Virus record (IMG/VR): IMGVR_UViG_3300023174_000130
Span: 19,216-83,215 of that record
Reading direction: 5' to 3' (one strand)
Source: a virus
DNA length: 64,000 nt
Made by a program: the position numbers and the translations under genes. The notes beneath the pieces are model-generated. The model saw nothing but the letters and a program-made list of their open reading frames with translations, was not told where the DNA came from and did no database searches. Each line of letters begins with the position of its first letter. The first letter of the stretch is position 1. Shown piece after piece: positions 1-64,000 of this stretch.

Positions 1-527
1 ATGTACTCAATGCGCTTGAGAACTCCAACTGCAATCTGAGCCTTTTCAGCACTTGGAACAGTAAAATCAATTCCAGTGCACCGAGAATGCAAAGCATCAA
101 TAATCCGATTCTTATAGTTGCAAGTCATGACGAATCTGCAGTTATTTGCAAATTCCTCTATGGCTCCACGCAATGCTGGCTGAATAGACTGTGCATTCGC
201 ATAGTCAAACTCGTCCAGAATTACTATCTTCAGTACACTGTTAAGTGAGACTGTAGAACAATAATTACGAATCTTTGTCCGAAGAGTATCAATACCATTC
301 TCTTCTGAGCAGTTGATTATAATGCTATCGGCACTCAAATCATTCGCCAAGGCACGGGCAACCGTAGTTTTGCCCGTGCCTGCCTTTCCATATAGCATCA
401 TGTTTGGAATTGTACCTTCCTTAATCATGCCTTTAAACACAGTGGCAAGATCAATAGGAAGAATGCAATCAGACAGTGTTTTGGGGCGATACTTTTCGAC
501 CCAAAGTAGATTAGTCACATCAGACAC
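1..527 (-). CDS. gp44: clamp loader large subunit (runs off window edge)
   Basis: Manual translation from GTG at 527 gives MSDVTNLLWVEKYRP..., Walker A GKAGTGKTT and ILDEFD; directly downstream of gp45. Confidence 0.93.
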   Translation of the reverse strand, partial: MSDVTNLLWVEKYRPKTLSDCILPIDLATVFKGMIKEGTIPNMMLYGKAGTGKTTVARALANDLSADSIIINCSEENGIDTLRTKIRNYCSTVSLNSVLKIVILDEFDYANAQSIQPALRGAIEEFANNCRFVMTCNYKNRIIDALHSRCTGIDFTVPSAEKAQIAVGVLKRIEY

Positions 528-529
528 GA

Positions 530-1201
530 TTAACCCCGCTTGATGGCGATGTAGTAAGAAAGATCCAGACTCTTATGTGTAAACTTAGAAACAACAGTGT
601 CAGTCAATTCAACGGTGTATGAACCAGGAATGAACTTCATTTCAGAAACATTGATAGTTCCTTCAAAATCCATACCCGTGTAGTTCTCATCAATAACAAT
701 TTCAAAGTTATTGCTAGTGCTTTGGCTGGAGTCATCAACGCTGATGACAAACTTTCCATCTTGACCAATCATACGGAGATCACTGACCTGAAGAATACTA
801 GATGCCTTGAGAACTTCATTTAGATCTTTTTCATCAAGATCAAACTTAGTTACTGAATTGGGCATTTTCATTTCTTTAGTCGGAATCGTCAATAGGCTTG
901 GTTCCGAATAATAGTAAGTAACACTAGATCGACCATTTGTAATCACGACATGAGTGTCATGAAACTCAAGATCGGGGTTGTTAAACATGCTAACAATACC
1001 AAGAAACTTATTGAGATCCCAGATAGGAACCTCAACATCAAAGTCCTCGGTTACCTTTGCCTGCACATAAATGTTCTTACCGGGAGAAATCGTCTTTAAT
1101 ACGTTTCCCGCCTGAATAAGAATGTTGGAGTTAATGGCTGCAAAATTCTTTAAAATGTTATAGGTTTCTTTGCTCAGACGCATTTTTGTCACAGTATTCA
1201 T
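530..1201 (-). CDS. gp45: sliding clamp
   Basis: MRLSKETYNILKNFAAINSNILI N-terminus, YYIA C-terminus, 223 aa, upstream of gp44. Confidence 0.93.
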   Translation of the reverse strand: MNTVTKMRLSKETYNILKNFAAINSNILIQAGNVLKTISPGKNIYVQAKVTEDFDVEVPIWDLNKFLGIVSMFNNPDLEFHDTHVVITNGRSSVTYYYSEPSLLTIPTKEMKMPNSVTKFDLDEKDLNEVLKASSILQVSDLRMIGQDGKFVISVDDSSQSTSNNFEIVIDENYTGMDFEGTINVSEMKFIPGSYTVELTDTVVSKFTHKSLDLSYYIAIKRG

Positions 1202-1218
1202 ATAAATCTTTCTGTAAA

Positions 1219-1371
1219 TTAATCAAAGTCTTTACGATAAACACTATCGTTAAGTTGCTGCTTTTGTTCATGCCGATTGCCACGAACATTTCTCTTCTGT
1301 TGTTTCTTGCTCAAGCCAGTAGGCTTATTCTTGCGACGATTTTTAAACTTTTCAAAACTCTCTTCATTCAT
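1219..1371 (-). CDS. small basic hypothetical protein (50 aa)
   Basis: MNEESFEKFKNRRKNK...; ATG lies 6 nt after a TATAAT box, so the start is moved from the ORF-track 1491. Confidence 0.6.
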   Translation of the reverse strand: MNEESFEKFKNRRKNKPTGLSKKQQKRNVRGNRHEQKQQLNDSVYRKDFD

Positions 1372-1377
1372 AGTTCT

Positions 1378-1405
1378 ATTATAACTCCAATTTCGTATAA
1401 TACAA
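1378..1405 (-). promoter_or_regulatory. sigma70-like promoter, 16-bp spacer
   Basis: TTGTAT-N16-TATAAT-N6-ATG. Confidence 0.55.
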
Positions 1406-1411
1406 ATATAT

Positions 1412-3133
1412 TTATACCTGAACCTTGATTTTTGAAAAATTATTTTTCTTTTCAAATTGCAAAGTTTGGTCAAACTTATCAACCAGTGCATCAGCTTTGT
1501 GGCTAATGATGTAGATTGAACATTTGTTCTTCATCTTATTCAATACTTTCATAAATGCCTCCGTACCCGCTGAATCCAAAGATGAATCTAGAATTTCATC
1601 AAAGATCAATAGATTACAATTGAGGCTGTTCTTCATCTTAGCAACTTCACGCCAAGTCAGCAGGATCGCCAAGTCGATGCGTTGTTTCTCTCCCTCAGAG
1701 AAAGAGGAATATGAGAATGCATCTCTGTATCGTGACTTGATGGTCTCCTTGAATTCCTCATCGATTGTGAAGTCAACATAGAGATTAAGCTTTCCGAGGA
1801 ACTTGTTGACGAGTCCATTGATGATGGGAACATAATGTTTGATAATGCGGCTCTTAAGCCCCCCATCTTTGAGGATATCATAAACAACATCATAGTGAAT
1901 TTGTTGAGAGATAAAAGATTCAAGTTTTTTGGCAATATCATTCTTTTTATTTTCCGATTCATTCAGGCTATTTTCCAGTATAGAAATATTGCTTGAGGCT
2001 TCTTTGTCTTTCTTATCTTTTTCAATTACTTTGATATTGGATTCTGCATTTCCAATTCTATAATTCAAAGCATTTATGTCTTGGACTTTTCCTCTAGACA
2101 AGATCATGAGTTTTTCATATTCTTTCTTAGATGCTTCTAGCTCAATATTTTTCTTTTCCGCAACTTTAAGTGCCTCAGAACAATCTTTGGCTTTCTTGCG
2201 TTTTTCTTCCAGATGTTTTTCTTTTTGATCTTTGGGCAGAACTTGCAAGCAACACTTGCAGGTTGCATTTTCTTCTAGTGCCTTGATGTCATCCAGTAGT
2301 GTAGCATGTAGAGTTTCTGTCTTCACTAACATAGATGGAACATCTTTTAAAGATTCAATCTTTTTGTTAATCTTTGTTATTTGATCTCCAAGTTTTTTAT
2401 GATCATCAAGTTCAGTCTTAACTACAACTCTATCTTGATCTATTTGCTCTTGGTATTCTTTAATGCGATTTACAAGAACATTTATATCATCAGCATTGCT
2501 AGTCTTTACTTGATCAATAAATTCTTTTTGAGACTTGATCTTTTCATGAGCAATCTTGACCAAACTTTCATGCTCTCCAATAGACACCTTCAACGAACTC
2601 AGTTGGCCCTTTACGTGCTGGTTCATATCTGCCAAGATATCAAGATCCAAAAGACCTTCAATAATCTTACGGCGTTCCGAAGGAGTCAACTGCATGAATG
2701 GTATGAAGTTTGATTTACCAAGGATGACAACCTGCTTAAAGGCTGCATAATCAAATCCAAGAATATGCTCTTCAAACATTTCTTGGTAATCTTTTGACTT
2801 AGCATTCTGGTCAATCATATTACCATCTTTGATAATTTCAAAGATCTTTGGAGATAGACCACGACGAACCAAGTAATGAGATCCTGCCTTGTTGAATTCT
2901 ATTTCAACTAGGCAATTCTTGCCATTAACGGTGTTTACAAGCTGCGGTATATTAATGGGTCGGAAGGGCTTTCCAAACAATCCAAAGCACAGGGAGTCCA
3001 ATAGCGCAAAAGACTTTCCATGTCCGTTGGTACCCGTGACTAGCGTAGTCTTATGGCTATTTAATTTAATCTCTGAAAAATTTGTGCCAAACGATCCAAA
3101 ATTTTTAAACCGAACTGTTAAAAATTCAATCAC
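1412..3133 (-). CDS. gp46: recombination endonuclease ATPase subunit (SbcC/Rad50-like)
   Basis: GTNGHGKS Walker A, coiled coil with CKCC zinc hook, FSEGEK signature, LIFDE Walker B. Confidence 0.96.
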   Translation of the reverse strand: MIEFLTVRFKNFGSFGTNFSEIKLNSHKTTLVTGTNGHGKSFALLDSLCFGLFGKPFRPINIPQLVNTVNGKNCLVEIEFNKAGSHYLVRRGLSPKIFEIIKDGNMIDQNAKSKDYQEMFEEHILGFDYAAFKQVVILGKSNFIPFMQLTPSERRKIIEGLLDLDILADMNQHVKGQLSSLKVSIGEHESLVKIAHEKIKSQKEFIDQVKTSNADDINVLVNRIKEYQEQIDQDRVVVKTELDDHKKLGDQITKINKKIESLKDVPSMLVKTETLHATLLDDIKALEENATCKCCLQVLPKDQKEKHLEEKRKKAKDCSEALKVAEKKNIELEASKKEYEKLMILSRGKVQDINALNYRIGNAESNIKVIEKDKKDKEASSNISILENSLNESENKKNDIAKKLESFISQQIHYDVVYDILKDGGLKSRIIKHYVPIINGLVNKFLGKLNLYVDFTIDEEFKETIKSRYRDAFSYSSFSEGEKQRIDLAILLTWREVAKMKNSLNCNLLIFDEILDSSLDSAGTEAFMKVLNKMKNKCSIYIISHKADALVDKFDQTLQFEKKNNFSKIKVQV

Positions 3134-4176
3134 TCTTCATCCTTTGATAGTGCATTATTATACGCTTCATCTATGATACGTGCAAGAAACTTCTTGTCAA
3201 TAGACTTTTCCTGAATAGTCTCAAGTTCTTCGTGTAGAAGTTGGAGAGTATCCTTATGAACATCTACGGCTACCAGTTCAGGGTTTGCAGATACCTCTTC
3301 AGTCACTGCCAGTTCTGCCACGCCTGCTTCATAGAATTTATCCATGTATTTTTCAAAACTCGCAGCCTTCGTGCGCTTCTTGATAAAAATCTTGACATAG
3401 CAGTCCTTGAACTTTGAGTAGTCAAGTTTTTCTGGTTCGTCTTCATTATAATCAAACGTATAGAATAACTTTTTGTTATTTTCGACAAATACCAGTTCTC
3501 TAGCCAAAAAGTCAAATGTGTGGAATCCCTTTGGTTCCCATACATCCGAGAAAGCCATCTGGTATTGCGTCCCCAGATAATGAATATTGTCACGAGTGGA
3601 CTTAATATGATAATGCCCAGTAAGAACGTATTCAAACTTGTCGAAGTGTTTGGGGTCATATCCTTGCTCTATAAAGATACCACGAATACTCTGAAATCCA
3701 AATAATTCCAGATGTCCCATAAGAAGAGAGCATGTGGTATTGGTGATAAACTTTGCTGCCTGTCCTTCATTTTCTGGATTGATCCACGGTAGAAGAGCAA
3801 CGCAACCTGCTGAGGTTTGAATCTCTGTTGGCTCAGAATAGATTTCCCAGTTTTGATATGGGGCAACCAACTCATGCAATGAATTTACATTGTTATTATT
3901 GCGATAATAAGTATCATGATTACCACAAATGGCAATGCATTTTACTCCCATGTCTCTTAAAGGTTCAAAGAACCTAGTTCTGACTTGATGTAGTGTCTTA
4001 AAGTTTATATACTTTCTACGGTCAAAAACATCTCCCAGATGGAAGATGGTCTTGATGTTGTTTTCCTTCAAATAAGGAAACAATTGTTCTTCAAAAAATG
4101 ATAAAAAGTATTCAAGTACGATAGGAGAATCGGCCTTATAGCCGAAATGAGTATCGTTAAGAATTATTGCTTTCAT
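3130..4176 (-). CDS. gp47: recombination endonuclease nuclease subunit (SbcD/Mre11-like)
   Basis: DTHFG, GDVFDRR, GNHD and GHYH phosphoesterase motifs. Confidence 0.96.
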   Translation of the reverse strand: MKAIILNDTHFGYKADSPIVLEYFLSFFEEQLFPYLKENNIKTIFHLGDVFDRRKYINFKTLHQVRTRFFEPLRDMGVKCIAICGNHDTYYRNNNNVNSLHELVAPYQNWEIYSEPTEIQTSAGCVALLPWINPENEGQAAKFITNTTCSLLMGHLELFGFQSIRGIFIEQGYDPKHFDKFEYVLTGHYHIKSTRDNIHYLGTQYQMAFSDVWEPKGFHTFDFLARELVFVENNKKLFYTFDYNEDEPEKLDYSKFKDCYVKIFIKKRTKAASFEKYMDKFYEAGVAELAVTEEVSANPELVAVDVHKDTLQLLHEELETIQEKSIDKKFLARIIDEAYNNALSKDEE

Positions 4177-4742
4177 ATGTCAAGAGTATCTTTTTTAGAT
4201 TTTCTTTTTCTTTTAATAGAAGTTTTGGCTGGCTTTAACATATCATCAAATCGTTTCATGTCAAGATCAGTCAAGCCAAAGAAATCTCTTCGTCCTATAT
4301 CGATACCAGCATAAGTTTCATTAAACCAGTTATGAAAATCTTTATCATTCTGCTGTTCTGCGTATTTGTACTGCGTGTACTTTTCTTTCTTTTCTTTGTT
4401 TATAATACGCACAAAAGAAAACCAGCAAATCTGTGTTAGATAGCCAAATGGGCTAGTAGACTTGCTGGGGTCAAAGTTATCAATATAAGTTATGCAATTT
4501 AATACTGCATCTGATACCATCTCTTCTCTATACGGATAATTTGCAAAATTTGGTCTGAATGATAAACGTGATGCTATTTTTAAAACACATTCACCTATAA
4601 AATCAGGTAACTTTGGTTTCTTTCTTCCAGCATTTTCGGCATCATCACGCTTTTTACGATATTCTACTAAAGCATCATATAGTTCTTGATTACTTACGTA
4701 ATCTGCATCCGATGCTTTCTTTTTCTTTTTAGGTTGTTTCAC
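4173..4742 (-). CDS. gp55: late-transcription sigma factor
   Basis: YVSNQEL, RPNFANYPYREEMVSDA, FDPSKSTSPFGYLTQI motifs; upstream of gp47. Confidence 0.95.
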   Translation of the reverse strand: MKQPKKKKKASDADYVSNQELYDALVEYRKKRDDAENAGRKKPKLPDFIGECVLKIASRLSFRPNFANYPYREEMVSDAVLNCITYIDNFDPSKSTSPFGYLTQICWFSFVRIINKEKKEKYTQYKYAEQQNDKDFHNWFNETYAGIDIGRRDFFGLTDLDMKRFDDMLKPAKTSIKRKRKSKKDTLDI

Positions 4743-4748
4743 AATAGT

Positions 4749-4776
4749 ATTATACTATAAAAAATTAAATTGTCAA
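4749..4776 (-). promoter_or_regulatory. sigma70-like promoter for gp55, 16-bp spacer
   Basis: TTGACA-N16-TATAAT-N6-GTG. Confidence 0.75.
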
Positions 4777-4795
4777 TTACTAATTAAAATAATAA

Positions 4796-5392
4796 TTAAT
4801 GCCATTCCATTATAGAAATGTTCATTTTTGCAAATTCATTAATTATTTCATTTTTTTCTTGTATTTTTACATTACGATTTTCGTACCAAAACCCATCATG
4901 CCACTCTATTATTAATTGATTAACAGTAAATAAATTTTTACAATTTAATAAATCCTTTAAAAATTCAAATTCTGCTCCCTCAATGTCGCATTTTATTTTT
5001 ACTGAATCTGTTGGTTGTATATCACACAATTTAAAAAGAGTATTAGCAGAAATGCATTTAACTTGAATTTTTGACCACTCCCATTCTGGTTGTTTCCAAA
5101 GTTCTTTAAGATTGGGAGGATCGCTTAAAATATTACAGGCTTCGCTTGTTTTACTCTTATCTAAATTAAATGTTACTATATCGTCTTTATTGCCAACAGC
5201 ATAATCATATAAATTAATATATTGAAAATTTTTTGTATTTTCTTCAAGTTTTTTTAATGCTTCACTATAAACATTTGGATTTGGTTCAAAACAATAAATT
5301 CCATAAGAGCTATCTATTATGTTTTTATTATAAAGATGGTTTAATCCTTCAAACTTATGCGATCCGAGATCTATTAATTTATTTTTATTCAT
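4796..5392 (-). CDS. FkbM-family SAM methyltransferase
   Basis: IDLGSH, CFEPNP, KCDIEGAE, IIEWH motifs. Confidence 0.88.
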   Translation of the reverse strand: MNKNKLIDLGSHKFEGLNHLYNKNIIDSSYGIYCFEPNPNVYSEALKKLEENTKNFQYINLYDYAVGNKDDIVTFNLDKSKTSEACNILSDPPNLKELWKQPEWEWSKIQVKCISANTLFKLCDIQPTDSVKIKCDIEGAEFEFLKDLLNCKNLFTVNQLIIEWHDGFWYENRNVKIQEKNEIINEFAKMNISIMEWH

Positions 5393-5399
5393 GATATAT

Positions 5400-6335
5400 T
5401 TATTTATTTAATTTTAGCCATTCTGGTAAATTAATTTTTGGATTCCATCCCAATTCTTTTTTAATTTTAGAATTATTTGCTAAAGTAATTCTAGCTTCAC
5501 CAAGCCGCGGTTTAATAAATTGTTTTTCTCCACCTATTATATTTGCAATTTCATTTATTGAATAATTTATACCAGTACCAACATTATATATTTGTCCAAA
5601 TTGATAAATTGTTTGTTTAGTACCATTTATTTGCCACTCATCAAATTCTTTAACTGCTGCTAATATATTTGCATTAACAACATCTGAAACATGAGTAAAA
5701 TCTCTTCTTTGTTCTCCATCACCAACTATGGTCATAGGTTCTCCATTTTTCTTTTGTCTTTGAAAAATTCCTATAACTGGAGCATACTGCCCCTTTAGTG
5801 GCTGACGTTCGCCGTATACATTAAAATATCTAAAAATTATTGTTTCTAAATTATACAATTTAGAATACATTTTACACAATTCTTCACCAGAAGTTTTAGT
5901 TACGGAATAAGGATTGAGACAATCATTTGGCATATCTTCATTTAATGGTGGTGTATTTTTTAATCCATATGCAGAAGAAGTTGATGAATATACTACTCGT
6001 TTAACTTTATGTTTTCTAGATAATTCTAATATTGTGGCAGTTCCAACTACATTTGCTTCGACTGCCTTTAAGGGATCTATGATACATGGCTGAATTCTTG
6101 CTTCTGCGGCAATGTGAAATACTACATCTGGTTGGTGTCTTTCAAAGACATCGGAGCACATTTCATAATCACAAATATTGTACTTGTAATTATTTGCCTT
6201 TTTATTCCAGTAAAACTGATCATGTGCATCAGACGATTCATTATCAATTACAGTAACATTATGCCCACTTTCAATTAATTTGTCAACTAAATTTGAACCA
6301 ATAAAACCTGCTCCACCTGTTATTAAATAATTCAT
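5400..6335 (-). CDS. NAD-dependent nucleotide-sugar epimerase/dehydratase
   Basis: TGGAGFIGS, YSVTK (YxxxK), RYFNVYG, RDFTHVSD. Confidence 0.93.
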   Translation of the reverse strand: MNYLITGGAGFIGSNLVDKLIESGHNVTVIDNESSDAHDQFYWNKKANNYKYNICDYEMCSDVFERHQPDVVFHIAAEARIQPCIIDPLKAVEANVVGTATILELSRKHKVKRVVYSSTSSAYGLKNTPPLNEDMPNDCLNPYSVTKTSGEELCKMYSKLYNLETIIFRYFNVYGERQPLKGQYAPVIGIFQRQKKNGEPMTIVGDGEQRRDFTHVSDVVNANILAAVKEFDEWQINGTKQTIYQFGQIYNVGTGINYSINEIANIIGGEKQFIKPRLGEARITLANNSKIKKELGWNPKINLPEWLKLNK

Positions 6336-6359
6336 ATAATTTTTTTTAATAAAAATTGT

Positions 6360-7067
6360 TTATGCACAATACCGAACATCGAATAAAGGCATGTGTATTT
6401 TACCATCACCATTAAAGTGTATAAAATATGGTATAGAATTTGTTTCTTTAAAAGTAAGTTGTTTAGATTCTTTGTTTATAATAAAATCTTCATTATTATT
6501 AAGCAAAAATGTATTAATAAAAATATTTGCAGTTGTATCAAGTTTTACTGAGAAGTACGGATCATGAAAAGAATTGTAGTAAATAGTTTCCATAAAACCT
6601 TGGTCGGTAAATCTTCTCCATGTCATATGATTTTCTATAGAAAGAGAACTTTCAAATAACTCTATCATATATTCTCTATATCCAATCCAGCAACCCGCAC
6701 AAGGAAATTTTAATTTTGTATTTGATTTTGAAGCTAAAAAACTTTCGTATTCTTTAAATGGAAAACAATTTGCCTCTCCAGATATTAATAATTTGCATTC
6801 ATGTTTTTTAAAATCTTCTTCTATATTTGTTAGGGATTTATTTACCAATACATCAAAAGCATCTACAAGAATTACAATTTCATCATCAATATTTTTCATT
6901 GCTTCTGCGGCATGAAACATTTTAGTATGATAAAAATCGGTACTGGTACTTCCATCTGTATATAAGATTAGATTTTCACTATGTTCTGGAGAATATTTTT
7001 GTAAACTATTTACCAGCGGATTTGCGTATTCTTTATTGTTTGTAAAACAAGGGGATATTATTTTCAT
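6360..7067 (-). CDS. PLOD/LH3-type glycosyltransferase domain protein
   Basis: LVDAFDV, ISGEANCFP, TDQ, LDTTANIF and HFNGDGK follow the PLOD GT-domain motif order. Confidence 0.72.
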   Translation of the reverse strand: MKIISPCFTNNKEYANPLVNSLQKYSPEHSENLILYTDGSTSTDFYHTKMFHAAEAMKNIDDEIVILVDAFDVLVNKSLTNIEEDFKKHECKLLISGEANCFPFKEYESFLASKSNTKLKFPCAGCWIGYREYMIELFESSLSIENHMTWRRFTDQGFMETIYYNSFHDPYFSVKLDTTANIFINTFLLNNNEDFIINKESKQLTFKETNSIPYFIHFNGDGKIHMPLFDVRYCA

Positions 7068-7070
7068 ATA

Positions 7071-7787
7071 TTACTCGTATTTTAATATACCATCAATGAA
7101 ATTTGAATTCATATATTTTTTTAAAATATTTGCATTTGGAATAACGCAATGGCCACCAATTTTTTCTGTTGCATATAATACGGGCCGAATTACATTATTT
7201 TTGTTAAGTTTAATATAGCCATCATTATAAGAGGTGTTAAATGAAGTCATTACTTCATCAAAATCAAGTTTATTTAAATCACATAATTGTTTTACATCAG
7301 CATGAAAAGCTATACATAATCCATAATATGTTGTGTCAAGTAATTTTCCATATTCTGTAGTTAAAGTATTTTTACAAATATAAAAAGGTATTTGTAATTC
7401 ATTTAAATGTTCTGAATAAAGAGTTGCAGCTTCTTTTATTTCTGAACCAATATACTTTAAAAAAGTTTTTATGCCTATATCTAAATTTGGATGTAACCCG
7501 CGCACCGGTGAATGGCAAACAAGGCCATTAATTTGTTTAGTAGTTCCCGGTGCAACTGTGGAATGTATAACAGTTAAAACTGGTTTAAATTTAAAAATAT
7601 AATCATTTATAATTTTAACAAAAGATTCTGAAAAAGGAATACAAATATTTAAAATATCACAATTTTTTAAATCGTCATTGTGATTTGTTTTTGGATCAAT
7701 TATTTTTGGAGTATATCCTTTTTCAATATAAATTTTATTTAAACTGCTTCCTATTTCACCCAAACCAATAATTCCTATATTTTTCAT
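7071..7787 (-). CDS. UDP-glucose/GDP-mannose dehydrogenase family, short form
   Basis: GLGEIG, IHSTVAPGTT, HSP, IGGHCVIPN catalytic Cys motif; 238 aa, apparently lacks the C-terminal domain. Confidence 0.8.
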   Translation of the reverse strand: MKNIGIIGLGEIGSSLNKIYIEKGYTPKIIDPKTNHNDDLKNCDILNICIPFSESFVKIINDYIFKFKPVLTVIHSTVAPGTTKQINGLVCHSPVRGLHPNLDIGIKTFLKYIGSEIKEAATLYSEHLNELQIPFYICKNTLTTEYGKLLDTTYYGLCIAFHADVKQLCDLNKLDFDEVMTSFNTSYNDGYIKLNKNNVIRPVLYATEKIGGHCVIPNANILKKYMNSNFIDGILKYE

Positions 7788-7792
7788 GTTAT

Positions 7793-8401
7793 TTATTCTA
7801 ATATAAAAAGATCATCGTTACCAGAAATTTTTTCACAATATTTGTAACCTTTAGTATATAAAAAATCTAAAGTATATTTTTGATAATCAGGTCTGTTTGC
7901 AGTCTCAATCAAAATATATTTTGGTTTTATTTTATTAAAATTTAAACCTAAAAGAGCTGCAACTTCATATCCTTCCAAATCTAAAGATAAAAAATCTATC
8001 TGTTTAACATTATTTGTATCAAAAATATATTCCAAGGTCAATGCTGGAACTTCAACACCACCTTCGTTAATTTTACCGTAAATTTCTTGTTTTTGGTGTT
8101 CTGTAAAATAATCAGGAATATCAAATATTGCACACATTAAACTATTTCTGTCTGTTCTTAAAAAATTTCCTTTTACAGTTTTGTCTTTATATTCATTTGA
8201 TACAAGAGCACCATGTATGGTTTTAACTTTTCTATTTAAACAACATTGATTATATTTTGTTGGATTTGGTTCAACCAAAATACCATTCCACCCGTTTAAT
8301 TCCAAAAAATGTGTATTACTTTCTTCAAGTCCATCATTGGCTCCAGCTTCAAAAAAGAAACCATTTTTTATTGATGCTAAAATTTCCTGCAATCTACTCA
8401 T
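7793..8401 (-). CDS. FkbM-family methyltransferase
   Basis: FFEAGANDG, SNT, GWNGILVEPNP, SLDLEGYE. Confidence 0.9.
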   Translation of the reverse strand: MSRLQEILASIKNGFFFEAGANDGLEESNTHFLELNGWNGILVEPNPTKYNQCCLNRKVKTIHGALVSNEYKDKTVKGNFLRTDRNSLMCAIFDIPDYFTEHQKQEIYGKINEGGVEVPALTLEYIFDTNNVKQIDFLSLDLEGYEVAALLGLNFNKIKPKYILIETANRPDYQKYTLDFLYTKGYKYCEKISGNDDLFILE

Positions 8402-9369
8402 TGTATTTTACCTTTATAATAATCAATCACTTCTTTAATAACATCTTCTACGTATTTAGTAGGCTTCCATCCGAGTTCTTTTTTAATTTTATCGCTATTT
8501 GGAATTTTTTCAGGTGCTTCAGAAAATAATGGACCATGAAGGTCTTTTGGATCTACATGAATAATTTTTGAATTGCTTCCTGTAAGCTCTTTTACTTTTT
8601 CTGCCAAATATAAAATTGTTTGTTCATTCAACTCATTTCCAACGTTCCATTCATTGTTCCATAAATGGTCTGGTGCAACGGATGTAAGATATATCCCATT
8701 TACAATATCTTTAACCCATGTAAATGCCCTTAGTTGCTGTCCAGAATAATAAACTGTTATATCTTTATTTTTTAATGCCTGAGATACAAATCTTGGCAAC
8801 ACAAATCCACCATCTGGCAATTGATATTTACCAGTTACATTAAAAGGTCTTATAATCTGATATTTAAAATCTTTATTGATTTTTGTATGATTTGACAAAA
8901 CAATTTCTGATAAAAGTTTTGCCATTGCATATTCATTTCTTACAGTAAATTCACCATGCAAAACTTTATCATCTTGTTCTTGCAAATAACTTTTATGATC
9001 TCTATGTCCATAAATTTCTGAAGTTGAAATAAAAATGAATGGGCAGTTATTTTTATTTGCTCCATTAATGGCCCAATAGATGTCATCTAATATGGTTCTT
9101 GCCATTCTACCAGAGTGCTTTAGAACTCCAACCGGACCTACGGGTGAAGCTAGATGCAATATTAGATCAAATTTGGGTAGATCATGCCAATCGACATTCA
9201 AAATATTTTTTATGATTACTTCAGTATCACTTAAAATACTATGAGATGTTTGTATGGCATTGGAAGATAAATCATCTATGATCCATATCTTCCATCCTTC
9301 TGCTTTCCATTTTTCAATGCAATGAGTACCAATAAAACCTAAACCACCTGTAATAAGTACCGTTTTCAT
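8398..9369 (-). CDS. NAD-dependent epimerase/decarboxylase (UDP-glucuronate decarboxylase-like)
   Basis: TGGLGFIG, HLASP, STSEIYG, YAMAK, RPFNV, RAFTWVKD. Confidence 0.85.
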   Translation of the reverse strand: MKTVLITGGLGFIGTHCIEKWKAEGWKIWIIDDLSSNAIQTSHSILSDTEVIIKNILNVDWHDLPKFDLILHLASPVGPVGVLKHSGRMARTILDDIYWAINGANKNNCPFIFISTSEIYGHRDHKSYLQEQDDKVLHGEFTVRNEYAMAKLLSEIVLSNHTKINKDFKYQIIRPFNVTGKYQLPDGGFVLPRFVSQALKNKDITVYYSGQQLRAFTWVKDIVNGIYLTSVAPDHLWNNEWNVGNELNEQTILYLAEKVKELTGSNSKIIHVDPKDLHGPLFSEAPEKIPNSDKIKKELGWKPTKYVEDVIKEVIDYYKGKIQ

Positions 9370-9372
9370 AAT

Positions 9373-9963
9373 TTAATACCACTCATGTAAAATAATATTT
9401 GCTTCATTAATTTTTTGTTTAATATGATTTTCATCATATTTATTTACCAACATTCTATTATGCCATTCAACATATAAAATTTTTATATAATTTAAATTGT
9501 TTTTTTCTATCATTTTTTCAAGTATGGGATACTCAGCTCCCTCTATGTCCATTTTACAAATTATATAATCATTTTTTGAAAAATTATCTTCAATAAATTG
9601 CATCAAATCTATAGTTTCACTAAAACCACCATCCTTAATGTATTGATCATCAATATAATGTGGTTTTAAAAAATTATCTTCTAATATATTAGAAGCTCCA
9701 CCAACCCATCCAACTTCATGGGGGCAGTATTCCATTGTTAATTTTTTAAATCCAGTATCAGTCCAAACTGCTTTATTGAATACTTCAAACTTTTTAAAAG
9801 ATTTTTTTAAAAAAATATTATTATTTAATTTATTTAAAAATTTATCATATGTTAATTTATTTGCTTCAAAACAATACACTTCAAAATCTTCATCAAGATT
9901 ATTTTGTATTTTTTGTAATCCCTGCCCCAAATTTGTTCCACAATCTAAAAATATTTTTCTCAT
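9373..9963 (-). CDS. FkbM-family methyltransferase
   Basis: FLDCGTN, CFEAN, KMDIEGAEY, VEWH; paralog of 4796..5392. Confidence 0.88.
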   Translation of the reverse strand: MRKIFLDCGTNLGQGLQKIQNNLDEDFEVYCFEANKLTYDKFLNKLNNNIFLKKSFKKFEVFNKAVWTDTGFKKLTMEYCPHEVGWVGGASNILEDNFLKPHYIDDQYIKDGGFSETIDLMQFIEDNFSKNDYIICKMDIEGAEYPILEKMIEKNNLNYIKILYVEWHNRMLVNKYDENHIKQKINEANIILHEWY

Positions 9964-9977
9964 TTCATTTACCTTTT

Positions 9978-10715
9978 TTATTTGTATGATTGTATAATTA
10001 CTCTGTTTCCAATCATATTGGAGCTTGAACTGCCGGAATTTGGTTTGTGATACCCTATATTTAACATAGATTTATCCCAAGATAACCAGCTATTTTTGAT
10101 ATTTGTATTGTTATCACCTATGAATAAATCCCAATGTTGATATGTTTGTTCTGGAAGTTTTTTGTATACCACATCATAGTGGTTAAAGTCGTACTTGGCT
10201 CTCAAATGTTCCTCTCTACATTGTCCTTGTGGATGATTTAGTGGTGATCTCCAACCATAATCATACTGAGCTTCTTGGCTTTCGTACAGAGCTAAATTAT
10301 TTAATTTAATTCTCCAAACCCAATCTCGGTCTTCCCACCCTTGTATAAATCTTTCATCCCACCAACCAATTGTTCGAATAAGTTCTTTTGAAAATCCCAT
10401 AAACCCCACATTATATAATAAAACACAAGAAAAACCATTTTCCAAAAGATGTAACATTTTTTTTACTTCTTCTGGTTTTGGAGAACATCTATCGTTTATT
10501 AAAACCACCCATTCTGTAGGTGAAGTGACTACAGAATGATTAATTAACTGAGAATAAGTCGGATACATTTTGGGATAACGGTCAATACGATTATTCCAGT
10601 GAACATCATATTCTTCAGTTATTGGTTTTAACATCTGCATTTGGCGTTCTACAACATCTTTATTACAACCACAATGCAAACAAATTGTAAAATCTTTTAT
10701 TTTAAATGGTAGCAT
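9978..10715 (-). CDS. glycosyltransferase (GT2/GT7-like, GT-A fold)
   Basis: VLINDR and IGWWDERFIQGWEDRDWVWRI motifs. Confidence 0.75.
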   Translation of the reverse strand: MLPFKIKDFTICLHCGCNKDVVERQMQMLKPITEEYDVHWNNRIDRYPKMYPTYSQLINHSVVTSPTEWVVLINDRCSPKPEEVKKMLHLLENGFSCVLLYNVGFMGFSKELIRTIGWWDERFIQGWEDRDWVWRIKLNNLALYESQEAQYDYGWRSPLNHPQGQCREEHLRAKYDFNHYDVVYKKLPEQTYQHWDLFIGDNNTNIKNSWLSWDKSMLNIGYHKPNSGSSSSNMIGNRVIIQSYK

Positions 10716-11682
10716 ATAGATTAGACTTTATAGTATCAACAATGTATTTAGCTCTTGCTGTAGTGGTTGCATTTTTAAATAACCACTGTCGTTGTTGGTT
10801 CAACATATCCACATAATCATCTGTGGGCTTATTATTTATTACAAGTCGATTCATTATATGATCTAATTCTTCTTTTGAAGAATATGAATAACATGGTAAA
10901 TTTTGTGGAGAGCATAGTGGTGGTTTTTTATCATAGTCTTTAAAAAGAAGTAATGCACCTGAAGCAATTATTTCATAATGTCTAAGGCAATCCCATCCAC
11001 CTTTTTTGCACGTAACCCCAAACCAAGATTCTTGCATATCTTTGTAATAAGGATCCTCTTCAGTAAATACGTGATGTTTTCTAGTACCCAATTCAGGATC
11101 ATTTCCAAAAATAGCGCTACTAGGAGCTGTTTTTGGTAATAATTTATTTTTTATAGATAAGTCTATTGGCTTTATTTGGTACTCTGGAATTCCAAAACCT
11201 GTTGGATATATATTTTTTTCTAAAAATACCAATTCTCTTTTAAAAGAATTCTTTTTTTGATTTCCTATAATATACTCTTCATCATAGATTTTCATTATTG
11301 GTGCAGTTCCATATAAATCATGTCCATCAAGATACCAAATTTTTGATTCATCATAATTGTCATATATAAATTTATATTCTGGGTAACCATCATATTGACC
11401 TAACGTTCCAAAAAGAATTGCATCAAATTTTATATTTAATATGTTGTTTCTTTTTTGAGCATCAATATTTTTTATTGGAAGCTTATATAATGTAAATCCT
11501 CTTCCGTGCAATGAATCTTTTTTTGTATTAGACCAGTCGTGATACATAACTTTTTTTTCTGGATAATCTACGCAATTATCTCCAAGGATAGTTCGTAAAC
11601 CGTGCAATATTCCAACTTCAAGTAAATCTCCCTGTGCCAGAGGATTTGCAGTAGTTATATACAATAAATTTAAATTCTCCAT
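10702..11682 (-). CDS. putative GT-B-fold glycosyltransferase
   Basis: C-terminal GGWDCLRHYEIIASG resembles the R-x-[FY]-E motif of CgeB/GT47-like enzymes; island context. Confidence 0.6.
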   Translation of the reverse strand: MENLNLLYITTANPLAQGDLLEVGILHGLRTILGDNCVDYPEKKVMYHDWSNTKKDSLHGRGFTLYKLPIKNIDAQKRNNILNIKFDAILFGTLGQYDGYPEYKFIYDNYDESKIWYLDGHDLYGTAPIMKIYDEEYIIGNQKKNSFKRELVFLEKNIYPTGFGIPEYQIKPIDLSIKNKLLPKTAPSSAIFGNDPELGTRKHHVFTEEDPYYKDMQESWFGVTCKKGGWDCLRHYEIIASGALLLFKDYDKKPPLCSPQNLPCYSYSSKEELDHIMNRLVINNKPTDDYVDMLNQQRQWLFKNATTTARAKYIVDTIKSNLYATI

Positions 11683-12392
11683 TGTTGTCCACCTGCAAAA
11701 TGTCTTATTTTAGTATTTTCTTTTTTTGACTTTGTTATATTATATTGCATTAAAGCTGGCCCAATTTCAGCATACTCTTCGGCTAAAAGAGTTGTATTCC
11801 ATTCTGGCCCAAGTATTTGAACATTACTGTGTAATTCGTCCAAGCTGTATTTTGTATATTCTGATTTGTTTTGATGCCATCCATAATTTGGCAATTCCAA
11901 AAATGAAATCCAACTATGAGGAATTATACCACACAAAGTATAAAATGCAGCTTGCTCCCGAAATGCCTGCCAATGTGTATCATATTTTTTCTTTTCCCAT
12001 AAAGTTTCATCTAATATATTTTCAATTAATTTTATTGTCCATTTATTAACTTTTAATTTGTATGAACCCATACAAAATGTATTACCGTTATCTATACAAA
12101 TTGAAAATGATTTGTCGCAAGGATAATCATTATCAAATTGATCTATTCTCATATCTGCATCCAAATGAAGTAATTCGTCACCTTCTTTTAATGTTCCATT
12201 ATCTAACATTTCTTTTACTAATGTAAATTTCCACCAAGTTGGATTACCCCTAAAAATATCTCCACCTTTGCTGACAACATATTCATAACCATGAATATCA
12301 GCAAATTTTTTATTTCTTGGTGAGAAATGCTCTTCAAAAAATTGTTGTCTATTATCTTTATAATTTGCAATAACAAATAATACTTTTTTCAT
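11670..12392 (-). CDS. GT34-like (galactosyl/xylosyl transferase) glycosyltransferase
   Basis: FADIHGYEY, PTWWKF, LHLDAD (DxD), EQAA, WN, IRHFAG. Confidence 0.72.
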   Translation of the reverse strand: MKKVLFVIANYKDNRQQFFEEHFSPRNKKFADIHGYEYVVSKGGDIFRGNPTWWKFTLVKEMLDNGTLKEGDELLHLDADMRIDQFDNDYPCDKSFSICIDNGNTFCMGSYKLKVNKWTIKLIENILDETLWEKKKYDTHWQAFREQAAFYTLCGIIPHSWISFLELPNYGWHQNKSEYTKYSLDELHSNVQILGPEWNTTLLAEEYAEIGPALMQYNITKSKKENTKIRHFAGGQQWRI

Positions 12393-13240
12393 TTTACTCT
12401 CTTTATAATATTATCATACATTCCGTCTAATGTAAAATAAGAAGAATATATTTTTTTTCCTGTTGTCAATAATTTTTCATATTGTTCATCATTTATATTT
12501 TTTAATATACTATCGATGTTATTAATATTATTTTCATCAATTAAAATTGAAAACTCATTCCAATTTAATTCATCTTGCCAAGGTAAATATAGTTTATCTG
12601 TTATAATAACAGGAACACAATTTAATTGAAATGCTTCATATAATCTAAAAGAATTTAATCCATATCCTCTAGGACAGAGTAAATATTTACTTTTAGATGC
12701 CAATTCTAAAAATAGTTCAAATTCTGATTTATGTACTGCAGGTGACCATTGTTTAATCCATATTTGATAATCGTCTTTACCAAATAAAGTTTGGCCCATT
12801 TTTATTCTAATTGGATGTGTTGCAGAACCAACAAAAGAAGCAATATATTTTTTTTCTTCTTTTATAATCAGTTCTGTTGGCAATTGTGAACAAATTAATG
12901 GAATGGGTATAATATTTTTTCCAGAAACATTTCCACCTGCCGAAAAACATAACGTATCTGGTGGTAAAATATGCCTTGGTGCATCATCATGTTGTAAAAC
13001 TGTAAAATATTTTTTATTTAAATCTAGTGAATTTAAAAATGATTGTATATCTTTATCTTTATTTTCACAATACAATGTTGTCCAACTTATTGCAATATAA
13101 TCTCTATCCAATGACGGATTATTTTCTATAAATTTTTTATAGAAATAGTCTTCCATATAATCCCCACTATGATATGGTGGGTATACGGGATATGAAGGAA
13201 CAGGTCTTAAATCTTCACGAGTATAAATCACAGATACCAA
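12389..13240 (-). CDS. exostosin-family (GT47) glycosyltransferase
   Basis: SFVGS and SKYLLCPRGYGLNSFRLYEAFQLNCVPVII..YLPW signature. Confidence 0.88.
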   Translation of the reverse strand: MVSVIYTREDLRPVPSYPVYPPYHSGDYMEDYFYKKFIENNPSLDRDYIAISWTTLYCENKDKDIQSFLNSLDLNKKYFTVLQHDDAPRHILPPDTLCFSAGGNVSGKNIIPIPLICSQLPTELIIKEEKKYIASFVGSATHPIRIKMGQTLFGKDDYQIWIKQWSPAVHKSEFELFLELASKSKYLLCPRGYGLNSFRLYEAFQLNCVPVIITDKLYLPWQDELNWNEFSILIDENNINNIDSILKNINDEQYEKLLTTGKKIYSSYFTLDGMYDNIIKRVK

Positions 13241-13905
13241 ACTCCAATATCTTTTAATCTATTTATCTTGTTTTCCAGACCAACAATATAATTGCAATGG
13301 AGCATTATGGTAGCATCAATATTTGTACCTTTTGCATCAAAAAAATAACCACCATTTGGAAAATAATTTAAATTAAAAAAATCAACTTGTTTTTTTAATC
13401 CATTCTTTTCAAGATAATTGTTGCACACTAATTGATCATCTTCAGTATTCTGTGATCCAAGATCATCAATTATTTTTTTAGATAAATCACACTCTGGAAA
13501 ATACATCAATCCTGTACAAGCACATTTTACAGGATAATCTATTTGAAATGTTGGATTTTTTATTTGTTCTAAAAACGTATTTGGATTTTTTAAAAATACT
13601 ATATCAGTGTCCAACCACATTAATGATTTATTATTTTCATAATATTTTTTAATAAGTGTCCATTTATTTTTTACTAATGCTCTAAATTTTGATTGTTCAT
13701 CCCATGTCCAATTATGGTATGCTTGTTCGGGCACATCTTCAAATAATTCAGTCGCAATACCTTGTTCAGTGTAATAATCATATATCGGTCTATCAAATGC
13801 AACAATAATAAATTGTGATTTGCTAATACCTACTTTTTCTGCAGACAATAACATATTGTCACAAATATTTTTACAACCACTGTTTAAATATGTCAAATAT
13901 TTCAT
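13228..13905 (-). CDS. nucleotide-diphospho-sugar transferase (GT77-like)
   Basis: WLDTDIVFLKNP, DDQ, FPNG, HCNYIVGLENKI motifs. Confidence 0.82.
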   Translation of the reverse strand: MKYLTYLNSGCKNICDNMLLSAEKVGISKSQFIIVAFDRPIYDYYTEQGIATELFEDVPEQAYHNWTWDEQSKFRALVKNKWTLIKKYYENNKSLMWLDTDIVFLKNPNTFLEQIKNPTFQIDYPVKCACTGLMYFPECDLSKKIIDDLGSQNTEDDQLVCNNYLEKNGLKKQVDFFNLNYFPNGGYFFDAKGTNIDATIMLHCNYIVGLENKINRLKDIGVWYL

Positions 13906-14570
13906 TTTGATATAAAAAATTCTTTCATTCTTCGGTCAAAAACTTTTTTATCTTTATCATACATTTCGGTATTTTCATTTCTAGCATGCAATGTATCCCA
14001 TGGTTCAGGAGTCCATGCGTGTTGAATAATGCAAACCGGAGATGTGGCTAGTTTTTTCATAGCCATTAATACCAAAGATTGTTCTGTATCAGAATACACG
14101 GAAGTATATTCTGGACTATAAATATATCCAAAATGTTTGTATAGTGGCCAACCCATGACACACAATGTCATTAAATTATCATCTCTCAAACCATCATGAA
14201 ATTTAATAGCTCCATTAAAATCTGGGAAGGTTTGTTTAAACCCTTCAAATATGATATCATCATATCCTTTAATTTGTGGAATCATATCATCAGATGCTAA
14301 AAGCAATACATCCGCGTTTTCATCATCTAAATCTGCATTTACAGCTTGTATTTTTGATTTAGAATGACCATAAACATATTTAATTTTGATTGGTAAAGAA
14401 TTTAACCAATTTTTAATTTCATCATTGTTCATGGTGAGGTCGTCTTCATCCATAGTAACAACAAACTTTACATCATGCTTTCCTGAAAGGAAATCAATGT
14501 AAAGTTGAAATACTTTTTTAAATTTTTCTGGTCTATTTCTTGTTGGAAATTTAATTAATAATCTAGACAT
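13902..14570 (-). CDS. GT2-like glycosyltransferase
   Basis: IKFPTRNRPEKF N-terminus, LLLASDDM, YSDTE; Shine-Dalgarno GAGG upstream. Confidence 0.78.
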   Translation of the reverse strand: MSRLLIKFPTRNRPEKFKKVFQLYIDFLSGKHDVKFVVTMDEDDLTMNNDEIKNWLNSLPIKIKYVYGHSKSKIQAVNADLDDENADVLLLASDDMIPQIKGYDDIIFEGFKQTFPDFNGAIKFHDGLRDDNLMTLCVMGWPLYKHFGYIYSPEYTSVYSDTEQSLVLMAMKKLATSPVCIIQHAWTPEPWDTLHARNENTEMYDKDKKVFDRRMKEFFISK

Positions 14571-14584
14571 AATACCTCACAATT

Positions 14585-14612
14585 AATATAATACATCATA
14601 TAAAGATGTCAA
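14585..14612 (-). promoter_or_regulatory. sigma70-like promoter for glycan island, 16-bp spacer
   Basis: TTGACA-N16-TATATT. Confidence 0.6.
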
Positions 14613-14621
14613 GTTATTTAG

Positions 14622-14649
14622 TTGACTTTTTTCTAAGGTACTTTATACT
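14622..14649 (+). promoter_or_regulatory. sigma70-like promoter for uvsY, 16-bp spacer
   Basis: TTGACT-N16-TATACT, divergent from the island promoter. Confidence 0.65.
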
Positions 14650-14658
14650 ACAAACCAA

Positions 14659-15096
14659 ATGAATCTAGAAGACCTCAAGAATAATATTACTAAAGATTCC
14701 CAAATAGACTCTACAGAATTAGGTGTAGAGGCTCTTAAGATACCTCAAGTACACGCCAAATATCTTAATATGCTTACAGATTTTAAATTGCTTTTGACCA
14801 AGCATCAAAATGATTATGCAATTCAACGATTGCGTAAGTGGAAAATATTGACTGGCAAAGCATCCAAAGAAGAACTGGAAGCATGGGGAGAAGAACCCTT
14901 TGATTTGGATCTACTCAAAACTGATGTAGAAAAGTTCATTGAGGGTGATCCTAAGATTGTTGAATTAAAGTCCAAAGTGGCTGTCAACGAAATTAAGGTC
15001 AAGATGGTAGAAGAGTTCTTGAAGGCCATCAACAACCGAAACTTCAACATCAAGTCTGCCATTGACTGGCAAAAAATGATGAACGGTATAGTATAA
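14659..15096 (+). CDS. uvsY: recombination mediator
   Basis: DSQID, KIPQVHAKY and INNRNFNIKSAIDWQK motifs. Confidence 0.92.
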   Translation: MNLEDLKNNITKDSQIDSTELGVEALKIPQVHAKYLNMLTDFKLLLTKHQNDYAIQRLRKWKILTGKASKEELEAWGEEPFDLDLLKTDVEKFIEGDPKIVELKSKVAVNEIKVKMVEEFLKAINNRNFNIKSAIDWQKMMNGIV

Positions 15097-15103
15097 ATAT
15101 TAT

Positions 15104-16612
15104 GTGGATATTGAAGTTGAATCTGTAGATGAAGTTCGTTACTACATCAAAGCAGAAAAAGGAATTAAGCAAGAGTTACGAGATTATTTCTCGTTCATGG
15201 TACCCGGTGCCCAGTATATGCCCATGTTTAAACGGCGTATATGGGATGGAAAGATCCGGTTATATGATATTCTTACATCTACCCTTCCCCGTGGTCTAAA
15301 AACCTATCTTGATAAGTTTTCTGTAGATAGAAAATACTCATTAAATATTAAAGAGAGTAGGAATCCTTTATGTATAAAGGAAACACAGCTTGCACAATTT
15401 TACGATACCCTAGCGGTATCGGTAAAGAAGAAGCCCGTGCAAATGCATGCCCATCAGCAACAGGCCATTATGCATGCTTTGAACAATCACAGATGCGTAT
15501 TGATTTCTCCTACTGGTTCGGGCAAAAGTTTGATAATCTACGTCTTGGTCCGATTTCTACAATCCGTATTATCGCCAAATCGAAAAATTTTGATTCTCGT
15601 ACCAACAGTTGGTCTCGTGAATCAGATGGATTCTGATTTTTTTGATTATTCTTCTCAAGACTCATCTTGGTCTTGCAAAAAATACATTCATAAGATATCG
15701 GCTGGCGTAGATAAAGATACTAATAAACAAATAGTCGTATCAACATGGCAGTCAATATACAAACTACCAAGAGAGTGGTTTGACCAGTTTGATGCCATTT
15801 TCTTTGACGAGTGCCATCAGGCCAAGGCAGAATCAATCAACATGATTGGTCAGAAGCTTGCCAAGGCTTGGTTTCGTATTGGTACAACAGGAACTCTAGA
15901 TCAAGCACAAGCACACCGACTGAACATTGAAGGTATTCTTGGTCCTGCTATTCAGTTCATTCAAACAAAAAACCTAATGAACAAAGGTTTGCTTGCCACT
16001 ATTGGAATAGACTGTATTCTGTTGCAATACACTGATGAGGAGAAACAACTCATCAAAAAGCAAAAATACCCCGACGAATTAAAGTGGATTATAACTAATC
16101 AAAAGAGGAATGAATTTGTCAAAGAACTCGCGCTCAAAACCAAAGGCAACACGCTCGTCCTCTTCAATTACGTCGAAGATCACGGCAAGCCTCTCGCCGC
16201 TCTCTTGGAGTCAGCAAAAAGCGGTAGACCAATATATTTCATCTCTGGAAAAACAGAAGCAGACACAAGAGAATATATTAGAAAAGTCGTTGATACGGAA
16301 AGAGATGCTATACTGGTTGCGAGTTATGGTACTACTAGCGCTGGTATCAACATTGTTAATATCGACAATATTATTTTTGCCTCGCCTACTAAGTCTATAA
16401 TTAGATTGTTACAGAGCATTGGTCGGGGTCTCAGAGTATCTGCAAAGAAGAAAACATTAAAAGTTTTTGATATTGTTGATGACTTGTGCTGGCTTAAACA
16501 CAAGAATCATATCTTCCGTCACTTCGAAGAGCGCGTAAAGATATACAAAAAAGAAAAGTTTGATCATAAGATCTTTTCCATGTCTTTAAAGGACAGCATA
16601 AAAGATAAATAA
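15104..16612 (+). CDS. uvsW: SF2 DNA helicase
   Basis: WDGKIRL, SPTGSGKS, DECH, LQSIGRGLR; TATAAATA at 15092-15099. Confidence 0.96.
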   Translation: MDIEVESVDEVRYYIKAEKGIKQELRDYFSFMVPGAQYMPMFKRRIWDGKIRLYDILTSTLPRGLKTYLDKFSVDRKYSLNIKESRNPLCIKETQLAQFYDTLAVSVKKKPVQMHAHQQQAIMHALNNHRCVLISPTGSGKSLIIYVLVRFLQSVLSPNRKILILVPTVGLVNQMDSDFFDYSSQDSSWSCKKYIHKISAGVDKDTNKQIVVSTWQSIYKLPREWFDQFDAIFFDECHQAKAESINMIGQKLAKAWFRIGTTGTLDQAQAHRLNIEGILGPAIQFIQTKNLMNKGLLATIGIDCILLQYTDEEKQLIKKQKYPDELKWIITNQKRNEFVKELALKTKGNTLVLFNYVEDHGKPLAALLESAKSGRPIYFISGKTEADTREYIRKVVDTERDAILVASYGTTSAGINIVNIDNIIFASPTKSIIRLLQSIGRGLRVSAKKKTLKVFDIVDDLCWLKHKNHIFRHFEERVKIYKKEKFDHKIFSMSLKDSIKDK

Positions 16613-16633
16613 TAGAGAAGGGAGGACATACAT

Positions 16634-17302
16634 ATGTCCGAATCACTTCCCGAGAATTCTTTTGGCGGTGTATTGCGAGTTGTTAAGCTTACTTCAGGTG
16701 AAGAAATAATTGGTATGGTACATGAAGCATACCCCGATAGAATTTCAATTAAATTACCTGCTCGTATTGAAACCTATGTAGTTCGTGATGAAAAAAGCGA
16801 ACTAATAGAATACGTAAAACTTACAAACTATCTTTCAAACATACGTGGTTATGAAATTTCATTATCACGAAATGTCATAGTCTACATGGGTTCTCCAGCA
16901 TTAGAATTAGAAAAAATGTATGAAGTATTCTTCATGACCATGCAGACTGATTCCAAGACAACAATTGCTCCAATGCCAGATGACATGAAATTTGGTCATG
17001 AAGCCGGGCTTCAAATGTTAAATGATCTTTTTACAAATGAAGATTTTGTAAATTTTGTAAATGACATGATTGACAGTTTTGAGGCTGCTGAAATCTTAAT
17101 AGAAGACGATGATATTGAGGAAATAGAAGAATCTGAAGCAGAATCGGCTATAATGGACACTCCACAAGAAGAGGCTCCAAGTCCACCCAAGCCAAAGAAA
17201 CGCCGTACAATGAATCCTGAGATTAAAAAACTACCTTTTAATCCAGAAGGGGACCCAAAATCAGCTGAGAGCTGGTCAGATGATCCTAAAGATTATCTTT
17301 AA
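16634..17302 (+). CDS. conserved T4-like hypothetical protein (Sm-like N-terminus, acidic tail)
   Basis: VVKLTSGEEII motif; usual position after uvsW; GGAGG Shine-Dalgarno. Confidence 0.7.
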   Translation: MSESLPENSFGGVLRVVKLTSGEEIIGMVHEAYPDRISIKLPARIETYVVRDEKSELIEYVKLTNYLSNIRGYEISLSRNVIVYMGSPALELEKMYEVFFMTMQTDSKTTIAPMPDDMKFGHEAGLQMLNDLFTNEDFVNFVNDMIDSFEAAEILIEDDDIEEIEESEAESAIMDTPQEEAPSPPKPKKRRTMNPEIKKLPFNPEGDPKSAESWSDDPKDYL

Positions 17303-17823
17303 ACTTGATTTGTCAAATCATCGGGGGCATCAGGATTTAACGTATAATATGAAAATTTAAATTTGCAAGTTGCTTTTTGCAAAATGGCATCAGCGCTATC
17401 TGCTTGAAATATCACTCCACTTAAATTTGTTGGAACAATATATTTAAAAGTAACTGTTAAATTTGTACAAGTTGAGGTTGGATCATATATCATTAAATTT
17501 GCACTTCTGTGCCAATCTTGATATTTTATATTATTTTGGTCGTCGTTTTCAATATTTGCCAAATTACGCATCCACGAATATAAACTCTTCCAGTTTTCCA
17601 ATCTTGAATCAACTATAAATTCTACATTTAAAGTTTCATAGTTAAATTGCATAGTTGGAACTGGTACTGTTGTTCCAAAAATTGTAGGTTGTGCTGTGTC
17701 TGGTACTGTACATCCAGGAAGATTGACTCTTTGGCAATTCAATTCAAATTGCTTTGTACCTCTTCCAAAGACTAAAGTAAAATAACTGTTGTATAGTGGA
17801 TTGATGTTTGAATTGCAGCTCAT
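17299..17823 (-). CDS. gp3: tail completion / tube terminator protein
   Basis: CQRVNLPG, LNVEFIVDSRLENWKSLYSWM; follows gp23. Confidence 0.85.
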   Translation of the reverse strand: MSCNSNINPLYNSYFTLVFGRGTKQFELNCQRVNLPGCTVPDTAQPTIFGTTVPVPTMQFNYETLNVEFIVDSRLENWKSLYSWMRNLANIENDDQNNIKYQDWHRSANLMIYDPTSTCTNLTVTFKYIVPTNLSGVIFQADSADAILQKATCKFKFSYYTLNPDAPDDLTNQV

Positions 17824-17845
17824 AAAATTATTTATCCCAAAACAT

Positions 17846-17873
17846 AAGTCCTCCCCATTTCTGGGGAGGACTT
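17846..17873 (-). terminator. hairpin terminator after gp23
   Basis: 12-bp arms AAGTCCTCCCCA/TGGGGAGGACTT with GAAA loop on the minus strand. Confidence 0.8.
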
Positions 17874-17908
17874 CGAAAGGTTTCCTACTTTTCTCAAGAC
17901 CCCATCAA

Positions 17909-19357
17909 TTAGATGGTGTTACCGTGGAGGTTGGTAACTCTGGTCAAGCGGTAGTATTGGTTGAGACCGGCAGTCAAGGTATCAGCGTCAGGGACGTTGT
18001 TGCTATTGAGAACATATGGGTTAGCAACTACACCATAACGGGTCTTGAAGGCAATACGAGGTTGGAAAGTATTTGGATCAACTGCACGTACCATTTGTAG
18101 CGGAACGTATGGGCAGTAGAACAATCCAGCATCATATGGCGATTCACCCTTATAACCAGCAACGAAGAAGTTATAACCGAGTGGGCTATATGGATCAATG
18201 TAAACCTTGATCTTACCACTTAGAACACCAGCAAAGGTGCTTTGAGTATCATCAGCATTGATTTGTGGTGAGATGGCGGGGCTTAGGCTCATGAATCCAG
18301 ACATGGCGAGGGCAGCTGCGGTATCGCTATCGCAGATGATAAAGTTGCCCTTACCACGGCGGGTTTCCTTGGCGATTGCATTGCATTCGCGTTCGATTTG
18401 GAAACTTAGACCACGGAAACGTTCAGCAGACCAACGGCCATCTGAATCGTCATCAAGATCATAGGTTCCCTTGGATGTGAGGTCGGTTTGTTGTGAACCG
18501 CTCTTAGCAACGTAGTAAATGGTCTTGACGATTTCACGGTTGATTTCGGCAAGAATTTCGGTGCTGAGAAGATTGGCCAACTCTGCTTCGGCATCTAGAC
18601 CGTGAACAGCCTTGAGATCTTGGGCAAGTTCGACGGTATAGTTGCTGCTTAGAGCACGGGTCTTGGCTTGTACAGCAACGCGGTCGATGCTGAATGCCAT
18701 TTGGTTCCAAGAACCATATTGTGGATTGGTGTAGCCACCAGTACCACCAGCAGAGAAACTTAGTGGATTGTTGCCGATACCTTCACCATTGGAAGTCAAC
18801 ATAGCGCGAAGATTTTGAAGTTCTGCAGCGCTAGGAACAACGCCATTATTAAAATTGTAACCAGCTGATAGACCCTTAGAGCTGGCAAAGGTTGATCCCA
18901 AAGTCCAACCTGAACCACCGTAAGATGCTTGTGGCTCTTGGAACATGGCTTCAACATAGCCCGATTGGCTATAGGTCTTACCAGAACCAGCGTATTGGTA
19001 ATTAGCACGCATAGCAAAGATGAGGCCGGTTGGAGCGGTCATTGGTTGAACGCCGCAGATGTCGTATGCCATTAGGTTTGGCATAGAACGACGAATGAGG
19101 CTGATTAGAACGGGATCATAACCAGATACTGCACCGGTATTATATCCGGTTGAAGTGGCTGGTCCACCAAGGTTAGCATTGCCACCCATATCTTCATAAA
19201 GATGTTGTTGGCGAAGAGCTTGTTCTTGGTTTTCCAAAAGAACTGCGGTGACTTTCTTGCGATAGTCATCTTTGATTGCGGGAAGGGCTTCGTGACTTAA
19301 GACAGGATCCCACTTTTCTGTGAGAATGTCATATGGTGTGTTTTCTTGAAAATTCAT
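17909..19357 (-). CDS. gp23: major capsid protein
   Basis: DPVLISLIRRSMPNLMAYDICGVQPMTAPTGLIFAMR, ELAQDLKAVHGLDAEAEL, FQPRIAFKTRYG. Confidence 0.99.
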   Translation of the reverse strand: MNFQENTPYDILTEKWDPVLSHEALPAIKDDYRKKVTAVLLENQEQALRQQHLYEDMGGNANLGGPATSTGYNTGAVSGYDPVLISLIRRSMPNLMAYDICGVQPMTAPTGLIFAMRANYQYAGSGKTYSQSGYVEAMFQEPQASYGGSGWTLGSTFASSKGLSAGYNFNNGVVPSAAELQNLRAMLTSNGEGIGNNPLSFSAGGTGGYTNPQYGSWNQMAFSIDRVAVQAKTRALSSNYTVELAQDLKAVHGLDAEAELANLLSTEILAEINREIVKTIYYVAKSGSQQTDLTSKGTYDLDDDSDGRWSAERFRGLSFQIERECNAIAKETRRGKGNFIICDSDTAAALAMSGFMSLSPAISPQINADDTQSTFAGVLSGKIKVYIDPYSPLGYNFFVAGYKGESPYDAGLFYCPYVPLQMVRAVDPNTFQPRIAFKTRYGVVANPYVLNSNNVPDADTLTAGLNQYYRLTRVTNLHGNTI

Positions 19358-19406
19358 TGTAGTTATTATCTCCTAATTGAGTAAAATTATTTAGTAAAGT
19401 GAAAGT

Positions 19407-20435
19407 TTAGACTTTTTTATTGAGTCTACCAAGTGCACCAGCGTAGTTTTCTACGAGGTTTGTTGATGTTTGTTTGACGGGAACGAAAGTTTGTTCTGGT
19501 TCAATGTTTCTTGAGGAAACTGGACGAGAACGAGTTAGGTAGTTTTCACGAATAGCAACAAGCTTTTCGCGGTATTCTTCGGGGCTGGTAAAGGCTACAT
19601 TTTCCATTAGATTTTGTAGCTTAACAATTTGTGTATCTGCAAGTTCTCTGGTTTCAGCAACAAAGATGCCTGCGCATTCTGTCAAAGAAACTTCTTTCTT
19701 GAGGTTCATATTGTACTTAACGGCTTCATTGAGCTTAGCTTCTAGTTCGCGGTTTGAAGCATAGAGTTCATCAAGAACATTGTACTTCTCGGCAGGAACG
19801 TCGATGTAGTGGTTTTCAAAGAGGTTCTTGAGACCGCTGATGAAGTTTTCTGCAATTTGTGTTTTGACACCTTGCTCAACTGCAACAGCATTGTCAGTCA
19901 TCCATTCTTCGACAACATAATCTAGATAGTCGTCAACCTTCTCAACTAGAGATTCGGTGACATTATCAAGATAATTCTTTACATTGCCATCAACATTTTC
20001 TAGAATCTTAGCAACTTTGGTTTCAACACGTTCAGTAACGGCTGCTTCAAAGATAGCTTCTAGTTGATTGATGAGCGATGGGGAAACGTCTTCGCCAAGA
20101 AGAGAAATCAAAGCATCATGAAATTCTGCTTTTAATTCTTCGTTGGTTTCAACGGGTTCATCTTCGCCACCTTCTTCTACTTCTTCAGTTTCTTCTTCAG
20201 ACTCATCAGAAGAAGATTGCTTGGGAGCAGCGGCCATTCCAGCTGAAGCAGACATTGTTGCGGGAACTCCGGGCTTACCAATTCCGGCCATGACGGCAGG
20301 AATGCCAGCAACAATGGGTGATGCAATTTGGGAGCCTCTTCCCGACATATCTCTGTCTGAGCCACCAGCGGACATTGGATATCCAGCCATGGCTGCGTTT
20401 TCTTCTGTAATATTATTCTTGCGTGTGTTTTTCAT
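19407..20435 (-). CDS. gp22: prohead core scaffold protein
   Basis: IFEAAV, KVDDYLDYVVEEWM, FISGLKNLFENHYIDVP. Confidence 0.95.
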   Translation of the reverse strand: MKNTRKNNITEENAAMAGYPMSAGGSDRDMSGRGSQIASPIVAGIPAVMAGIGKPGVPATMSASAGMAAAPKQSSSDESEEETEEVEEGGEDEPVETNEELKAEFHDALISLLGEDVSPSLINQLEAIFEAAVTERVETKVAKILENVDGNVKNYLDNVTESLVEKVDDYLDYVVEEWMTDNAVAVEQGVKTQIAENFISGLKNLFENHYIDVPAEKYNVLDELYASNRELEAKLNEAVKYNMNLKKEVSLTECAGIFVAETRELADTQIVKLQNLMENVAFTSPEEYREKLVAIRENYLTRSRPVSSRNIEPEQTFVPVKQTSTNLVENYAGALGRLNKKV

Positions 20436-20474
20436 AAAAAGGAATCCTTGTAAATTATTTAGTAGTTTTAATAG

Positions 20475-21215
20475 TTATGGAATTTTATAACCCTTAGATC
20501 TCAAACCTTTAATCTCTTCTTGTCTTCTGGCCTGTCTTATAGCGTTATCTTGGTCTCTCTCGGAGAAACGTTGAAGTTCATCTTCACGCTTAGCTTGCTT
20601 TATGGCATCATCTTGTTCTTTATTCGGGTCATATGGTTTTCGTTCAGATTTTGCTTGTCCGGGTATTGCAAGAGCAGTCCATGGACTTCCTGCTCCTTGT
20701 GCAGCCAATTCTTGGGTACTTCTACCAATTTTCTTCATATTGGCATCAAACCAATTAGCACCACTTATATCTGAAACTTGTCTCAAAAGTGTTGATGCTG
20801 CGCCGGGAACAGCGGAAACTAATCCTGAGCCAATTGCACCTACTACACCACCAAGAACAGGAATATTACCAACACCGGATGCATTCATGGCTTTTGCTGC
20901 CAGACCACCAAGTTTTTGTGCCCCAGATGCATCAAGCAAATCGGCAGCATAATCAGCAGCTTTTCCTACACCATATAATCCAGTTGCAACAACTTCTGGA
21001 CTTAGTGAAACTCCAGCAACATTAAAATCTTCGGTGTCCCCAAACAATACATTTGGTTCTTTTTTCTTGCCTTTTGGTTCAGGTGTGCCAACGCCCATTC
21101 CTGGGTCAGAACCAGTAATTGATTTAAATGTTTTTTCTTTGGTTTTTTCTTCAAATATTTTATTATTTAAAGATTCAACCAAATATAACTTGGCTTGTTC
21201 TGGTAGGTGAGACAT
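20475..21215 (-). CDS. hypothetical protein inserted between gp21 and gp22 (possible internal head protein)
   Basis: 246-aa ORF coupled to gp21; Gly/Ala-rich hydrophobic middle; C-terminal tandem repeat. Confidence 0.7.
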   Translation of the reverse strand: MSHLPEQAKLYLVESLNNKIFEEKTKEKTFKSITGSDPGMGVGTPEPKGKKKEPNVLFGDTEDFNVAGVSLSPEVVATGLYGVGKAADYAADLLDASGAQKLGGLAAKAMNASGVGNIPVLGGVVGAIGSGLVSAVPGAASTLLRQVSDISGANWFDANMKKIGRSTQELAAQGAGSPWTALAIPGQAKSERKPYDPNKEQDDAIKQAKREDELQRFSERDQDNAIRQARRQEEIKGLRSKGYKIP

Positions 21216-21862
21216 TATTTTATTTTACGGAAATATTCTTCAAATACGTTGACAATATTTCTATTAAGAAGTCTGGAAGGTGATGTTTTAATAAGTTTTC
21301 TTGCTTCGGCAGCTTCTCTTTCTTGCCATGATCCTTCTACAAACATCCATTCTCTGCCTTCCATGATACCGTTTACAAAGGCATTTGGAGCAGATGGATC
21401 GGCAACAATATCAATAGCGGCCAACATAAAGTCTTCTTGAACTTCTTGATAACCATTCTTAGCTTTTAGAGAACCCATACCACGAGTTGATACACCAAGT
21501 TGCGCACCCTCATCGATAAGATTTTTTACAATCTTTCCCATTGGGGTATCTAAAACTTTAGCTTTACCATAGATGTTTTGACCATCTTCATGGAGTTCTT
21601 TGACAATGTGAGATACTCGGTCAAGATTGACTGTTGGGCCAGTTGGATGATTCAATTCACCTAATGCACGACCTTTATCAACATACTCATTGATATAACG
21701 CTTGCACTCTTTTAATAGAGTACCTTGTGGATAAATGCGACCATTGCGGTTTTTTACGCCAGATTGCATGAAGACACCTTCAATAAAGTAGGTCTTTTCA
21801 CCATTTCCTACATTCTCTTTGATGTACTTAATGTCTTCTGTTAGTTCCGTGATTAGCTTCAT
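21215..21862 (-). CDS. gp21: prohead protease
   Basis: MKLITE, NRNGRIYP, ALGELNHP, GVSTRGMGSL, DIVADPSAPNAFV. Confidence 0.98.
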   Translation of the reverse strand: MKLITELTEDIKYIKENVGNGEKTYFIEGVFMQSGVKNRNGRIYPQGTLLKECKRYINEYVDKGRALGELNHPTGPTVNLDRVSHIVKELHEDGQNIYGKAKVLDTPMGKIVKNLIDEGAQLGVSTRGMGSLKAKNGYQEVQEDFMLAAIDIVADPSAPNAFVNGIMEGREWMFVEGSWQEREAAEARKLIKTSPSRLLNRNIVNVFEEYFRKIK

Positions 21863-22023
21863 TCTTGTTCTTTCTTGCCTAAAATGGTTTTGGCAACAGT
21901 TTTGTACTGTTCTTGTAGACGTTGCCCTACCTTGTTATAAAGAACCTTTGAGGTTTCATTTTTAAAGGATACGGCGTTTTCTTGTACTACACTTTTGATC
22001 ATTTGGCGGATGTTGTTTTTCAT
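21859..22023 (-). CDS. small prohead core-like protein (54 aa, not in ORF track)
   Basis: MKNNIRQMIKSVVQENAVSFKNETSKVLYNKVGQRLQEQYKTVAKTILGKKEQE; ATGA overlaps at both ends; gp67/gp68 position. Confidence 0.7.
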   Translation of the reverse strand: MKNNIRQMIKSVVQENAVSFKNETSKVLYNKVGQRLQEQYKTVAKTILGKKEQE

Positions 22024-22433
22024 ATTAAATTTTTTACTTTCTGTGAAAATGTTAGATGTTGTTTTAAAGCTTCTTCATTTGTTAAAATCTCTGATACCAT
22101 TTTTTGTCTATTTTCAGGACTCAAAGATTCAAAAAGTTTTTTTAACAAAACTACATCAGACTCTGAGATATTTATACTAAAACCATTTTTAAATTTATGT
22201 ATTCCTGGATTAAAATTTTCTGTAAAATCAATAAATTCTTTTAATTCAACAGAATCAAGCGTTTGTTCTTCAGTATATAATAACTTTTTAGATACATTAT
22301 TTTTGACTTGTAAAAAGCTCTCATGAAGTTTTATTGCCAAAGCTTGAGTTAAATTTTGTTTAAAAAATTTCTCATTTTTGGATAGCAATCCTTCGATGCT
22401 GTTTTTCAATAATGTAGTGGTGATATTTTTCAT
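22020..22433 (-). CDS. prohead core-like protein
   Basis: Between portal and protease; LFESLSPENRQKM motif seen in T4-like core proteins. Confidence 0.6.
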   Translation of the reverse strand: MKNITTTLLKNSIEGLLSKNEKFFKQNLTQALAIKLHESFLQVKNNVSKKLLYTEEQTLDSVELKEFIDFTENFNPGIHKFKNGFSINISESDVVLLKKLFESLSPENRQKMVSEILTNEEALKQHLTFSQKVKNLI

Positions 22434-22434
22434 A

Positions 22435-23997
22435 TTACTGAGGCTGGCTTTCTTGGGCTTGTGCTGCTTGCTGTGCAGCCATTGCTGCCTGCTCCTGTGC
22501 TATTCGCTGTCTGTCAATCTGCATTTGTTTTTCTAGTTCAATCAGATCTTCAGGCAAATATTTTAAGATATGTGTTTTTACATAATCTGTAGAGAAATAC
22601 TTACCAATGTATGGCTCAACAAAAGAAAGCATCTTTACACGCTCTGAAAGAATTTCTGCTTCTTTGAGATCCCAGAAATAATTGTCCGTATTGAAAACTA
22701 CTTTGATATCTGTTTTAAGTTGTCTCCAGTCCTCATCGGTCATTACTCCTTTAAGAAGCAACTGAACTCTGAGCGTATCCAAGAATAACTTGGAGAACTG
22801 GAATCTCAATCTATCTATAAACTTATAAAACTTAATCTCTTCACGTGTGATCTCGGTAGATCTACCCATGTTAAAACCATTGCTTTCTGGAGTCAAGCGG
22901 CTTAGCGGTACATTAAGTGCACCGTAAAGTTTCTTTTTGAAATATTCAGCATCTTCAATTTGAGAGAGTGATTGTGCTCCCGGCAAGGTAGTGATCTCTG
23001 TACCACGTGATCCTTCACGGCGAGGCAACCAATAGTCTTCCAGAACAGACATGAATTTGCGCTCATCTCTGATTTCACCAGTATCTTGGTTATAAATTAA
23101 CCGAGTGCGGAAACGGCTCATCATATCACGCATATATTGTTCGGCTTTTTGTTTTGGAAGCTGACCAACGTCTACGTAAAATACTCTTCTTTCTGGGGCA
23201 CGAGCAATTCTATAAACAAGCAATGCATCTTCCATTTGACGCAACATGTTTAGTGGTCTGATTGCTTTATGCAAATAACCCAAAACTCGCTTGCTGTTTA
23301 GATCTACCAATCCAGATGGAACATAAACAACGCTATCCAAAGATAGATGAAGACCTTGTGGTCCGGTCATGATATAAGATTCTTTATCTGTATTTGTATA
23401 CACATAAAATTCTTCAATATCTTTGACTAACTGAACAGGAGTTCCGTTTGTCCCCTTATCCATTTCTTTTTTGAGCTTACGGATTTTTTTAATCTTTAAT
23501 GGATCAATTGGAATAATTTCCTGAATGCCTTCCATTGGCAAATCTTTATCAATTACAAGATTATAATAGATCTTGGAATCAATATACCAACGACGGAAAG
23601 TTTCATACGATCTGTGATTAAAATCTAATAGATGAAGAATTGTTTCAAATTCTTTGTATATTTTTGTTTTAATATTTTCTGAAATATTGCAGTTTGATAA
23701 ATCTAATTTTACTGGCTTATGATCAGTACCTGGAACAATTGCGGCATTTACAATTTCATCAATAGCATTATCTAGTTCTGGATATACCGACATATTACGA
23801 TACTGAATTACAGATTGCTGTTCGTCACGCATTGTTGCAGCGTAATCAAGAGCAGTTCCAAAAAATCCACCAGCTTCAACAGTTACAGTACCATCAAACA
23901 TCTCTGGAGCAGCAAATGCCTGTATTGCTTGCTCTCGGGCATCAGCCTTTGTTGGCTGTTTTTTTCCAAACTGAAATCCAAATATATCAATTTCCAT
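22435..23997 (-). CDS. gp20: portal protein
   Basis: YLHKAIRPLNMLRQMEDALLVYRIARAPERRVFYVDVG, EDYWLPRREG. Confidence 0.99.
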   Translation of the reverse strand: MEIDIFGFQFGKKQPTKADAREQAIQAFAAPEMFDGTVTVEAGGFFGTALDYAATMRDEQQSVIQYRNMSVYPELDNAIDEIVNAAIVPGTDHKPVKLDLSNCNISENIKTKIYKEFETILHLLDFNHRSYETFRRWYIDSKIYYNLVIDKDLPMEGIQEIIPIDPLKIKKIRKLKKEMDKGTNGTPVQLVKDIEEFYVYTNTDKESYIMTGPQGLHLSLDSVVYVPSGLVDLNSKRVLGYLHKAIRPLNMLRQMEDALLVYRIARAPERRVFYVDVGQLPKQKAEQYMRDMMSRFRTRLIYNQDTGEIRDERKFMSVLEDYWLPRREGSRGTEITTLPGAQSLSQIEDAEYFKKKLYGALNVPLSRLTPESNGFNMGRSTEITREEIKFYKFIDRLRFQFSKLFLDTLRVQLLLKGVMTDEDWRQLKTDIKVVFNTDNYFWDLKEAEILSERVKMLSFVEPYIGKYFSTDYVKTHILKYLPEDLIELEKQMQIDRQRIAQEQAAMAAQQAAQAQESQPQ

Positions 23998-24005
23998 ATT
24001 TCACC

Positions 24006-24533
24006 TTAGTTTCTTCTTGTAACATTAGTTATCTCAATATAATCAAAAACAATGATAACGTTAAAACTATTTAACGTGTTTGGATTACCCATGTTTAGAT
24101 TTATTGGTTGAATTCCTGCAGGCCAACAGCCATGCAATTTATATTCTTTTAAAACAGAATTTGGTCCATCTTCACCATTTAAATTTAAATGTTGAATTTT
24201 CCAATTATCCGCTTTATATTTTTTTGGTAGTGTAGATTTATTCGTATCGTGATCATTTATAAGATTTTGCCACTTTTGAATTCTTCCCCAAAGATTATTT
24301 GATCCAGTATCGTCCCATGCAGTAAAAGACCACGTACCATAATCTTTTTCACCGGGATAATGAAATTTTCTACCAAAATAATCATAGCTTATAGTCTTAG
24401 AAGCTGCATTAGGTACAGTAGCTGCTCTTACATGGAAGTCTGTAAATTTTCCACCTGTGGGAAAACTACCAATTATTTTAAATCGGTTAGATCTTGATCC
24501 TCCAAAGAAATTTGTTTTAAAATCTATGAGCAT
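24006..24533 (-). CDS. gp19: tail tube protein (paralog 2)
   Basis: GGSRSNRF, YFGRKFHYPGEK, LHGCWP, FDY. Confidence 0.82.
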   Translation of the reverse strand: MLIDFKTNFFGGSRSNRFKIIGSFPTGGKFTDFHVRAATVPNAASKTISYDYFGRKFHYPGEKDYGTWSFTAWDDTGSNNLWGRIQKWQNLINDHDTNKSTLPKKYKADNWKIQHLNLNGEDGPNSVLKEYKLHGCWPAGIQPINLNMGNPNTLNSFNVIIVFDYIEITNVTRRN

Positions 24534-24536
24534 AGT

Positions 24537-25079
24537 TTAGCTATTGTAGTTGTCTTGAATTTTTAGATAATCAAAAGTAAGTGTTGCACTAAAACCAACG
24601 AAGCCAACTTCACCCATGTTAAGATTAATTTCACCAACAACTGATGGCCAGCATTTATACAAAGTAATTGTTTTTATAGGATTTCCGTTTAAATCCAATT
24701 GTTTTATTTGCCAAGTTGTTTGAAGAGTTTTATAGGAATAATCATTTCTAACAACTTTATGGGTATAATGGCCGTCCATTTGTTCCGACCAAGTATGTAA
24801 TGCTTTCCAAATATTTTTAGTATTATTATCGTCGTAAATACCTATAGCCCAAGTACTATAAATTCTATCACCAGCATATGTGACCATTCTTCCACGATAT
24901 GGAACAGAAATAGTATTAATTTGAGTAGCTGGCAATGATGCAGATACTATTTTAAATGCTGCATCATTTTTATCAATACTAATTCCATTTGGCCATTTTG
25001 GCATAACCACGAACCTATTGGCACGGGTTCCACCGTTAAAACCATCTTTAAAATTAATTATTGAATTTTTTGATGGCAT
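24537..25079 (-). CDS. gp19: tail tube protein (paralog 1)
   Basis: GGTRANRF, SASLPA, VPYRGRMVTYAGDRIYSTW, LTFDY. Confidence 0.9.
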   Translation of the reverse strand: MPSKNSIINFKDGFNGGTRANRFVVMPKWPNGISIDKNDAAFKIVSASLPATQINTISVPYRGRMVTYAGDRIYSTWAIGIYDDNNTKNIWKALHTWSEQMDGHYTHKVVRNDYSYKTLQTTWQIKQLDLNGNPIKTITLYKCWPSVVGEINLNMGEVGFVGFSATLTFDYLKIQDNYNS

Positions 25080-26404
25080 TATTGTGTTAGGGTTATATTA
25101 AGTATAAAGCTATCAATACTGAGAATTGGTTTAATTATTACTTGAATCGTCAATGATGAAGAGTTATCTGTATTGTTAGATGCATCACATATAATTTGAG
25201 TTTTAGTATTGTCAATATATGGAGTAAATGGATCTATTGCATTATCTATTTCAGAAGTAATTTGTGCGCGGGTAGATGCATTATTTACATCAAATAGGTA
25301 TTTCAATGCAATGGCATTAATAGCTTCTGACAAAGCTGAACGAAGTCTTGATGGGCCTATTCTTTCATCAGATGATACTACACCAGAAGAATTTGCTGTG
25401 GCTCCAACAACATCCGATCCTAAAAATTTAGGATTAAAGTTTACAAAGAAATTGACTCTATTATTTCTTAAAACTGTTTTTAAATTATCAAACCAATCAA
25501 TCGAATTTGATACATTTCCATTTAATACAGTTGCTCTATCTATACCGGCTACAGTTAAATACTGTTCATTTCGATTTAAAGCTCTGGTAAAGAATCCACC
25601 TACATCAGACACTGCTGGCAAAGTATATGTAATCTTACTGGTGCTTAATAATGAAGTTGTATCTAAATCTGTTACAGTTTTTAAACCACAAACATTAAAT
25701 ATTCTATTAGCAACTTGTGTTCCAGTGACGTAAGCAGATGACCCGAATAAAGTTGCGTAGTTTGCCATAGTATAACCAGCTCCAGTAATTCCAGAACTAT
25801 CGGCAATGCTTGGGAATATACCTACAGTATATGGTTGGTCTATTAACCATTGACATAATGTGGTTCCCGCTTGTTGGCCAATTACTATATCAAAATAATT
25901 TTGCGAATCTATAATATATTGATCCAATCCAGCTGCAGATCCAGACAAAATCAAAGAACCACCATAAGCCATATAATTTATGGCAAACAACATATCTTTA
26001 CCAGCAGCCAATGGTGTTAGACGAACAGAGTTGTTTTCTACTCCAGCAGTTTGAAAAAATCCATATGTTCCACCTGCGCCGGGATCTGATACCAGACATG
26101 CTGTGACTCCACCCAATGAATTTAAATCTCCAATAAAATCTTGTGGTGTGGTATAAACAATATATTTGTCTAAAGTAGTGCCTTTAGCGGGAACGGTAGA
26201 TCCTGTAGATCCCCATGTTCTGGAACGAGAGTATATTAACCATCCAAATAAGCCACCAGGATCATTGCCTGCAGCGCCTGAAAGACCATTAAATGTCAAA
26301 CCGCTGTTATATGTATTTCCGGTAATCATACCGGCTAACAGGGTATTGGTGGTACTTTCTGTCGAATATTGGTTAGAGCTTATAAAGGAGCTGAGTGATG
26401 GCAT
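25079..26404 (-). CDS. gp18: tail sheath protein, short and divergent
   Basis: INYMAYGG near N-terminus; C-terminal YLFDVNNASTR...IICDASNNT...IKPILSIDSFILNI; between gp17 and gp19. Confidence 0.82.
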   Translation of the reverse strand: MPSLSSFISSNQYSTESTTNTLLAGMITGNTYNSGLTFNGLSGAAGNDPGGLFGWLIYSRSRTWGSTGSTVPAKGTTLDKYIVYTTPQDFIGDLNSLGGVTACLVSDPGAGGTYGFFQTAGVENNSVRLTPLAAGKDMLFAINYMAYGGSLILSGSAAGLDQYIIDSQNYFDIVIGQQAGTTLCQWLIDQPYTVGIFPSIADSSGITGAGYTMANYATLFGSSAYVTGTQVANRIFNVCGLKTVTDLDTTSLLSTSKITYTLPAVSDVGGFFTRALNRNEQYLTVAGIDRATVLNGNVSNSIDWFDNLKTVLRNNRVNFFVNFNPKFLGSDVVGATANSSGVVSSDERIGPSRLRSALSEAINAIALKYLFDVNNASTRAQITSEIDNAIDPFTPYIDNTKTQIICDASNNTDNSSSLTIQVIIKPILSIDSFILNITLTQ

Positions 26405-26439
26405 TTAATTTCCTTTTTCTGTCAAAATATTTAGCATTC

Positions 26440-28101
26440 TTATGAAGGATACCAAACAACACCATTTTCTACAAACTCACCATCATCTTCACCATTATTT
26501 TGATTTGGAGCAAATAAAACATTATCATCTTCTGGTTTTATAGCTTCTTCATAGTTAAATTTTGATTGTTCTATAAGATCTGCAAAGTATTCTTGTCGGG
26601 TTAACCAAGCAAAAAATACCAAAGTCATAACTAAATCATCATTTTGACCATCTTCGGCCTTATATGTATTTGATTTAGAAACAAATGACATCATTTCTGT
26701 TATAATTCTATCATCATTTAATAAAAGTTTATTTTCTTCTACTAGACGTTTTAATATAGCACATCCTATTTTTTTAGTTTGTGCTGTTGTTCTCAAACCC
26801 ATTTCATTTTTTCCAACACCACCGAATCCTTGAGATAAAACTTGACCTTTTCTTCCTATAATTTTAGTCATCAATACATTTTCATATTCTAGATCAGAAT
26901 GAAGAATATTAGAAACTTGACCACCAAGATCATTAGTTTCTATTAAAACATAAGCGTTGTTATAAGCTTTAGCAACATTTTGTATAACTGTTGGAAAATT
27001 AAAAGGACTTATAGTATTGTTTCTGTAACTGCACACAACCTTGTATGGGGTACTGGAACCTTCAATTACTGTAAATGCTGAATAGTCCGATCCCTGTCCT
27101 CTGGAGACATCTGCTTGCAAAAAATAAGTTTTGTCTTGTTGTGGTGTTTCGTATACTCTATGCCCTTCGGCATTTTCAGATATTGGTTCTTCTGGTGCCA
27201 ATACATTTAATTTGGTAGAAGAAATAAGAGTATTAGAAGAGCCCAAAAAGCTACATCCATATTCTTGTTCAAATTGTTCCGGGCTTGTGTTGGCTATCTG
27301 TTCTTCAGCCCACACATCATCTCTTTTAGGACCACCGGGAGTAATTGGAACATCTCTCCAGCTTACTTCTACTGGGACAAATCTATTTTTTAATTTATGG
27401 CCTTCTTGTCTGTTTGCATCCACCCAAAGTTTATGAAAATGATTCATTCCATTTGGGGTTGAAACAATAATAAGTTTTGTAGTTAAACCTGCTGAAATAG
27501 TTGGATAAGTAGATGAATAGAATTCTTCTGCAATATGTGATGGCAAGAACGCGTATTCGTCCAACAAAAGTAAGTTATAAGAACCACCACGGATTGCTGA
27601 AGACGATGTTGCGTCACATACGACTCTAGATCCATTTTCCAATTTAAAGCTTGTCTTATTCCATTCTACCACTCCTTGTTGAAGAAATTGTGGAAGATTT
27701 TCATAAGCCAGCTGAAGTTTGGCAAATAATTCGTCTTTAGCGGTTTTTAACTTATTTGCCAGAATAGCTACGTTAACACTTTGGTTAAATGTAACATAAT
27801 GACAAATATAACCAATTACTGATGTAGATTTACCCGATTGGCGAGGCCATTTAGAAATAACAAATCTATTTTTGTGTATTTCTCTTACAAATTTTTCTTG
27901 ATAATCATATAACTTGAAAGGCATAACGCCTTTGTCTAGCGTTTTTACTTTTACATATTTACTGCAAAAATATACTGGATCATTTGCACATTTAACATAT
28001 TCTTCCAGTTGTTCTTTTGTGTAAGGTATTTCAACGCCAGGAGGTTTTAGCTTTGGGTTGTTTCTGTACCCTTGATTATTGTTGTTTTGACTCACTATCA
28101 A
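26440..28101 (-). CDS. gp17: terminase large subunit
   Basis: YRNNPKLK, PRQSGKST, LLDEYAF, VSTPNGMNHF, DDLVMTL. Confidence 0.98.
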   Translation of the reverse strand: MIVSQNNNNQGYRNNPKLKPPGVEIPYTKEQLEEYVKCANDPVYFCSKYVKVKTLDKGVMPFKLYDYQEKFVREIHKNRFVISKWPRQSGKSTSVIGYICHYVTFNQSVNVAILANKLKTAKDELFAKLQLAYENLPQFLQQGVVEWNKTSFKLENGSRVVCDATSSSAIRGGSYNLLLLDEYAFLPSHIAEEFYSSTYPTISAGLTTKLIIVSTPNGMNHFHKLWVDANRQEGHKLKNRFVPVEVSWRDVPITPGGPKRDDVWAEEQIANTSPEQFEQEYGCSFLGSSNTLISSTKLNVLAPEEPISENAEGHRVYETPQQDKTYFLQADVSRGQGSDYSAFTVIEGSSTPYKVVCSYRNNTISPFNFPTVIQNVAKAYNNAYVLIETNDLGGQVSNILHSDLEYENVLMTKIIGRKGQVLSQGFGGVGKNEMGLRTTAQTKKIGCAILKRLVEENKLLLNDDRIITEMMSFVSKSNTYKAEDGQNDDLVMTLVFFAWLTRQEYFADLIEQSKFNYEEAIKPEDDNVLFAPNQNNGEDDGEFVENGVVWYPS

Positions 28102-28519
28102 TTACCTCTGCTTCAATCACCTTATCAGTACTTCTATCTTTATTTAATAGATTCTGCAGATCTTTGGTTGAACCAACAAAAACAGAATTGTTTGTTTGCG
28201 TAACTTTTGTCGTAGTAGATGAAGTTGTATCTTTTGCTTTTTTGTGCACATCCAAAACGTTGTTGTTAAGATCGGCCATGGTTTTTAATAAAATGGCTAC
28301 CACTTCAAATGCTCTCGGTGAATCCGATTCCGTGGCAACTTTTAATGCAGCTTCAAGTGCTAAATTACCATTACCAATCAAATCTTTTAGATTTGATTGT
28401 ACGGTCGCATAATCTTTTTGAAAAGAAGAAGAGTCAAATGTTCCACCAGAAATTACTTTATCTTTTGGTGTTTCTGCAACTTCATTTAAATTAAATAACT
28501 TTGATAAATTTTTATTCAT
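28076..28519 (-). CDS. gp16: terminase small subunit
   Basis: SDSPRAFEV, NNSVFVGSTKDLQ. Confidence 0.92.
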   Translation of the reverse strand: MNKNLSKLFNLNEVAETPKDKVISGGTFDSSSFQKDYATVQSNLKDLIGNGNLALEAALKVATESDSPRAFEVVAILLKTMADLNNNVLDVHKKAKDTTSSTTTKVTQTNNSVFVGSTKDLQNLLNKDRSTDKVIEAEVIDSESKQQ

Positions 28520-28523
28520 ATAC

Positions 28524-29174
28524 TCAATCTATTATTACAATATTTGATGATGTAATTCCTGTGACAGATTTAATTTCACCAAATATCCACGATTTGGCTA
28601 AAAACTGAAATGAGGCTATATTAAGTCTACGGCTTGATAAATCACCTTCGTATTTTTCAGTCAAATTATTACTTACCATTATAATTGGTATTTGTAAATT
28701 TGTCTGTGCCTCATTCATATTTAAAGTGATTATATGTTCGGGAACAAAGAATGGCATTATTTGTTCTATAATTTGCAGCATATCATCTGTATGTCTTGTG
28801 TAAACATATAGATTAAAAGATACATTTACTGGTATTTGGCTTGATATAGCACTTCCTACTGGACCACATGATGGAGATCCAATATTACTAGGTTGTACTT
28901 TTCTACCCAATCTTCTTGAAGCATCCGACACAATACTATTCATTGAAAAACTTATAATAGGAAGTTGCGTCTCAATACGAGTTCCAGGTGTAATAGAAGA
29001 AGGTTGCAACAATCTTTGAATAAATTTTTCTTGAGGTGCATAATGAATGGGAACTCGTATATTCTGTGCAACTGATGTATCTGGATCAATATGAGCAACT
29101 TCTATATTGCTGAATAATGATCCAAAACCAACCACTAGTTTTCTTAAATTTTCATTGTAAAAATAACCAAACAT
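28524..29174 (-). CDS. gp15: tail sheath stabilizer / completion protein
   Basis: MFGYFYNENLRKLVVGFGSLF, VPIHYAPQEKF, LQIIEQIMPFF; start moved to ATG at 29174. Confidence 0.92.
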   Translation of the reverse strand: MFGYFYNENLRKLVVGFGSLFSNIEVAHIDPDTSVAQNIRVPIHYAPQEKFIQRLLQPSSITPGTRIETQLPIISFSMNSIVSDASRRLGRKVQPSNIGSPSCGPVGSAISSQIPVNVSFNLYVYTRHTDDMLQIIEQIMPFFVPEHIITLNMNEAQTNLQIPIIMVSNNLTEKYEGDLSSRRLNIASFQFLAKSWIFGEIKSVTGITSSNIVIID

Positions 29175-29176
29175 TT

Positions 29177-29854
29177 TTATGAACCTCCTGTGCAACCAGC
29201 TTCATTAAATGGATCATTGGGATTAAATCCATATGAATTGCCTTCTGTTCGCAATTCATCATTAACTCCAAATGTTGTGCCTAGATTATTTGCAATTGGT
29301 ATAATTACCGATCCAGATAACCCTGCTGTAGTTGATGTGTATGGAGAATTGATATCACTATTCAAAGTTTGAATCTTTTCATAGCTATATGTGAAGAGTT
29401 CTGCAGTTATCTGATAAGAATAAAGCTTACCTAAAGGATAAAGAGGATTTTCATGCTCAACAAAATTAATTTCAAATAATGATTTGGATAAAGGAAAATA
29501 AATTAAATCGCCTTCTCTGGGTCTTGTTATGGTTTTATCGATAGCTGTAACTTCATCTCTAAATCTGCGTCTAGCCATTAATAAAGAAATTTTGTCTTTA
29601 ATTTCTAATCCAAATTGAGTAATAACATCAGTACCATCAAATCCTTTATATGACTGTATGTACATTTCTATTGTATAAATCTTTTCAAAAGAAGAAGATG
29701 GGTCTTCACCAAATATTTTATCAATGTTAAAATATTTTCTAGGAACATAAAAACAATCCTGACCCACTCCTTGAATTAATTCTACCGTCAAATCTTCGAT
29801 TAAACGTTGTTCTGTTATGACAGAAGTGGTATTGATGTATGGATTTGTTGCCAT
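29177..29854 (-). CDS. gp14: neck protein
   Basis: EQRLIEDL, FGEDP, RPREGDLIYFP, FEINFVEHE. Confidence 0.94.
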   Translation of the reverse strand: MATNPYINTTSVITEQRLIEDLTVELIQGVGQDCFYVPRKYFNIDKIFGEDPSSSFEKIYTIEMYIQSYKGFDGTDVITQFGLEIKDKISLLMARRRFRDEVTAIDKTITRPREGDLIYFPLSKSLFEINFVEHENPLYPLGKLYSYQITAELFTYSYEKIQTLNSDINSPYTSTTAGLSGSVIIPIANNLGTTFGVNDELRTEGNSYGFNPNDPFNEAGCTGGS

Positions 29855-29855
29855 A

Positions 29856-30686
29856 TTATCCGATCATTGGATCAACTGGAAGCTCTTGAGTCTTCAACAG
29901 CATTTGTTCTATTACTTCTAATTCTTTTACAGCATCTTGCATTATAGCTGCAGCATTTAGTGAGGCACCACCGGGCAATGGCATTCCTGTGAACTTTATT
30001 AAGTTTTGTGCCCATTGTTTTTTAAGTAATGCTGCGTAGTGCCTTTGGAAAATACGATCATCCCATGCTTTTATATAATAATCTGGATTAACTTGAACAT
30101 ACGCTTCAACCATGAGAAAATTTATATGATTCATTCTAGAATCTTTTACTTCTAAAAATAATCTATTTGTTGTTTTTGTATATGTAAATGATACAGGATA
30201 ATTAAACACATCATTTATTAAGCTAAGGTATTGCATACTTTCCATGTATGAGGCCATTGGTCCCTGTGATAGGCCACCTTGGTTAAAGTATAAACCAAAG
30301 AAATCAAATAATGTCATTTGATATCTCAAATCAAACATATAATCTCCAACCGTACTATTTGGGCTGTAAACTTGACTAATGGTTCGAATGTCCGAGGCAG
30401 CTGGCCAGTATGCAGTACTTCCACTTTCACTTGAAGTTACACCTTGAGCACCAACAGCATAACCAAATTTTGTTACATCAAAATATTTGCCAGTTATATT
30501 ATCTTGTGTAATTGGTACAACAAACTGTGCACGTTGATTAAAGTCAAAATGACGTTCGTGCATATATTCCAAAGATTCATCTAAACGATCTTCAGCTTGT
30601 TGAGGATCTATGTTTATTTGAATTACTGGGGCACCCAGTTTTCTAAATGCATAATTGATAAAATCCTGTCGGGTGGTTATAGCCAT
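29856..30686 (-). CDS. gp13: neck protein
   Basis: RKLGAPVIQINI, KKQWAQNLIKFTGMPLPGG. Confidence 0.94.
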   Translation of the reverse strand: MAITTRQDFINYAFRKLGAPVIQINIDPQQAEDRLDESLEYMHERHFDFNQRAQFVVPITQDNITGKYFDVTKFGYAVGAQGVTSSESGSTAYWPAASDIRTISQVYSPNSTVGDYMFDLRYQMTLFDFFGLYFNQGGLSQGPMASYMESMQYLSLINDVFNYPVSFTYTKTTNRLFLEVKDSRMNHINFLMVEAYVQVNPDYYIKAWDDRIFQRHYAALLKKQWAQNLIKFTGMPLPGGASLNAAAIMQDAVKELEVIEQMLLKTQELPVDPMIG

Positions 30687-30694
30687 ACAAATAT

Positions 30695-31147
30695 TTATGT
30701 ATTCTCTATTATTTTATTTACTTGATCTATAATTCTCTCTTTTTCTTCACTTGCTCCCAGTGTAACTTGAATATATTGTAAGTTTTCAGGATCTATTTGT
30801 TCTATTTGTTCTTTTCTATCTCTTATTTCGGCTGGCTTATAATTTGGATCATAATTACTAAATCCTGGCATTTTAAGTGGACAATTTAATATCGGATAAT
30901 CTAATTTTGAATATTCTTCATTATTTTGCATCAGCCAAGTATGTTTTTTGTCACCACATCCACATTTATTACAAAAATATTTTTGTGGTTCAACTGAGCT
31001 TTCTTTTAAATAAGGACAGGGTGTATTGACTTCCAAACCACCAAAACAAGACAAAACTCTGAGTTGTTTTGTTTGTAAGTCAGTTTTTTTGTTTCCCAAG
31101 CCTCTTGACGCCAACGATGCAGCAAACATTATCATCTTATTAAACAT
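30695..31147 (-). CDS. Cys-rich hypothetical protein (putative metal-binding)
   Basis: R-x3-C...CP...CNKCGC...CP pattern. Confidence 0.65.
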   Translation of the reverse strand: MFNKMIMFAASLASRGLGNKKTDLQTKQLRVLSCFGGLEVNTPCPYLKESSVEPQKYFCNKCGCGDKKHTWLMQNNEEYSKLDYPILNCPLKMPGFSNYDPNYKPAEIRDRKEQIEQIDPENLQYIQVTLGASEEKERIIDQVNKIIENT

Positions 31148-31150
31148 AAA

Positions 31151-31789
31151 TTATATCACCTTATAATCTATTACAATCCCTGCTGGTATTACGTGTTGCT
31201 CCAAGAATGTTTTATAATTTTGTAAAGTATTATACTTGGAACTTGTTACAGCTATTTGTATATTTGAATATGTGGTTGTAGTAACATATACTTCCGTAAT
31301 ACCAAACCCAAGTAAAGCGCAAATCAAATATTTTATAGCTGGAGGAGTTCCTTTGATATTAAAATAATTTTCATCTGCTTTTACAGCAAATGTTCTTAAA
31401 TTTGGTAAAATAGAACTTAATTGAGATGAAGATAAATTAGCATTTGGAAAATAAAAATCAAATAAAGCTTCTAAAAATATAGAGTGCATATACAAAGGAA
31501 CTCTTATATTTTCCCAGTTAAGCTGTGCACCATATCCATAATCTTGGCTAAAAAGCCATCTTAAATAATTTTTAATAATTGGAACTATGGTTACAGAACT
31601 AGTAGTATCATTTTCATATGATTTTAAAATCCATTCTGGAAATAAAGATTCTACAGTAAGCATATCTCCAAACCATGGTTTTGTGATTATATCATGAAAA
31701 TCACTACCCAGCACTGTAAAACAGCTTTCAGCAGCTAATTGTGCTTTTGTTTGTAATTGAATTTTTTGATTATTATATAAAACAATCAT
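31151..31789 (-). CDS. putative baseplate wedge subunit (gp7 N-terminal-like, short)
   Basis: VESLFPEWI, IKNYLRWL, YFNIKGTPPAIKYL, HVIPAG; follows gp6. Confidence 0.6.
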   Translation of the reverse strand: MIVLYNNQKIQLQTKAQLAAESCFTVLGSDFHDIITKPWFGDMLTVESLFPEWILKSYENDTTSSVTIVPIIKNYLRWLFSQDYGYGAQLNWENIRVPLYMHSIFLEALFDFYFPNANLSSSQLSSILPNLRTFAVKADENYFNIKGTPPAIKYLICALLGFGITEVYVTTTTYSNIQIAVTSSKYNTLQNYKTFLEQHVIPAGIVIDYKVI

Positions 31790-32865
31790 TGTTCGTATAC
31801 CAAATTTATTCCTGCAACAGATCTTGCTCCCAAATAAGCCATCAATGTTGTTTGATTAGTTGATGATAATCCAGTAACATAAACTTTTACTCTACCCGGT
31901 ATACAACAATCATTTTGAACTGTTACCAATGATGAATCCGATGTTCCAGAAATACTTGAGCCCACAATCGCATTAACATAATCATTTAATGTAACACATC
32001 TATCTTGACCTGTGGCTTTAAATAACAATCTACTTCTGGCTTCAGTGACTGATATTTCATCATAACCTCCAGCAGGTACAGTCGTAGCTACAAATGCTGC
32101 ATCTGATCTAGCAGTAATTGTAGCATTATTTGCTGCTGCACCATTGGATACAACTGCACGAACTAGAACAGTACTTGTAGTAGGTATTTCTTTAGCAGTA
32201 ATAAAATTATTTGTTACAATATAGCCCTGTGGACCGTTAATAACGGTAAATGTTTGATTGTTATCTGTTGTAGAAGTTGTTCCTTTGTCAACTCTTGTCC
32301 ATTTAGTTATTACTCCAGTACCAGTAACAGTTTCATAAAAACTAATGGTTCGGGGATCTACTGTATAAGGTAACTCGCATGATTGGGTTGCATAATCATA
32401 ATTGGTATAACTTGTTACACTTTTTCCAGAATAAAGATTAATAGATTTACTTTGACTTGGTAAAACAGAATCTATATTAAAGAAATATGTCTGTGCTGCT
32501 GTTGTAGTTGTTGCTAGAAAAGTAGCATAATCTTCAAGAGTTGCACCAATTGCAGTAACAGTTCTATTGGTAGAAGCTCCTTGTACTGGAGCAATCAATA
32601 CAGAACTATTAGCTGCAATCCCCAGTATGCTTTGCATTAAAGTAGTAGTTGTTGCAAATGAATTCACATATCCAAATTGTGCATATATGCCATTATAAGC
32701 CGTGGCAGTAGCCAAAATATTAATCAACATGTTTGCAGCACTGGCATTATTTTCAAAATCAATGTCAGCTAAATCAGGTTGCTGTTTAAAAAATTTAATC
32801 AAAGAGGCTCTAATATCACTAAAATCTAATGATGCAACATTAAGATTTTTTAACTGGTATGTCAT
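31786..32865 (-). CDS. gp6: baseplate wedge subunit, short
   Basis: LNVASLDFSDIRASL, DFENNAS, GGYDEIS, QDRCVTLNDY. Confidence 0.85.
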   Translation of the reverse strand: MTYQLKNLNVASLDFSDIRASLIKFFKQQPDLADIDFENNASAANMLINILATATAYNGIYAQFGYVNSFATTTTLMQSILGIAANSSVLIAPVQGASTNRTVTAIGATLEDYATFLATTTTAAQTYFFNIDSVLPSQSKSINLYSGKSVTSYTNYDYATQSCELPYTVDPRTISFYETVTGTGVITKWTRVDKGTTSTTDNNQTFTVINGPQGYIVTNNFITAKEIPTTSTVLVRAVVSNGAAANNATITARSDAAFVATTVPAGGYDEISVTEARSRLLFKATGQDRCVTLNDYVNAIVGSSISGTSDSSLVTVQNDCCIPGRVKVYVTGLSSTNQTTLMAYLGARSVAGINLVYEQ

Positions 32866-33245
32866 TATAGTTCTACCTCTATCGTTGTGCTAGAATTTGA
32901 CTGCCCATTAATTCCATTATTTAATGAATAAGTTATAAAAAATTGAAATACTGTATCAGATGCATAGTCCAATCTGACTTTAACATCATTCATTACTGGG
33001 ATAGCAGATTCTATGTACGCTGCTAAACCAGATTCCAATGGACCCACTTGGGCTTGGCCAGAAAATATATAACTAAAATAATCTGATCCCAAATTCATAT
33101 TTGAAACAAGTTCACCTTTTTGTGTTTTGAGAACATTTTCAATATATTGAGAATAAGCATTAAATCCGCTCACCATACCAATATCTTTTTTAGAAGATTT
33201 GGAATTAACTTTTTCTAATAATATTGAAAAATCTTTGAGCGCCAT
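32865..33245 (-). CDS. gp25: baseplate wedge subunit
   Basis: IENVLKTQKGELVSNMNLGS motif; start moved to ATG 5 nt after TATAAATA. Confidence 0.75.
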   Translation of the reverse strand: MALKDFSILLEKVNSKSSKKDIGMVSGFNAYSQYIENVLKTQKGELVSNMNLGSDYFSYIFSGQAQVGPLESGLAAYIESAIPVMNDVKVRLDYASDTVFQFFITYSLNNGINGQSNSSTTIEVEL

Positions 33246-33258
33246 AATAATATTTATA

Positions 33259-34068
33259 TCATGAATAATATCGAACACCTGCTGCTTTACCACTACTATC
33301 TAATGGTGCTATTTGCGTAAGTGACAGTGCTGTTTCGTGTGTTCCAGAATTTGTAATTACGTGTTTAATGCCCGTAACATAATATGTTGTATTTAAAACA
33401 GAATTTGTTGATGAGTAAGGAAATCCACTTATACCATTTATACGAAGATTGGCAAGTTGACCAACTTTTAATGTAAAATCACCGGCAATTGTCACGTCCA
33501 CTTTTCTTCCATATTTAATTGCATCTAGAAATTCTGCTCGTTTTACTGGAGTTTCAACTGGAGTATTCCAAAAAGATGCAACATTTAATCTTAGTTTTAT
33601 ATAAGCTTCATAATTTGGCTTAATATCTGGGCACAGGCAACTATATGGGGCAGAAGGAGTTGCCCATAAACATCCCATCCAATCAAGTCCTAATTTTGTA
33701 TTAATTTGATTGCATTCCTCATTAACAACATCAAAATAAAGATCAATGGGCTGCGTTGTATTTAAAGAAGGAACAGTTGAAGGCCCAGTCCAAAGAGTAT
33801 AATTTGAACCAGACCCTCCACATCCACCTCCACCAACAAAATTTTGTGTACTTCCACATGAGCCTTTAGTTGCTGTATAAAAACCAATAGCTTCTGCAAT
33901 TTCTAAAACTCCAGGAAATCTATCAAAACACTCTTGCAACGAGGAGGGAATTCCTGTTGCTCCTCTTGTTATTGCTGCATTTGCACATTCATATGCATCT
34001 TTATTTGCTACAGGATAAAAAGTTTCTTGTGAATAGTTAGTACCATATGTAATAATCTGTTTTGCCAT
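33259..34068 (-). CDS. baseplate hub-related protein (gp27 C-terminal-like)
   Basis: VTIAGDFTLKVGQ...YYVTGIKHVI...HETALSL resembles the hub C-terminal barrel. Confidence 0.55.
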   Translation of the reverse strand: MAKQIITYGTNYSQETFYPVANKDAYECANAAITRGATGIPSSLQECFDRFPGVLEIAEAIGFYTATKGSCGSTQNFVGGGGCGGSGSNYTLWTGPSTVPSLNTTQPIDLYFDVVNEECNQINTKLGLDWMGCLWATPSAPYSCLCPDIKPNYEAYIKLRLNVASFWNTPVETPVKRAEFLDAIKYGRKVDVTIAGDFTLKVGQLANLRINGISGFPYSSTNSVLNTTYYVTGIKHVITNSGTHETALSLTQIAPLDSSGKAAGVRYYS

Positions 34069-34078
34069 TGAATATCCT

Positions 34079-36088
34079 TTAACAAGTTCCGTCTACAACA
34101 TTTTCGGCCCAGAAATATGTAACACTATTATTGGGATCTATCTGTTCAATGCATACTCTTGCAACATGCATTATATTTGCAGATTCTTCAAATGTAGCTG
34201 TAGCTGGTGCGCCAATTGGTCTGTATCCAAATCCAGATGCGGCTGATGTATTTGACCAACCCGGTGGCAAATATGCTCCAGTTAAGCCTCTTTCATTTAA
34301 ATTTATCGCCCATGTTGCATCTTGACTATCATTTGATTTTTCTGAAGGATCTAATGACCATTGTTCCAACAAATGCGGATAATACGTATTACCAGATCCA
34401 CCTGCTCCAGACGCTGAACCACATGCTCCTGATATTCCAGAAGAAAACAATATCTTGTTCCATTTATACCTATAAAATTTTGCACCACTTGGTAGTTCTG
34501 GCGTTGTTTCTGTTTGTGGTTGGAAATTGCCACCAGTGCCACCTGTACCAGTAGCACCATAATAAGCAGTATCTGGCTCATATCGCTGTAATACAGCAAA
34601 GAAACAATTTTCTCCTCTTTTACCCATACAACATAAAGAGTGAATAACAAAGTTTTGTTGTTCTATTTTTCTTAATTGTTCTATGGTATTTTGTATTTTA
34701 GATCCGCCAGTAGGACCAGTTGGTCCAGCAAATTCACTAGATCCACAGTTTCCATTTGTCAAAGCTTTAAAGGTATTATATCTAATATCCATTACTTTTT
34801 GTAAATTCGTACTTTCACCAGGAATAATAGATGTAGCACTAGTTGCATCTGTATCATTTTCATTAGGATAATTTGGATGAATTGGTGTCAAATCAAACAT
34901 ATTTTTCCACATATCAGGACTATCCAAAAATGCCATGTAGCCTTTATCACCCATTAAATTCAATGCACCGTATGACGATTCCATACCATATTGATTTCCC
35001 AACATATTTGTAATGGATCTGTCATTAGTTGGTGTGCCCCCATCATAATATCCCCAAGAATTTTCAGGATAAATTAAATCACCACCAGAAGGAGCTTCAG
35101 TTGCTCTTCCAGCAACACTAACTACATCAATATTATATTTTTGACCATCATCTTGAAATTGAAAAGTTAAATTTTTTAAAGCATTATTTTGTACAGCATT
35201 AATAGCATCACTCTTAGCATCACCAGTTAATCCTGGATCAACTGTTAGATTATTTGTATCTAAGTATTTTGGAGTTTTTCTAATGTAGTAATAATTCTTA
35301 GATATCCATTGATACGCAGGATTTGTGGCCAAGAAATATGCCTTGCGGTACTGTTTTCCATCCGATAATCTTTCTTCAACCGCATCACCATTATAAACAG
35401 CAACATTTACTGGTTCTTCATCTTCTGCACCTACCATATCTCTTGAAAAAGATTTAAAATTAAATGCCCCATTCATAGAAGTCCAAAAGAAAAAATTAGG
35501 ATTTTTGTTTTGATCAACTGCCATGGTTGACAAATAATTCATCATTTCAATTGCATTATCTGGCAGTGCTTCTTCTCTATTATTAAAAGGTATAAATGGT
35601 CTGTATAAGAAATAATTGGATGCCGAATCACGATATCCTTCATCAGCACCAAATGTATGTACCATTTGAGCTACAAATTCATCCACAGTATAAACTTGTG
35701 GGCTTTTATATCCCAATAACTTATTCAAAGAATTGGTAGAAAAATATCTGTAATAATGATTTGTAAAATTTATTACTAATAAAGTTTCTTCAGTATCAGA
35801 TGCTGCGTTATTACTATATGAAACGCTGGTAATATCACATTCCCATTTATCCCCATTAAAAAATTCAATAGTTAAAGTTGTGACAGCATTTAATTCAATT
35901 GCGCTCGCAATATCTTGTTTGTCTTTTACCAATAATGCTCCAGATGGAAGAACATCATTGATATTTTCGACTATTTCTAATCTTTCAAATTGGCATTCTT
36001 GATTTTGTCTTAAAATATCAAGATCGCCTAAATAAATTGATTTTATTGTAGAATACGCTGGATTAAATCTGGACTGTGTATTTGCCAT
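34079..36088 (-). CDS. baseplate hub-related protein (gp27 N-terminal-like)
   Basis: LEIVENIND..PSGALLVKD, MMNYLS...FFFW...FNFKSF; follows gp53. Confidence 0.55.
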   Translation of the reverse strand: MANTQSRFNPAYSTIKSIYLGDLDILRQNQECQFERLEIVENINDVLPSGALLVKDKQDIASAIELNAVTTLTIEFFNGDKWECDITSVSYSNNAASDTEETLLVINFTNHYYRYFSTNSLNKLLGYKSPQVYTVDEFVAQMVHTFGADEGYRDSASNYFLYRPFIPFNNREEALPDNAIEMMNYLSTMAVDQNKNPNFFFWTSMNGAFNFKSFSRDMVGAEDEEPVNVAVYNGDAVEERLSDGKQYRKAYFLATNPAYQWISKNYYYIRKTPKYLDTNNLTVDPGLTGDAKSDAINAVQNNALKNLTFQFQDDGQKYNIDVVSVAGRATEAPSGGDLIYPENSWGYYDGGTPTNDRSITNMLGNQYGMESSYGALNLMGDKGYMAFLDSPDMWKNMFDLTPIHPNYPNENDTDATSATSIIPGESTNLQKVMDIRYNTFKALTNGNCGSSEFAGPTGPTGGSKIQNTIEQLRKIEQQNFVIHSLCCMGKRGENCFFAVLQRYEPDTAYYGATGTGGTGGNFQPQTETTPELPSGAKFYRYKWNKILFSSGISGACGSASGAGGSGNTYYPHLLEQWSLDPSEKSNDSQDATWAINLNERGLTGAYLPPGWSNTSAASGFGYRPIGAPATATFEESANIMHVARVCIEQIDPNNSVTYFWAENVVDGTC

Positions 36089-36089
36089 A

Positions 36090-36962
36090 TCACTTATACT
36101 TAGTTGTTATAAAAGAGCTCTGAACCAGACCTAATTGGCTTGGAACATATGCTTGTACGGTTTTGGATACAGTATCAATATACTGTTTCACGGATACTGA
36201 AGTTTCACCCACCAATAAAGTTGGAGTAGCTGGTCCAGGAGCTGGTGCTTCTGATTCTGAAGCAGGAAGTTCATCATCAATTGTTGAATTCGATGATGCG
36301 GGTTGTCTATAAATTATTTTAGCATCTTGTGGTGTTGAAATTGATAAAATTTTATCCAAATAACTTGTTTTATTGGCTGTATAATAATTTCCGGCTGATG
36401 AATAAGATCCATCAGAATTTAATTGGATTACTGCAACATGGTCTTGTGTTGTATTTACTCTAATAAAAGGACCAGTACCACCACGCTGAGGTCCAATAGT
36501 CATACTGCCATCATAAAAAGAGGTTTCTTCAATAAGGGCAAATGGTCCATTTAATTGAAAATTACCAGTAGAGCCATAATTATATGATGCTCCGGTATTT
36601 CCTATGTACGGAAGCACAATACTGCCAACAGGAAAAGCCACGCCACCTGATGTGACTCCAGCTGTAGGAAATAAAGTCATATTAATTTTTTCTTCATTAT
36701 TTTTTATATATAAAACAGCATTTTCTTCCAATAAAAAGAATGGATTGATAACATTATTTGCTGCAACAATAGCCCAGAAGCTATCTGAATCAGTGTATAC
36801 GTTATAGGCTGCTTCTAATAAAGTTGTTTTATTATCTATTGTAACTGTACCTTCTTCTATCGTTGCATGCTCTACATCCAAATAAGTAAAAAAATCGGAG
36901 ATTTTAAAATCACCTATACTACTGGTAAATACCGTTTTTGGAAGATTATTAAAAAATTTCAT
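36090..36962 (-). CDS. gp53: baseplate wedge protein (LysM-like)
   Basis: MKFFNNLPK, AYNVYTDSDSFWAIVAANNVINP. Confidence 0.8.
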   Translation of the reverse strand: MKFFNNLPKTVFTSSIGDFKISDFFTYLDVEHATIEEGTVTIDNKTTLLEAAYNVYTDSDSFWAIVAANNVINPFFLLEENAVLYIKNNEEKINMTLFPTAGVTSGGVAFPVGSIVLPYIGNTGASYNYGSTGNFQLNGPFALIEETSFYDGSMTIGPQRGGTGPFIRVNTTQDHVAVIQLNSDGSYSSAGNYYTANKTSYLDKILSISTPQDAKIIYRQPASSNSTIDDELPASESEAPAPGPATPTLLVGETSVSVKQYIDTVSKTVQAYVPSQLGLVQSSFITTKYK

Positions 36963-36967
36963 TAAAT

Positions 36968-37792
36968 TTATCTCATATACTTTGTAGAGATTTCAGATTT
37001 AGAAAGAACACCACCATATGAAGGATCATATGTTCCTGTTTCAAATTCACTAAAAACTAATCCCAGCAAAGTAATAGATGAAGCCCCATTTGGCAAATAC
37101 CTAATAACAGGATCGCTTTCATCATTTTTTTGAACTTTAACTGTTTCTAGTACACAAACAAGAGGTTCACCAAGCCAGTTTGCAGTAAGATTTGCTTCGC
37201 CGCCACCGCGTTGTCCAGTTCCTAAAGCAGCTTGATTACCACTGGTTACCTGTAATGCCCATAAATTTTGTGGATAACTTCTTTCGGGCAATCCAGTAGC
37301 TACTGCTGGATATGAACACTTTCTAAAAGTACCTACAATATTTTCAATTTGTATTGATTCTTCTTTATTTTTTGGTATTAAAGCATATTGAAAAAAGTAT
37401 TTTTTTCTTGCTTCTGAGACCATGCTCATTTCTGCTATATTACTAAATCTTCTATAGGTAGAGGTAGCAAACATTCTTTCCCAGTAGAATGTAGCTGGTT
37501 GCATTGCTCGTTTTAATATGCTTAACGCACCACCACTGCCAGCATTTGCAATTCCTGCCCTAGAAATCATTGGTCCTACCGGATTATTATTACTTTCACC
37601 AAATTCGTGTGCTGCCAAATATCCTGGTTCTTTTGGCATTGGTAAACTTATTCTTGCAAATGCTCTATTAATAACCCCTACACGGGTACGTTCAAAGTTT
37701 TTTAAAGAATACTCAGCACTATAAAACTGCATCCACAGCGGTTGTTCTTTTGCAGCAAACCCATAAGGATATTGAAATTGATTGCGGGCCAT
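36968..37792 (-). CDS. gp48: baseplate tail-tube cap
   Basis: ISLPMP, RKKYFFQYALIPKNKEESIQIENIVGTFR..SYP, LVFSEFE. Confidence 0.8.
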   Translation of the reverse strand: MARNQFQYPYGFAAKEQPLWMQFYSAEYSLKNFERTRVGVINRAFARISLPMPKEPGYLAAHEFGESNNNPVGPMISRAGIANAGSGGALSILKRAMQPATFYWERMFATSTYRRFSNIAEMSMVSEARKKYFFQYALIPKNKEESIQIENIVGTFRKCSYPAVATGLPERSYPQNLWALQVTSGNQAALGTGQRGGGEANLTANWLGEPLVCVLETVKVQKNDESDPVIRYLPNGASSITLLGLVFSEFETGTYDPSYGGVLSKSEISTKYMR

Positions 37793-37799
37793 ATATGAA

Positions 37800-37822
37800 T
37801 ATTTAGATAATTTCTCTAAATA
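37800..37822. promoter_or_regulatory. back-to-back late promoters for gp48 and gp4
   Basis: CTAAATA on both strands (37800-37806 minus; 37816-37822 plus). Confidence 0.7.
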
Positions 37823-37827
37823 TTATT

Positions 37828-38256
37828 ATGGCATACAGGACAATATTTAACCCAAAGAATCCTAAAAAATATGCTGGGGATTCATCTAAAATTGTATGCA
37901 GATCCTTGTGGGAACGTAATGTATGCAATTTTTGTGATGAACACCCCAATATAATTAAATGGTCTTCTGAAGAAATAGCCATACCTTATGTCAGTCCAAT
38001 TGATAAAAAAATGCACAACTACTATCCAGATTTTTTAATACAATTTAAGAACTCCGATGGAGTGCATACATGGATGGTTGAGGTCAAACCAAAAAAACAA
38101 ACTTTTTTAAAAGAAAATGCTTCAAAAAAAGAAAAGGTAACTTGGATCATAAACAATGCCAAATGGAATGCTGCTAAAAACTATTGCAACAATAATAGTT
38201 TTGTTTTTAAAATTTTAACAGAAAAAGATTTATTTTCTAATGCCAACTCCAAATAA
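37828..38256 (+). CDS. gp4: head completion nuclease
   Basis: PKNPKKYAGD, RSLWER, WSSEEIAIPY, YYPDF, EVKPKKQT. Confidence 0.95.
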   Translation: MAYRTIFNPKNPKKYAGDSSKIVCRSLWERNVCNFCDEHPNIIKWSSEEIAIPYVSPIDKKMHNYYPDFLIQFKNSDGVHTWMVEVKPKKQTFLKENASKKEKVTWIINNAKWNAAKNYCNNNSFVFKILTEKDLFSNANSK

Positions 38257-38848
38257 CAATTCAATTTTATCAATAAAAGACTTTTTTGATCGACACAATG
38301 GTCTTCAAAGATCCAATAGATTTACATTATCTTTTTCTAACTTACCCGGAACACTGCCCAAAGTATCCAACAATGATTTAAATCCATTAGCAATAACAAT
38401 AGGTGCCAGAGCTATAGATGGTGTTGCAGATGGTTTGGCTGGCTATGGTCCCGGTAGAACAATTCCAAGATCTCAAAAGTTTCCTCAAGGTATACTTTTA
38501 ACTTTTCCAGTAACCAATGATAATTTTATTACACTGTTTTTCAATTCATGGTTTAATTTAATATATTCAGGTGGTAGACAATCACCAAAAGCAGCATCAA
38601 CTAATAATGCTAGGAACCCTACACGTTTTCCATATCAAGTTCAATTTTATGACGATATTATTGCGCAAACACAAATGAAGATTTCATTATTGGATCCAAA
38701 TGGAAATCCAAATGTTTCATATAATTTTTTTGAAGTATATCCTGTTGAATGTTTGCCAATTGAATTAAATATGTTGAAGTCTAATGACTATTCAACATAT
38801 ACAGTTCTTATGATGTTTAGAGATTTTAATTTTTATCAAGGAGTCTAA
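38240..38848 (+). CDS. tail-tube-like baseplate protein (gp54-like)
   Basis: GLQRSNRF, FFNSWFNLI, FYDD, FEVYP, FR; tube-fold pattern. Confidence 0.7.
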   Translation: MPTPNNNSILSIKDFFDRHNGLQRSNRFTLSFSNLPGTLPKVSNNDLNPLAITIGARAIDGVADGLAGYGPGRTIPRSQKFPQGILLTFPVTNDNFITLFFNSWFNLIYSGGRQSPKAASTNNARNPTRFPYQVQFYDDIIAQTQMKISLLDPNGNPNVSYNFFEVYPVECLPIELNMLKSNDYSTYTVLMMFRDFNFYQGV

Positions 38849-38851
38849 TTT

Positions 38852-39514
38852 ATGGATTTGATGAGTTCTTTAAAAAGCCTGCTACCTACTTATGAAACTA
38901 CTTTACCTTTTTCTAAACAAAAAGTTATTTTTAGACCTTTTAAAGTAAAAGATGCAAAAAGCATTTCTGTTATTCTGCAAGAAGAAAATAAAAAATTAGC
39001 ATTAATATCATTAGTTGAGTTATTAAAAAATAATACTGAAAATGTAAACATACTGAATCTTTGCATGGCTGATGCTGAATTTTTGTTTTTACAAATAAGA
39101 TCTAAAAGTGTAGACGAACAATTGAATTTGATTTACAATCAAGAAAAAATTCAAGTGTATATACCTGATATTAAACATAGAAATGAAATATCATCAGATA
39201 CAATAACACTAACAGATAGTGTTTTTATTACGTTAGAAACTCCAACTATAAAAGATTTATTAAAATTAGATACATTAGATAAAGAAGACTTTTTAAAGGC
39301 CTGTATTAAAAAAGTCAATGTGGGTGGAGAGGTCTTTCATGTTAATAAATTTGTTCCAGACGATATTAAAACTATTTTAGATAATCTACCTTTAAATGTT
39401 TTGCCAAAGTTTGAAGGATTTATGAAAACCCAACCAGAATTGTATGTTGTATTAGAAACACAAGATGGTGACAAGGAGGTCAATGGGTTATTACGTTTTT
39501 TTACCTTTCGGTAA
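38852..39514 (+). CDS. gp26: baseplate hub assembly chaperone
   Basis: PTYETTLP, FRPFKVKD, DAEFLFLQIRSKSVDE, C-terminal GLLRFF. Confidence 0.9.
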   Translation: MDLMSSLKSLLPTYETTLPFSKQKVIFRPFKVKDAKSISVILQEENKKLALISLVELLKNNTENVNILNLCMADAEFLFLQIRSKSVDEQLNLIYNQEKIQVYIPDIKHRNEISSDTITLTDSVFITLETPTIKDLLKLDTLDKEDFLKACIKKVNVGGEVFHVNKFVPDDIKTILDNLPLNVLPKFEGFMKTQPELYVVLETQDGDKEVNGLLRFFTFR

Positions 39515-39711
39515 AGTTTTTTGATTTAAAAGATTATTTTACAACAAATTTTACCTTAATAAATAATTTTAACTGGAGTCTATTTGATTTGGACGATATG
39601 ATTTGGTGGGAACGAGAAATTTATGTAAAGATATTAGTAGATTACCAAGAACAGAAAAAACACGAACAAATGTCATCACATTATGATATGGGACGAGGAA
39701 TGAATCTATGA
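39496..39711 (+). CDS. gp51: baseplate hub assembly catalyst, -1 frame extension of gp26 with no start codon of its own
   Basis: The -1 frame reads FFYLSVKFFDLKDYFTTNFTLINNFNWSLFDLDDMIWWEREIYVKILVDYQEQKK...; not in ORF track; begins at the T TTT TTT slippery site. Confidence 0.8.
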   Translation, partial: FFYLSVKFFDLKDYFTTNFTLINNFNWSLFDLDDMIWWEREIYVKILVDYQEQKKHEQMSSHYDMGRGMNL

Positions 39712-40130
39712 ATGAAAATGAAGTATCAATAGACGTATCAGCAGAACAAAAATCTTTTTCTGCAGCATTAATGCCTTCAAGCATACAATCCGCAGAAGTT
39801 TCTTCTGAACAACAAAATGTCGTTTTACCAGAATCAATTTCTTATACGGCTACTCAACCAGATATTAAAAATTCAGCTCAAGCTGAAGTTTCAAAAACCG
39901 CAGTAGATTTAAAAATTAAATTTGATGCAGAAGCCCAATATAAAGAATTAAGAACATCTGTTGATGGTATACAGTCATCTTTATCTTCTTTAGCAAATAA
40001 TGCTAGAGACTCTTGGTTACCAAATCCAAGACCTGTTGATAAATTTGAAGAACGTCCTTTGACAGAACCTACTAATTTAATATTTGAAGCCAGACGAGAA
40101 AGATTTTCAGAATTTCCCAGATGGGCATAA
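39708..40130 (+). CDS. hypothetical protein in tape-measure position (140 aa)
   Basis: ATGA overlap with gp51 stop; Ser/Ala/Gln-rich with a short coiled coil. Confidence 0.6.
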   Translation: MNENEVSIDVSAEQKSFSAALMPSSIQSAEVSSEQQNVVLPESISYTATQPDIKNSAQAEVSKTAVDLKIKFDAEAQYKELRTSVDGIQSSLSSLANNARDSWLPNPRPVDKFEERPLTEPTNLIFEARRERFSEFPRWA

Positions 40131-40155
40131 AAAAAGCCCCCTTGCGGGGGCTTTT
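40129..40155. terminator. bidirectional terminator between convergent genes
   Basis: AAAAAAGCCCCC-TTGC-GGGGGCTTTT. Confidence 0.85.
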
Positions 40156-40156
40156 C

Positions 40157-41014
40157 TCAATCGTTCTCCATCTCGGAGAAGTACTTTAGAGGATCCTTTT
40201 CCTCAATGTCTTCAGACACTACGGTGTCAGCCACATCATCCTCAATACTCTTGCTTTCAGTAAACTGAGCACGAATATCATCACCAACAGCCTTCTTGTA
40301 ACGTTCAGAGAGTTCTGTATAACTCTTGAACTGACTTTTGTCAACAAATGGCTTCAGAGGATACTGCTTCTTCCAAAGTTCCTCTAGCTTCTTGTCATCT
40401 CCACCAAGAAGCGGAGCGGGAGATGCAAATTCTGACCGATCATAATTTACGTAACCTCCGACATTACGAATCTTGATCTTAAAGTCTGCACCAGTCCAGA
40501 AGTTGAATGGGTCAACAGCAACCTCGTCCTGATACTCTGGATGAGCAAGGCTCTGGATCTTCTGGAAGATCTTTGTGCCATACTGGTAAAGGAAAACCTT
40601 TCCCTTATTCTCTGGATTGGCAGGATCTTCAATGACGAGAATATTGGAAAAGTAAGTCAACTTGCGCTTACGATTCCGTGCAATGTTCTTGTCATCTTCA
40701 ATACCACTATTCCAAAGTTCTGTGTTACCCTGACAAATTGGACACTTTTCACCAATTGTAGTTGGGCAGTTTTCAAACAGCCAACCACCCTTACCCTTAA
40801 ATGCGTGGCTATACACAGATACGAAGGGAGTATCTTCACCTTCAATTTCAGGCAGGAAACGGATTACAGCGTATCCATTGCCCGACTTATCAATACCGGG
40901 TTTCCAAAGACGTTCGTCCTTGTAACTCTCCTTGGAGGTGAGTTTATCCATACGCTCGGTTAGAGATGCGACTGAGTTCTTACTCTTTTTCTTAAAATCT
41001 GCAAAGTTTGACAT
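40157..41014 (-). CDS. gp32: single-stranded DNA-binding protein
   Basis: DERLWKP, GNGYAVIRFLP, ENCPTTIGEKCP, PFNFWTGADFK, NYDRSEF; start at MSNFADF. Confidence 0.97.
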   Translation of the reverse strand: MSNFADFKKKSKNSVASLTERMDKLTSKESYKDERLWKPGIDKSGNGYAVIRFLPEIEGEDTPFVSVYSHAFKGKGGWLFENCPTTIGEKCPICQGNTELWNSGIEDDKNIARNRKRKLTYFSNILVIEDPANPENKGKVFLYQYGTKIFQKIQSLAHPEYQDEVAVDPFNFWTGADFKIKIRNVGGYVNYDRSEFASPAPLLGGDDKKLEELWKKQYPLKPFVDKSQFKSYTELSERYKKAVGDDIRAQFTESKSIEDDVADTVVSEDIEEKDPLKYFSEMEND

Positions 41015-41060
41015 AGTATCTTCTTTCCCCAAGGATCTACCTTGGCCTATAAGTTCTAGT

Positions 41061-41088
41061 ATTATGTATCACAGTTTCATTTAGTCAA
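41061..41088 (-). promoter_or_regulatory. sigma70-like promoter for gp32, 16-bp spacer
   Basis: TTGACT-N16-CATAAT. Confidence 0.65.
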
Positions 41089-41314
41089 GCGGAAGCCGTT
41101 TGGATTTCTTCTTCTTGAGCAAATGAAGATTGTTGGCTTCTTGTTGAATTTTTTCGACAATTGGTTTTGTTAGAAGTTTTCCAGCTGCGCTGGGATCCAG
41201 ACCCATTTCTTCTGAAATTTCTAACACACAATCCATAAATGTCATTTGTGTTATTTTTACTCTGTTTATAACTTTATTTGAAAATTGTTCTTTTGCGGAT
41301 TCATCTATGTACAT
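41081..41314 (-). CDS. gp33: late transcription coactivator
   Basis: FMDCVLEISEEMGLD..KLLTKPIVEKIQQEANNLHLL...RLPL. Confidence 0.85.
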   Translation of the reverse strand: MYIDESAKEQFSNKVINRVKITQMTFMDCVLEISEEMGLDPSAAGKLLTKPIVEKIQQEANNLHLLKKKKSKRLPLD

Positions 41315-41319
41315 ATTCT

Positions 41320-41347
41320 ATTATAGCATATAATTTAATCTATTCAA
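41320..41347 (-). promoter_or_regulatory. sigma70-like promoter for gp33, 16-bp spacer
   Basis: TTGAAT-N16-TATAAT-N5-ATG, with TG extension. Confidence 0.6.
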
Positions 41348-41398
41348 TATATAAAAGAGTCTAAATATTCTTGAAGAAGAAATTTAAAGGATAAAAAT

Positions 41399-42382
41399 AT
41401 GCCATTTCCATCACCTTATTATGGATCAGATTACGTAGTAATTAATAGCGGAGGCACCTTTGCCGTAGGTGCAGACCCTGTTACCAATATTTCTGGTGGC
41501 TATTCATACTATGTACAGTACTATAAATTGGGATTCGGTGCTACTGGTGCGTTTACTCCAGTTACTTCCAGCAATCCTTTCCCTGTAACCGTTGCAACTG
41601 GCCTAACAGCAACAATTTCTGGCTTTTCTGGCCCAATATCAATTGTAGGAACTGTAGGTGGACAGGCTGTTACAGTAGGGGGAAGCGTAGTTGTATCAGG
41701 TCTAACAGCATCTCCTGTATATGTACAAACTGCACCTAGCTGCAGAGTAGAAGTTACTGGTGGAAGATATTTAAGTAGACTTAATGACAGTGTTTCTGTT
41801 TTTGGACCAAGTGGAAGTACTTGGCTATATGCAAATCTAGTAGATAGTACGGGAACTCCAATTGGAAGTTCTGGTAACCCAATGTACACCAACATAATTG
41901 GTGCAACTATTAGCGTTACGATTAACCCCACCGTTGGTGTGACCAATCAATCTGGAACTGCCCTTAGAGTACAAGGGTTTACTGGTGGCACACCACTTTC
42001 AACAACTGTAGGCAATACTGTTGGAATTAATGACACCGCAATTCTTGCATCTATGGCAGGAATAAGCAATCAACTTGGAACTTTAAATACAAATCTTGGA
42101 ACTCTTGGAATTAGCAGACCAACCACGTTTATCAGTGGTAGATTAACCGCTACAACTGGTGTAACTGGATTATATCCTGCTGGATATACGACAATTTCTG
42201 GTATTAATATTAAAGCATCGTCATCCAATACCGATCTTGTTTATATAAACTCTGACGGTGTAGCTTCAATTGGATATGAATTGGATCCAGGACAAAATAT
42301 ATTCTTAAATGTTCAAAATCTTAGAACCATTTATTTAAGAGCAAAAACTTCTTCGCAAGTAGTTTCTTACATGGCTAGCTAA
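41399..42382 (+). CDS. putative virion structural (fibre/decoration) protein
   Basis: Gly/Thr/Val-rich beta repeats; C-terminal IKASSSNTDLVYI...GYELDPGQ; CTAAATA upstream. Confidence 0.7.
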   Translation: MPFPSPYYGSDYVVINSGGTFAVGADPVTNISGGYSYYVQYYKLGFGATGAFTPVTSSNPFPVTVATGLTATISGFSGPISIVGTVGGQAVTVGGSVVVSGLTASPVYVQTAPSCRVEVTGGRYLSRLNDSVSVFGPSGSTWLYANLVDSTGTPIGSSGNPMYTNIIGATISVTINPTVGVTNQSGTALRVQGFTGGTPLSTTVGNTVGINDTAILASMAGISNQLGTLNTNLGTLGISRPTTFISGRLTATTGVTGLYPAGYTTISGINIKASSSNTDLVYINSDGVASIGYELDPGQNIFLNVQNLRTIYLRAKTSSQVVSYMAS

Positions 42383-42384
42383 AA

Positions 42385-43707
42385 ATGAGTAGTGCAGCTT
42401 TAACAGTAGTAAAATCAACACAATCATTTACATTAGAATTTATTGGTTCTACTGCTGATCCTTGCTTGACCAAGGGTTATTTGGAGTCATCGCCACAAGT
42501 TCAACTAGTTGGAAACAGTTTTTTCTTTAATTATTCGCAAAGTAAAAACGTCAATGATTTTAAGTTTTTAAAATTATTTTTTGATAAACTTGGAGTCGGA
42601 TCTACTTTTTCTTTTAGTTCTGGTAAATATACAAATATTACTACTGGATCCGTATTATCTTGGGATGGTCAATTTACACTACAAGGAAAAACTGGGGCGT
42701 ATAACCAGTATCTATATTTTAGTGGATTATCTGGAACATCTGGGATTTCTGCTGGCATATATGATAGAAATCTTTTTACAACTCCAATTCAATTTACTGC
42801 TGTAACGGGTGGCACTGCTGCATTGCTAGTAAACAAATCACCGGATATGGATCCTTTGAATTTTACTTATCTGGGAATATACGGAAGTGATTATAGTTTT
42901 GAAGAATATTTGCAAGTTAACAACAGTACATTAAATCAAAAAAGAATACTTATTAAAAATGTATTGAAACTAAATGATGGGACAGAAGTAATTTATATTG
43001 ATCCAACTGTCAGTATAACAAATGAAAACTTATATTTTCAACAGTCAATGGTTGACATTTATATGAGAGGAGTTTTGACTCCCGATGACATCAACTATGA
43101 TCAAACATTAAATGGAATTCTTAGAATTTCAAATACATATCCGGGTGTTTATACTCAACTACTTGAAAATCAAAATAAACAACAATTTTTATTAAGACAA
43201 CTTTTAAATCCAGTATATCCAGTAAATTATTATTGGTATCCAAATACTAAACTTGTTAATTTTAGTTCTGCTGACGTTGAAGCATATACGAATGCTAGCT
43301 ATGTTTTTGCTTCAATATTTCAACTTGTCTATGATACCAATTATATTCCAGTATTTTCTACTTCTGCAATTTTAGATGTTCCCACATTAATTGGTCAAGA
43401 AGTTTATAATACAATATTGATTGATAGCAATGACACTTCTGTTTTAAACTTTAGTCCTGGGAATAATAACACCACTAAAAACTTTAAAATAGATTTATCA
43501 GATTCTAGAAATATAGATTTAGATATTTCTGCTTATAGCGACTATGCATGTTCAGTTCCATTGACTAGAAATTTTAGAATCAATGGAACACCCGGTAGAG
43601 AAGGAGCGGCCTTCATTTATTATTCAGACCGCCCCGATTCTCTACAGAGCATTTATTTAAAACTTGAACGAGAAACAACTTTAATCTTGAGTGTGGTAAT
43701 TTCTTAA
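42385..43707 (+). CDS. hypothetical, probable virion protein
   Basis: 440-aa ORF co-oriented with 41399 gene; several GxTG/GxSG motifs. Confidence 0.65.
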   Translation: MSSAALTVVKSTQSFTLEFIGSTADPCLTKGYLESSPQVQLVGNSFFFNYSQSKNVNDFKFLKLFFDKLGVGSTFSFSSGKYTNITTGSVLSWDGQFTLQGKTGAYNQYLYFSGLSGTSGISAGIYDRNLFTTPIQFTAVTGGTAALLVNKSPDMDPLNFTYLGIYGSDYSFEEYLQVNNSTLNQKRILIKNVLKLNDGTEVIYIDPTVSITNENLYFQQSMVDIYMRGVLTPDDINYDQTLNGILRISNTYPGVYTQLLENQNKQQFLLRQLLNPVYPVNYYWYPNTKLVNFSSADVEAYTNASYVFASIFQLVYDTNYIPVFSTSAILDVPTLIGQEVYNTILIDSNDTSVLNFSPGNNNTTKNFKIDLSDSRNIDLDISAYSDYACSVPLTRNFRINGTPGREGAAFIYYSDRPDSLQSIYLKLERETTLILSVVIS

Positions 43708-43985
43708 ATTTCAACCCAAGTATAACTGTTTCCATCATAAAAATAAGAATAATACCTACCATTGGTATTCCATATTTGACCAACAACTGGATTTAATGGT
43801 GGATTATCGGAAGTATATATTTCTGATACTCCTTTATAATTCCAAGCATCTACTTGTTGTATTGGAGACAAGTATGTTGATTTTGCTGCTTCATATAGTT
43901 TTCCTTGAAACAGTATTGAATCACCTTTACTATAAACAAAAGCGGTTCCGTTGGAACTCTTAGATTTATAGTTTCCTTTAAACAT
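43704..43985 (-). CDS. small fibre-associated protein
   Basis: FKGNY..YSKGD..FQGKLY (carbohydrate-binding-like) plus PPLNPVVGQIW...YDGNSYTWVE. Confidence 0.6.
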   Translation of the reverse strand: MFKGNYKSKSSNGTAFVYSKGDSILFQGKLYEAAKSTYLSPIQQVDAWNYKGVSEIYTSDNPPLNPVVGQIWNTNGRYYSYFYDGNSYTWVEI

Positions 43986-43986
43986 T

Positions 43987-44289
43987 TTAGATTAATGTCT
44001 CGGATGATTCTTCGGTAGGAGCTTCTTGAACTTGAACATCGGGATTTACCCACTTTAGATAATATCCTGCCATGTCATCAGCCACATCTACAGCAAAAAT
44101 AATAGCCGAATCAGGAATAACTGTTCCTTCGCTAATTTTTGTGTATGGCAACCAATTTGCCAATCCTATCTTATATTCCTTTAAATGAACTAACATAGCT
44201 GGATCTTCCACATACCAGCCACCCTCTACTTTTTTTCCTTTAGAAATAACTTCTTCGCCAGACAACACTTTAAAATATACCAATTCCAT
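43987..44289 (-). CDS. Sm-like hypothetical protein
   Basis: KVLSGEEVI..DPAML..GLANWLPY; paralog of 54146..54457. Confidence 0.7.
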   Translation of the reverse strand: MELVYFKVLSGEEVISKGKKVEGGWYVEDPAMLVHLKEYKIGLANWLPYTKISEGTVIPDSAIIFAVDVADDMAGYYLKWVNPDVQVQEAPTEESSETLI

Positions 44290-44311
44290 AATGTACCTTT
44301 CTTTATATTAA

Positions 44312-44947
44312 TTATACGTGTTTTACACGCTTTGCAAACTGTTTAGCTGCACCACATCCACATCCACCTGGTTTTTTATTATCGGGAGATGTGTTTGGAT
44401 TCATAGTCGGAGCTCCGCTGTATTGATTGTATGTTTCAAATCTTTGATTAATCATATTTAATTTAACATTTTCAATTATTTCTTCTTCTGCAGATTTGGT
44501 TTTTTCTTCATCTATTTTTTGATTTTTAAATTCTTTAATTTTAGAAAGATCTATTTCATTCCTATAACTCAATTTATCAAATTTAAAAAATATTACTGGA
44601 ACTTTAAACCATTTATTAAATTTAATTCGTCTTGCTTCGCAGCCACAGTTTCCATTTGTTAATTTAATTATTAATTTTTTAATTCCAGTTTTTTTAGTAA
44701 TAAAGTCTATTATATCACCAATATGTAAACTTACAAAATTTAATTTAATTTTAAATACTTTTTGAAATTGAAAATTTATATCTATTACTTTATAATAAAT
44801 ATAATTTTTTTCTTCTTTTATATCATCATTATATCTATCAGCATCAAATGTAGTTTCTAATCCTACACGAGGATCAATACTTAAAGTATTATTACCATAT
44901 GCTGAGTGCATTGTTTTAGATACAAAAACATTTTCGTTATAATTCAT
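44312..44947 (-). CDS. hypothetical protein with CGC motifs
   Basis: IGDIIDFITKKTGIKK...NCGCEARRIKFN and C-terminal GCGCG. Confidence 0.65.
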   Translation of the reverse strand: MNYNENVFVSKTMHSAYGNNTLSIDPRVGLETTFDADRYNDDIKEEKNYIYYKVIDINFQFQKVFKIKLNFVSLHIGDIIDFITKKTGIKKLIIKLTNGNCGCEARRIKFNKWFKVPVIFFKFDKLSYRNEIDLSKIKEFKNQKIDEEKTKSAEEEIIENVKLNMINQRFETYNQYSGAPTMNPNTSPDNKKPGGCGCGAAKQFAKRVKHV

Positions 44948-44984
44948 ATAATACCTTTCATGTTATTTATGTCAATTGTACACA

Positions 44985-47900
44985 TTATTCTTCTATAACA
45001 AAACATTGCATATTGGCTGTTTTTCCAAATGGCTGTGGTACTCCTTCTTCAGAAGGTATACATACTGCTTCAAATGGTCCAGATTCAGTTTGTCCATCCA
45101 TACCTATAAAACATAGTGCTGTACCAACAGTAAGTCCACCACAATTTAAACTACTATAATCCGAATAAACATCGTCGTATATTCTCCAAAGTCTGGGTAT
45201 ACCACTAATTGGTACAGGTTCTTCGGCTTCCGTTCCCATTCCGGGCAATGGTTTTGTTGATGGATAGTAGTTGATAGGATCATCTAAAGAATATTCTTTG
45301 TCTACTCGGTATATTAAATTTGGATTTAATCTACAACAGAATTTACATCCCGGACAAGAACGGTCATTGTTTGGGCAGCTTCCTGTTGGATATAAATCTC
45401 TAGGACAATCACAGCAACCACCTCCACTTGATGCAAAAGATGATCTATCTCCACACCAACAATTGCATGCAAAAGTCATTCCAGGTGGAAGAGGTCCAGT
45501 ATATCCTGTGAATGAAACTAGAGGACCCAACCAATCATCTGTCTTAGCAGCATCCATGTATAAAATTTTATTAAAGGATCCATTAATACTGTCATTCATA
45601 AAACCATTAATAGATATTGGAGGTGGTGCATCAGTACAGAATTTTCTGCCATAAGAATGTGCCCATCCTCCAGGACCAACTAAATTTTCTACAGAGGATT
45701 GACATACACTTGCTCCATTCCCTGATCCACAAGGATTTTCAGTTCTACAAGGATCATCATTGGGAACAACTTTGCAAATATCACATGCTGTGCCTACTAT
45801 AGATTGTGATAAATGTTTTTTTAGTGTATAAAGAGTTCTTCCACCAACATAAACATATGGATATGACATAGTCGATTCTACATTATATGCTTTTGGAATT
45901 GAATTTTTTGGTGTCATTAACTCATTAATAAGTTCTGATGATGTCATACCATAAACGCCACTGGGAACAGGATAGTTATTTCCGACATAATGATTTCTAT
46001 ATGGTATTGGTGCTGTTTGAACTTCATATAAAGAAGTTTCAGCATTGTAACCATAATAATAATTACGTTTAGCATAAAAGAATCCAGTAATATTTGTTTT
46101 AACTACACCACAACATTGTCCTAGTCCAGTATCCATATTATCACTAGATACTTTTCCAAATCCTTTTGCTGATTGTATAAAATAATCTTTATTTGAATTG
46201 AAACCTATTCGGCCATTAACATTACCAAAACATCTTTCGCCAAAATATGGTCCACCACTACAATCATAAGCTTGTTTTTCTCGTCTACTTGGAGGACAGC
46301 CACATACTGCATCATTACACTTGCAAAACGGTGTTCCGCGACCGGGTGTAAATCCATAGCCACTAAATGCAAATGCAGAAGGACTTCCGTCACCAATCCA
46401 GCATATATCTCCACCAAAACATGCTCCAAATTCATTATTTAAATTTCGATTAGCAGTGGCAATTGAACTATTTGGATCACCACCATTGCCATTTTCAGTA
46501 TTTGGCCTTAAACCATCTCTACCATCCCTATCACGCAACATACCACATCCTTTACCGGGATATGGTTCATACGTGTGAAGAGGAGTAGCTTGCTGTATAC
46601 GTCTCCAATCTGGTCGCATCCAATAATATTGAGGATGCCCAGAAAATGATCTATTTAAATCATGAGTCTTTGTATAGTAGACACTGGTCAGATCTACATT
46701 ACCAACAATATTTTGAGATATTTCGCTTTGTATAGAATTACAAGGCATACCAAAAAACCATTTTGAAAAATCCCATCTTCCAGGAACTGCTCTAAAAAAT
46801 GCTTGAGTTCTAAAATAGATAGGTAAATCACCAAAATTTTTAAATTGCAATTTGGAATGATCTACATCAAACGATGAAGCTTTCCATGTCTGTGCTTGTG
46901 TACCTGATGTAAAGATTGTTGACACACTTCCAGATGTAAAAGATAAATCACTATAATCATTTTTACCAATTCCAGCAGTAAGTCCTCTATTTGCATCTGG
47001 TCTTGGAAATATTTCAATTCTTGTCTTTGAAGAATTCTTTCTTCTATAAACAACTCCAATGGCATTTGGGCCAGCAGTAATTTTATCTATTTTATCATAA
47101 TTTTTTGCATAAAACGCAGTAAGACCAGAATAAGTAACACCAGATACTGCTGTTACCATTTCAGAATTTCCCCATACAACTAATCTATGCTTGTCTCCAG
47201 CTTTTCTTGCCATAATACTGTAATCTGGACCACCATCTATTGCAAATATACTAGCAGAACTGAATATTGTTTTGTCTGCTGTTGTATATACTTTATATTT
47301 TGAATGATCCCAATTTTCACCACAATTTTCTTGGGTTGCGCAAATATCACTACATCCAGTTACACCACCAGCAGGCCCAAGCTTCCATTCATCTGGAAAT
47401 ATTTCACTATGAGGTAAAAATACTGGTATAGGATTATTATTTGTAAAACTATTTTCTTCATTTAATGGTTCTCCATCTTCATCTACTTTTACATATGATC
47501 CCCATATTTTTAAATTATTGTCATCAGATAATGCAATACTATGATAATGACCTGCTGCAACTTGCGTGTATACGGGAACATCTGGCTCAATTGCTTTTAT
47601 GCAACTATATCCCCATTCTGCGCCACAAGAATTTTTACTAGCTCCTAATAAATTTCCTTGATCGATGCTTGGTTGAAATAATTGGCATCTAATATCACAA
47701 GGAATAGCATTTTCTCCTTCACTCCAAGATACGCTACCTACTGGTTGATTACTATTTACACAATGAGTGATATTCCACCATTCTTTATTTTCTGGTAAAG
47801 ACAGAGTAGAATTTCTTTGTATTAAAGTATTCCATTCATCTTCTGTAAAATATCCTGGTTTTGGAAGATGATAATAATAAAATAATGCTTGATATCCATT

Positions 47901-50900
47901 TGGAGCAGCTAGTTGTTGCGTACCCCTTTTTTCAGCAAGCTCTCTTTTTCCTGATATTGTTGGATATCCATACGATGATTGATTATATGTATTATCACTA
48001 GTTGGAGTTGCAAACAAAGAACCACCAGATGTTATTGCAATAGTATGTTTAACTCCACATGCTACATCTTTCCATATAAAAAATTTATTATTAAGATCGT
48101 ATCTAAATTGATTTACACCAGGATAACAATTTGCTTGAATATAATCAGAAATGTAACGAGTATCATCATAAAAAATTCCATAATCGATATCAGCATCATC
48201 TCCTCCACCATTTCCCTTTCCCCACGCTTTCAAAACATACATTTCATTGCTGTTTGACTCAGCACAACTAAATGAACCAGATGGATATATAAAAAATGGT
48301 GTACCAACAATTTCCCAACCAGAATTTGAAAATTTCTTTCGTTTGTAATTAGTTTCATTGCATCCAGGATTTACGTGCCATAAATTTGGACCAGAGACAA
48401 CACCTTCTGTATATTCCACCAAAGCAACAGCAAATTTTCCTTTTGAAGATATTTTTTCTACTCTTCCATCTGGAAGAGTAAAATTTTGATTTTCTTCTTC
48501 ATATATTATTCCAAGTTCGGGTGCTACCGATAAATTACATGGAACTGCTCCAACATCCGTATCAAAATAATTTCCATCGCATATTGGTTGAATATCACCA
48601 GTAGGACATGGAGGTTCAACATCTACTTGTATATTTGCATATTCTGGTGAGCAACCTACATCTGCAGGATCTCCACTGGGTGGTACTGATCCTCGTCCAA
48701 ATGCTCTGACCTTTCCATTTGTTGTTACGGCAAACCAAGTTTGTTGACCACCAAAGAGAGAGGTATATGCTAGAAGATCGTCGGGATCTTGATTAGATTT
48801 AACATTTAAAACACTTTCTTTGGTATCACATATACCTGCTCCAGTGCATCCCCATGTTGTCAAACCTGCTCCAATAGGTGTTGGCCATAATTTGGCTCTA
48901 CGCGGACCAGCAAACATTGGACCTGGAATACCACTAACAAGATTTTCTTGCCTTGGATTGATTAAATTATTTTTCATCAATTTAGCAGTAACATATGGTT
49001 TTAATGCTGCCCAAATGGTAAAATCATCTTTATCAGAAAAATTGGCTTCTGGATTGTCTGCTAAGATTTTTCCTTCCAACCAATTAATCATTTCATAATA
49101 TCCAGTTTTCTTACCTAAGAAAGCTTCGACATCTGCATCAAGAAATACTGGATCAGGGCGCCCATCTGCTGGTGGGTGTTCTGGATCTATTGGTTCTAAT
49201 TCTACACTATCTAATAATTCTATTAATTCTGTGGCTATATCTCCTGCATGATCTTTAACACTGATAACATTGTATCGTATCATTTCTTTTAACCATGCTG
49301 TTACATATTCGTAATCATCTACATCATTTGATTCTACTACAGGTTCATTATAAATGGTCTCTCCTGGATCTGTAATTTTATTATAAAAATAAAGATAAAA
49401 TTTTTCTATAAAATCTTCTCCACTAAAGAAATTTCCATTTACAACAACATTTTTAGCTATAGAAATTTTTTCCATAGCATGTAAATCAGAATGAAACAAA
49501 GGAACAACTGAAGATCCATACATTACTCTGCGAGGGAAACTACGCATAGCCTGATATCTAAATGCTTCTCTAGGATCATATATAAAATTATTTTTTGTCC
49601 ATCTGCCAGCATATGGTCTTTCATATGGAGTTATTAACATATTACAATGATTCATGGGTATCGGTGGAGCCGGTGTAAACAGTGCTTTACTATGATACGC
49701 CCAGGATTCAAAATGATGATCCATACCAATCAAACCAACCATTTTATGGAATAAATTACTTTTTTTATTAAAAGTCTTTTTAAACGATGCATTATTCCAA
49801 CCATATTTACCTGGTGAGATTATAGTAGGTGAATAAAATGGACCTAATACTTCTTGTTCTTTTGCTACTGTTGATCCATAATGAAAAACATCTTTGGCAG
49901 CAGGATATAATCTTTGAGATATTCTACTCAAATAAGGAGATATTCCTCTTGCAAAACATTGTTTGTTATAATTTGGATTGAACAAAGGAGTATTTGCATT
50001 CTCACCTTGTGTTCCAATATTACAATATGATCCTAAAGTTGGAGAAGATTTTCCAAAACCACTTGCTTTTGGCCAAGCTGCTCTAGCATTTCTTCTAGCA
50101 TCTAAACCACCATAACATGCAGAAGTTGTTGGATTTGATGTATTTGCACAAGAACAACAACCAGCTTCGCTGACAAACATTGGTGGAGCAAATGGCTCTT
50201 GTGAAGGAATATAGCCACCTTGTTGTACTCTTTGAGAAACATTAAAAGATTTTCTAGCAGTATCTACTAAACCACCACTTAAATGTGGATATCTCATACA
50301 TTGACATGGATATGTTGTTCTATCTCTGCATTTACATGCTATGCCAGTTGGACAATTACCAAACGCATAATGGGCCATGCAACTAAGACAAGGAGTTCCA
50401 TCACTACCATCTGCTTCATATCCACTACCAGATAATAAAAAGTCACATGTCTTTAATCCAGAAAATAGTGATTGAGTTTTTTTCCATCCCGATCCTTGTG
50501 CAATTTTTGTTTGATAATTAAAAATATATTCTGGTGGATACCAAACCATATGACATCCAGTATATCGATATATAAAATATAATGGAGCGGCGCCCGGTGA
50601 TCCTCCATTAACAGGACAAACTCCGCATTGCCAAGGTTTACCTTGTAAACCATCCTCATTAATAGGACCATTTTCGCCAGGTCCAATCTCTGGAATAATA
50701 AAAGAATTTACAGAACTTATTAATCCTGATCCACCGGGTGTTTGATTGGGTGCAGGAATTGTTGGTGGATATTTTGTTTCTGGACCAAAGAAATTATTTA
50801 ATTCGGCACCACCGTTTGTTAATAATCTAGATTGATCTAAAGTAGTTAGTAATGGATCAAGTTCTGCAACTAAACCATTTCCATTTACTAATATATTTCC

Positions 50901-51821
50901 ATTATATAGATCCGGATTGTCAAATGTTGTACCTTTTGCCGAATCATAATTTTTAGTATAAATTGGATGCGCAAATAATTGATTTATATTATTGTGTTGA
51001 TTTACTGTATCACCATAATAACCACTACAATATACTTCGCATTCCTTTTGACACGATGCACAAAAATTAATATTTGCATCTTTACAATCTACTGAATTAT
51101 TTCTAATACAGTCTAGATCATAACCATTATCTATTATACACTGTTTGCAAACAGGGTAAAGATTATCTAATTTATCTTTAAATCTTTTATTTGCACTTGG
51201 TACAACTGTTTCAACTGCGTTAGAACTAATATTTTTTTTAATCGTAGTTTGTTTAGTCTTTTGCGCTATAAGTTCATCAGTAGTTTTAATATTATATGCT
51301 GTACCATAATTTATTGGAGTTTTTGTTCCACGGCTAACTAACTTTTTAAACATCTGTGAAACATTAAAAGTAACATTGTCTGAATGAGTATTAGTAGTTT
51401 GTTTGAAAGTAGGACAATTAGGATCTATAGTAGGATCACACTTACCAGTACATATACTACAGCATTCTCTACATCCTCCACCAAATACTACAGATTCTGT
51501 AGCAGCGGGTACCTCAGGAGCTCCGTCAAGTGTACAATTATCGTCTTTACACTTATATACGGGTGGACATTCACTGCATTGACTTGGTGCGCATTGCGTA
51601 CAACAAGCTGGGCAAGGTTCTACACCTGGTACATTTGGATTTTGATTATCTAATTCCAAACTGCTTGTTCTAGATACTGGTCTATTAATTTTTAAAGAAA
51701 TTAAATCACCAGGTGAAACCGGTACGGCGCTATCTAATAAATTTCCAAAAATTGTAACAAATTGATTTGTTAAGCAATAATCATCAACCGCAACATCACA
51801 GCAACATAATTTTTTAGGCAT
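44985..51821 (-). CDS. giant Cys-rich protein with RCC1-like repeats (putative receptor-binding/virion protein)
   Basis: 2278 aa; starts MPKKLCCCD; repeats such as VACGVKHTIAIT and VAAGHYHSIALSDDNNLKIWG; TATAAATA upstream. Confidence 0.75.
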   Translation of the reverse strand: MPKKLCCCDVAVDDYCLTNQFVTIFGNLLDSAVPVSPGDLISLKINRPVSRTSSLELDNQNPNVPGVEPCPACCTQCAPSQCSECPPVYKCKDDNCTLDGAPEVPAATESVVFGGGCRECCSICTGKCDPTIDPNCPTFKQTTNTHSDNVTFNVSQMFKKLVSRGTKTPINYGTAYNIKTTDELIAQKTKQTTIKKNISSNAVETVVPSANKRFKDKLDNLYPVCKQCIIDNGYDLDCIRNNSVDCKDANINFCASCQKECEVYCSGYYGDTVNQHNNINQLFAHPIYTKNYDSAKGTTFDNPDLYNGNILVNGNGLVAELDPLLTTLDQSRLLTNGGAELNNFFGPETKYPPTIPAPNQTPGGSGLISSVNSFIIPEIGPGENGPINEDGLQGKPWQCGVCPVNGGSPGAAPLYFIYRYTGCHMVWYPPEYIFNYQTKIAQGSGWKKTQSLFSGLKTCDFLLSGSGYEADGSDGTPCLSCMAHYAFGNCPTGIACKCRDRTTYPCQCMRYPHLSGGLVDTARKSFNVSQRVQQGGYIPSQEPFAPPMFVSEAGCCSCANTSNPTTSACYGGLDARRNARAAWPKASGFGKSSPTLGSYCNIGTQGENANTPLFNPNYNKQCFARGISPYLSRISQRLYPAAKDVFHYGSTVAKEQEVLGPFYSPTIISPGKYGWNNASFKKTFNKKSNLFHKMVGLIGMDHHFESWAYHSKALFTPAPPIPMNHCNMLITPYERPYAGRWTKNNFIYDPREAFRYQAMRSFPRRVMYGSSVVPLFHSDLHAMEKISIAKNVVVNGNFFSGEDFIEKFYLYFYNKITDPGETIYNEPVVESNDVDDYEYVTAWLKEMIRYNVISVKDHAGDIATELIELLDSVELEPIDPEHPPADGRPDPVFLDADVEAFLGKKTGYYEMINWLEGKILADNPEANFSDKDDFTIWAALKPYVTAKLMKNNLINPRQENLVSGIPGPMFAGPRRAKLWPTPIGAGLTTWGCTGAGICDTKESVLNVKSNQDPDDLLAYTSLFGGQQTWFAVTTNGKVRAFGRGSVPPSGDPADVGCSPEYANIQVDVEPPCPTGDIQPICDGNYFDTDVGAVPCNLSVAPELGIIYEEENQNFTLPDGRVEKISSKGKFAVALVEYTEGVVSGPNLWHVNPGCNETNYKRKKFSNSGWEIVGTPFFIYPSGSFSCAESNSNEMYVLKAWGKGNGGGDDADIDYGIFYDDTRYISDYIQANCYPGVNQFRYDLNNKFFIWKDVACGVKHTIAITSGGSLFATPTSDNTYNQSSYGYPTISGKRELAEKRGTQQLAAPNGYQALFYYYHLPKPGYFTEDEWNTLIQRNSTLSLPENKEWWNITHCVNSNQPVGSVSWSEGENAIPCDIRCQLFQPSIDQGNLLGASKNSCGAEWGYSCIKAIEPDVPVYTQVAAGHYHSIALSDDNNLKIWGSYVKVDEDGEPLNEENSFTNNNPIPVFLPHSEIFPDEWKLGPAGGVTGCSDICATQENCGENWDHSKYKVYTTADKTIFSSASIFAIDGGPDYSIMARKAGDKHRLVVWGNSEMVTAVSGVTYSGLTAFYAKNYDKIDKITAGPNAIGVVYRRKNSSKTRIEIFPRPDANRGLTAGIGKNDYSDLSFTSGSVSTIFTSGTQAQTWKASSFDVDHSKLQFKNFGDLPIYFRTQAFFRAVPGRWDFSKWFFGMPCNSIQSEISQNIVGNVDLTSVYYTKTHDLNRSFSGHPQYYWMRPDWRRIQQATPLHTYEPYPGKGCGMLRDRDGRDGLRPNTENGNGGDPNSSIATANRNLNNEFGACFGGDICWIGDGSPSAFAFSGYGFTPGRGTPFCKCNDAVCGCPPSRREKQAYDCSGGPYFGERCFGNVNGRIGFNSNKDYFIQSAKGFGKVSSDNMDTGLGQCCGVVKTNITGFFYAKRNYYYGYNAETSLYEVQTAPIPYRNHYVGNNYPVPSGVYGMTSSELINELMTPKNSIPKAYNVESTMSYPYVYVGGRTLYTLKKHLSQSIVGTACDICKVVPNDDPCRTENPCGSGNGASVCQSSVENLVGPGGWAHSYGRKFCTDAPPPISINGFMNDSINGSFNKILYMDAAKTDDWLGPLVSFTGYTGPLPPGMTFACNCWCGDRSSFASSGGGCCDCPRDLYPTGSCPNNDRSCPGCKFCCRLNPNLIYRVDKEYSLDDPINYYPSTKPLPGMGTEAEEPVPISGIPRLWRIYDDVYSDYSSLNCGGLTVGTALCFIGMDGQTESGPFEAVCIPSEEGVPQPFGKTANMQCFVIEE

Positions 51822-51854
51822 AATAAGGTCTCACCATGTATTTATACACCAAAA

Positions 51855-51886
51855 CAACAAAAGCTCCCAAAAAGGAGCTTTTGTTG
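51855..51886 (-). terminator. intrinsic terminator
   Basis: 13-bp arms CAACAAAAGCTCC/GGAGCTTTTGTTG. Confidence 0.8.
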
Positions 51887-51905
51887 CTACAAACTTTACT
51901 AAATT

Positions 51906-52142
51906 TTAGCGAGAACGATTACGGACTACGCGGTAGTACGAACGACCATTCTTTGTCTCACGAACTACATTATAGTTCATGTCAAAACGATCAAAAGCCT
52001 CACGGAGGTCATGCATCGTTGCGCGCATGTTAGTAACGCGGAAACGCTTGCGAGCCTCGCCAGCGGTCAGAGTAGCACCGCCACGCATAAAATCAAACAC
52101 TCTCTGAATCTTGGTCGGACGATCAACAGTAGTAATTTCCAT
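51906..52142 (-). CDS. small winged-helix DNA-binding protein
   Basis: KIQRVFDFMRGGATLTAGEARKRFRVTNMRATMHDLR; AAGGA Shine-Dalgarno before ATG at 52142. Confidence 0.75.
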   Translation of the reverse strand: MEITTVDRPTKIQRVFDFMRGGATLTAGEARKRFRVTNMRATMHDLREAFDRFDMNYNVVRETKNGRSYYRVVRNRSR

Positions 52143-52172
52143 AAACTTTCCTTTCTTATAAGAAGTTGCCAT

Positions 52173-52200
52173 AATATACACCGTATAGCCCAACTGTCAA
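52173..52200 (-). promoter_or_regulatory. sigma70-like promoter, 16-bp spacer
   Basis: TTGACA-N16-TATATT. Confidence 0.65.
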
Positions 52201-52236
52201 GCAATTCCCTAAATAATTCTGACTGAAGGAGGCCCT

Positions 52237-52836
52237 ATGGGACAGAGCAATCGTCAGTTCGTAAAATTTGTGAGACAGCATCTTGCAGAATACGGTATGA
52301 AACTTATTATTGGCCGTGGAAAACATGTAAATGTAGATGGTTTCCGTTGTTCTGGCTATTTTGATGAATCTGGAAAAGCCATTGCTGTAGCCCGTAAAGC
52401 AAATGAATTTATGCAAGTTTTGGTACATGAATATTGCCATTTTTTACAATATATCAATAACTCTCAAATTTATAATAAATCTTATGAGGCTTCTACTATT
52501 GTAGATGCTTGGTTAAAAGGCAAAAATTATCCTATTAAAAAGGTAAAAAGAGCATTTTTTATTGTACGTGCAATGGAAAGAGATTGTGAAAGACGGGCAA
52601 TGAAGATTATTAAAGACTTTAATCTAGCAATTAATAGCAAAATGTACGCAAAAAGAGCACATGTGTACATTTACAGCCACTTTTTGATGGAAAAAACTCG
52701 TAAATTTCACTCTTACAAGCGAAATCCATACTATAGCAAGTATGTTTTGAAGATTATGCCATCAAATATGGCTGTTCTAAGCCATAAAACGATCCCACCG
52801 AAGGTTTATTCGGTCTTAGAATCGTTTACAATCTGA
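52237..52836 (+). CDS. HExxH metallopeptidase-like protein
   Basis: VLVHEYCHFLQ plus downstream ERDCE; GGAGG Shine-Dalgarno. Confidence 0.7.
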   Translation: MGQSNRQFVKFVRQHLAEYGMKLIIGRGKHVNVDGFRCSGYFDESGKAIAVARKANEFMQVLVHEYCHFLQYINNSQIYNKSYEASTIVDAWLKGKNYPIKKVKRAFFIVRAMERDCERRAMKIIKDFNLAINSKMYAKRAHVYIYSHFLMEKTRKFHSYKRNPYYSKYVLKIMPSNMAVLSHKTIPPKVYSVLESFTI

Positions 52837-53171
52837 GATTTTAGATATTTTGATACAAATTTTGTAAATGGTTGATCGCCATAAGGCCATCTATCATCTT
52901 TGTCCATAAATCCATAGTGCACCAAAGCATCTATATGCTCATCCAGCATTTTTAATGTAACATCATCAACATTCCATTTTATGTTGTCGTCTTCGTTTAT
53001 GGCCGGGGCTTCTGCTGCTGCATGTTCTGCAACCGCAAGATCTGATATCTTTGCAAGGTTGCCAAGAATTTCCAGTGATTTGGCGCATTGATAAAAAAGA
53101 TCCTTTTTGACGGGATCTTCTTCTTTGCGAGCCAAGTTGCGAATTTCGTAAACTAGCTCTGGGATTTTCAT
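52806..53171 (-). CDS. hypothetical protein
   Basis: 121-aa ORF with AGGAG Shine-Dalgarno in a minus-strand gene run. Confidence 0.7.
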   Translation of the reverse strand: MKIPELVYEIRNLARKEEDPVKKDLFYQCAKSLEILGNLAKISDLAVAEHAAAEAPAINEDDNIKWNVDDVTLKMLDEHIDALVHYGFMDKDDRWPYGDQPFTKFVSKYLKSQIVNDSKTE

Positions 53172-53181
53172 TTGTAACTCC

Positions 53182-53544
53182 TTAACTTAACGTTAGGAGA
53201 TACTTGGTTTGTTGTACGACTCCAAGCATCTCATCACGTATATTTAACAGTTCTGTTTGTGAAGGATCTATTTCTTTTGGAAGTTCATTCATTAAATAAT
53301 CTTCAAAAGAATTTAATACTTGATTTGCATTTGTGCGATATGGACCATTGAGTTGAAGTTCGCTAATTTGTTTGAGTTCTTCTTTGCCAAGAGCACCCAT
53401 ATATGTCTCAGCAAAGGTATCCAAAAGACCATCGATAGCCTCATATGCCTTTCCTAAAGCTTTATGTGCGGCATAAGATTTAGTACCCCAGTGATGAAGT
53501 CTAAGTTCGTTTTCAAAATTTAAAATAGTTTTAATGCAAGACAT
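53182..53544 (-). CDS. ferritin/Dps-like four-helix protein
   Basis: LHHWGTKSYAAHKALG..Y..ID.LLDTFAE; LLNIRDEMLG...KYLLTL. Confidence 0.82.
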   Translation of the reverse strand: MSCIKTILNFENELRLHHWGTKSYAAHKALGKAYEAIDGLLDTFAETYMGALGKEELKQISELQLNGPYRTNANQVLNSFEDYLMNELPKEIDPSQTELLNIRDEMLGVVQQTKYLLTLS

Positions 53545-53759
53545 TAATATTTCCTGTGTTTGTGTTCTTGTGAAAAAGTTATAAAATCTTCTGGTACATC
53601 TTCTGGATTTCGCTCAGCTCTTTTTTGTGCTTTACGATACTCAGGATCGGTTAGAAGGAGAGGGGTTACCTCTCCTGTAGAATCTAAATGAGCCACAAAA
53701 TAATAACTGGCACATTCAGTTGGTTTTTTCTTTTTATTTTGAATTTTACCTCGTGCCAT
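53544..53759 (-). CDS. hypothetical protein
   Basis: 71 aa; TATAAATA-N5-ATG; PLLLT...RAERNPED. Confidence 0.65.
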   Translation of the reverse strand: MARGKIQNKKKKPTECASYYFVAHLDSTGEVTPLLLTDPEYRKAQKRAERNPEDVPEDFITFSQEHKHRKY

Positions 53760-53767
53760 AAAAATAT

Positions 53768-54142
53768 TTATATAACTTGAATACCAGTATCATCGGTATA
53801 ATAAATTTTATGAAATACTTCACCACACCATTTGGCACAGACAGGACAAGGCTTAGAGTTTCTAAAATTACCAAAACGGTTGAATCTAAAGTTAAGAAGA
53901 ATCAACTTCTCACCACGCAATGATTTTGGAACTTTTCTATAAGCATCCAACTCAGAATGCATGTCTGCACATCTATATCCCAAACGCACAGTATCGGGGT
54001 GGGTCTTGAACACATTTTGACCCACCGCGATAATTTTGCGTTTATATATCACCAACGAGATATGCTTTTTTTGTCTTTCCATTGCCATCGACAGAGGCTT
54101 GGCAATAGGAAGATAATTTTCAATCACGTGGTCTATATTCAT
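53768..54142 (-). CDS. cytidine/dCMP deaminase-like zinc protein
   Basis: HSE...SKPCPVC zinc-binding motif. Confidence 0.82.
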   Translation of the reverse strand: MNIDHVIENYLPIAKPLSMAMERQKKHISLVIYKRKIIAVGQNVFKTHPDTVRLGYRCADMHSELDAYRKVPKSLRGEKLILLNFRFNRFGNFRNSKPCPVCAKWCGEVFHKIYYTDDTGIQVI

Positions 54143-54145
54143 ATT

Positions 54146-54457
54146 TTACGTCGTCAGCTTCAGCTTACTGAGCGGATCAACGCCTTTGCTAGAAGGAGTT
54201 ACAAGGCCCTTATTAACACCAGTATCATATTGATTCTTCAGTTCATCCAAAGGATCAACAGTGAACGGCACAAATGACTTTGCAATAGTAACGCCCTTTG
54301 CAGCCTTAGTATACATCATCCAAGGCATCAAACCAATATTGCCTTCGCCTACTGGGATAAGAATAGCTGGATCTTTGAGAAGCCAAGAATCACCTTGATC
54401 TTCAAATCGTGCGAGAATTTCTTCACCGGAGTTTAGTCTAAATAGTTTTACGTTCAT
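54146..54457 (-). CDS. Sm-like hypothetical protein
   Basis: RLNSGEEILA..KDPAIL..IGLMPWM. Confidence 0.72.
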   Translation of the reverse strand: MNVKLFRLNSGEEILARFEDQGDSWLLKDPAILIPVGEGNIGLMPWMMYTKAAKGVTIAKSFVPFTVDPLDELKNQYDTGVNKGLVTPSSKGVDPLSKLKLTT

Positions 54458-54478
54458 ATGTTTCCTTTACAGAGTTTT

Positions 54479-54506
54479 ATTATAGCAGGCGTTTTAACAA
54501 TAGCAA
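54479..54506 (-). promoter_or_regulatory. sigma70-like promoter, 16-bp spacer
   Basis: TTGCTA-N16-TATAAT with TG extension. Confidence 0.65.
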
Positions 54507-54517
54507 GTAACAATAAT

Positions 54518-55150
54518 ATGAAATCATTTCAACAATTTTTAATTGAAGGCTCTGAACAAATGCAATGTGATATTAATGGTATTTGCAAAGTAATAAAAGA
54601 ATATGAATCTGCAGGTAATGAACAAAAAATTCTTTCTATCTATAAAGATAGCAAAGGTTTATCAACAATTGGTCATGGACATTTAGTTACTCCAAAATCT
54701 TCAAAGATATTTTCTGAATTAAATATCAGTCCTGATATTTTAAGTGGCAAAGGAAAACTTACACCAGAACAAGCAGATAAATTACTTGAAAGAGATGTAA
54801 ATGATCGCTTACCTCAAGTTAAAAAATTAGTTCCTAAATTTGGTGAATATTCTCCAGAACTACAAGCCCAACTTACCTCTGAACATTTTAGAGGTATGTT
54901 AGGAAAATCTCCTAGCGCTGTTAAAAAATTAAGCGCAGGAGACTTTTCTGGTGCAGCAACAGAATATTTAAATGCTAAAGATTATAGAGAATCTGTAAGA
55001 GACAAAACTGGTATTGCACCAAGAATGCAAAAACTTGCAGATGCAATCAAAACGGAACCAGAACGTCAGAAGAAACGTCAGCAATCTTCTCTTCAAACCA
55101 ATCAGGCACCTCAGTCGCCTTCCACTTCGCAAACGCTGCCTTCTCGTTAA
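54518..55150 (+). CDS. T4-type (GH24-like) lysozyme with capsid-targeting-like N-terminus
   Basis: EYES...YKDSKGLSTIGHGHL, A..LLERD; start MKSFQQFLIE at 54518. Confidence 0.8.
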   Translation: MKSFQQFLIEGSEQMQCDINGICKVIKEYESAGNEQKILSIYKDSKGLSTIGHGHLVTPKSSKIFSELNISPDILSGKGKLTPEQADKLLERDVNDRLPQVKKLVPKFGEYSPELQAQLTSEHFRGMLGKSPSAVKKLSAGDFSGAATEYLNAKDYRESVRDKTGIAPRMQKLADAIKTEPERQKKRQQSSLQTNQAPQSPSTSQTLPSR

Positions 55151-55610
55151 TATAATAACTGCGATAAGCAACTATTGCATTTTCATTCTTATATTGTTCT
55201 GGCATTGCCTGAACAAAAGTAGTCAGCTTACCTTTGGGCAAATTAACAGGGCAGTCATACAATTCATTCAACAACATAGATTCCATTGAATGAACTTTGC
55301 CGTACCGCCGAGTGTATTCCTTGCACAGAGCATATGCATGTTTCCAAAGCCAAAGATAATTTTCTGAAGTAGTACGGGTCCAAATATTGCATGGATGATT
55401 AATCATTGCAGCCTTGCAAATATTCTTCTTTGTGCAAACATGAGTGGTGTATCTACGTTTGCCAGTGTTAACTTCTAAGGGATCACCATCCAAAACATGA
55501 TGGGCAGTTGAAAGCAACTGGCAAGATTCAAGAATCATTTTTACAACGTGCTTATCGCACATCATACGAGCAGAAGTAGCGGCATCATTGTCCAAAACAA
55601 AAATGTTCAT
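55047..55610 (-). CDS. pyrimidine-dimer glycosylase/DenV-related family protein
   Basis: MNIFVLD...CDKHVVKMILESCQLLSTAH, NHPC..W, EYTRRYGKVH, QAMP. Confidence 0.8.
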   Translation of the reverse strand: MNIFVLDNDAATSARMMCDKHVVKMILESCQLLSTAHHVLDGDPLEVNTGKRRYTTHVCTKKNICKAAMINHPCNIWTRTTSENYLWLWKHAYALCKEYTRRYGKVHSMESMLLNELYDCPVNLPKGKLTTFVQAMPEQYKNENAIVAYRSYYINEKAAFAKWKATEVPDWFEEKIADVSSDVLVPF

Positions 55611-56644
55611 ATTTCGTGATTCTCAAAAATATTGTTTATAGTACGATTGACCTTAACCATTGTACCACGCGAATACAAGTCAGGCAAGTTAAAAGCACCA
55701 ACATACGAACAAGCAGAGCGCAATCCACCAAGAATTTCTTGAACGGTGTGATGTACAGATCCACGATAAGGTACTTCCACAGTGCGGCCCTCGGAAGCAC
55801 GGTAATCCTTAAGTCCGCCATTGTATTTTTCATTTGCGGTTTTGCTGGACATACCATAATGAAGCATAGTGAGTGATGCGTTATTATTGGAGTGACGAAT
55901 TTCTCCACCACACTCGTCATGTCCTGCAAATGCACCTCCAGCCATAACAAATGCAGTCCCAGCCACAAAAGACTTAGCAAAATCGCCGGGATGTACAATC
56001 CCTCCATCAGATACGATCCCAATACCTAACGCTGTTGCGGTTTCCACACACTCTATGACCGCTGAGAGTTGGGGATATCCCACTCCGGCTACTCTGCGTG
56101 TCAGGCACATCGACCCCGACCCGATTCCCACTTTTACTAGATCTGCTCCAGCATCGGACAACGCCACGACCCCCTCTGGGGTCACGATATTCCCTGCAAT
56201 CAATATTGACTTCGGCCATTTTTGTCTCACTTTCTTTACGAAGTTATGAAATTCTGTCATGTAACCATTTGCAACATCAACACAAACAAAAGTTGGATCA
56301 TTGATTGTTGCATTATCCACAAACAATTTACTCTCTGGGTCTAACCCAAGAGTCAATGAAACGTATTTTTCTTTATCTGGATAACTGGTGGCAAAAGTAA
56401 CATAATATTCACCACCTTTCTTCAGACAGGTAATCATCTTGTAATCTGACAATACAAGAGCCATTTCGTGTGTTCCCACCGTGGACATGTTTGCCGCCAT
56501 GATCGGCACACCAGTCCAATAAGATCCGCAATTAAAAGTAGTACCAACTTCAAGATTGACATCTTTGCGAGACTTAACATCCGAAAGTCTTGGTACAATG
56601 AGTGCGTCTGAATAATCTAGTTTTGGTTCGTAGTTTACAATCAT
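55607..56644 (-). CDS. guaC: GMP reductase
   Basis: KLDYSD, GVPIMAANM, DVANGY, KVGIGSGSMCLTR, YGMSS, YRASEGR; start moved to MIVNYEPK. Confidence 0.93.
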   Translation of the reverse strand: MIVNYEPKLDYSDALIVPRLSDVKSRKDVNLEVGTTFNCGSYWTGVPIMAANMSTVGTHEMALVLSDYKMITCLKKGGEYYVTFATSYPDKEKYVSLTLGLDPESKLFVDNATINDPTFVCVDVANGYMTEFHNFVKKVRQKWPKSILIAGNIVTPEGVVALSDAGADLVKVGIGSGSMCLTRRVAGVGYPQLSAVIECVETATALGIGIVSDGGIVHPGDFAKSFVAGTAFVMAGGAFAGHDECGGEIRHSNNNASLTMLHYGMSSKTANEKYNGGLKDYRASEGRTVEVPYRGSVHHTVQEILGGLRSACSYVGAFNLPDLYSRGTMVKVNRTINNIFENHEI

Positions 56645-56652
56645 GACCGACA

Positions 56653-56680
56653 ATAATAACACATAGAAACTACTGGTCAA
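56653..56680 (-). promoter_or_regulatory. sigma70-like promoter for guaC, 16-bp spacer
   Basis: TTGACC-N16-TATTAT with TG extension. Confidence 0.6.
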
Positions 56681-56683
56681 TAA

Positions 56684-56857
56684 TTATTTTGATTCTTCTA
56701 TTCTTTTGATGGCATCACGAAGATTCAACATCATCTGTGCTAATTCTTTTGATGTAAGCTTATCCCGAAGATAGTCTTCATATTTTGAAAGAATAATTTT
56801 CGCTTCTCGGAAAAGGATTGCATGTAAATGATCAGAACTTTTGGAATCATTTGCCAT
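56684..56857 (-). CDS. hypothetical protein (57 aa, not in ORF track)
   Basis: MANDSKSSDHLHAILFREAKIILSKYEDYL...; TAAATA upstream. Confidence 0.65.
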   Translation of the reverse strand: MANDSKSSDHLHAILFREAKIILSKYEDYLRDKLTSKELAQMMLNLRDAIKRIEESK

Positions 56858-56866
56858 CAATCTTAT

Positions 56867-57436
56867 TTATTCAATTCCAACTGTATCGTCACGAACAAAC
56901 TTAAACACTTTACTCATGTAGAAAGATTTCCATGATTGAGTGTTTAAATCCCACACGCCAACTCTGTCATTTCCCATTGGAGTAAAGAAAGCAGCACGAA
57001 CATTCAATTCTTTGCTTGGTAAATATTTTCTGTCCAAAGTACAATTCAGTCTTCGTGTTGATCCATCCATTTTATTGAACCAAACTGTACATATTCCTGA
57101 TAAATTTTCCATTATCAACTCTTGTGCGGAAAGATGGTCTGTTTTATATGCACTATCTTCATTTATTACAGTTGTATCAATAATATAATCAATAGTTGGA
57201 TCAAACACATTTATGTCTTGATTTATTCTTGTTTGAGACATAAAATTATCAAATGATCCATATTGACGAGTTATAAACTGTTTGTAGATTAAATCATCTT
57301 TTTCCAAAGACATATATGTTTCTAGTTGAAGTTTGGAACCACTGTATCCTTGAACTTGTTTTGATGCGAGACCATTTTCTGAACTAAGAAGCTGTTCAGT
57401 GAGTCTATCATTAAAACTTTGTTGCTCTTTATCCAT
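56867..57436 (-). CDS. WYL-like/SH3-fold (DUF2693-like) protein
   Basis: VWFNKMDGSTRRLNCTL...VWDLNTQSWKSF. Confidence 0.75.
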   Translation of the reverse strand: MDKEQQSFNDRLTEQLLSSENGLASKQVQGYSGSKLQLETYMSLEKDDLIYKQFITRQYGSFDNFMSQTRINQDINVFDPTIDYIIDTTVINEDSAYKTDHLSAQELIMENLSGICTVWFNKMDGSTRRLNCTLDRKYLPSKELNVRAAFFTPMGNDRVGVWDLNTQSWKSFYMSKVFKFVRDDTVGIE

Positions 57437-57684
57437 TATAGTTCTATGCTAAAAACTTTTTTGTCTGAACCCATATTCTTGATATTAATTTTGTTTGTGT
57501 TTAAAGAATTCAATACTGCAGGTAAAAACATAGGATGCAAAGTTACAAAAATTTTTGCAAATGGCTCACGTTGTTTTGATTTTATTTTTTCCATTAATTT
57601 TTTTATTATCAATGGGTCTTGTTGCTTTTGATTCGGACTTAAAGTAATGTAAGTCGTGAGAAGTTTGGAAGTCTCGGTAATCAT
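57436..57684 (-). CDS. hypothetical protein
   Basis: 82 aa; TAAATA-N5-ATG. Confidence 0.6.
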   Translation of the reverse strand: MITETSKLLTTYITLSPNQKQQDPLIIKKLMEKIKSKQREPFAKIFVTLHPMFLPAVLNSLNTNKINIKNMGSDKKVFSIEL

Positions 57685-57807
57685 AAAAGTATTTATTTGA
57701 CTAATAAAAGTACTGTGATACTTTTACAGAAAATTAAATACTGACAGATAACTATAGGTTATCTATAGTAATATAAATTAAACTATAAAATAGTATCTTA
57801 AGTATGT

Positions 57808-58026
57808 TTAATAATAACTACCAAAAGTATTATTAGATGGTTTAAAATTATCTAATAGTCCAGCTCTAAGATCTTCTAGAGGTCTCATACTATCTGGTAT
57901 TTGTGTTGGTGTAAATCCAACATTATTCTCAGACAAGTTTCTTAGGGGACTTGGAGCATTTTTATATTTTTTATGTAATAACCGAATGGTTTCTTCTAGT
58001 GATTTTCCATTATTTTTATTATACAT
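57808..58026 (-). CDS. hypothetical protein
   Basis: MYNKNNGKSLEE...; TATAAATA-N5-ATG. Confidence 0.55.
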   Translation of the reverse strand: MYNKNNGKSLEETIRLLHKKYKNAPSPLRNLSENNVGFTPTQIPDSMRPLEDLRAGLLDNFKPSNNTFGSYY

Positions 58027-58079
58027 GGAAATATTTATAAATATTTTTACATTTAAGACTCTATTCAAGAGACAATAAT

Positions 58080-58592
58080 ATGAAATCATTCAAACAACAT
58101 TTACACGAATCTGGACTCAAAAAAGCACTTGACACCGGCAATCCAGATCTAATGAAAAAAGAACTTGCAAAAAGAAGAGAAAGATCGGAAAGATTGCAAG
58201 CCGATGCAACACTTCTTAATCAACTTTCCAATCACAAAGGCGCATTAGCAGCCCACACCAAATTTTCTCAAGCACAGGCATTGAAACCCGGTATCGAAGA
58301 TTTGACCATGCCGCTTGAAGCCCAAGGTATCAAGACTGGTGTAAAGCTCAGAGAACTTCCAACAGAAAAACCTTGGCATGATGAACTGACACCAGATTAC
58401 TATGATGGCTCCGATGAAGATCAAACAGGTTCTTCATCTGAAGTAGAATCAGCACAACAACAAAATCAATTTTCTGGAAATTTACAAAAACCATTTCCTT
58501 CACCAGTAGAAATGGCTGCAAATTTTATGTCAAGAAGTGCATCAGACAAAAAGCCAACTCCATCAGGATTTGCAAAACAAATCAAATTTTAA
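58080..58592 (+). CDS. putative internal head protein
   Basis: MKSFKQHLHE N-terminus resembles the T4 capsid-targeting sequence; late promoter upstream. Confidence 0.65.
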   Translation: MKSFKQHLHESGLKKALDTGNPDLMKKELAKRRERSERLQADATLLNQLSNHKGALAAHTKFSQAQALKPGIEDLTMPLEAQGIKTGVKLRELPTEKPWHDELTPDYYDGSDEDQTGSSSEVESAQQQNQFSGNLQKPFPSPVEMAANFMSRSASDKKPTPSGFAKQIKF

Positions 58593-58600
58593 ATAATTGT

Positions 58601-60037
58601 ATGGACTACCTTACCAGACACTACAAGCATCTCTGCGAACAACTTCAAGAAAAAATTAATGTTCTTGAAAAATTTTTAATTGAAAGGCCTTCAATTGAAG
58701 ATCAAATAGAAACTGGAAATGAAACCATTCTAAATGTAGGTACAGGAAAAACAAAAGGACATGCAAAAACTGGAAACGTCAAAGTCCCATTTGATATAAC
58801 AATTGATCCAGAACTTTCTAAAACATCAACAAGGGGAGAATTTAGATCTTCAAACTTGGCTGTAACTAGAAGATTGTACCCCAAATTATTTGACGACACA
58901 AAAGAATTAAAAGGAACAATAGCATTAGATCCAAGTCTTAAAGTAGATGATGATGATTTTTATAAAGCCGTTAAAGATCAAGATACTGTAGCACATGAAG
59001 CGGCTCATGCACACCAATTGGCTGCCAAGACAAGAGATGCAGAACAAAGAAAAGCACAAGGAAAAACAACTTACGCCGATGTGGAAATGAGCAAAATAGA
59101 AAAAACTTCTACGTCACAAAGATCATCAAATCCAAGATTGACAAACGTATCACCGGAAGTAAAATCAGGATTGGAATATTCTCAATATTATCTTAATCCA
59201 CAAGAAATCAATGCCAGAAGTTCTGGTGCGGGAACTATGGCATATAGAATAAGATCAGGGGGTGGAGATAGAACTTATTCATTTAATGTGCCAAAAATAG
59301 GCGCAGAAGTTGGACTAGAGTATGTTGCTGGCGGATCAAAAGTATCTCCAGAAGAAACGGCAGCAATGTCAAGACATGAAAGATCTGTTGCCAAAAGAAA
59401 AAATTTATTTGCTAGTCAAGATTTAAAAAATGCAACGGCAAGAGGAGTTTTAAAGGCCGAACAAGATATGGCGACTCCGAATCCGGAGGTTGAATCAACA
59501 AAAGCAAGACAAAATGCAATCAAAGCAAAAGTTGAAACCTTAAAGGCAAAAACAGAACAACCAAAAATTTCAACTCCTGAAGTTGCTCCAACCCAAAAAG
59601 CAAATGTCGTATCCAAAATAATCGATCCAACTTCTGCCGTAATCCAAGCTACTACAGCACAAGCATCAAAGATTGCTCCGCAGGCTGCTTTAAAACCTCT
59701 TCCCGGAACACAAATAAAAGGAGTTGGAACCGGAATGTCAATTGGTGCTGGAATATTGGGTGGATTGGCCGGAGAATTTGTTGTAAAACCAACAGCAGAA
59801 AAATTAGGAGTGTTTGATGCTGTTGAAAAAGGCTCAAAGAAACTTTTTTCAAAAATGCCAGACTGGGCAGTAAAAGCATCAGATAAAACATTAGGTGCTG
59901 CGCAAGTTGCACTTGATCCAATCGGTTCTGCTTTCGATGCTTCAATTGACATGAGATCAAAACAACAAGACAGAATGAGAAAATCTGGAATGTCAGAAGA
60001 TGAAATTGCCCAATCCATGGCAAGTTCAATTCAATAA
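58601..60037 (+). CDS. putative internal head protein with zincin HExxH motif
   Basis: TVAHEAAHAHQ...PQEINAR; N-terminus shared with the 60344 gene; TAAATA-N5-ATG. Confidence 0.65.
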   Translation: MDYLTRHYKHLCEQLQEKINVLEKFLIERPSIEDQIETGNETILNVGTGKTKGHAKTGNVKVPFDITIDPELSKTSTRGEFRSSNLAVTRRLYPKLFDDTKELKGTIALDPSLKVDDDDFYKAVKDQDTVAHEAAHAHQLAAKTRDAEQRKAQGKTTYADVEMSKIEKTSTSQRSSNPRLTNVSPEVKSGLEYSQYYLNPQEINARSSGAGTMAYRIRSGGGDRTYSFNVPKIGAEVGLEYVAGGSKVSPEETAAMSRHERSVAKRKNLFASQDLKNATARGVLKAEQDMATPNPEVESTKARQNAIKAKVETLKAKTEQPKISTPEVAPTQKANVVSKIIDPTSAVIQATTAQASKIAPQAALKPLPGTQIKGVGTGMSIGAGILGGLAGEFVVKPTAEKLGVFDAVEKGSKKLFSKMPDWAVKASDKTLGAAQVALDPIGSAFDASIDMRSKQQDRMRKSGMSEDEIAQSMASSIQ

Positions 60038-60055
60038 TATTAATAAATTTTTAGA

Positions 60056-60087
60056 TAAAAAGGGTCCCAGAAATGGGACCCTTTTTA
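60056..60087. terminator. bidirectional terminator
   Basis: TAAAAAGGGTCCCA-GAAA-TGGGACCCTTTTTA between convergent genes. Confidence 0.88.
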
Positions 60088-60110
60088 TAGCGCTAGAATG
60101 GCTTATAGGC

Positions 60111-60272
60111 TCATTTAACTGCAGGAGCCGTCTTGGCTGCTGGAGTGGCTTCGGGTGCCTTGGCGTGGCTGCTGACCCAAGTTAAAAGGATAAAAGCAAC
60201 AACCCCGACACCAACGACCAACCAAGTGGTTGAAGAAACAGACTTCACAAAATTCTTAATCTTATCTAGCAT
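60111..60272 (-). CDS. small single-pass membrane protein (53 aa, not in ORF track)
   Basis: MLDKIKNFVKSVSSTTWLVVGVGVVAFILLTWVSSHAKAPEATPAAKTAPAVK; AAGGAG Shine-Dalgarno and CTAAATA upstream. Confidence 0.7.
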   Translation of the reverse strand: MLDKIKNFVKSVSSTTWLVVGVGVVAFILLTWVSSHAKAPEATPAAKTAPAVK

Positions 60273-60343
60273 AGTATCTCCTTAAAAGATTATTTAGGCC
60301 ACTCATCACCCCCCTCCATTTTTTCGGTTTTATAAATATTTTT

Positions 60344-60700
60344 ATGAATTACCTAACCAACTATTACAAGAACCTATCTGAGCAACTTCAAGAAAAAGTC
60401 AATTTTTTAAATCAAGCAATTTTAGAAGCTCAAAGAGAAACTGAAGATGTAATTATTGATGATGCAGAAAGAGAAGAGGGTGAAGATATTCCAACTCTTC
60501 AAGGCCGTCTTGCCAAAGGCAAGGGTGCAAAGCGTGGCAGAGAAGTTGATATTGAACCAGGACGCGCAATTCCCGGAGAATCTAAACAAACTGAAATTCA
60601 TCATGCACAAGAACTAGCAAGTGGTGATGCTGACAAAAACAACATCTATACCACAGGCAAACCAATTAAGGTCAACAAGAGCGAAATTCGCAGATCATAA
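60344..60700 (+). CDS. putative internal head protein
   Basis: MNYLTNYYKNLSEQLQEKVNFL; TATAAATA (60331-60338)-N5-ATG. Confidence 0.7.
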   Translation: MNYLTNYYKNLSEQLQEKVNFLNQAILEAQRETEDVIIDDAEREEGEDIPTLQGRLAKGKGAKRGREVDIEPGRAIPGESKQTEIHHAQELASGDADKNNIYTTGKPIKVNKSEIRRS

Positions 60701-60728
60701 AAATAACTTAAAAATTTTTGAATAAACT

Positions 60729-60760
60729 TTTGGGCTCCTTTCGGGGGCCCAAATTTTTTT
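60729..60760 (+). terminator. intrinsic terminator
   Basis: TTTGGGCTCCT-TTCG-GGGGCCCAAA followed by T7. Confidence 0.8.
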
Positions 60761-60819
60761 ATGGCATATGAGGTTTTTGGCGATAGGGGGTGCCGAAAAT
60801 TTTTTATGGCATATGAGGT
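60755..60819. repeat. 20-bp direct repeat x2
   Basis: TTTTTTATGGCATATGAGGT at 60755-60774 and 60800-60819. Confidence 0.85.
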
Positions 60820-60936
60820 ATTTTGAGAATTTTAGAGAATTTTGAGAGAAGGGGGGAGCTAGCCGTTCCGATAACCGGAATCCTATATGGGACCCGTTAC
60901 ACTGTTTGGACCCCGCTATCCCCCCCCCTCTAATAA

Positions 60937-60966
60937 CTCAGAGGCCCCCTTGCGGGGGCCTCTGAG
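60937..60966 (-). terminator. GC-rich hairpin after the 60978 gene
   Basis: CTCAGAGGCCCCC-TTGC-GGGGGCCTCTGAG (GCAA loop on the minus strand). Confidence 0.7.
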
Positions 60967-60977
60967 GGGCTGGGGGG

Positions 60978-61145
60978 TTACTGGCCCCAGTACCAGTCCC
61001 AGTAGGTGTCTTCGTCTGGCGCCTCCGCGTACTCAACGCCTTCCTCGGTGATCCAGGCAGCATCCGGCCCGAGATTCTTCGGGCGCTGGGCGAGGCGAAC
61101 CTCAACGGGGCGGGTGGTTTCTTCGATGTGGGTGGTGCTTTCCAT
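60978..61145 (-). CDS. small acidic probable early protein (55 aa)
   Basis: MESTTHIEETTRP...YWDWYWGQ; ATG 6 nt after TACAAT. Confidence 0.72.
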   Translation of the reverse strand: MESTTHIEETTRPVEVRLAQRPKNLGPDAAWITEEGVEYAEAPDEDTYWDWYWGQ

Positions 61146-61151
61146 GCGCGT

Positions 61152-61180
61152 ATTGTAACACAGCCGGCGACTCATTGCAA
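61152..61180 (-). promoter_or_regulatory. sigma70-type promoter, 17-bp spacer, leaderless
   Basis: TTGCAA-N17-TACAAT-N6-ATG with TG extension. Confidence 0.8.
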
Positions 61181-61209
61181 GTCGCATGGTAGAAATTTCT
61201 TTAATAACA

Positions 61210-61240
61210 CTGCTGGCCCCCCTCAGAGGGGGGCCAGCAG
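61210..61240. repeat. perfect palindrome, 15-bp arms
   Basis: CTGCTGGCCCCCCTC-A-GAGGGGGGCCAGCAG. Confidence 0.9.
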
Positions 61241-61279
61241 GTTGGCTAGGCATTGCAGGTCACGGGCTTCCCATAGGGG

Positions 61280-61558
61280 TTACATTTCCCCCCATCCTGC
61301 GCTGGCTAGCCAGTCGTTATCGGCGTCCCAGTCTTCCCGGCTCATCCGGCTAGCCGCGTCGATGAACGCATCGTTATCAGCCTCGCGGCTGTCCTCCTCA
61401 AAGGAGGGTTCCGCGTGTTCCCCGTTCCTCTTCGCCTCGCGCTCGCGCTCCGCGTTGTCCTCGCACATCGGGCAGAGGCTGTCCGTGTAGGCGTACTCGG
61501 GGCGGTGGCAGTCGCAGGGGAAGTGTTCGTGCTCGTGGTTGTGGGTGGTGTTGCACAT
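61280..61558 (-). CDS. small acidic probable early protein with Cys/His cluster (92 aa)
   Basis: MCNTTHNHEHEHFPCDCH...CPMC; C-terminal DADNDWLASAGWGEM; ATG 6 nt after TACCAT. Confidence 0.75.
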   Translation of the reverse strand: MCNTTHNHEHEHFPCDCHRPEYAYTDSLCPMCEDNAEREREAKRNGEHAEPSFEEDSREADNDAFIDAASRMSREDWDADNDWLASAGWGEM

Positions 61559-61564
61559 GCAAGT

Positions 61565-61593
61565 ATGGTAGCACACTTCGCTGCTGATGTCAA
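61565..61593 (-). promoter_or_regulatory. sigma70-type promoter, 17-bp spacer, leaderless
   Basis: TTGACA-N17-TACCAT-N6-ATG with TG extension. Confidence 0.82.
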
Positions 61594-61667
61594 CCCTTCG
61601 GAAAGAAATTTCTGTAGCGGTGCTCCTGAGTCCTAGAACAAACTTTGAGAAATGTCTTCCCGAAGGG

Positions 61668-61696
61668 TTGACATCAGCAGCAGTCTATGGTACAAT
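61668..61696 (+). promoter_or_regulatory. sigma70-type promoter, 17-bp spacer, leaderless
   Basis: TTGACA-N17-TACAAT-N6-ATG with TG extension. Confidence 0.88.
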
Positions 61697-61702
61697 GGTG
61701 CC

Positions 61703-62050
61703 ATGAGCACCACCACCAACCGCACCCGCATCGTCCTCCCCTTCTTCACCGACTCACTCGCCGTGCGACACAATCGCATGATGTCCCTCCTCGACTCCGG
61801 GTGGGTGCAGGTCACCTACAAGAAGGGTGACGGGCAGGTCGCCGTCCGCCTCGCCACGCGCAACCCCACGCTCGTTGCCGCCTATGGTCACGAGAGTGAC
61901 CGCACCGCCATCAGCCGCAGCGACACCGACTGGAACGCCACCGGCATCGTCTACTACTACGATTACACCAAGGGCAGCATCCGGTCATTCTATGTGGAGG
62001 AGGTCATCGAGGTCGCCATCCCGGCTGAGTGCCCGGAGAATTGCCACTAA
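61703..62050 (+). CDS. WYL-like/SH3-fold (DUF2693-like) probable early protein
   Basis: VQVTYKKGDGQVAVRLATRNP...YYDYTKGSIRSF; start at the leaderless ATG. Confidence 0.75.
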   Translation: MSTTTNRTRIVLPFFTDSLAVRHNRMMSLLDSGWVQVTYKKGDGQVAVRLATRNPTLVAAYGHESDRTAISRSDTDWNATGIVYYYDYTKGSIRSFYVEEVIEVAIPAECPENCH

Positions 62051-62059
62051 CCACTTCAC

Positions 62060-62096
62060 GGGGGAGAGAAAGAAATAATAAATCTTTCTCTCCCCC
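62060..62096. repeat. 14-bp inverted repeat abutting a promoter
   Basis: GGGGGAGAGAAAGA-AATAATAAA-TCTTTCTCTCCCCC. Confidence 0.85.
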
Positions 62097-62100
62097 CTGC

Positions 62101-62129
62101 TTGACTTCCGCCCCACGACCTGATACAAT
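62101..62129 (+). promoter_or_regulatory. sigma70-type promoter, 17-bp spacer, leaderless
   Basis: TTGACT-N17-TACAAT-N6-ATG with TG extension. Confidence 0.85.
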
Positions 62130-62135
62130 ACCGAC

Positions 62136-62387
62136 ATGAGCAACCGAATCACCGTCAAGGACTTGGATAGCGCCGTCATCCACCTGAACACCATGCTCGG
62201 CCTGAAGATGGGCGCAGAAGGATCCTTCTGCCTGCAGGGAGCCTACGGAGGCTGGCAACTGCAGAGGCGCATGGGTAGCGGAGTCATCGCCGTCACCACG
62301 GGCTACCGTCCGAAGCGCGAACTGTACCGGACGATCATCGACATCGGGTACGGAGTCTCCTGCACAAAGGCCGCGCCAACGAACTAA
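62136..62387 (+). CDS. hypothetical probable early protein (83 aa)
   Basis: MSNRITVKDL...GAYGGWQL...GYRPKRELY; GC-rich codon usage. Confidence 0.78.
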   Translation: MSNRITVKDLDSAVIHLNTMLGLKMGAEGSFCLQGAYGGWQLQRRMGSGVIAVTTGYRPKRELYRTIIDIGYGVSCTKAAPTN

Positions 62388-62393
62388 CGAGGT

Positions 62394-62481
62394 GGTGCTC
62401 GTACCGTCAGACTGGTTCCCGCAAAGGATTCGTCCGATCCTCTGATTCGTTCGGAGGTAGGGAACCAGTCTGATGAGCGCC
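62394..62481 (+). ncRNA. candidate structured RNA (three-way junction)
   Basis: 14-bp perfect stem (62407-62420/62460-62473) enclosing two UUCG-containing hairpins, plus an outer 7-bp stem. Confidence 0.45.
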
Positions 62482-62877
62482 CAAACTTCGGTTAAAAGTT
62501 TCAACTAAATTTGTTTCGTGGTTGAAATGTCGTAGACGGTGGCAAGTAGGACACAAAAATACACCGTTCTTTATTTCTTTATCAATCGCTGTTCTAGTTC
62601 TCCATTGCTTGGGAGAACGATTGGTAGAAGAAATAATAGTGTGGTGAAACTCCAACAAAGACGGAACACGATCCCACCCACAGTCAAAACAAGAAACCTT
62701 TAAAGAATCAATGTAAGCACAGTTTTTAGTGTAAGCATTTTTCTTATATTGTTTCTCTTGTTCCGGTGTTCGTGTATCTCGGACTTGGGCAACCTTTGCC
62801 GCAGTACAACGGCGACACCGACAACCTTTGTTGTATCCAGTACGGGGAGCATTGTTTGGAAATAAGCATTGAGTCAT
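62407..62877 (-). mobile_element. HNH homing endonuclease-like gene
   Basis: GCRCRRC zinc motif, CFDCG...LEFHH...LCPTCHRLRH; AT-rich inside GC-rich DNA; TATAAATA-N5-ATG. Confidence 0.8.
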
Positions 62878-62910
62878 ATAGCTATTTATAATTGTAGCTG
62901 ACTCACTACT

Positions 62911-62935
62911 ATCAGCGGCCTCAGAGGCCGCTGAT
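62911..62935. repeat. perfect palindrome, 12-bp arms
   Basis: ATCAGCGGCCTC-A-GAGGCCGCTGAT. Confidence 0.9.
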
Positions 62936-63027
62936 GTTATGGGACTGGACGCGGAGAGCCTGATAGTAGCCGGCCCCGCTGGACGTTATCGGATGGAAAG
63001 AATATTATAATATTCCGCCCCCACCCA

Positions 63028-63056
63028 TTGACATGGCCGGCATGGCATGGTACAAT
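63028..63056 (+). promoter_or_regulatory. sigma70-type promoter, 17-bp spacer, leaderless
   Basis: TTGACA-N17-TACAAT-N6-ATG with TG extension; palindrome GAATATTATAATATTC at 63000-63015. Confidence 0.88.
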
Positions 63057-63062
63057 GTACGC

Positions 63063-63629
63063 ATGAGCACCACTCGCACCAACCGTTACGAAGCCGTCCG
63101 CACCAACGCCATCGAAGCCTTCATCGGCCATCTCGCATCGGCTACCCTCTTCGATTACGCCGCCGCGCAGAAGTGGTACGCCGAGGCCGGAGACTTCGCG
63201 GAGTCGCTCCGCGTCCTGCGCCCGGAGTGGAGCATGGAAGTCTCCGCGTCCGTTGTCTCCGCGTTCTCGCCCCGCGTCACTTGGCAGCACAACAAGGCGA
63301 AGGCCACCCAGTACGCGCAGGGCATCACGCCGAAGGGTCTGCGCTCCCACGTGGACGCGGCCGACCGATGCGTCCGGCAGGGCTTCAACGGCCTTCGCGG
63401 CCCAAAGACGAACGCGTTTGCCCGTGCCATCGCCGGGGATCGGGACGCGGTGGTGGTGGATGTGTGGATGTGCCGCGCTGCCGGACTGGGCAAGGATGCG
63501 CCCAACGCGACCGAGTACCGGGCAATCGCGGACGCGATCCGCACACTCGCCGGAACGGGCGCCGTCTGCATGGCACCCGCCACGCTGCAGGCCCTGCTGT
63601 GGATCATCGTTCGGGGGAAGGCCGAATGA
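63063..63629 (+). CDS. probable early protein with HhH DNA-glycosylase-like motifs
   Basis: KWYAEA, VVSAFSPRVTWQHN, GPKTNAF..IAGD..VVVDVWM, LQALLW. Confidence 0.7.
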   Translation: MSTTRTNRYEAVRTNAIEAFIGHLASATLFDYAAAQKWYAEAGDFAESLRVLRPEWSMEVSASVVSAFSPRVTWQHNKAKATQYAQGITPKGLRSHVDAADRCVRQGFNGLRGPKTNAFARAIAGDRDAVVVDVWMCRAAGLGKDAPNATEYRAIADAIRTLAGTGAVCMAPATLQALLWIIVRGKAE

Positions 63630-63856
63630 TCCCGACCATCGAACGAATCAAGCCCACCCCGACCATCGGGGTGGGCTTGACAAGGAAAGAATTGATTGTC
63701 CTAGACCGCCTCGTGTTTCGGGGCCTCGTGGACACGATGCTAGAAATCAACACCTACACGGAAGAGCGGCACGATGACTTCCGCACCGAGGCCAACGATG
63801 AACGCAGGACGCTACAGAGCCTGCAGGCCAAGATAGAAAGGACGCTACGACAATGA
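63626..63856 (+). CDS. hypothetical protein (76 aa)
   Basis: MIPTIERIKP...; ATGA overlap with the upstream stop. Confidence 0.65.
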   Translation: MIPTIERIKPTPTIGVGLTRKELIVLDRLVFRGLVDTMLEINTYTEERHDDFRTEANDERRTLQSLQAKIERTLRQ

Positions 63857-63993
63857 ACCACCGACCCGGTAAATTCGTCCATGACGCCTTCCGGGAGGGA
63901 ATCCGGCTTCGCCCCAAGACCTGGGGCAAGAAGAGCCGAGACCCCCGGAAGGCGCGGAGGGAGGGGAAAAGGGAAGTGGCCAGCGAGGGCTGA
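63853..63993 (+). CDS. small basic peptide (46 aa)
   Basis: MNHRPGKFVHDAFREGIRLRPKTWGKKSRDPRKARREGKREVASEG; ATGA overlap. Confidence 0.55.
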   Translation: MNHRPGKFVHDAFREGIRLRPKTWGKKSRDPRKARREGKREVASEG

Positions 63994-64000
63994 GCTACTA

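Follow-up and report, generated by a model that had tools for sequence, protein, structure and literature searches.

The tetrapeptide G-x-[ST]-[GA] occurs in real excess in the virion proteins encoded by our window, a 64,000-nucleotide stretch of the IMG/VR virus record IMGVR_UViG_3300023174_000130, and within the window this excess is specific both to the order of the residues and to virion proteins. The original prediction had taken the motif as an acceptor sequon for O-glycosylation by the enzymes of a phage-encoded sugar gene island, yielding a glycan-coated T4-like particle. The excess, its dependence on residue order, its restriction to virion proteins and its conservation in the lineage all hold, but the conserved proteins of outgroup phages scored as lacking sugar genes are equally enriched. 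The motif therefore probably reflects a real bias of outward-facing myovirus structural proteins that is mainly of structural or low-complexity origin, and not a demonstrated sequon.

To count the motif we defined a virion set of 23 proteins (8670 aa) by PHROG matches and position in the late block, including eight members without a family match (30695, 31151, 32865, 33259, 36090, 41399, 42385 and 44985). Against composition-shuffled controls, the set contains 48 motifs versus 16.1 +/- 3.9 expected, a count reached by none of 1000 whole-protein shuffles and by none of 1000 shuffles within 8-residue blocks (21.9 expected). The order of the residue classes matters, as G-x-[ST]-[GA] is enriched 2.99-fold and other orders of the same classes only 0.87- to 1.68-fold. 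In an unbiased scan of the 48,000 possible three-residue patterns, G-x-T-G (21 versus 4.4 expected, Poisson P 9.6e-9) ranked first among the 1511 with at least five occurrences. Both the conserved gp13, gp14, gp15, gp18 and gp23 (12 versus 3.4 expected) and the non-core virion proteins (35 versus 11.9) contribute, while the 2278-aa protein showed no clear enrichment (Table 1). Non-virion proteins of the window harbour only two matches (GTTG260 in UvsW and GYSG30 in ORF 56867) versus seven expected. All tetrapeptides listed in the original prediction are indeed present in the proteins it named, and gp45, gp47, gp55, gp32, UvsY and the portal have none, as it had stated; its list had missed GGSG563 in ORF 34079, GPSG136 in ORF 41399, GGSG363 and GKTA2266 in the 2278-aa protein, three motifs in ORF 33259 and GFSA162, the single motif of the tube paralog 24537.

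Table 1. Coordinates of the features discussed, with motif counts (observed versus expected). Positions are those of the window, except for the GT2 gene.
Feature	Position	Strand	Assignment	Motifs
GT2 glycosyltransferase gene	contig C1 16738-17961, upstream of window		PF00535, E 5.1e-13, residues 9-97	
Sugar island, twelve ORFs, AT-rich, between gp55 and uvsY	4796..14570	-	Pfam	
Sigma70-type promoter-like site, directly upstream of first island gene	14585..14612	-	TTGACA-16-TATATT	
Major capsid protein (gp23-like)	17909..19357	-	PHROG 138, E 2.7e-149	3 versus 1.2
Portal	22435-23997	-	PHROG 213	0
Tube paralog	24006-24533	-	PHROG 45	0
Short tail sheath, 441 aa	25079..26404	-	PHROG 23 on residues 258-437	6 versus 1.5
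Neck gp14	29177-29854	-	PHROG 679	2
Neck gp13	29856-30686	-	PHROG 211	1
Cys-/Gly-rich baseplate-block protein	33259..34068	-	no PHROG or Pfam match	3 versus 0.8
gp27-like baseplate hub	34079..36088	-	Foldseek to T4 gp27 (1k28_D), E 3.0e-4, low-confidence model	8 versus 1.3
Baseplate-block protein, putative 'gp53'	36090..36962	-	no PHROG or Pfam match	3 versus 0.6
ORF after late promoter	41399..42382	+	no known family	8 versus 2.3
ORF adjoining 41399	42385..43707	+	no known family	6 versus 0.5
2278-aa protein, RCC1 repeats	44985..51821	-	PF13540	7 versus 4.4

The excess persists in the uncultured lineage of the phage down to 48% sheath identity, with 684 motifs versus 228 expected in relatives of less than 80% identity and ratios of 2.5-fold for the sheath and 2.2-fold for the major capsid protein. 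Members below 80% identity carry 33 motifs in gp14 (6.3 expected) and 23 in gp13 (7.4 expected), and their tube homologues carry none versus 12.7 expected. Homologues of the hub (221 versus 26.6) and of ORF 33259 (96 versus 18.7, mainly G-x-S-G) are also enriched; in these two families G-x-S dominates (10.9- and 7.3-fold, respectively), so that the preference for Thr is inconsistent. In an independent relative with a genome of 135.8 kb, the virion proteins contain 43 motifs versus 13.0 expected and the non-virion homologues 8 versus 7.7, and thus the depletion from non-virion proteins seen in the window is not reproduced.

Inspection of individual proteins revealed both fixed and labile sites. 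The three capsid motifs (GGSG147, GLSA162 and GGTG204) lie within residues 147-204 of 482, and the GGTG204 loop is missing or altered even in relatives with ~90-94% capsid identity. Across 121 sheath sequences most motif instances are confined to a few fixed columns; at several columns G-x-T is retained in 74-100% of the family members with any fourth residue, and it is equally conserved when that residue is Y, L or M. For ORF 34079, the earlier hub label is supported for the N-terminal ~200 residues alone, which a low-confidence model matches to gp27; a Cys/Gly-rich extension makes up the C-terminal part. Two of its sites, G-L-[TS]-G at 286 and 601, are conserved in the alignment, and the remaining motifs lie in length-variable, indel-rich (G-x-S/T)n loops such as G-A-S runs. 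The product of ORF 41399, probably a fibre, keeps G-[AP]-[TS]-G at 47, G-[LIM]-T-A at 68 and other sites in 12 lineage homologues, each with 6-10 motifs versus ~2 expected; residues 1-212 are unstructured in its AF2 monomer (AF2 models had mean pLDDT of 44.8 and 43.2, with motif regions below 50). Four of the six motifs of ORF 42385 cluster within residues 101-123, and beyond close relatives its homologues share only 25-39% identity. We infer a structural role for the motif, with three contributions in this phage: an approximately two-fold excess in capsid, sheath and neck that is common to T4-like and related myoviruses, sugar genes or not; conserved G-(hydrophobic/small)-T/S-G/A elements that resemble turns or strand ends of lineage-specific proteins, in the outer part of the sheath and in ORF 41399; and the length-variable (G-x-S/T)n loops of ORF 33259 and of the Cys/Gly-rich C-terminal part of the hub.

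As an outgroup control, we scored complete myovirus genomes as lacking sugar genes when they had neither PF01370 (epimerase) nor PF00535 (GT2), a definition confined to these two Pfam families, and found that gp13, gp14, gp15, gp18 and gp23 of the 11 outgroup phages so defined contain 97 motifs versus 42.1 expected (2.3-fold), with Syn30 (3.3-fold) and S-RIM2 (3.1-fold) matching the window. All 13 outgroup myoviruses together gave 119 versus 53.2 for the same proteins, and the two with sugar genes, S-SKS1 and P-SSM2, are no higher than the others (22 versus 10.8). In seven of the 11 phages without sugar genes, the observed count of 52 was reached by none of 500 whole-protein and none of 500 8-residue block shuffles, and in the outgroups too the residue order ranks top of 12 permutations (2.07-fold versus 1.09- to 1.74-fold). 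Outgroup sheaths (33 versus 15.2 expected) and major capsid proteins (24 versus 11.5) are both enriched, and a G-P-T-G site is common to six of ten aligned capsid proteins. Since the same excess occurs in the capsid, sheath and neck of cultured phages without sugar genes, the motif argues only weakly for a sugar coat on the virion, and its enrichment alone is not evidence for a sequon. The other structural proteins of the outgroup are at expectation (49 versus 49.7), as are the T4 virion proteins overall (17 versus 17.9). The lineage-specific part of the excess resides in five proteins without outgroup counterparts, the gp27-like hub, 33259, 36090, 41399 and 42385, and in their enrichment lineage-specific virion proteins far exceed every set of baseplate or fibre proteins from the outgroup.

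The reading closest to the original prediction is a virion-wide O-glycosylation, which we regard as unlikely. In it, the GT2, likelier than an island enzyme, would initiate glycans at the Thr/Ser of G-(hydrophobic/small)-[TS]-[GA]; the sites would comprise the (G-X-T)n collagen-like fibres and exposed loops scattered over capsid, sheath, neck, hub and fibre proteins; the island between gp55 and uvsY would supply unusual nucleotide sugars and extend and methylate the glycan; and the short-sheathed T4-like phages of this abundant, uncultured lineage would have sugar-coated particles. The relatives of the GT2, its place beside collagen genes and the Thr-rich repeats of the fibres (all described below) speak for this reading. 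The three-fold, order-specific excess and its retention across the lineage and in the independent genome favour such glycosylation, as do the motif-free internal tube and portal, the contrast between non-core virion proteins of the window and the other structural proteins of the outgroup, the epimerases (sugar-nucleotide) in 12 of 17 large lineage contigs and the precedent of SgtA (see below). Moreover, Ser and Thr interchange at motif sites while flanking residues vary among relatives, and the x position strongly avoids charge in lineage motifs (D/E 9 versus 65 expected, counts that are not phylogenetically independent). However, besides the equal enrichment in the 11 outgroup phages, many sites are invariant columns rather than shifting surface sites, in relatives Cys or Asn replaces the Ser/Thr at some of them, and neither the island nor the GT2 gene is preceded by a late-type promoter.

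The original prediction assigned the modification to island enzymes. A GT2 akin to protein and peptide transferases is indeed encoded by the phage, but this gene lies outside the island, in which the recognised Pfam families include no known protein transferase. Over its N-terminal residues ~5-97, the GT2 has its closest solved relatives in GmaR (E 3.8e-10) and in enzymes of the SunS type (~1e-5), and no TPR was matched in Pfam even at E<=5, which speaks against the virion-wide reading. In all eight lineage records that contain both, the GT2 gene lies on the same strand as a cluster of PF01391 collagen genes, 2-3 kb upstream of it. The phage is rich in collagen-like proteins, whose fibres have Thr at the Y position in 46/52, 74/103 and 92/111 triplets; these fibres, encoded a short distance upstream of the window, have a repeat unit identical to the motif. 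From sequence, the GT2 is a candidate protein O-glycosyltransferase of the SgtA/GmaR type, and a better one than the island enzymes, and for any protein glycosylation by the phage, the best-supported substrates would be the collagen-like fibres with their (G-X-T)n repeats. Should these fibres be glycosylated, the motifs scattered over capsid and sheath would be uninvolved or, at best, targets of second rank.

The island itself may serve another purpose. Its ORFs (GC 0.26-0.32) encode three FkbM methyltransferases, two epimerase/dehydratases, a weakly matched UDP-Glc dehydrogenase-like protein, three transferases (GT_PLOD, GT47 exostosin-like and Nucleotid_trans) and four proteins of no family, for which no PDB relatives were found. 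In cyanomyoviruses, islands of this kind are usually taken to remodel the host surface, and an island that acts on host surface polysaccharide or another infection target, unrelated to virion proteins and alongside a purely structural motif, strikes us as improbable here. Consistent with it, the sigma70-type, early-looking site agrees with the consensus at 11 of 12 positions and ranks second within 4700-14760, and the 120 nt before each island gene start contain no late-type NTAAATA[AT]T, the motif that precedes virion genes. Epimerase/dehydratases, FkbM methyltransferases and GT47/GT77/PLOD-type transferases also fit polysaccharide building, and Synechococcus phage S-SKS1 has a homologous island, with the GT47-like ORF 45.6% identical to an ORF inside it. 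On the other side, known relatives of the PLOD-type domain act on collagen, and this phage is rich in collagen-like proteins; nor did the island show a recognisable flippase, polymerase or lipid-carrier priming transferase, with four ORFs lacking a family assignment. According to the accessible text of PMC12801897, comparable cyanophage gene sets have been interpreted as modifying the host cell surface or DNA.

Finally, it is very improbable that the excess arose by chance, by choosing the motif post hoc, or from a repeat or codon effect at the DNA level: although the motif was picked after the sequences had been read and ACT encodes 71% of motif Thr versus 39% in the background, this reading is contradicted by the shuffles, by the pattern scan, by motif Gly, Ser and Ala codons that track the background with no nucleotide word common to the 48 instances, and by the recurrence of the excess in relatives of 48-80% identity.

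Were the scattered motifs genuine acceptors, a widespread aquatic T4-like lineage would join the mycobacteriophages in phage-encoded virion glycosylation, and G-x-[ST]-[GA] would be a simple predictive sequon, the first defined acceptor motif for such glycosylation outside actinobacteriophages; this would affect how the particles recognise hosts, how stable they are and how they evade grazing or immunity. A lead that lends itself better to testing is the conserved association between the GT2, which resembles protein transferases, and the collagen-like fibres with Gly-X-Thr repeats.

Several known systems resemble parts of this arrangement. Mycobacteriophage-encoded transferases O-glycosylate virion proteins in the cytoplasm (Freeman et al. 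2023, as cited in the accessible text of PMC12619734 and PMC12801897), and in the account available from PMC12619734 the capsid and tail-tube subunits carry their glycans at the C-terminal ends; here, by contrast, tube 24006 lacks the motif and the capsid motifs lie in internal loops, and host type and phage family also differ. The sugar or 'LPS' islands of the cyanomyoviruses S-SKS1, P-SSM2 and S-SCSM2R are AT-rich and combine nucleotide-sugar epimerases (three matches in S-SKS1, five in P-SSM2) with several glycosyltransferases, and the gene content of the window island likewise fits a cyanomyovirus-type sugar gene island; the core virion proteins of the carriers are no richer in the motif than those of island-less phages. 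GmaR, the flagellin O-GlcNAc transferase of Listeria, and the SunS-type peptide S-glycosyltransferases are the nearest solved relatives of the phage GT2, albeit over only ~90 residues, and their substrates are flagellin and a lantibiotic-like peptide rather than virion proteins. The likeness to SgtA-BclA3 of Clostridioides difficile lies in a GT-A/GT2-type gene immediately upstream of Gly-X-Thr collagen-like genes, a comparison drawn from the published description of SgtA. BclA3 is an exosporium collagen-like glycoprotein of a spore former and not a phage protein, the phage GT2, whose activity is putative, has no detected TPR, and SgtA is not known to act on scattered sites outside collagen. 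Still, in the accessible text of PMC7157674, SgtA attaches beta-O-GlcNAc to the Thr, and also to Ser, of short G-P-T peptides, which present the same G-x-T-G context as the phage motif, and loops of this kind could therefore be substrates.

The tetrapeptide G-x-[ST]-[GA] had been proposed to be an O-glycosylation sequon for the enzymes of a sugar island, giving a glycan-coated virion, and we found every one of the tetrapeptides on which this original prediction was built, plus a few more. The motif excess in virion proteins is confirmed as real: 48 motifs occur in the 23 proteins that we took, by our own judgement, to be virion components, versus 16.1 ± 3.9 expected from whole-protein shuffles (expected counts below also refer to shuffled sequence) and 19.0, 19.8, 21.1 and 21.9 expected from shuffles in blocks of 30, 20, 12 and 8 residues, with 48 attained in 0/1000 shuffles, whole-protein or of any block size. 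Eleven other arrangements of the same residue classes gave 0.87-1.68x, the exception among the rearrangements being [GA]-x-[ST]-G, which has the same core as the motif. Because the motif had been chosen after looking at the sequences, we conducted an unbiased scan of all three-residue patterns with six spacings, in which G-x-T-G (21 versus 4.4, P 9.6e-9) ranked first of 48,000 possible patterns. The window motifs favour Thr (31 versus 7.8) over Ser (17 versus 8.3), and their x position is occupied by L, G, S, A, I, V, F or P and never by D, E, Q or R. Gly, Ser and Ala codons in the motif match the background and no DNA word is common to the instances, indicating that the bias acts at the protein level. 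The motif Thr codon is ACT in 71% of the 31 cases versus 39% over all virion Thr, a possible effect of codon context ahead of GGN.

The window forms the right-hand part of an 83.2-kb contig from an uncultured T4-like myovirus, in which gene identities were assigned by PHROG and Pfam scans of ORFs from our own longest-ORF caller, with approximate starts (ORF names are window start coordinates). Synechococcus myoviruses have capsid proteins no more than ~53% identical to that of the phage, the sheath matches cultured phages weakly and in its C-terminal part only, a megablast search of cultured phages with 12 kb from the structural block returned no nucleotide match, and by these comparisons the phage has no close cultured relative. 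Since more than 120 metagenomic homologues of the short sheath (48-98% identity) and 260 related stretches in IMG/VR were found, the phage is a member of a large uncultured lineage. The sheath beside the tube paralogs is unusually short, and the high-G+C contig end may represent foreign DNA or a chimeric join.

Features of the phage contig (window coordinates, except for the first row)
Feature	Position	Content
Collagen-repeat proteins and GT2	contig C1 (the virus contig carrying the window) 2894-17961, locus L092	890, 505, 1254 and 1788 aa
gp45, gp46, gp47, gp55	first in window	PHROG/Pfam
Sugar island	4796-14570, after the gp45-gp55 group	12 ORFs, AT-rich: 3 FkbM-type methyltransferases, 2 epimerase/dehydratases, weak UDP-glucose dehydrogenase-like ORF, PLOD-type GT domain, GT47 exostosin-like, Nucleotid_trans protein, 4 ORFs of no family
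PLOD-type GT domain	6360-7067	PF25342, E 4.6e-20
Overlapping sigma70-like sites	14571-14658	island and uvsY divergent; TTGACA-16-TATATT (minus strand), TTGACT-16-TATACT (plus strand)
UvsY, UvsW	after island, ahead of late structural block
Late structural block		capsid, scaffold, protease, portal, 2 tube paralogs, 441-aa sheath, terminases, gp15, gp14, gp13, gp6-like, gp48-like, gp4, gp26
PHROG 45 (tail-tube family)	within 17299-17823, 24006-25079, 38240-38848	4 ORFs: 2 adjacent paralogs and 2 others
gp32 and 33259, 34079, 36090, 41399, 42385	after late structural block	no known family for the five numbered proteins
gp27-like hub	34079-36088
NTAAATA[AT]T	17835, 19394, 20462, 26434, 30698, 37806, 37816, 41361, others	late-type word
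2278-aa protein	44985-51821	RCC1 repeats
High-G+C end	60000-64000	G+C from ~0.35 to 0.51-0.57, short ORFs only

The motif excess is a trait of the whole lineage. Counts summed over homologues, which are phylogenetically non-independent, gave 409 versus 156 for the sheath (n = 120) and, in 80 IMG/VR loci restricted to proteins less than 80% identical to the window and with 17 unassigned ORFs set aside, 684 versus 228 for virion families and 64 versus 58 for the others. Under the same restriction the ratios were 8.3x for 34079, 5.3x for gp14, 5.1x for 33259, 3.1x for gp13, 2.5x for sheath, 2.2x for capsid, 2.1x for gp15 and 1.6x for gp6, while the motif was absent from tube 24006 (0 versus 12.7), from portals (0 versus 3.2) and from families 17299, 30695, 31151 and 32865. 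A 135.8-kb relative with a 54% identical sheath carries 43 versus 13.0 motifs in virion homologues and 8 versus 7.7 in 40 other homologues. In view of these non-virion counts in relatives, the deficit in the window's own non-virion proteins was dropped as a real signal (2 versus 7.0, roughly P 0.03 by Poisson arithmetic, in ORFs of at least 70 aa ending by position 60000, with scaffold, protease, terminases and ORFs 20475, 21859 and 22020 counted as non-virion). A Thr-specific excess as an SgtA-like signature was likewise discarded, being inconsistent between families. PF01370 epimerases are present in 12/17 large lineage contigs, all of them fragments; sugar genes are a lineage trait too, and therefore the lineage offers no contrast between phages with and without them.

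For such a contrast we took the core proteins gp13, gp14, gp15, gp18 and gp23 from 13 cultured myoviruses: T4, S-SKS1 (gp15 left out), P-SSM2, Syn30, Rhizobium RHph_I1_18, P-RSM4, Vibrio V05 (whose stretch used is without gp15, gp18, gp19 and gp20), Aeromonas Aes012, Salmonella kage, S-CAM4, S-RIM2, Acinetobacter Octan and Erwinia Cronus. Defining sugar genes by PF01370 or PF00535 in the complete genome, we detected them in S-SKS1 and P-SSM2 only. The 11 phages without them proved equally enriched (97 versus 42.1, 2.3x), which speaks against the proposed sequon and is an outcome that the original prediction itself listed as refuting it, and the two phages with sugar genes gave 22 versus 10.8, compared to 12 versus 3.4 for the window core proteins. 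Syn30 (3.3x), S-RIM2 (3.1x), Rhizobium I1_18 (2.8x), S-CAM4 (2.8x) and kage (2.7x) fall in the window's range; T4 (0.8x) and V05 (0.45x) are low exceptions, so that T4 is misleading as a single control. In seven phages without sugar genes the observed 52 motifs were attained in 0/500 whole-protein and 0/500 8-residue block shuffles, and the motif residue order is the top permutation in the outgroups too. Outgroup sheaths (33 versus 15.2) and capsids (24 versus 11.5) equal the lineage's ratios, and a G-P-T-G site is common to 6/10 aligned capsid proteins. Because outgroups without sugar genes are equally enriched, the excess in capsid and sheath, which form the greater part of the particle surface, is generic, with no dependence on sugar genes in the phage.

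Outgroup baseplate and fibre proteins show no enrichment (49 versus 49.7), whereas the window's non-core virion proteins do (35 versus 11.9), the excess residing in the five proteins 33259, 34079, 36090, 41399 and 42385, for which there is no outgroup. In the hub ORF 34079, whose N-terminal part resembles gp27-type hubs (Foldseek E ~1e-4 for a model of low quality), two G-L-[TS]-G sites are conserved, and most motifs fall within Gly/Ser/Thr loops rich in indels, which in relatives grow into (G-A-S)n-type runs; the Ser form dominates in the 34079 and 33259 families. The C-terminal two thirds of the hub and its homologues combine many invariant Cys (e.g. a C-C-M-G site) with hypervariable Gly/Ser loops of changing length, and may be a receptor-facing tip domain. 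In the probable fibre ORF 41399, G-[AP]-[TS]-G, G-[LIM]-T-A and similar sites are kept in 12 homologues (48-91% identity), each following a hydrophobic stretch, with Ser/Thr now and then replaced by Cys or Asn. In the sheath family a few fixed columns hold most motif instances, and conservation of G-x-T is equally strong at columns with Y, L or M as the fourth residue. As an account of these patterns, a modification site is no better than turn or strand-end elements and slippage-prone loops. Predicted structures of the hub (18-row alignment, mean pLDDT 44.8) and ORF 41399 (9-row alignment, mean pLDDT 43.2) are poor exactly at the motifs, the hub's N-terminal match being their one usable result.

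The island carries no late-type word within 120 nt upstream of any of its gene starts. To our knowledge, the families recognised in it include no established protein transferase, and the pairing of motif and island thus has nothing beyond co-occurrence in the lineage to support it. PDB sequence searches with its four no-family ORFs gave nothing at E<=0.1. Synechococcus phage S-SKS1 encodes a homologue of the island's GT47 (45.6% identity) within its own sugar island. Known relatives of the PLOD-type GT domain glycosylate collagen hydroxylysine; one phage collagen-like protein has Lys at 7/52 Y positions. TTGACA-16-TATATT heads the island, and the -35 hexamers of the two divergent sites are arranged as an inverted repeat, centred on a CTAAATAA word. 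We rejected TATAAATA, the late-promoter word of T4, as a late signal here, since it is not over-represented (11 versus 9.3). The looser NTAAATA[AT]T, often CTAAATA, stands 11-60 nt ahead of numerous late genes; it precedes capsid, scaffold, sheath, gp13, gp48, gp4 and ORF 41399, and looks like the lineage's late promoter in place of TATAAATA; having been derived in-house from upstream regions and being AT-rich, its matches inside the island mean little.

Much of the motif excess is what myovirus capsid, sheath and neck proteins ordinarily show, and for the remainder, in lineage-specific Gly-rich proteins, structure and low complexity are at least as good an explanation as a sequon. True glycosylation at motif sites across the virion is, in our estimation, unlikely. 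The literature searched yielded no report of glycosylated virions for T4-like phages or cyanophages. We consider a structural reading of the motif the probable one, with glycosylation of fibres by the GT2 encoded upstream of the window possible alongside it.

This 407-aa GT2, at contig C1 16738-17961, is a better transferase candidate than the island and lies directly upstream of the genes for four collagen-like proteins with triple-helix repeats, all within the first 19 kb of the contig. Three are of the (G-X-T)n type with G-x-T-G as repeat unit, their Y position being Thr in 46/52, 74/103 and 92/111 triplets, whereas the 505-aa protein has a charged Y position (Q/R/K). A GT2 in a 410-aa frame lies on the same strand 2-3 kb upstream of the collagen cluster in 8/8 lineage records holding both. 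The late-type word is found ahead of the collagen genes and is absent ahead of GT2. By tblastn against cultured phages GT2 matched 10 records, none T4-like (best, a jumbo phage at 31.9% identity), and no cultured test system emerged. Among solved structures its closest relatives are GmaR (E 3.8e-10), which acts on protein, and SunS-type enzymes, i.e. transferases acting on proteins or peptides. The likeness to sgtA-bclA3 of C. difficile is incomplete, in that the PDB matches of the phage GT2 span only ~90 residues and no TPR family is among its Pfam matches even at E<=5. SgtA adds O-GlcNAc to Thr, and also to Ser, of G-P-T repeat peptides (PMC7157674), and the gene arrangement of sgtA-bclA3 is the same as that of GT2 and the collagen genes in the phage.
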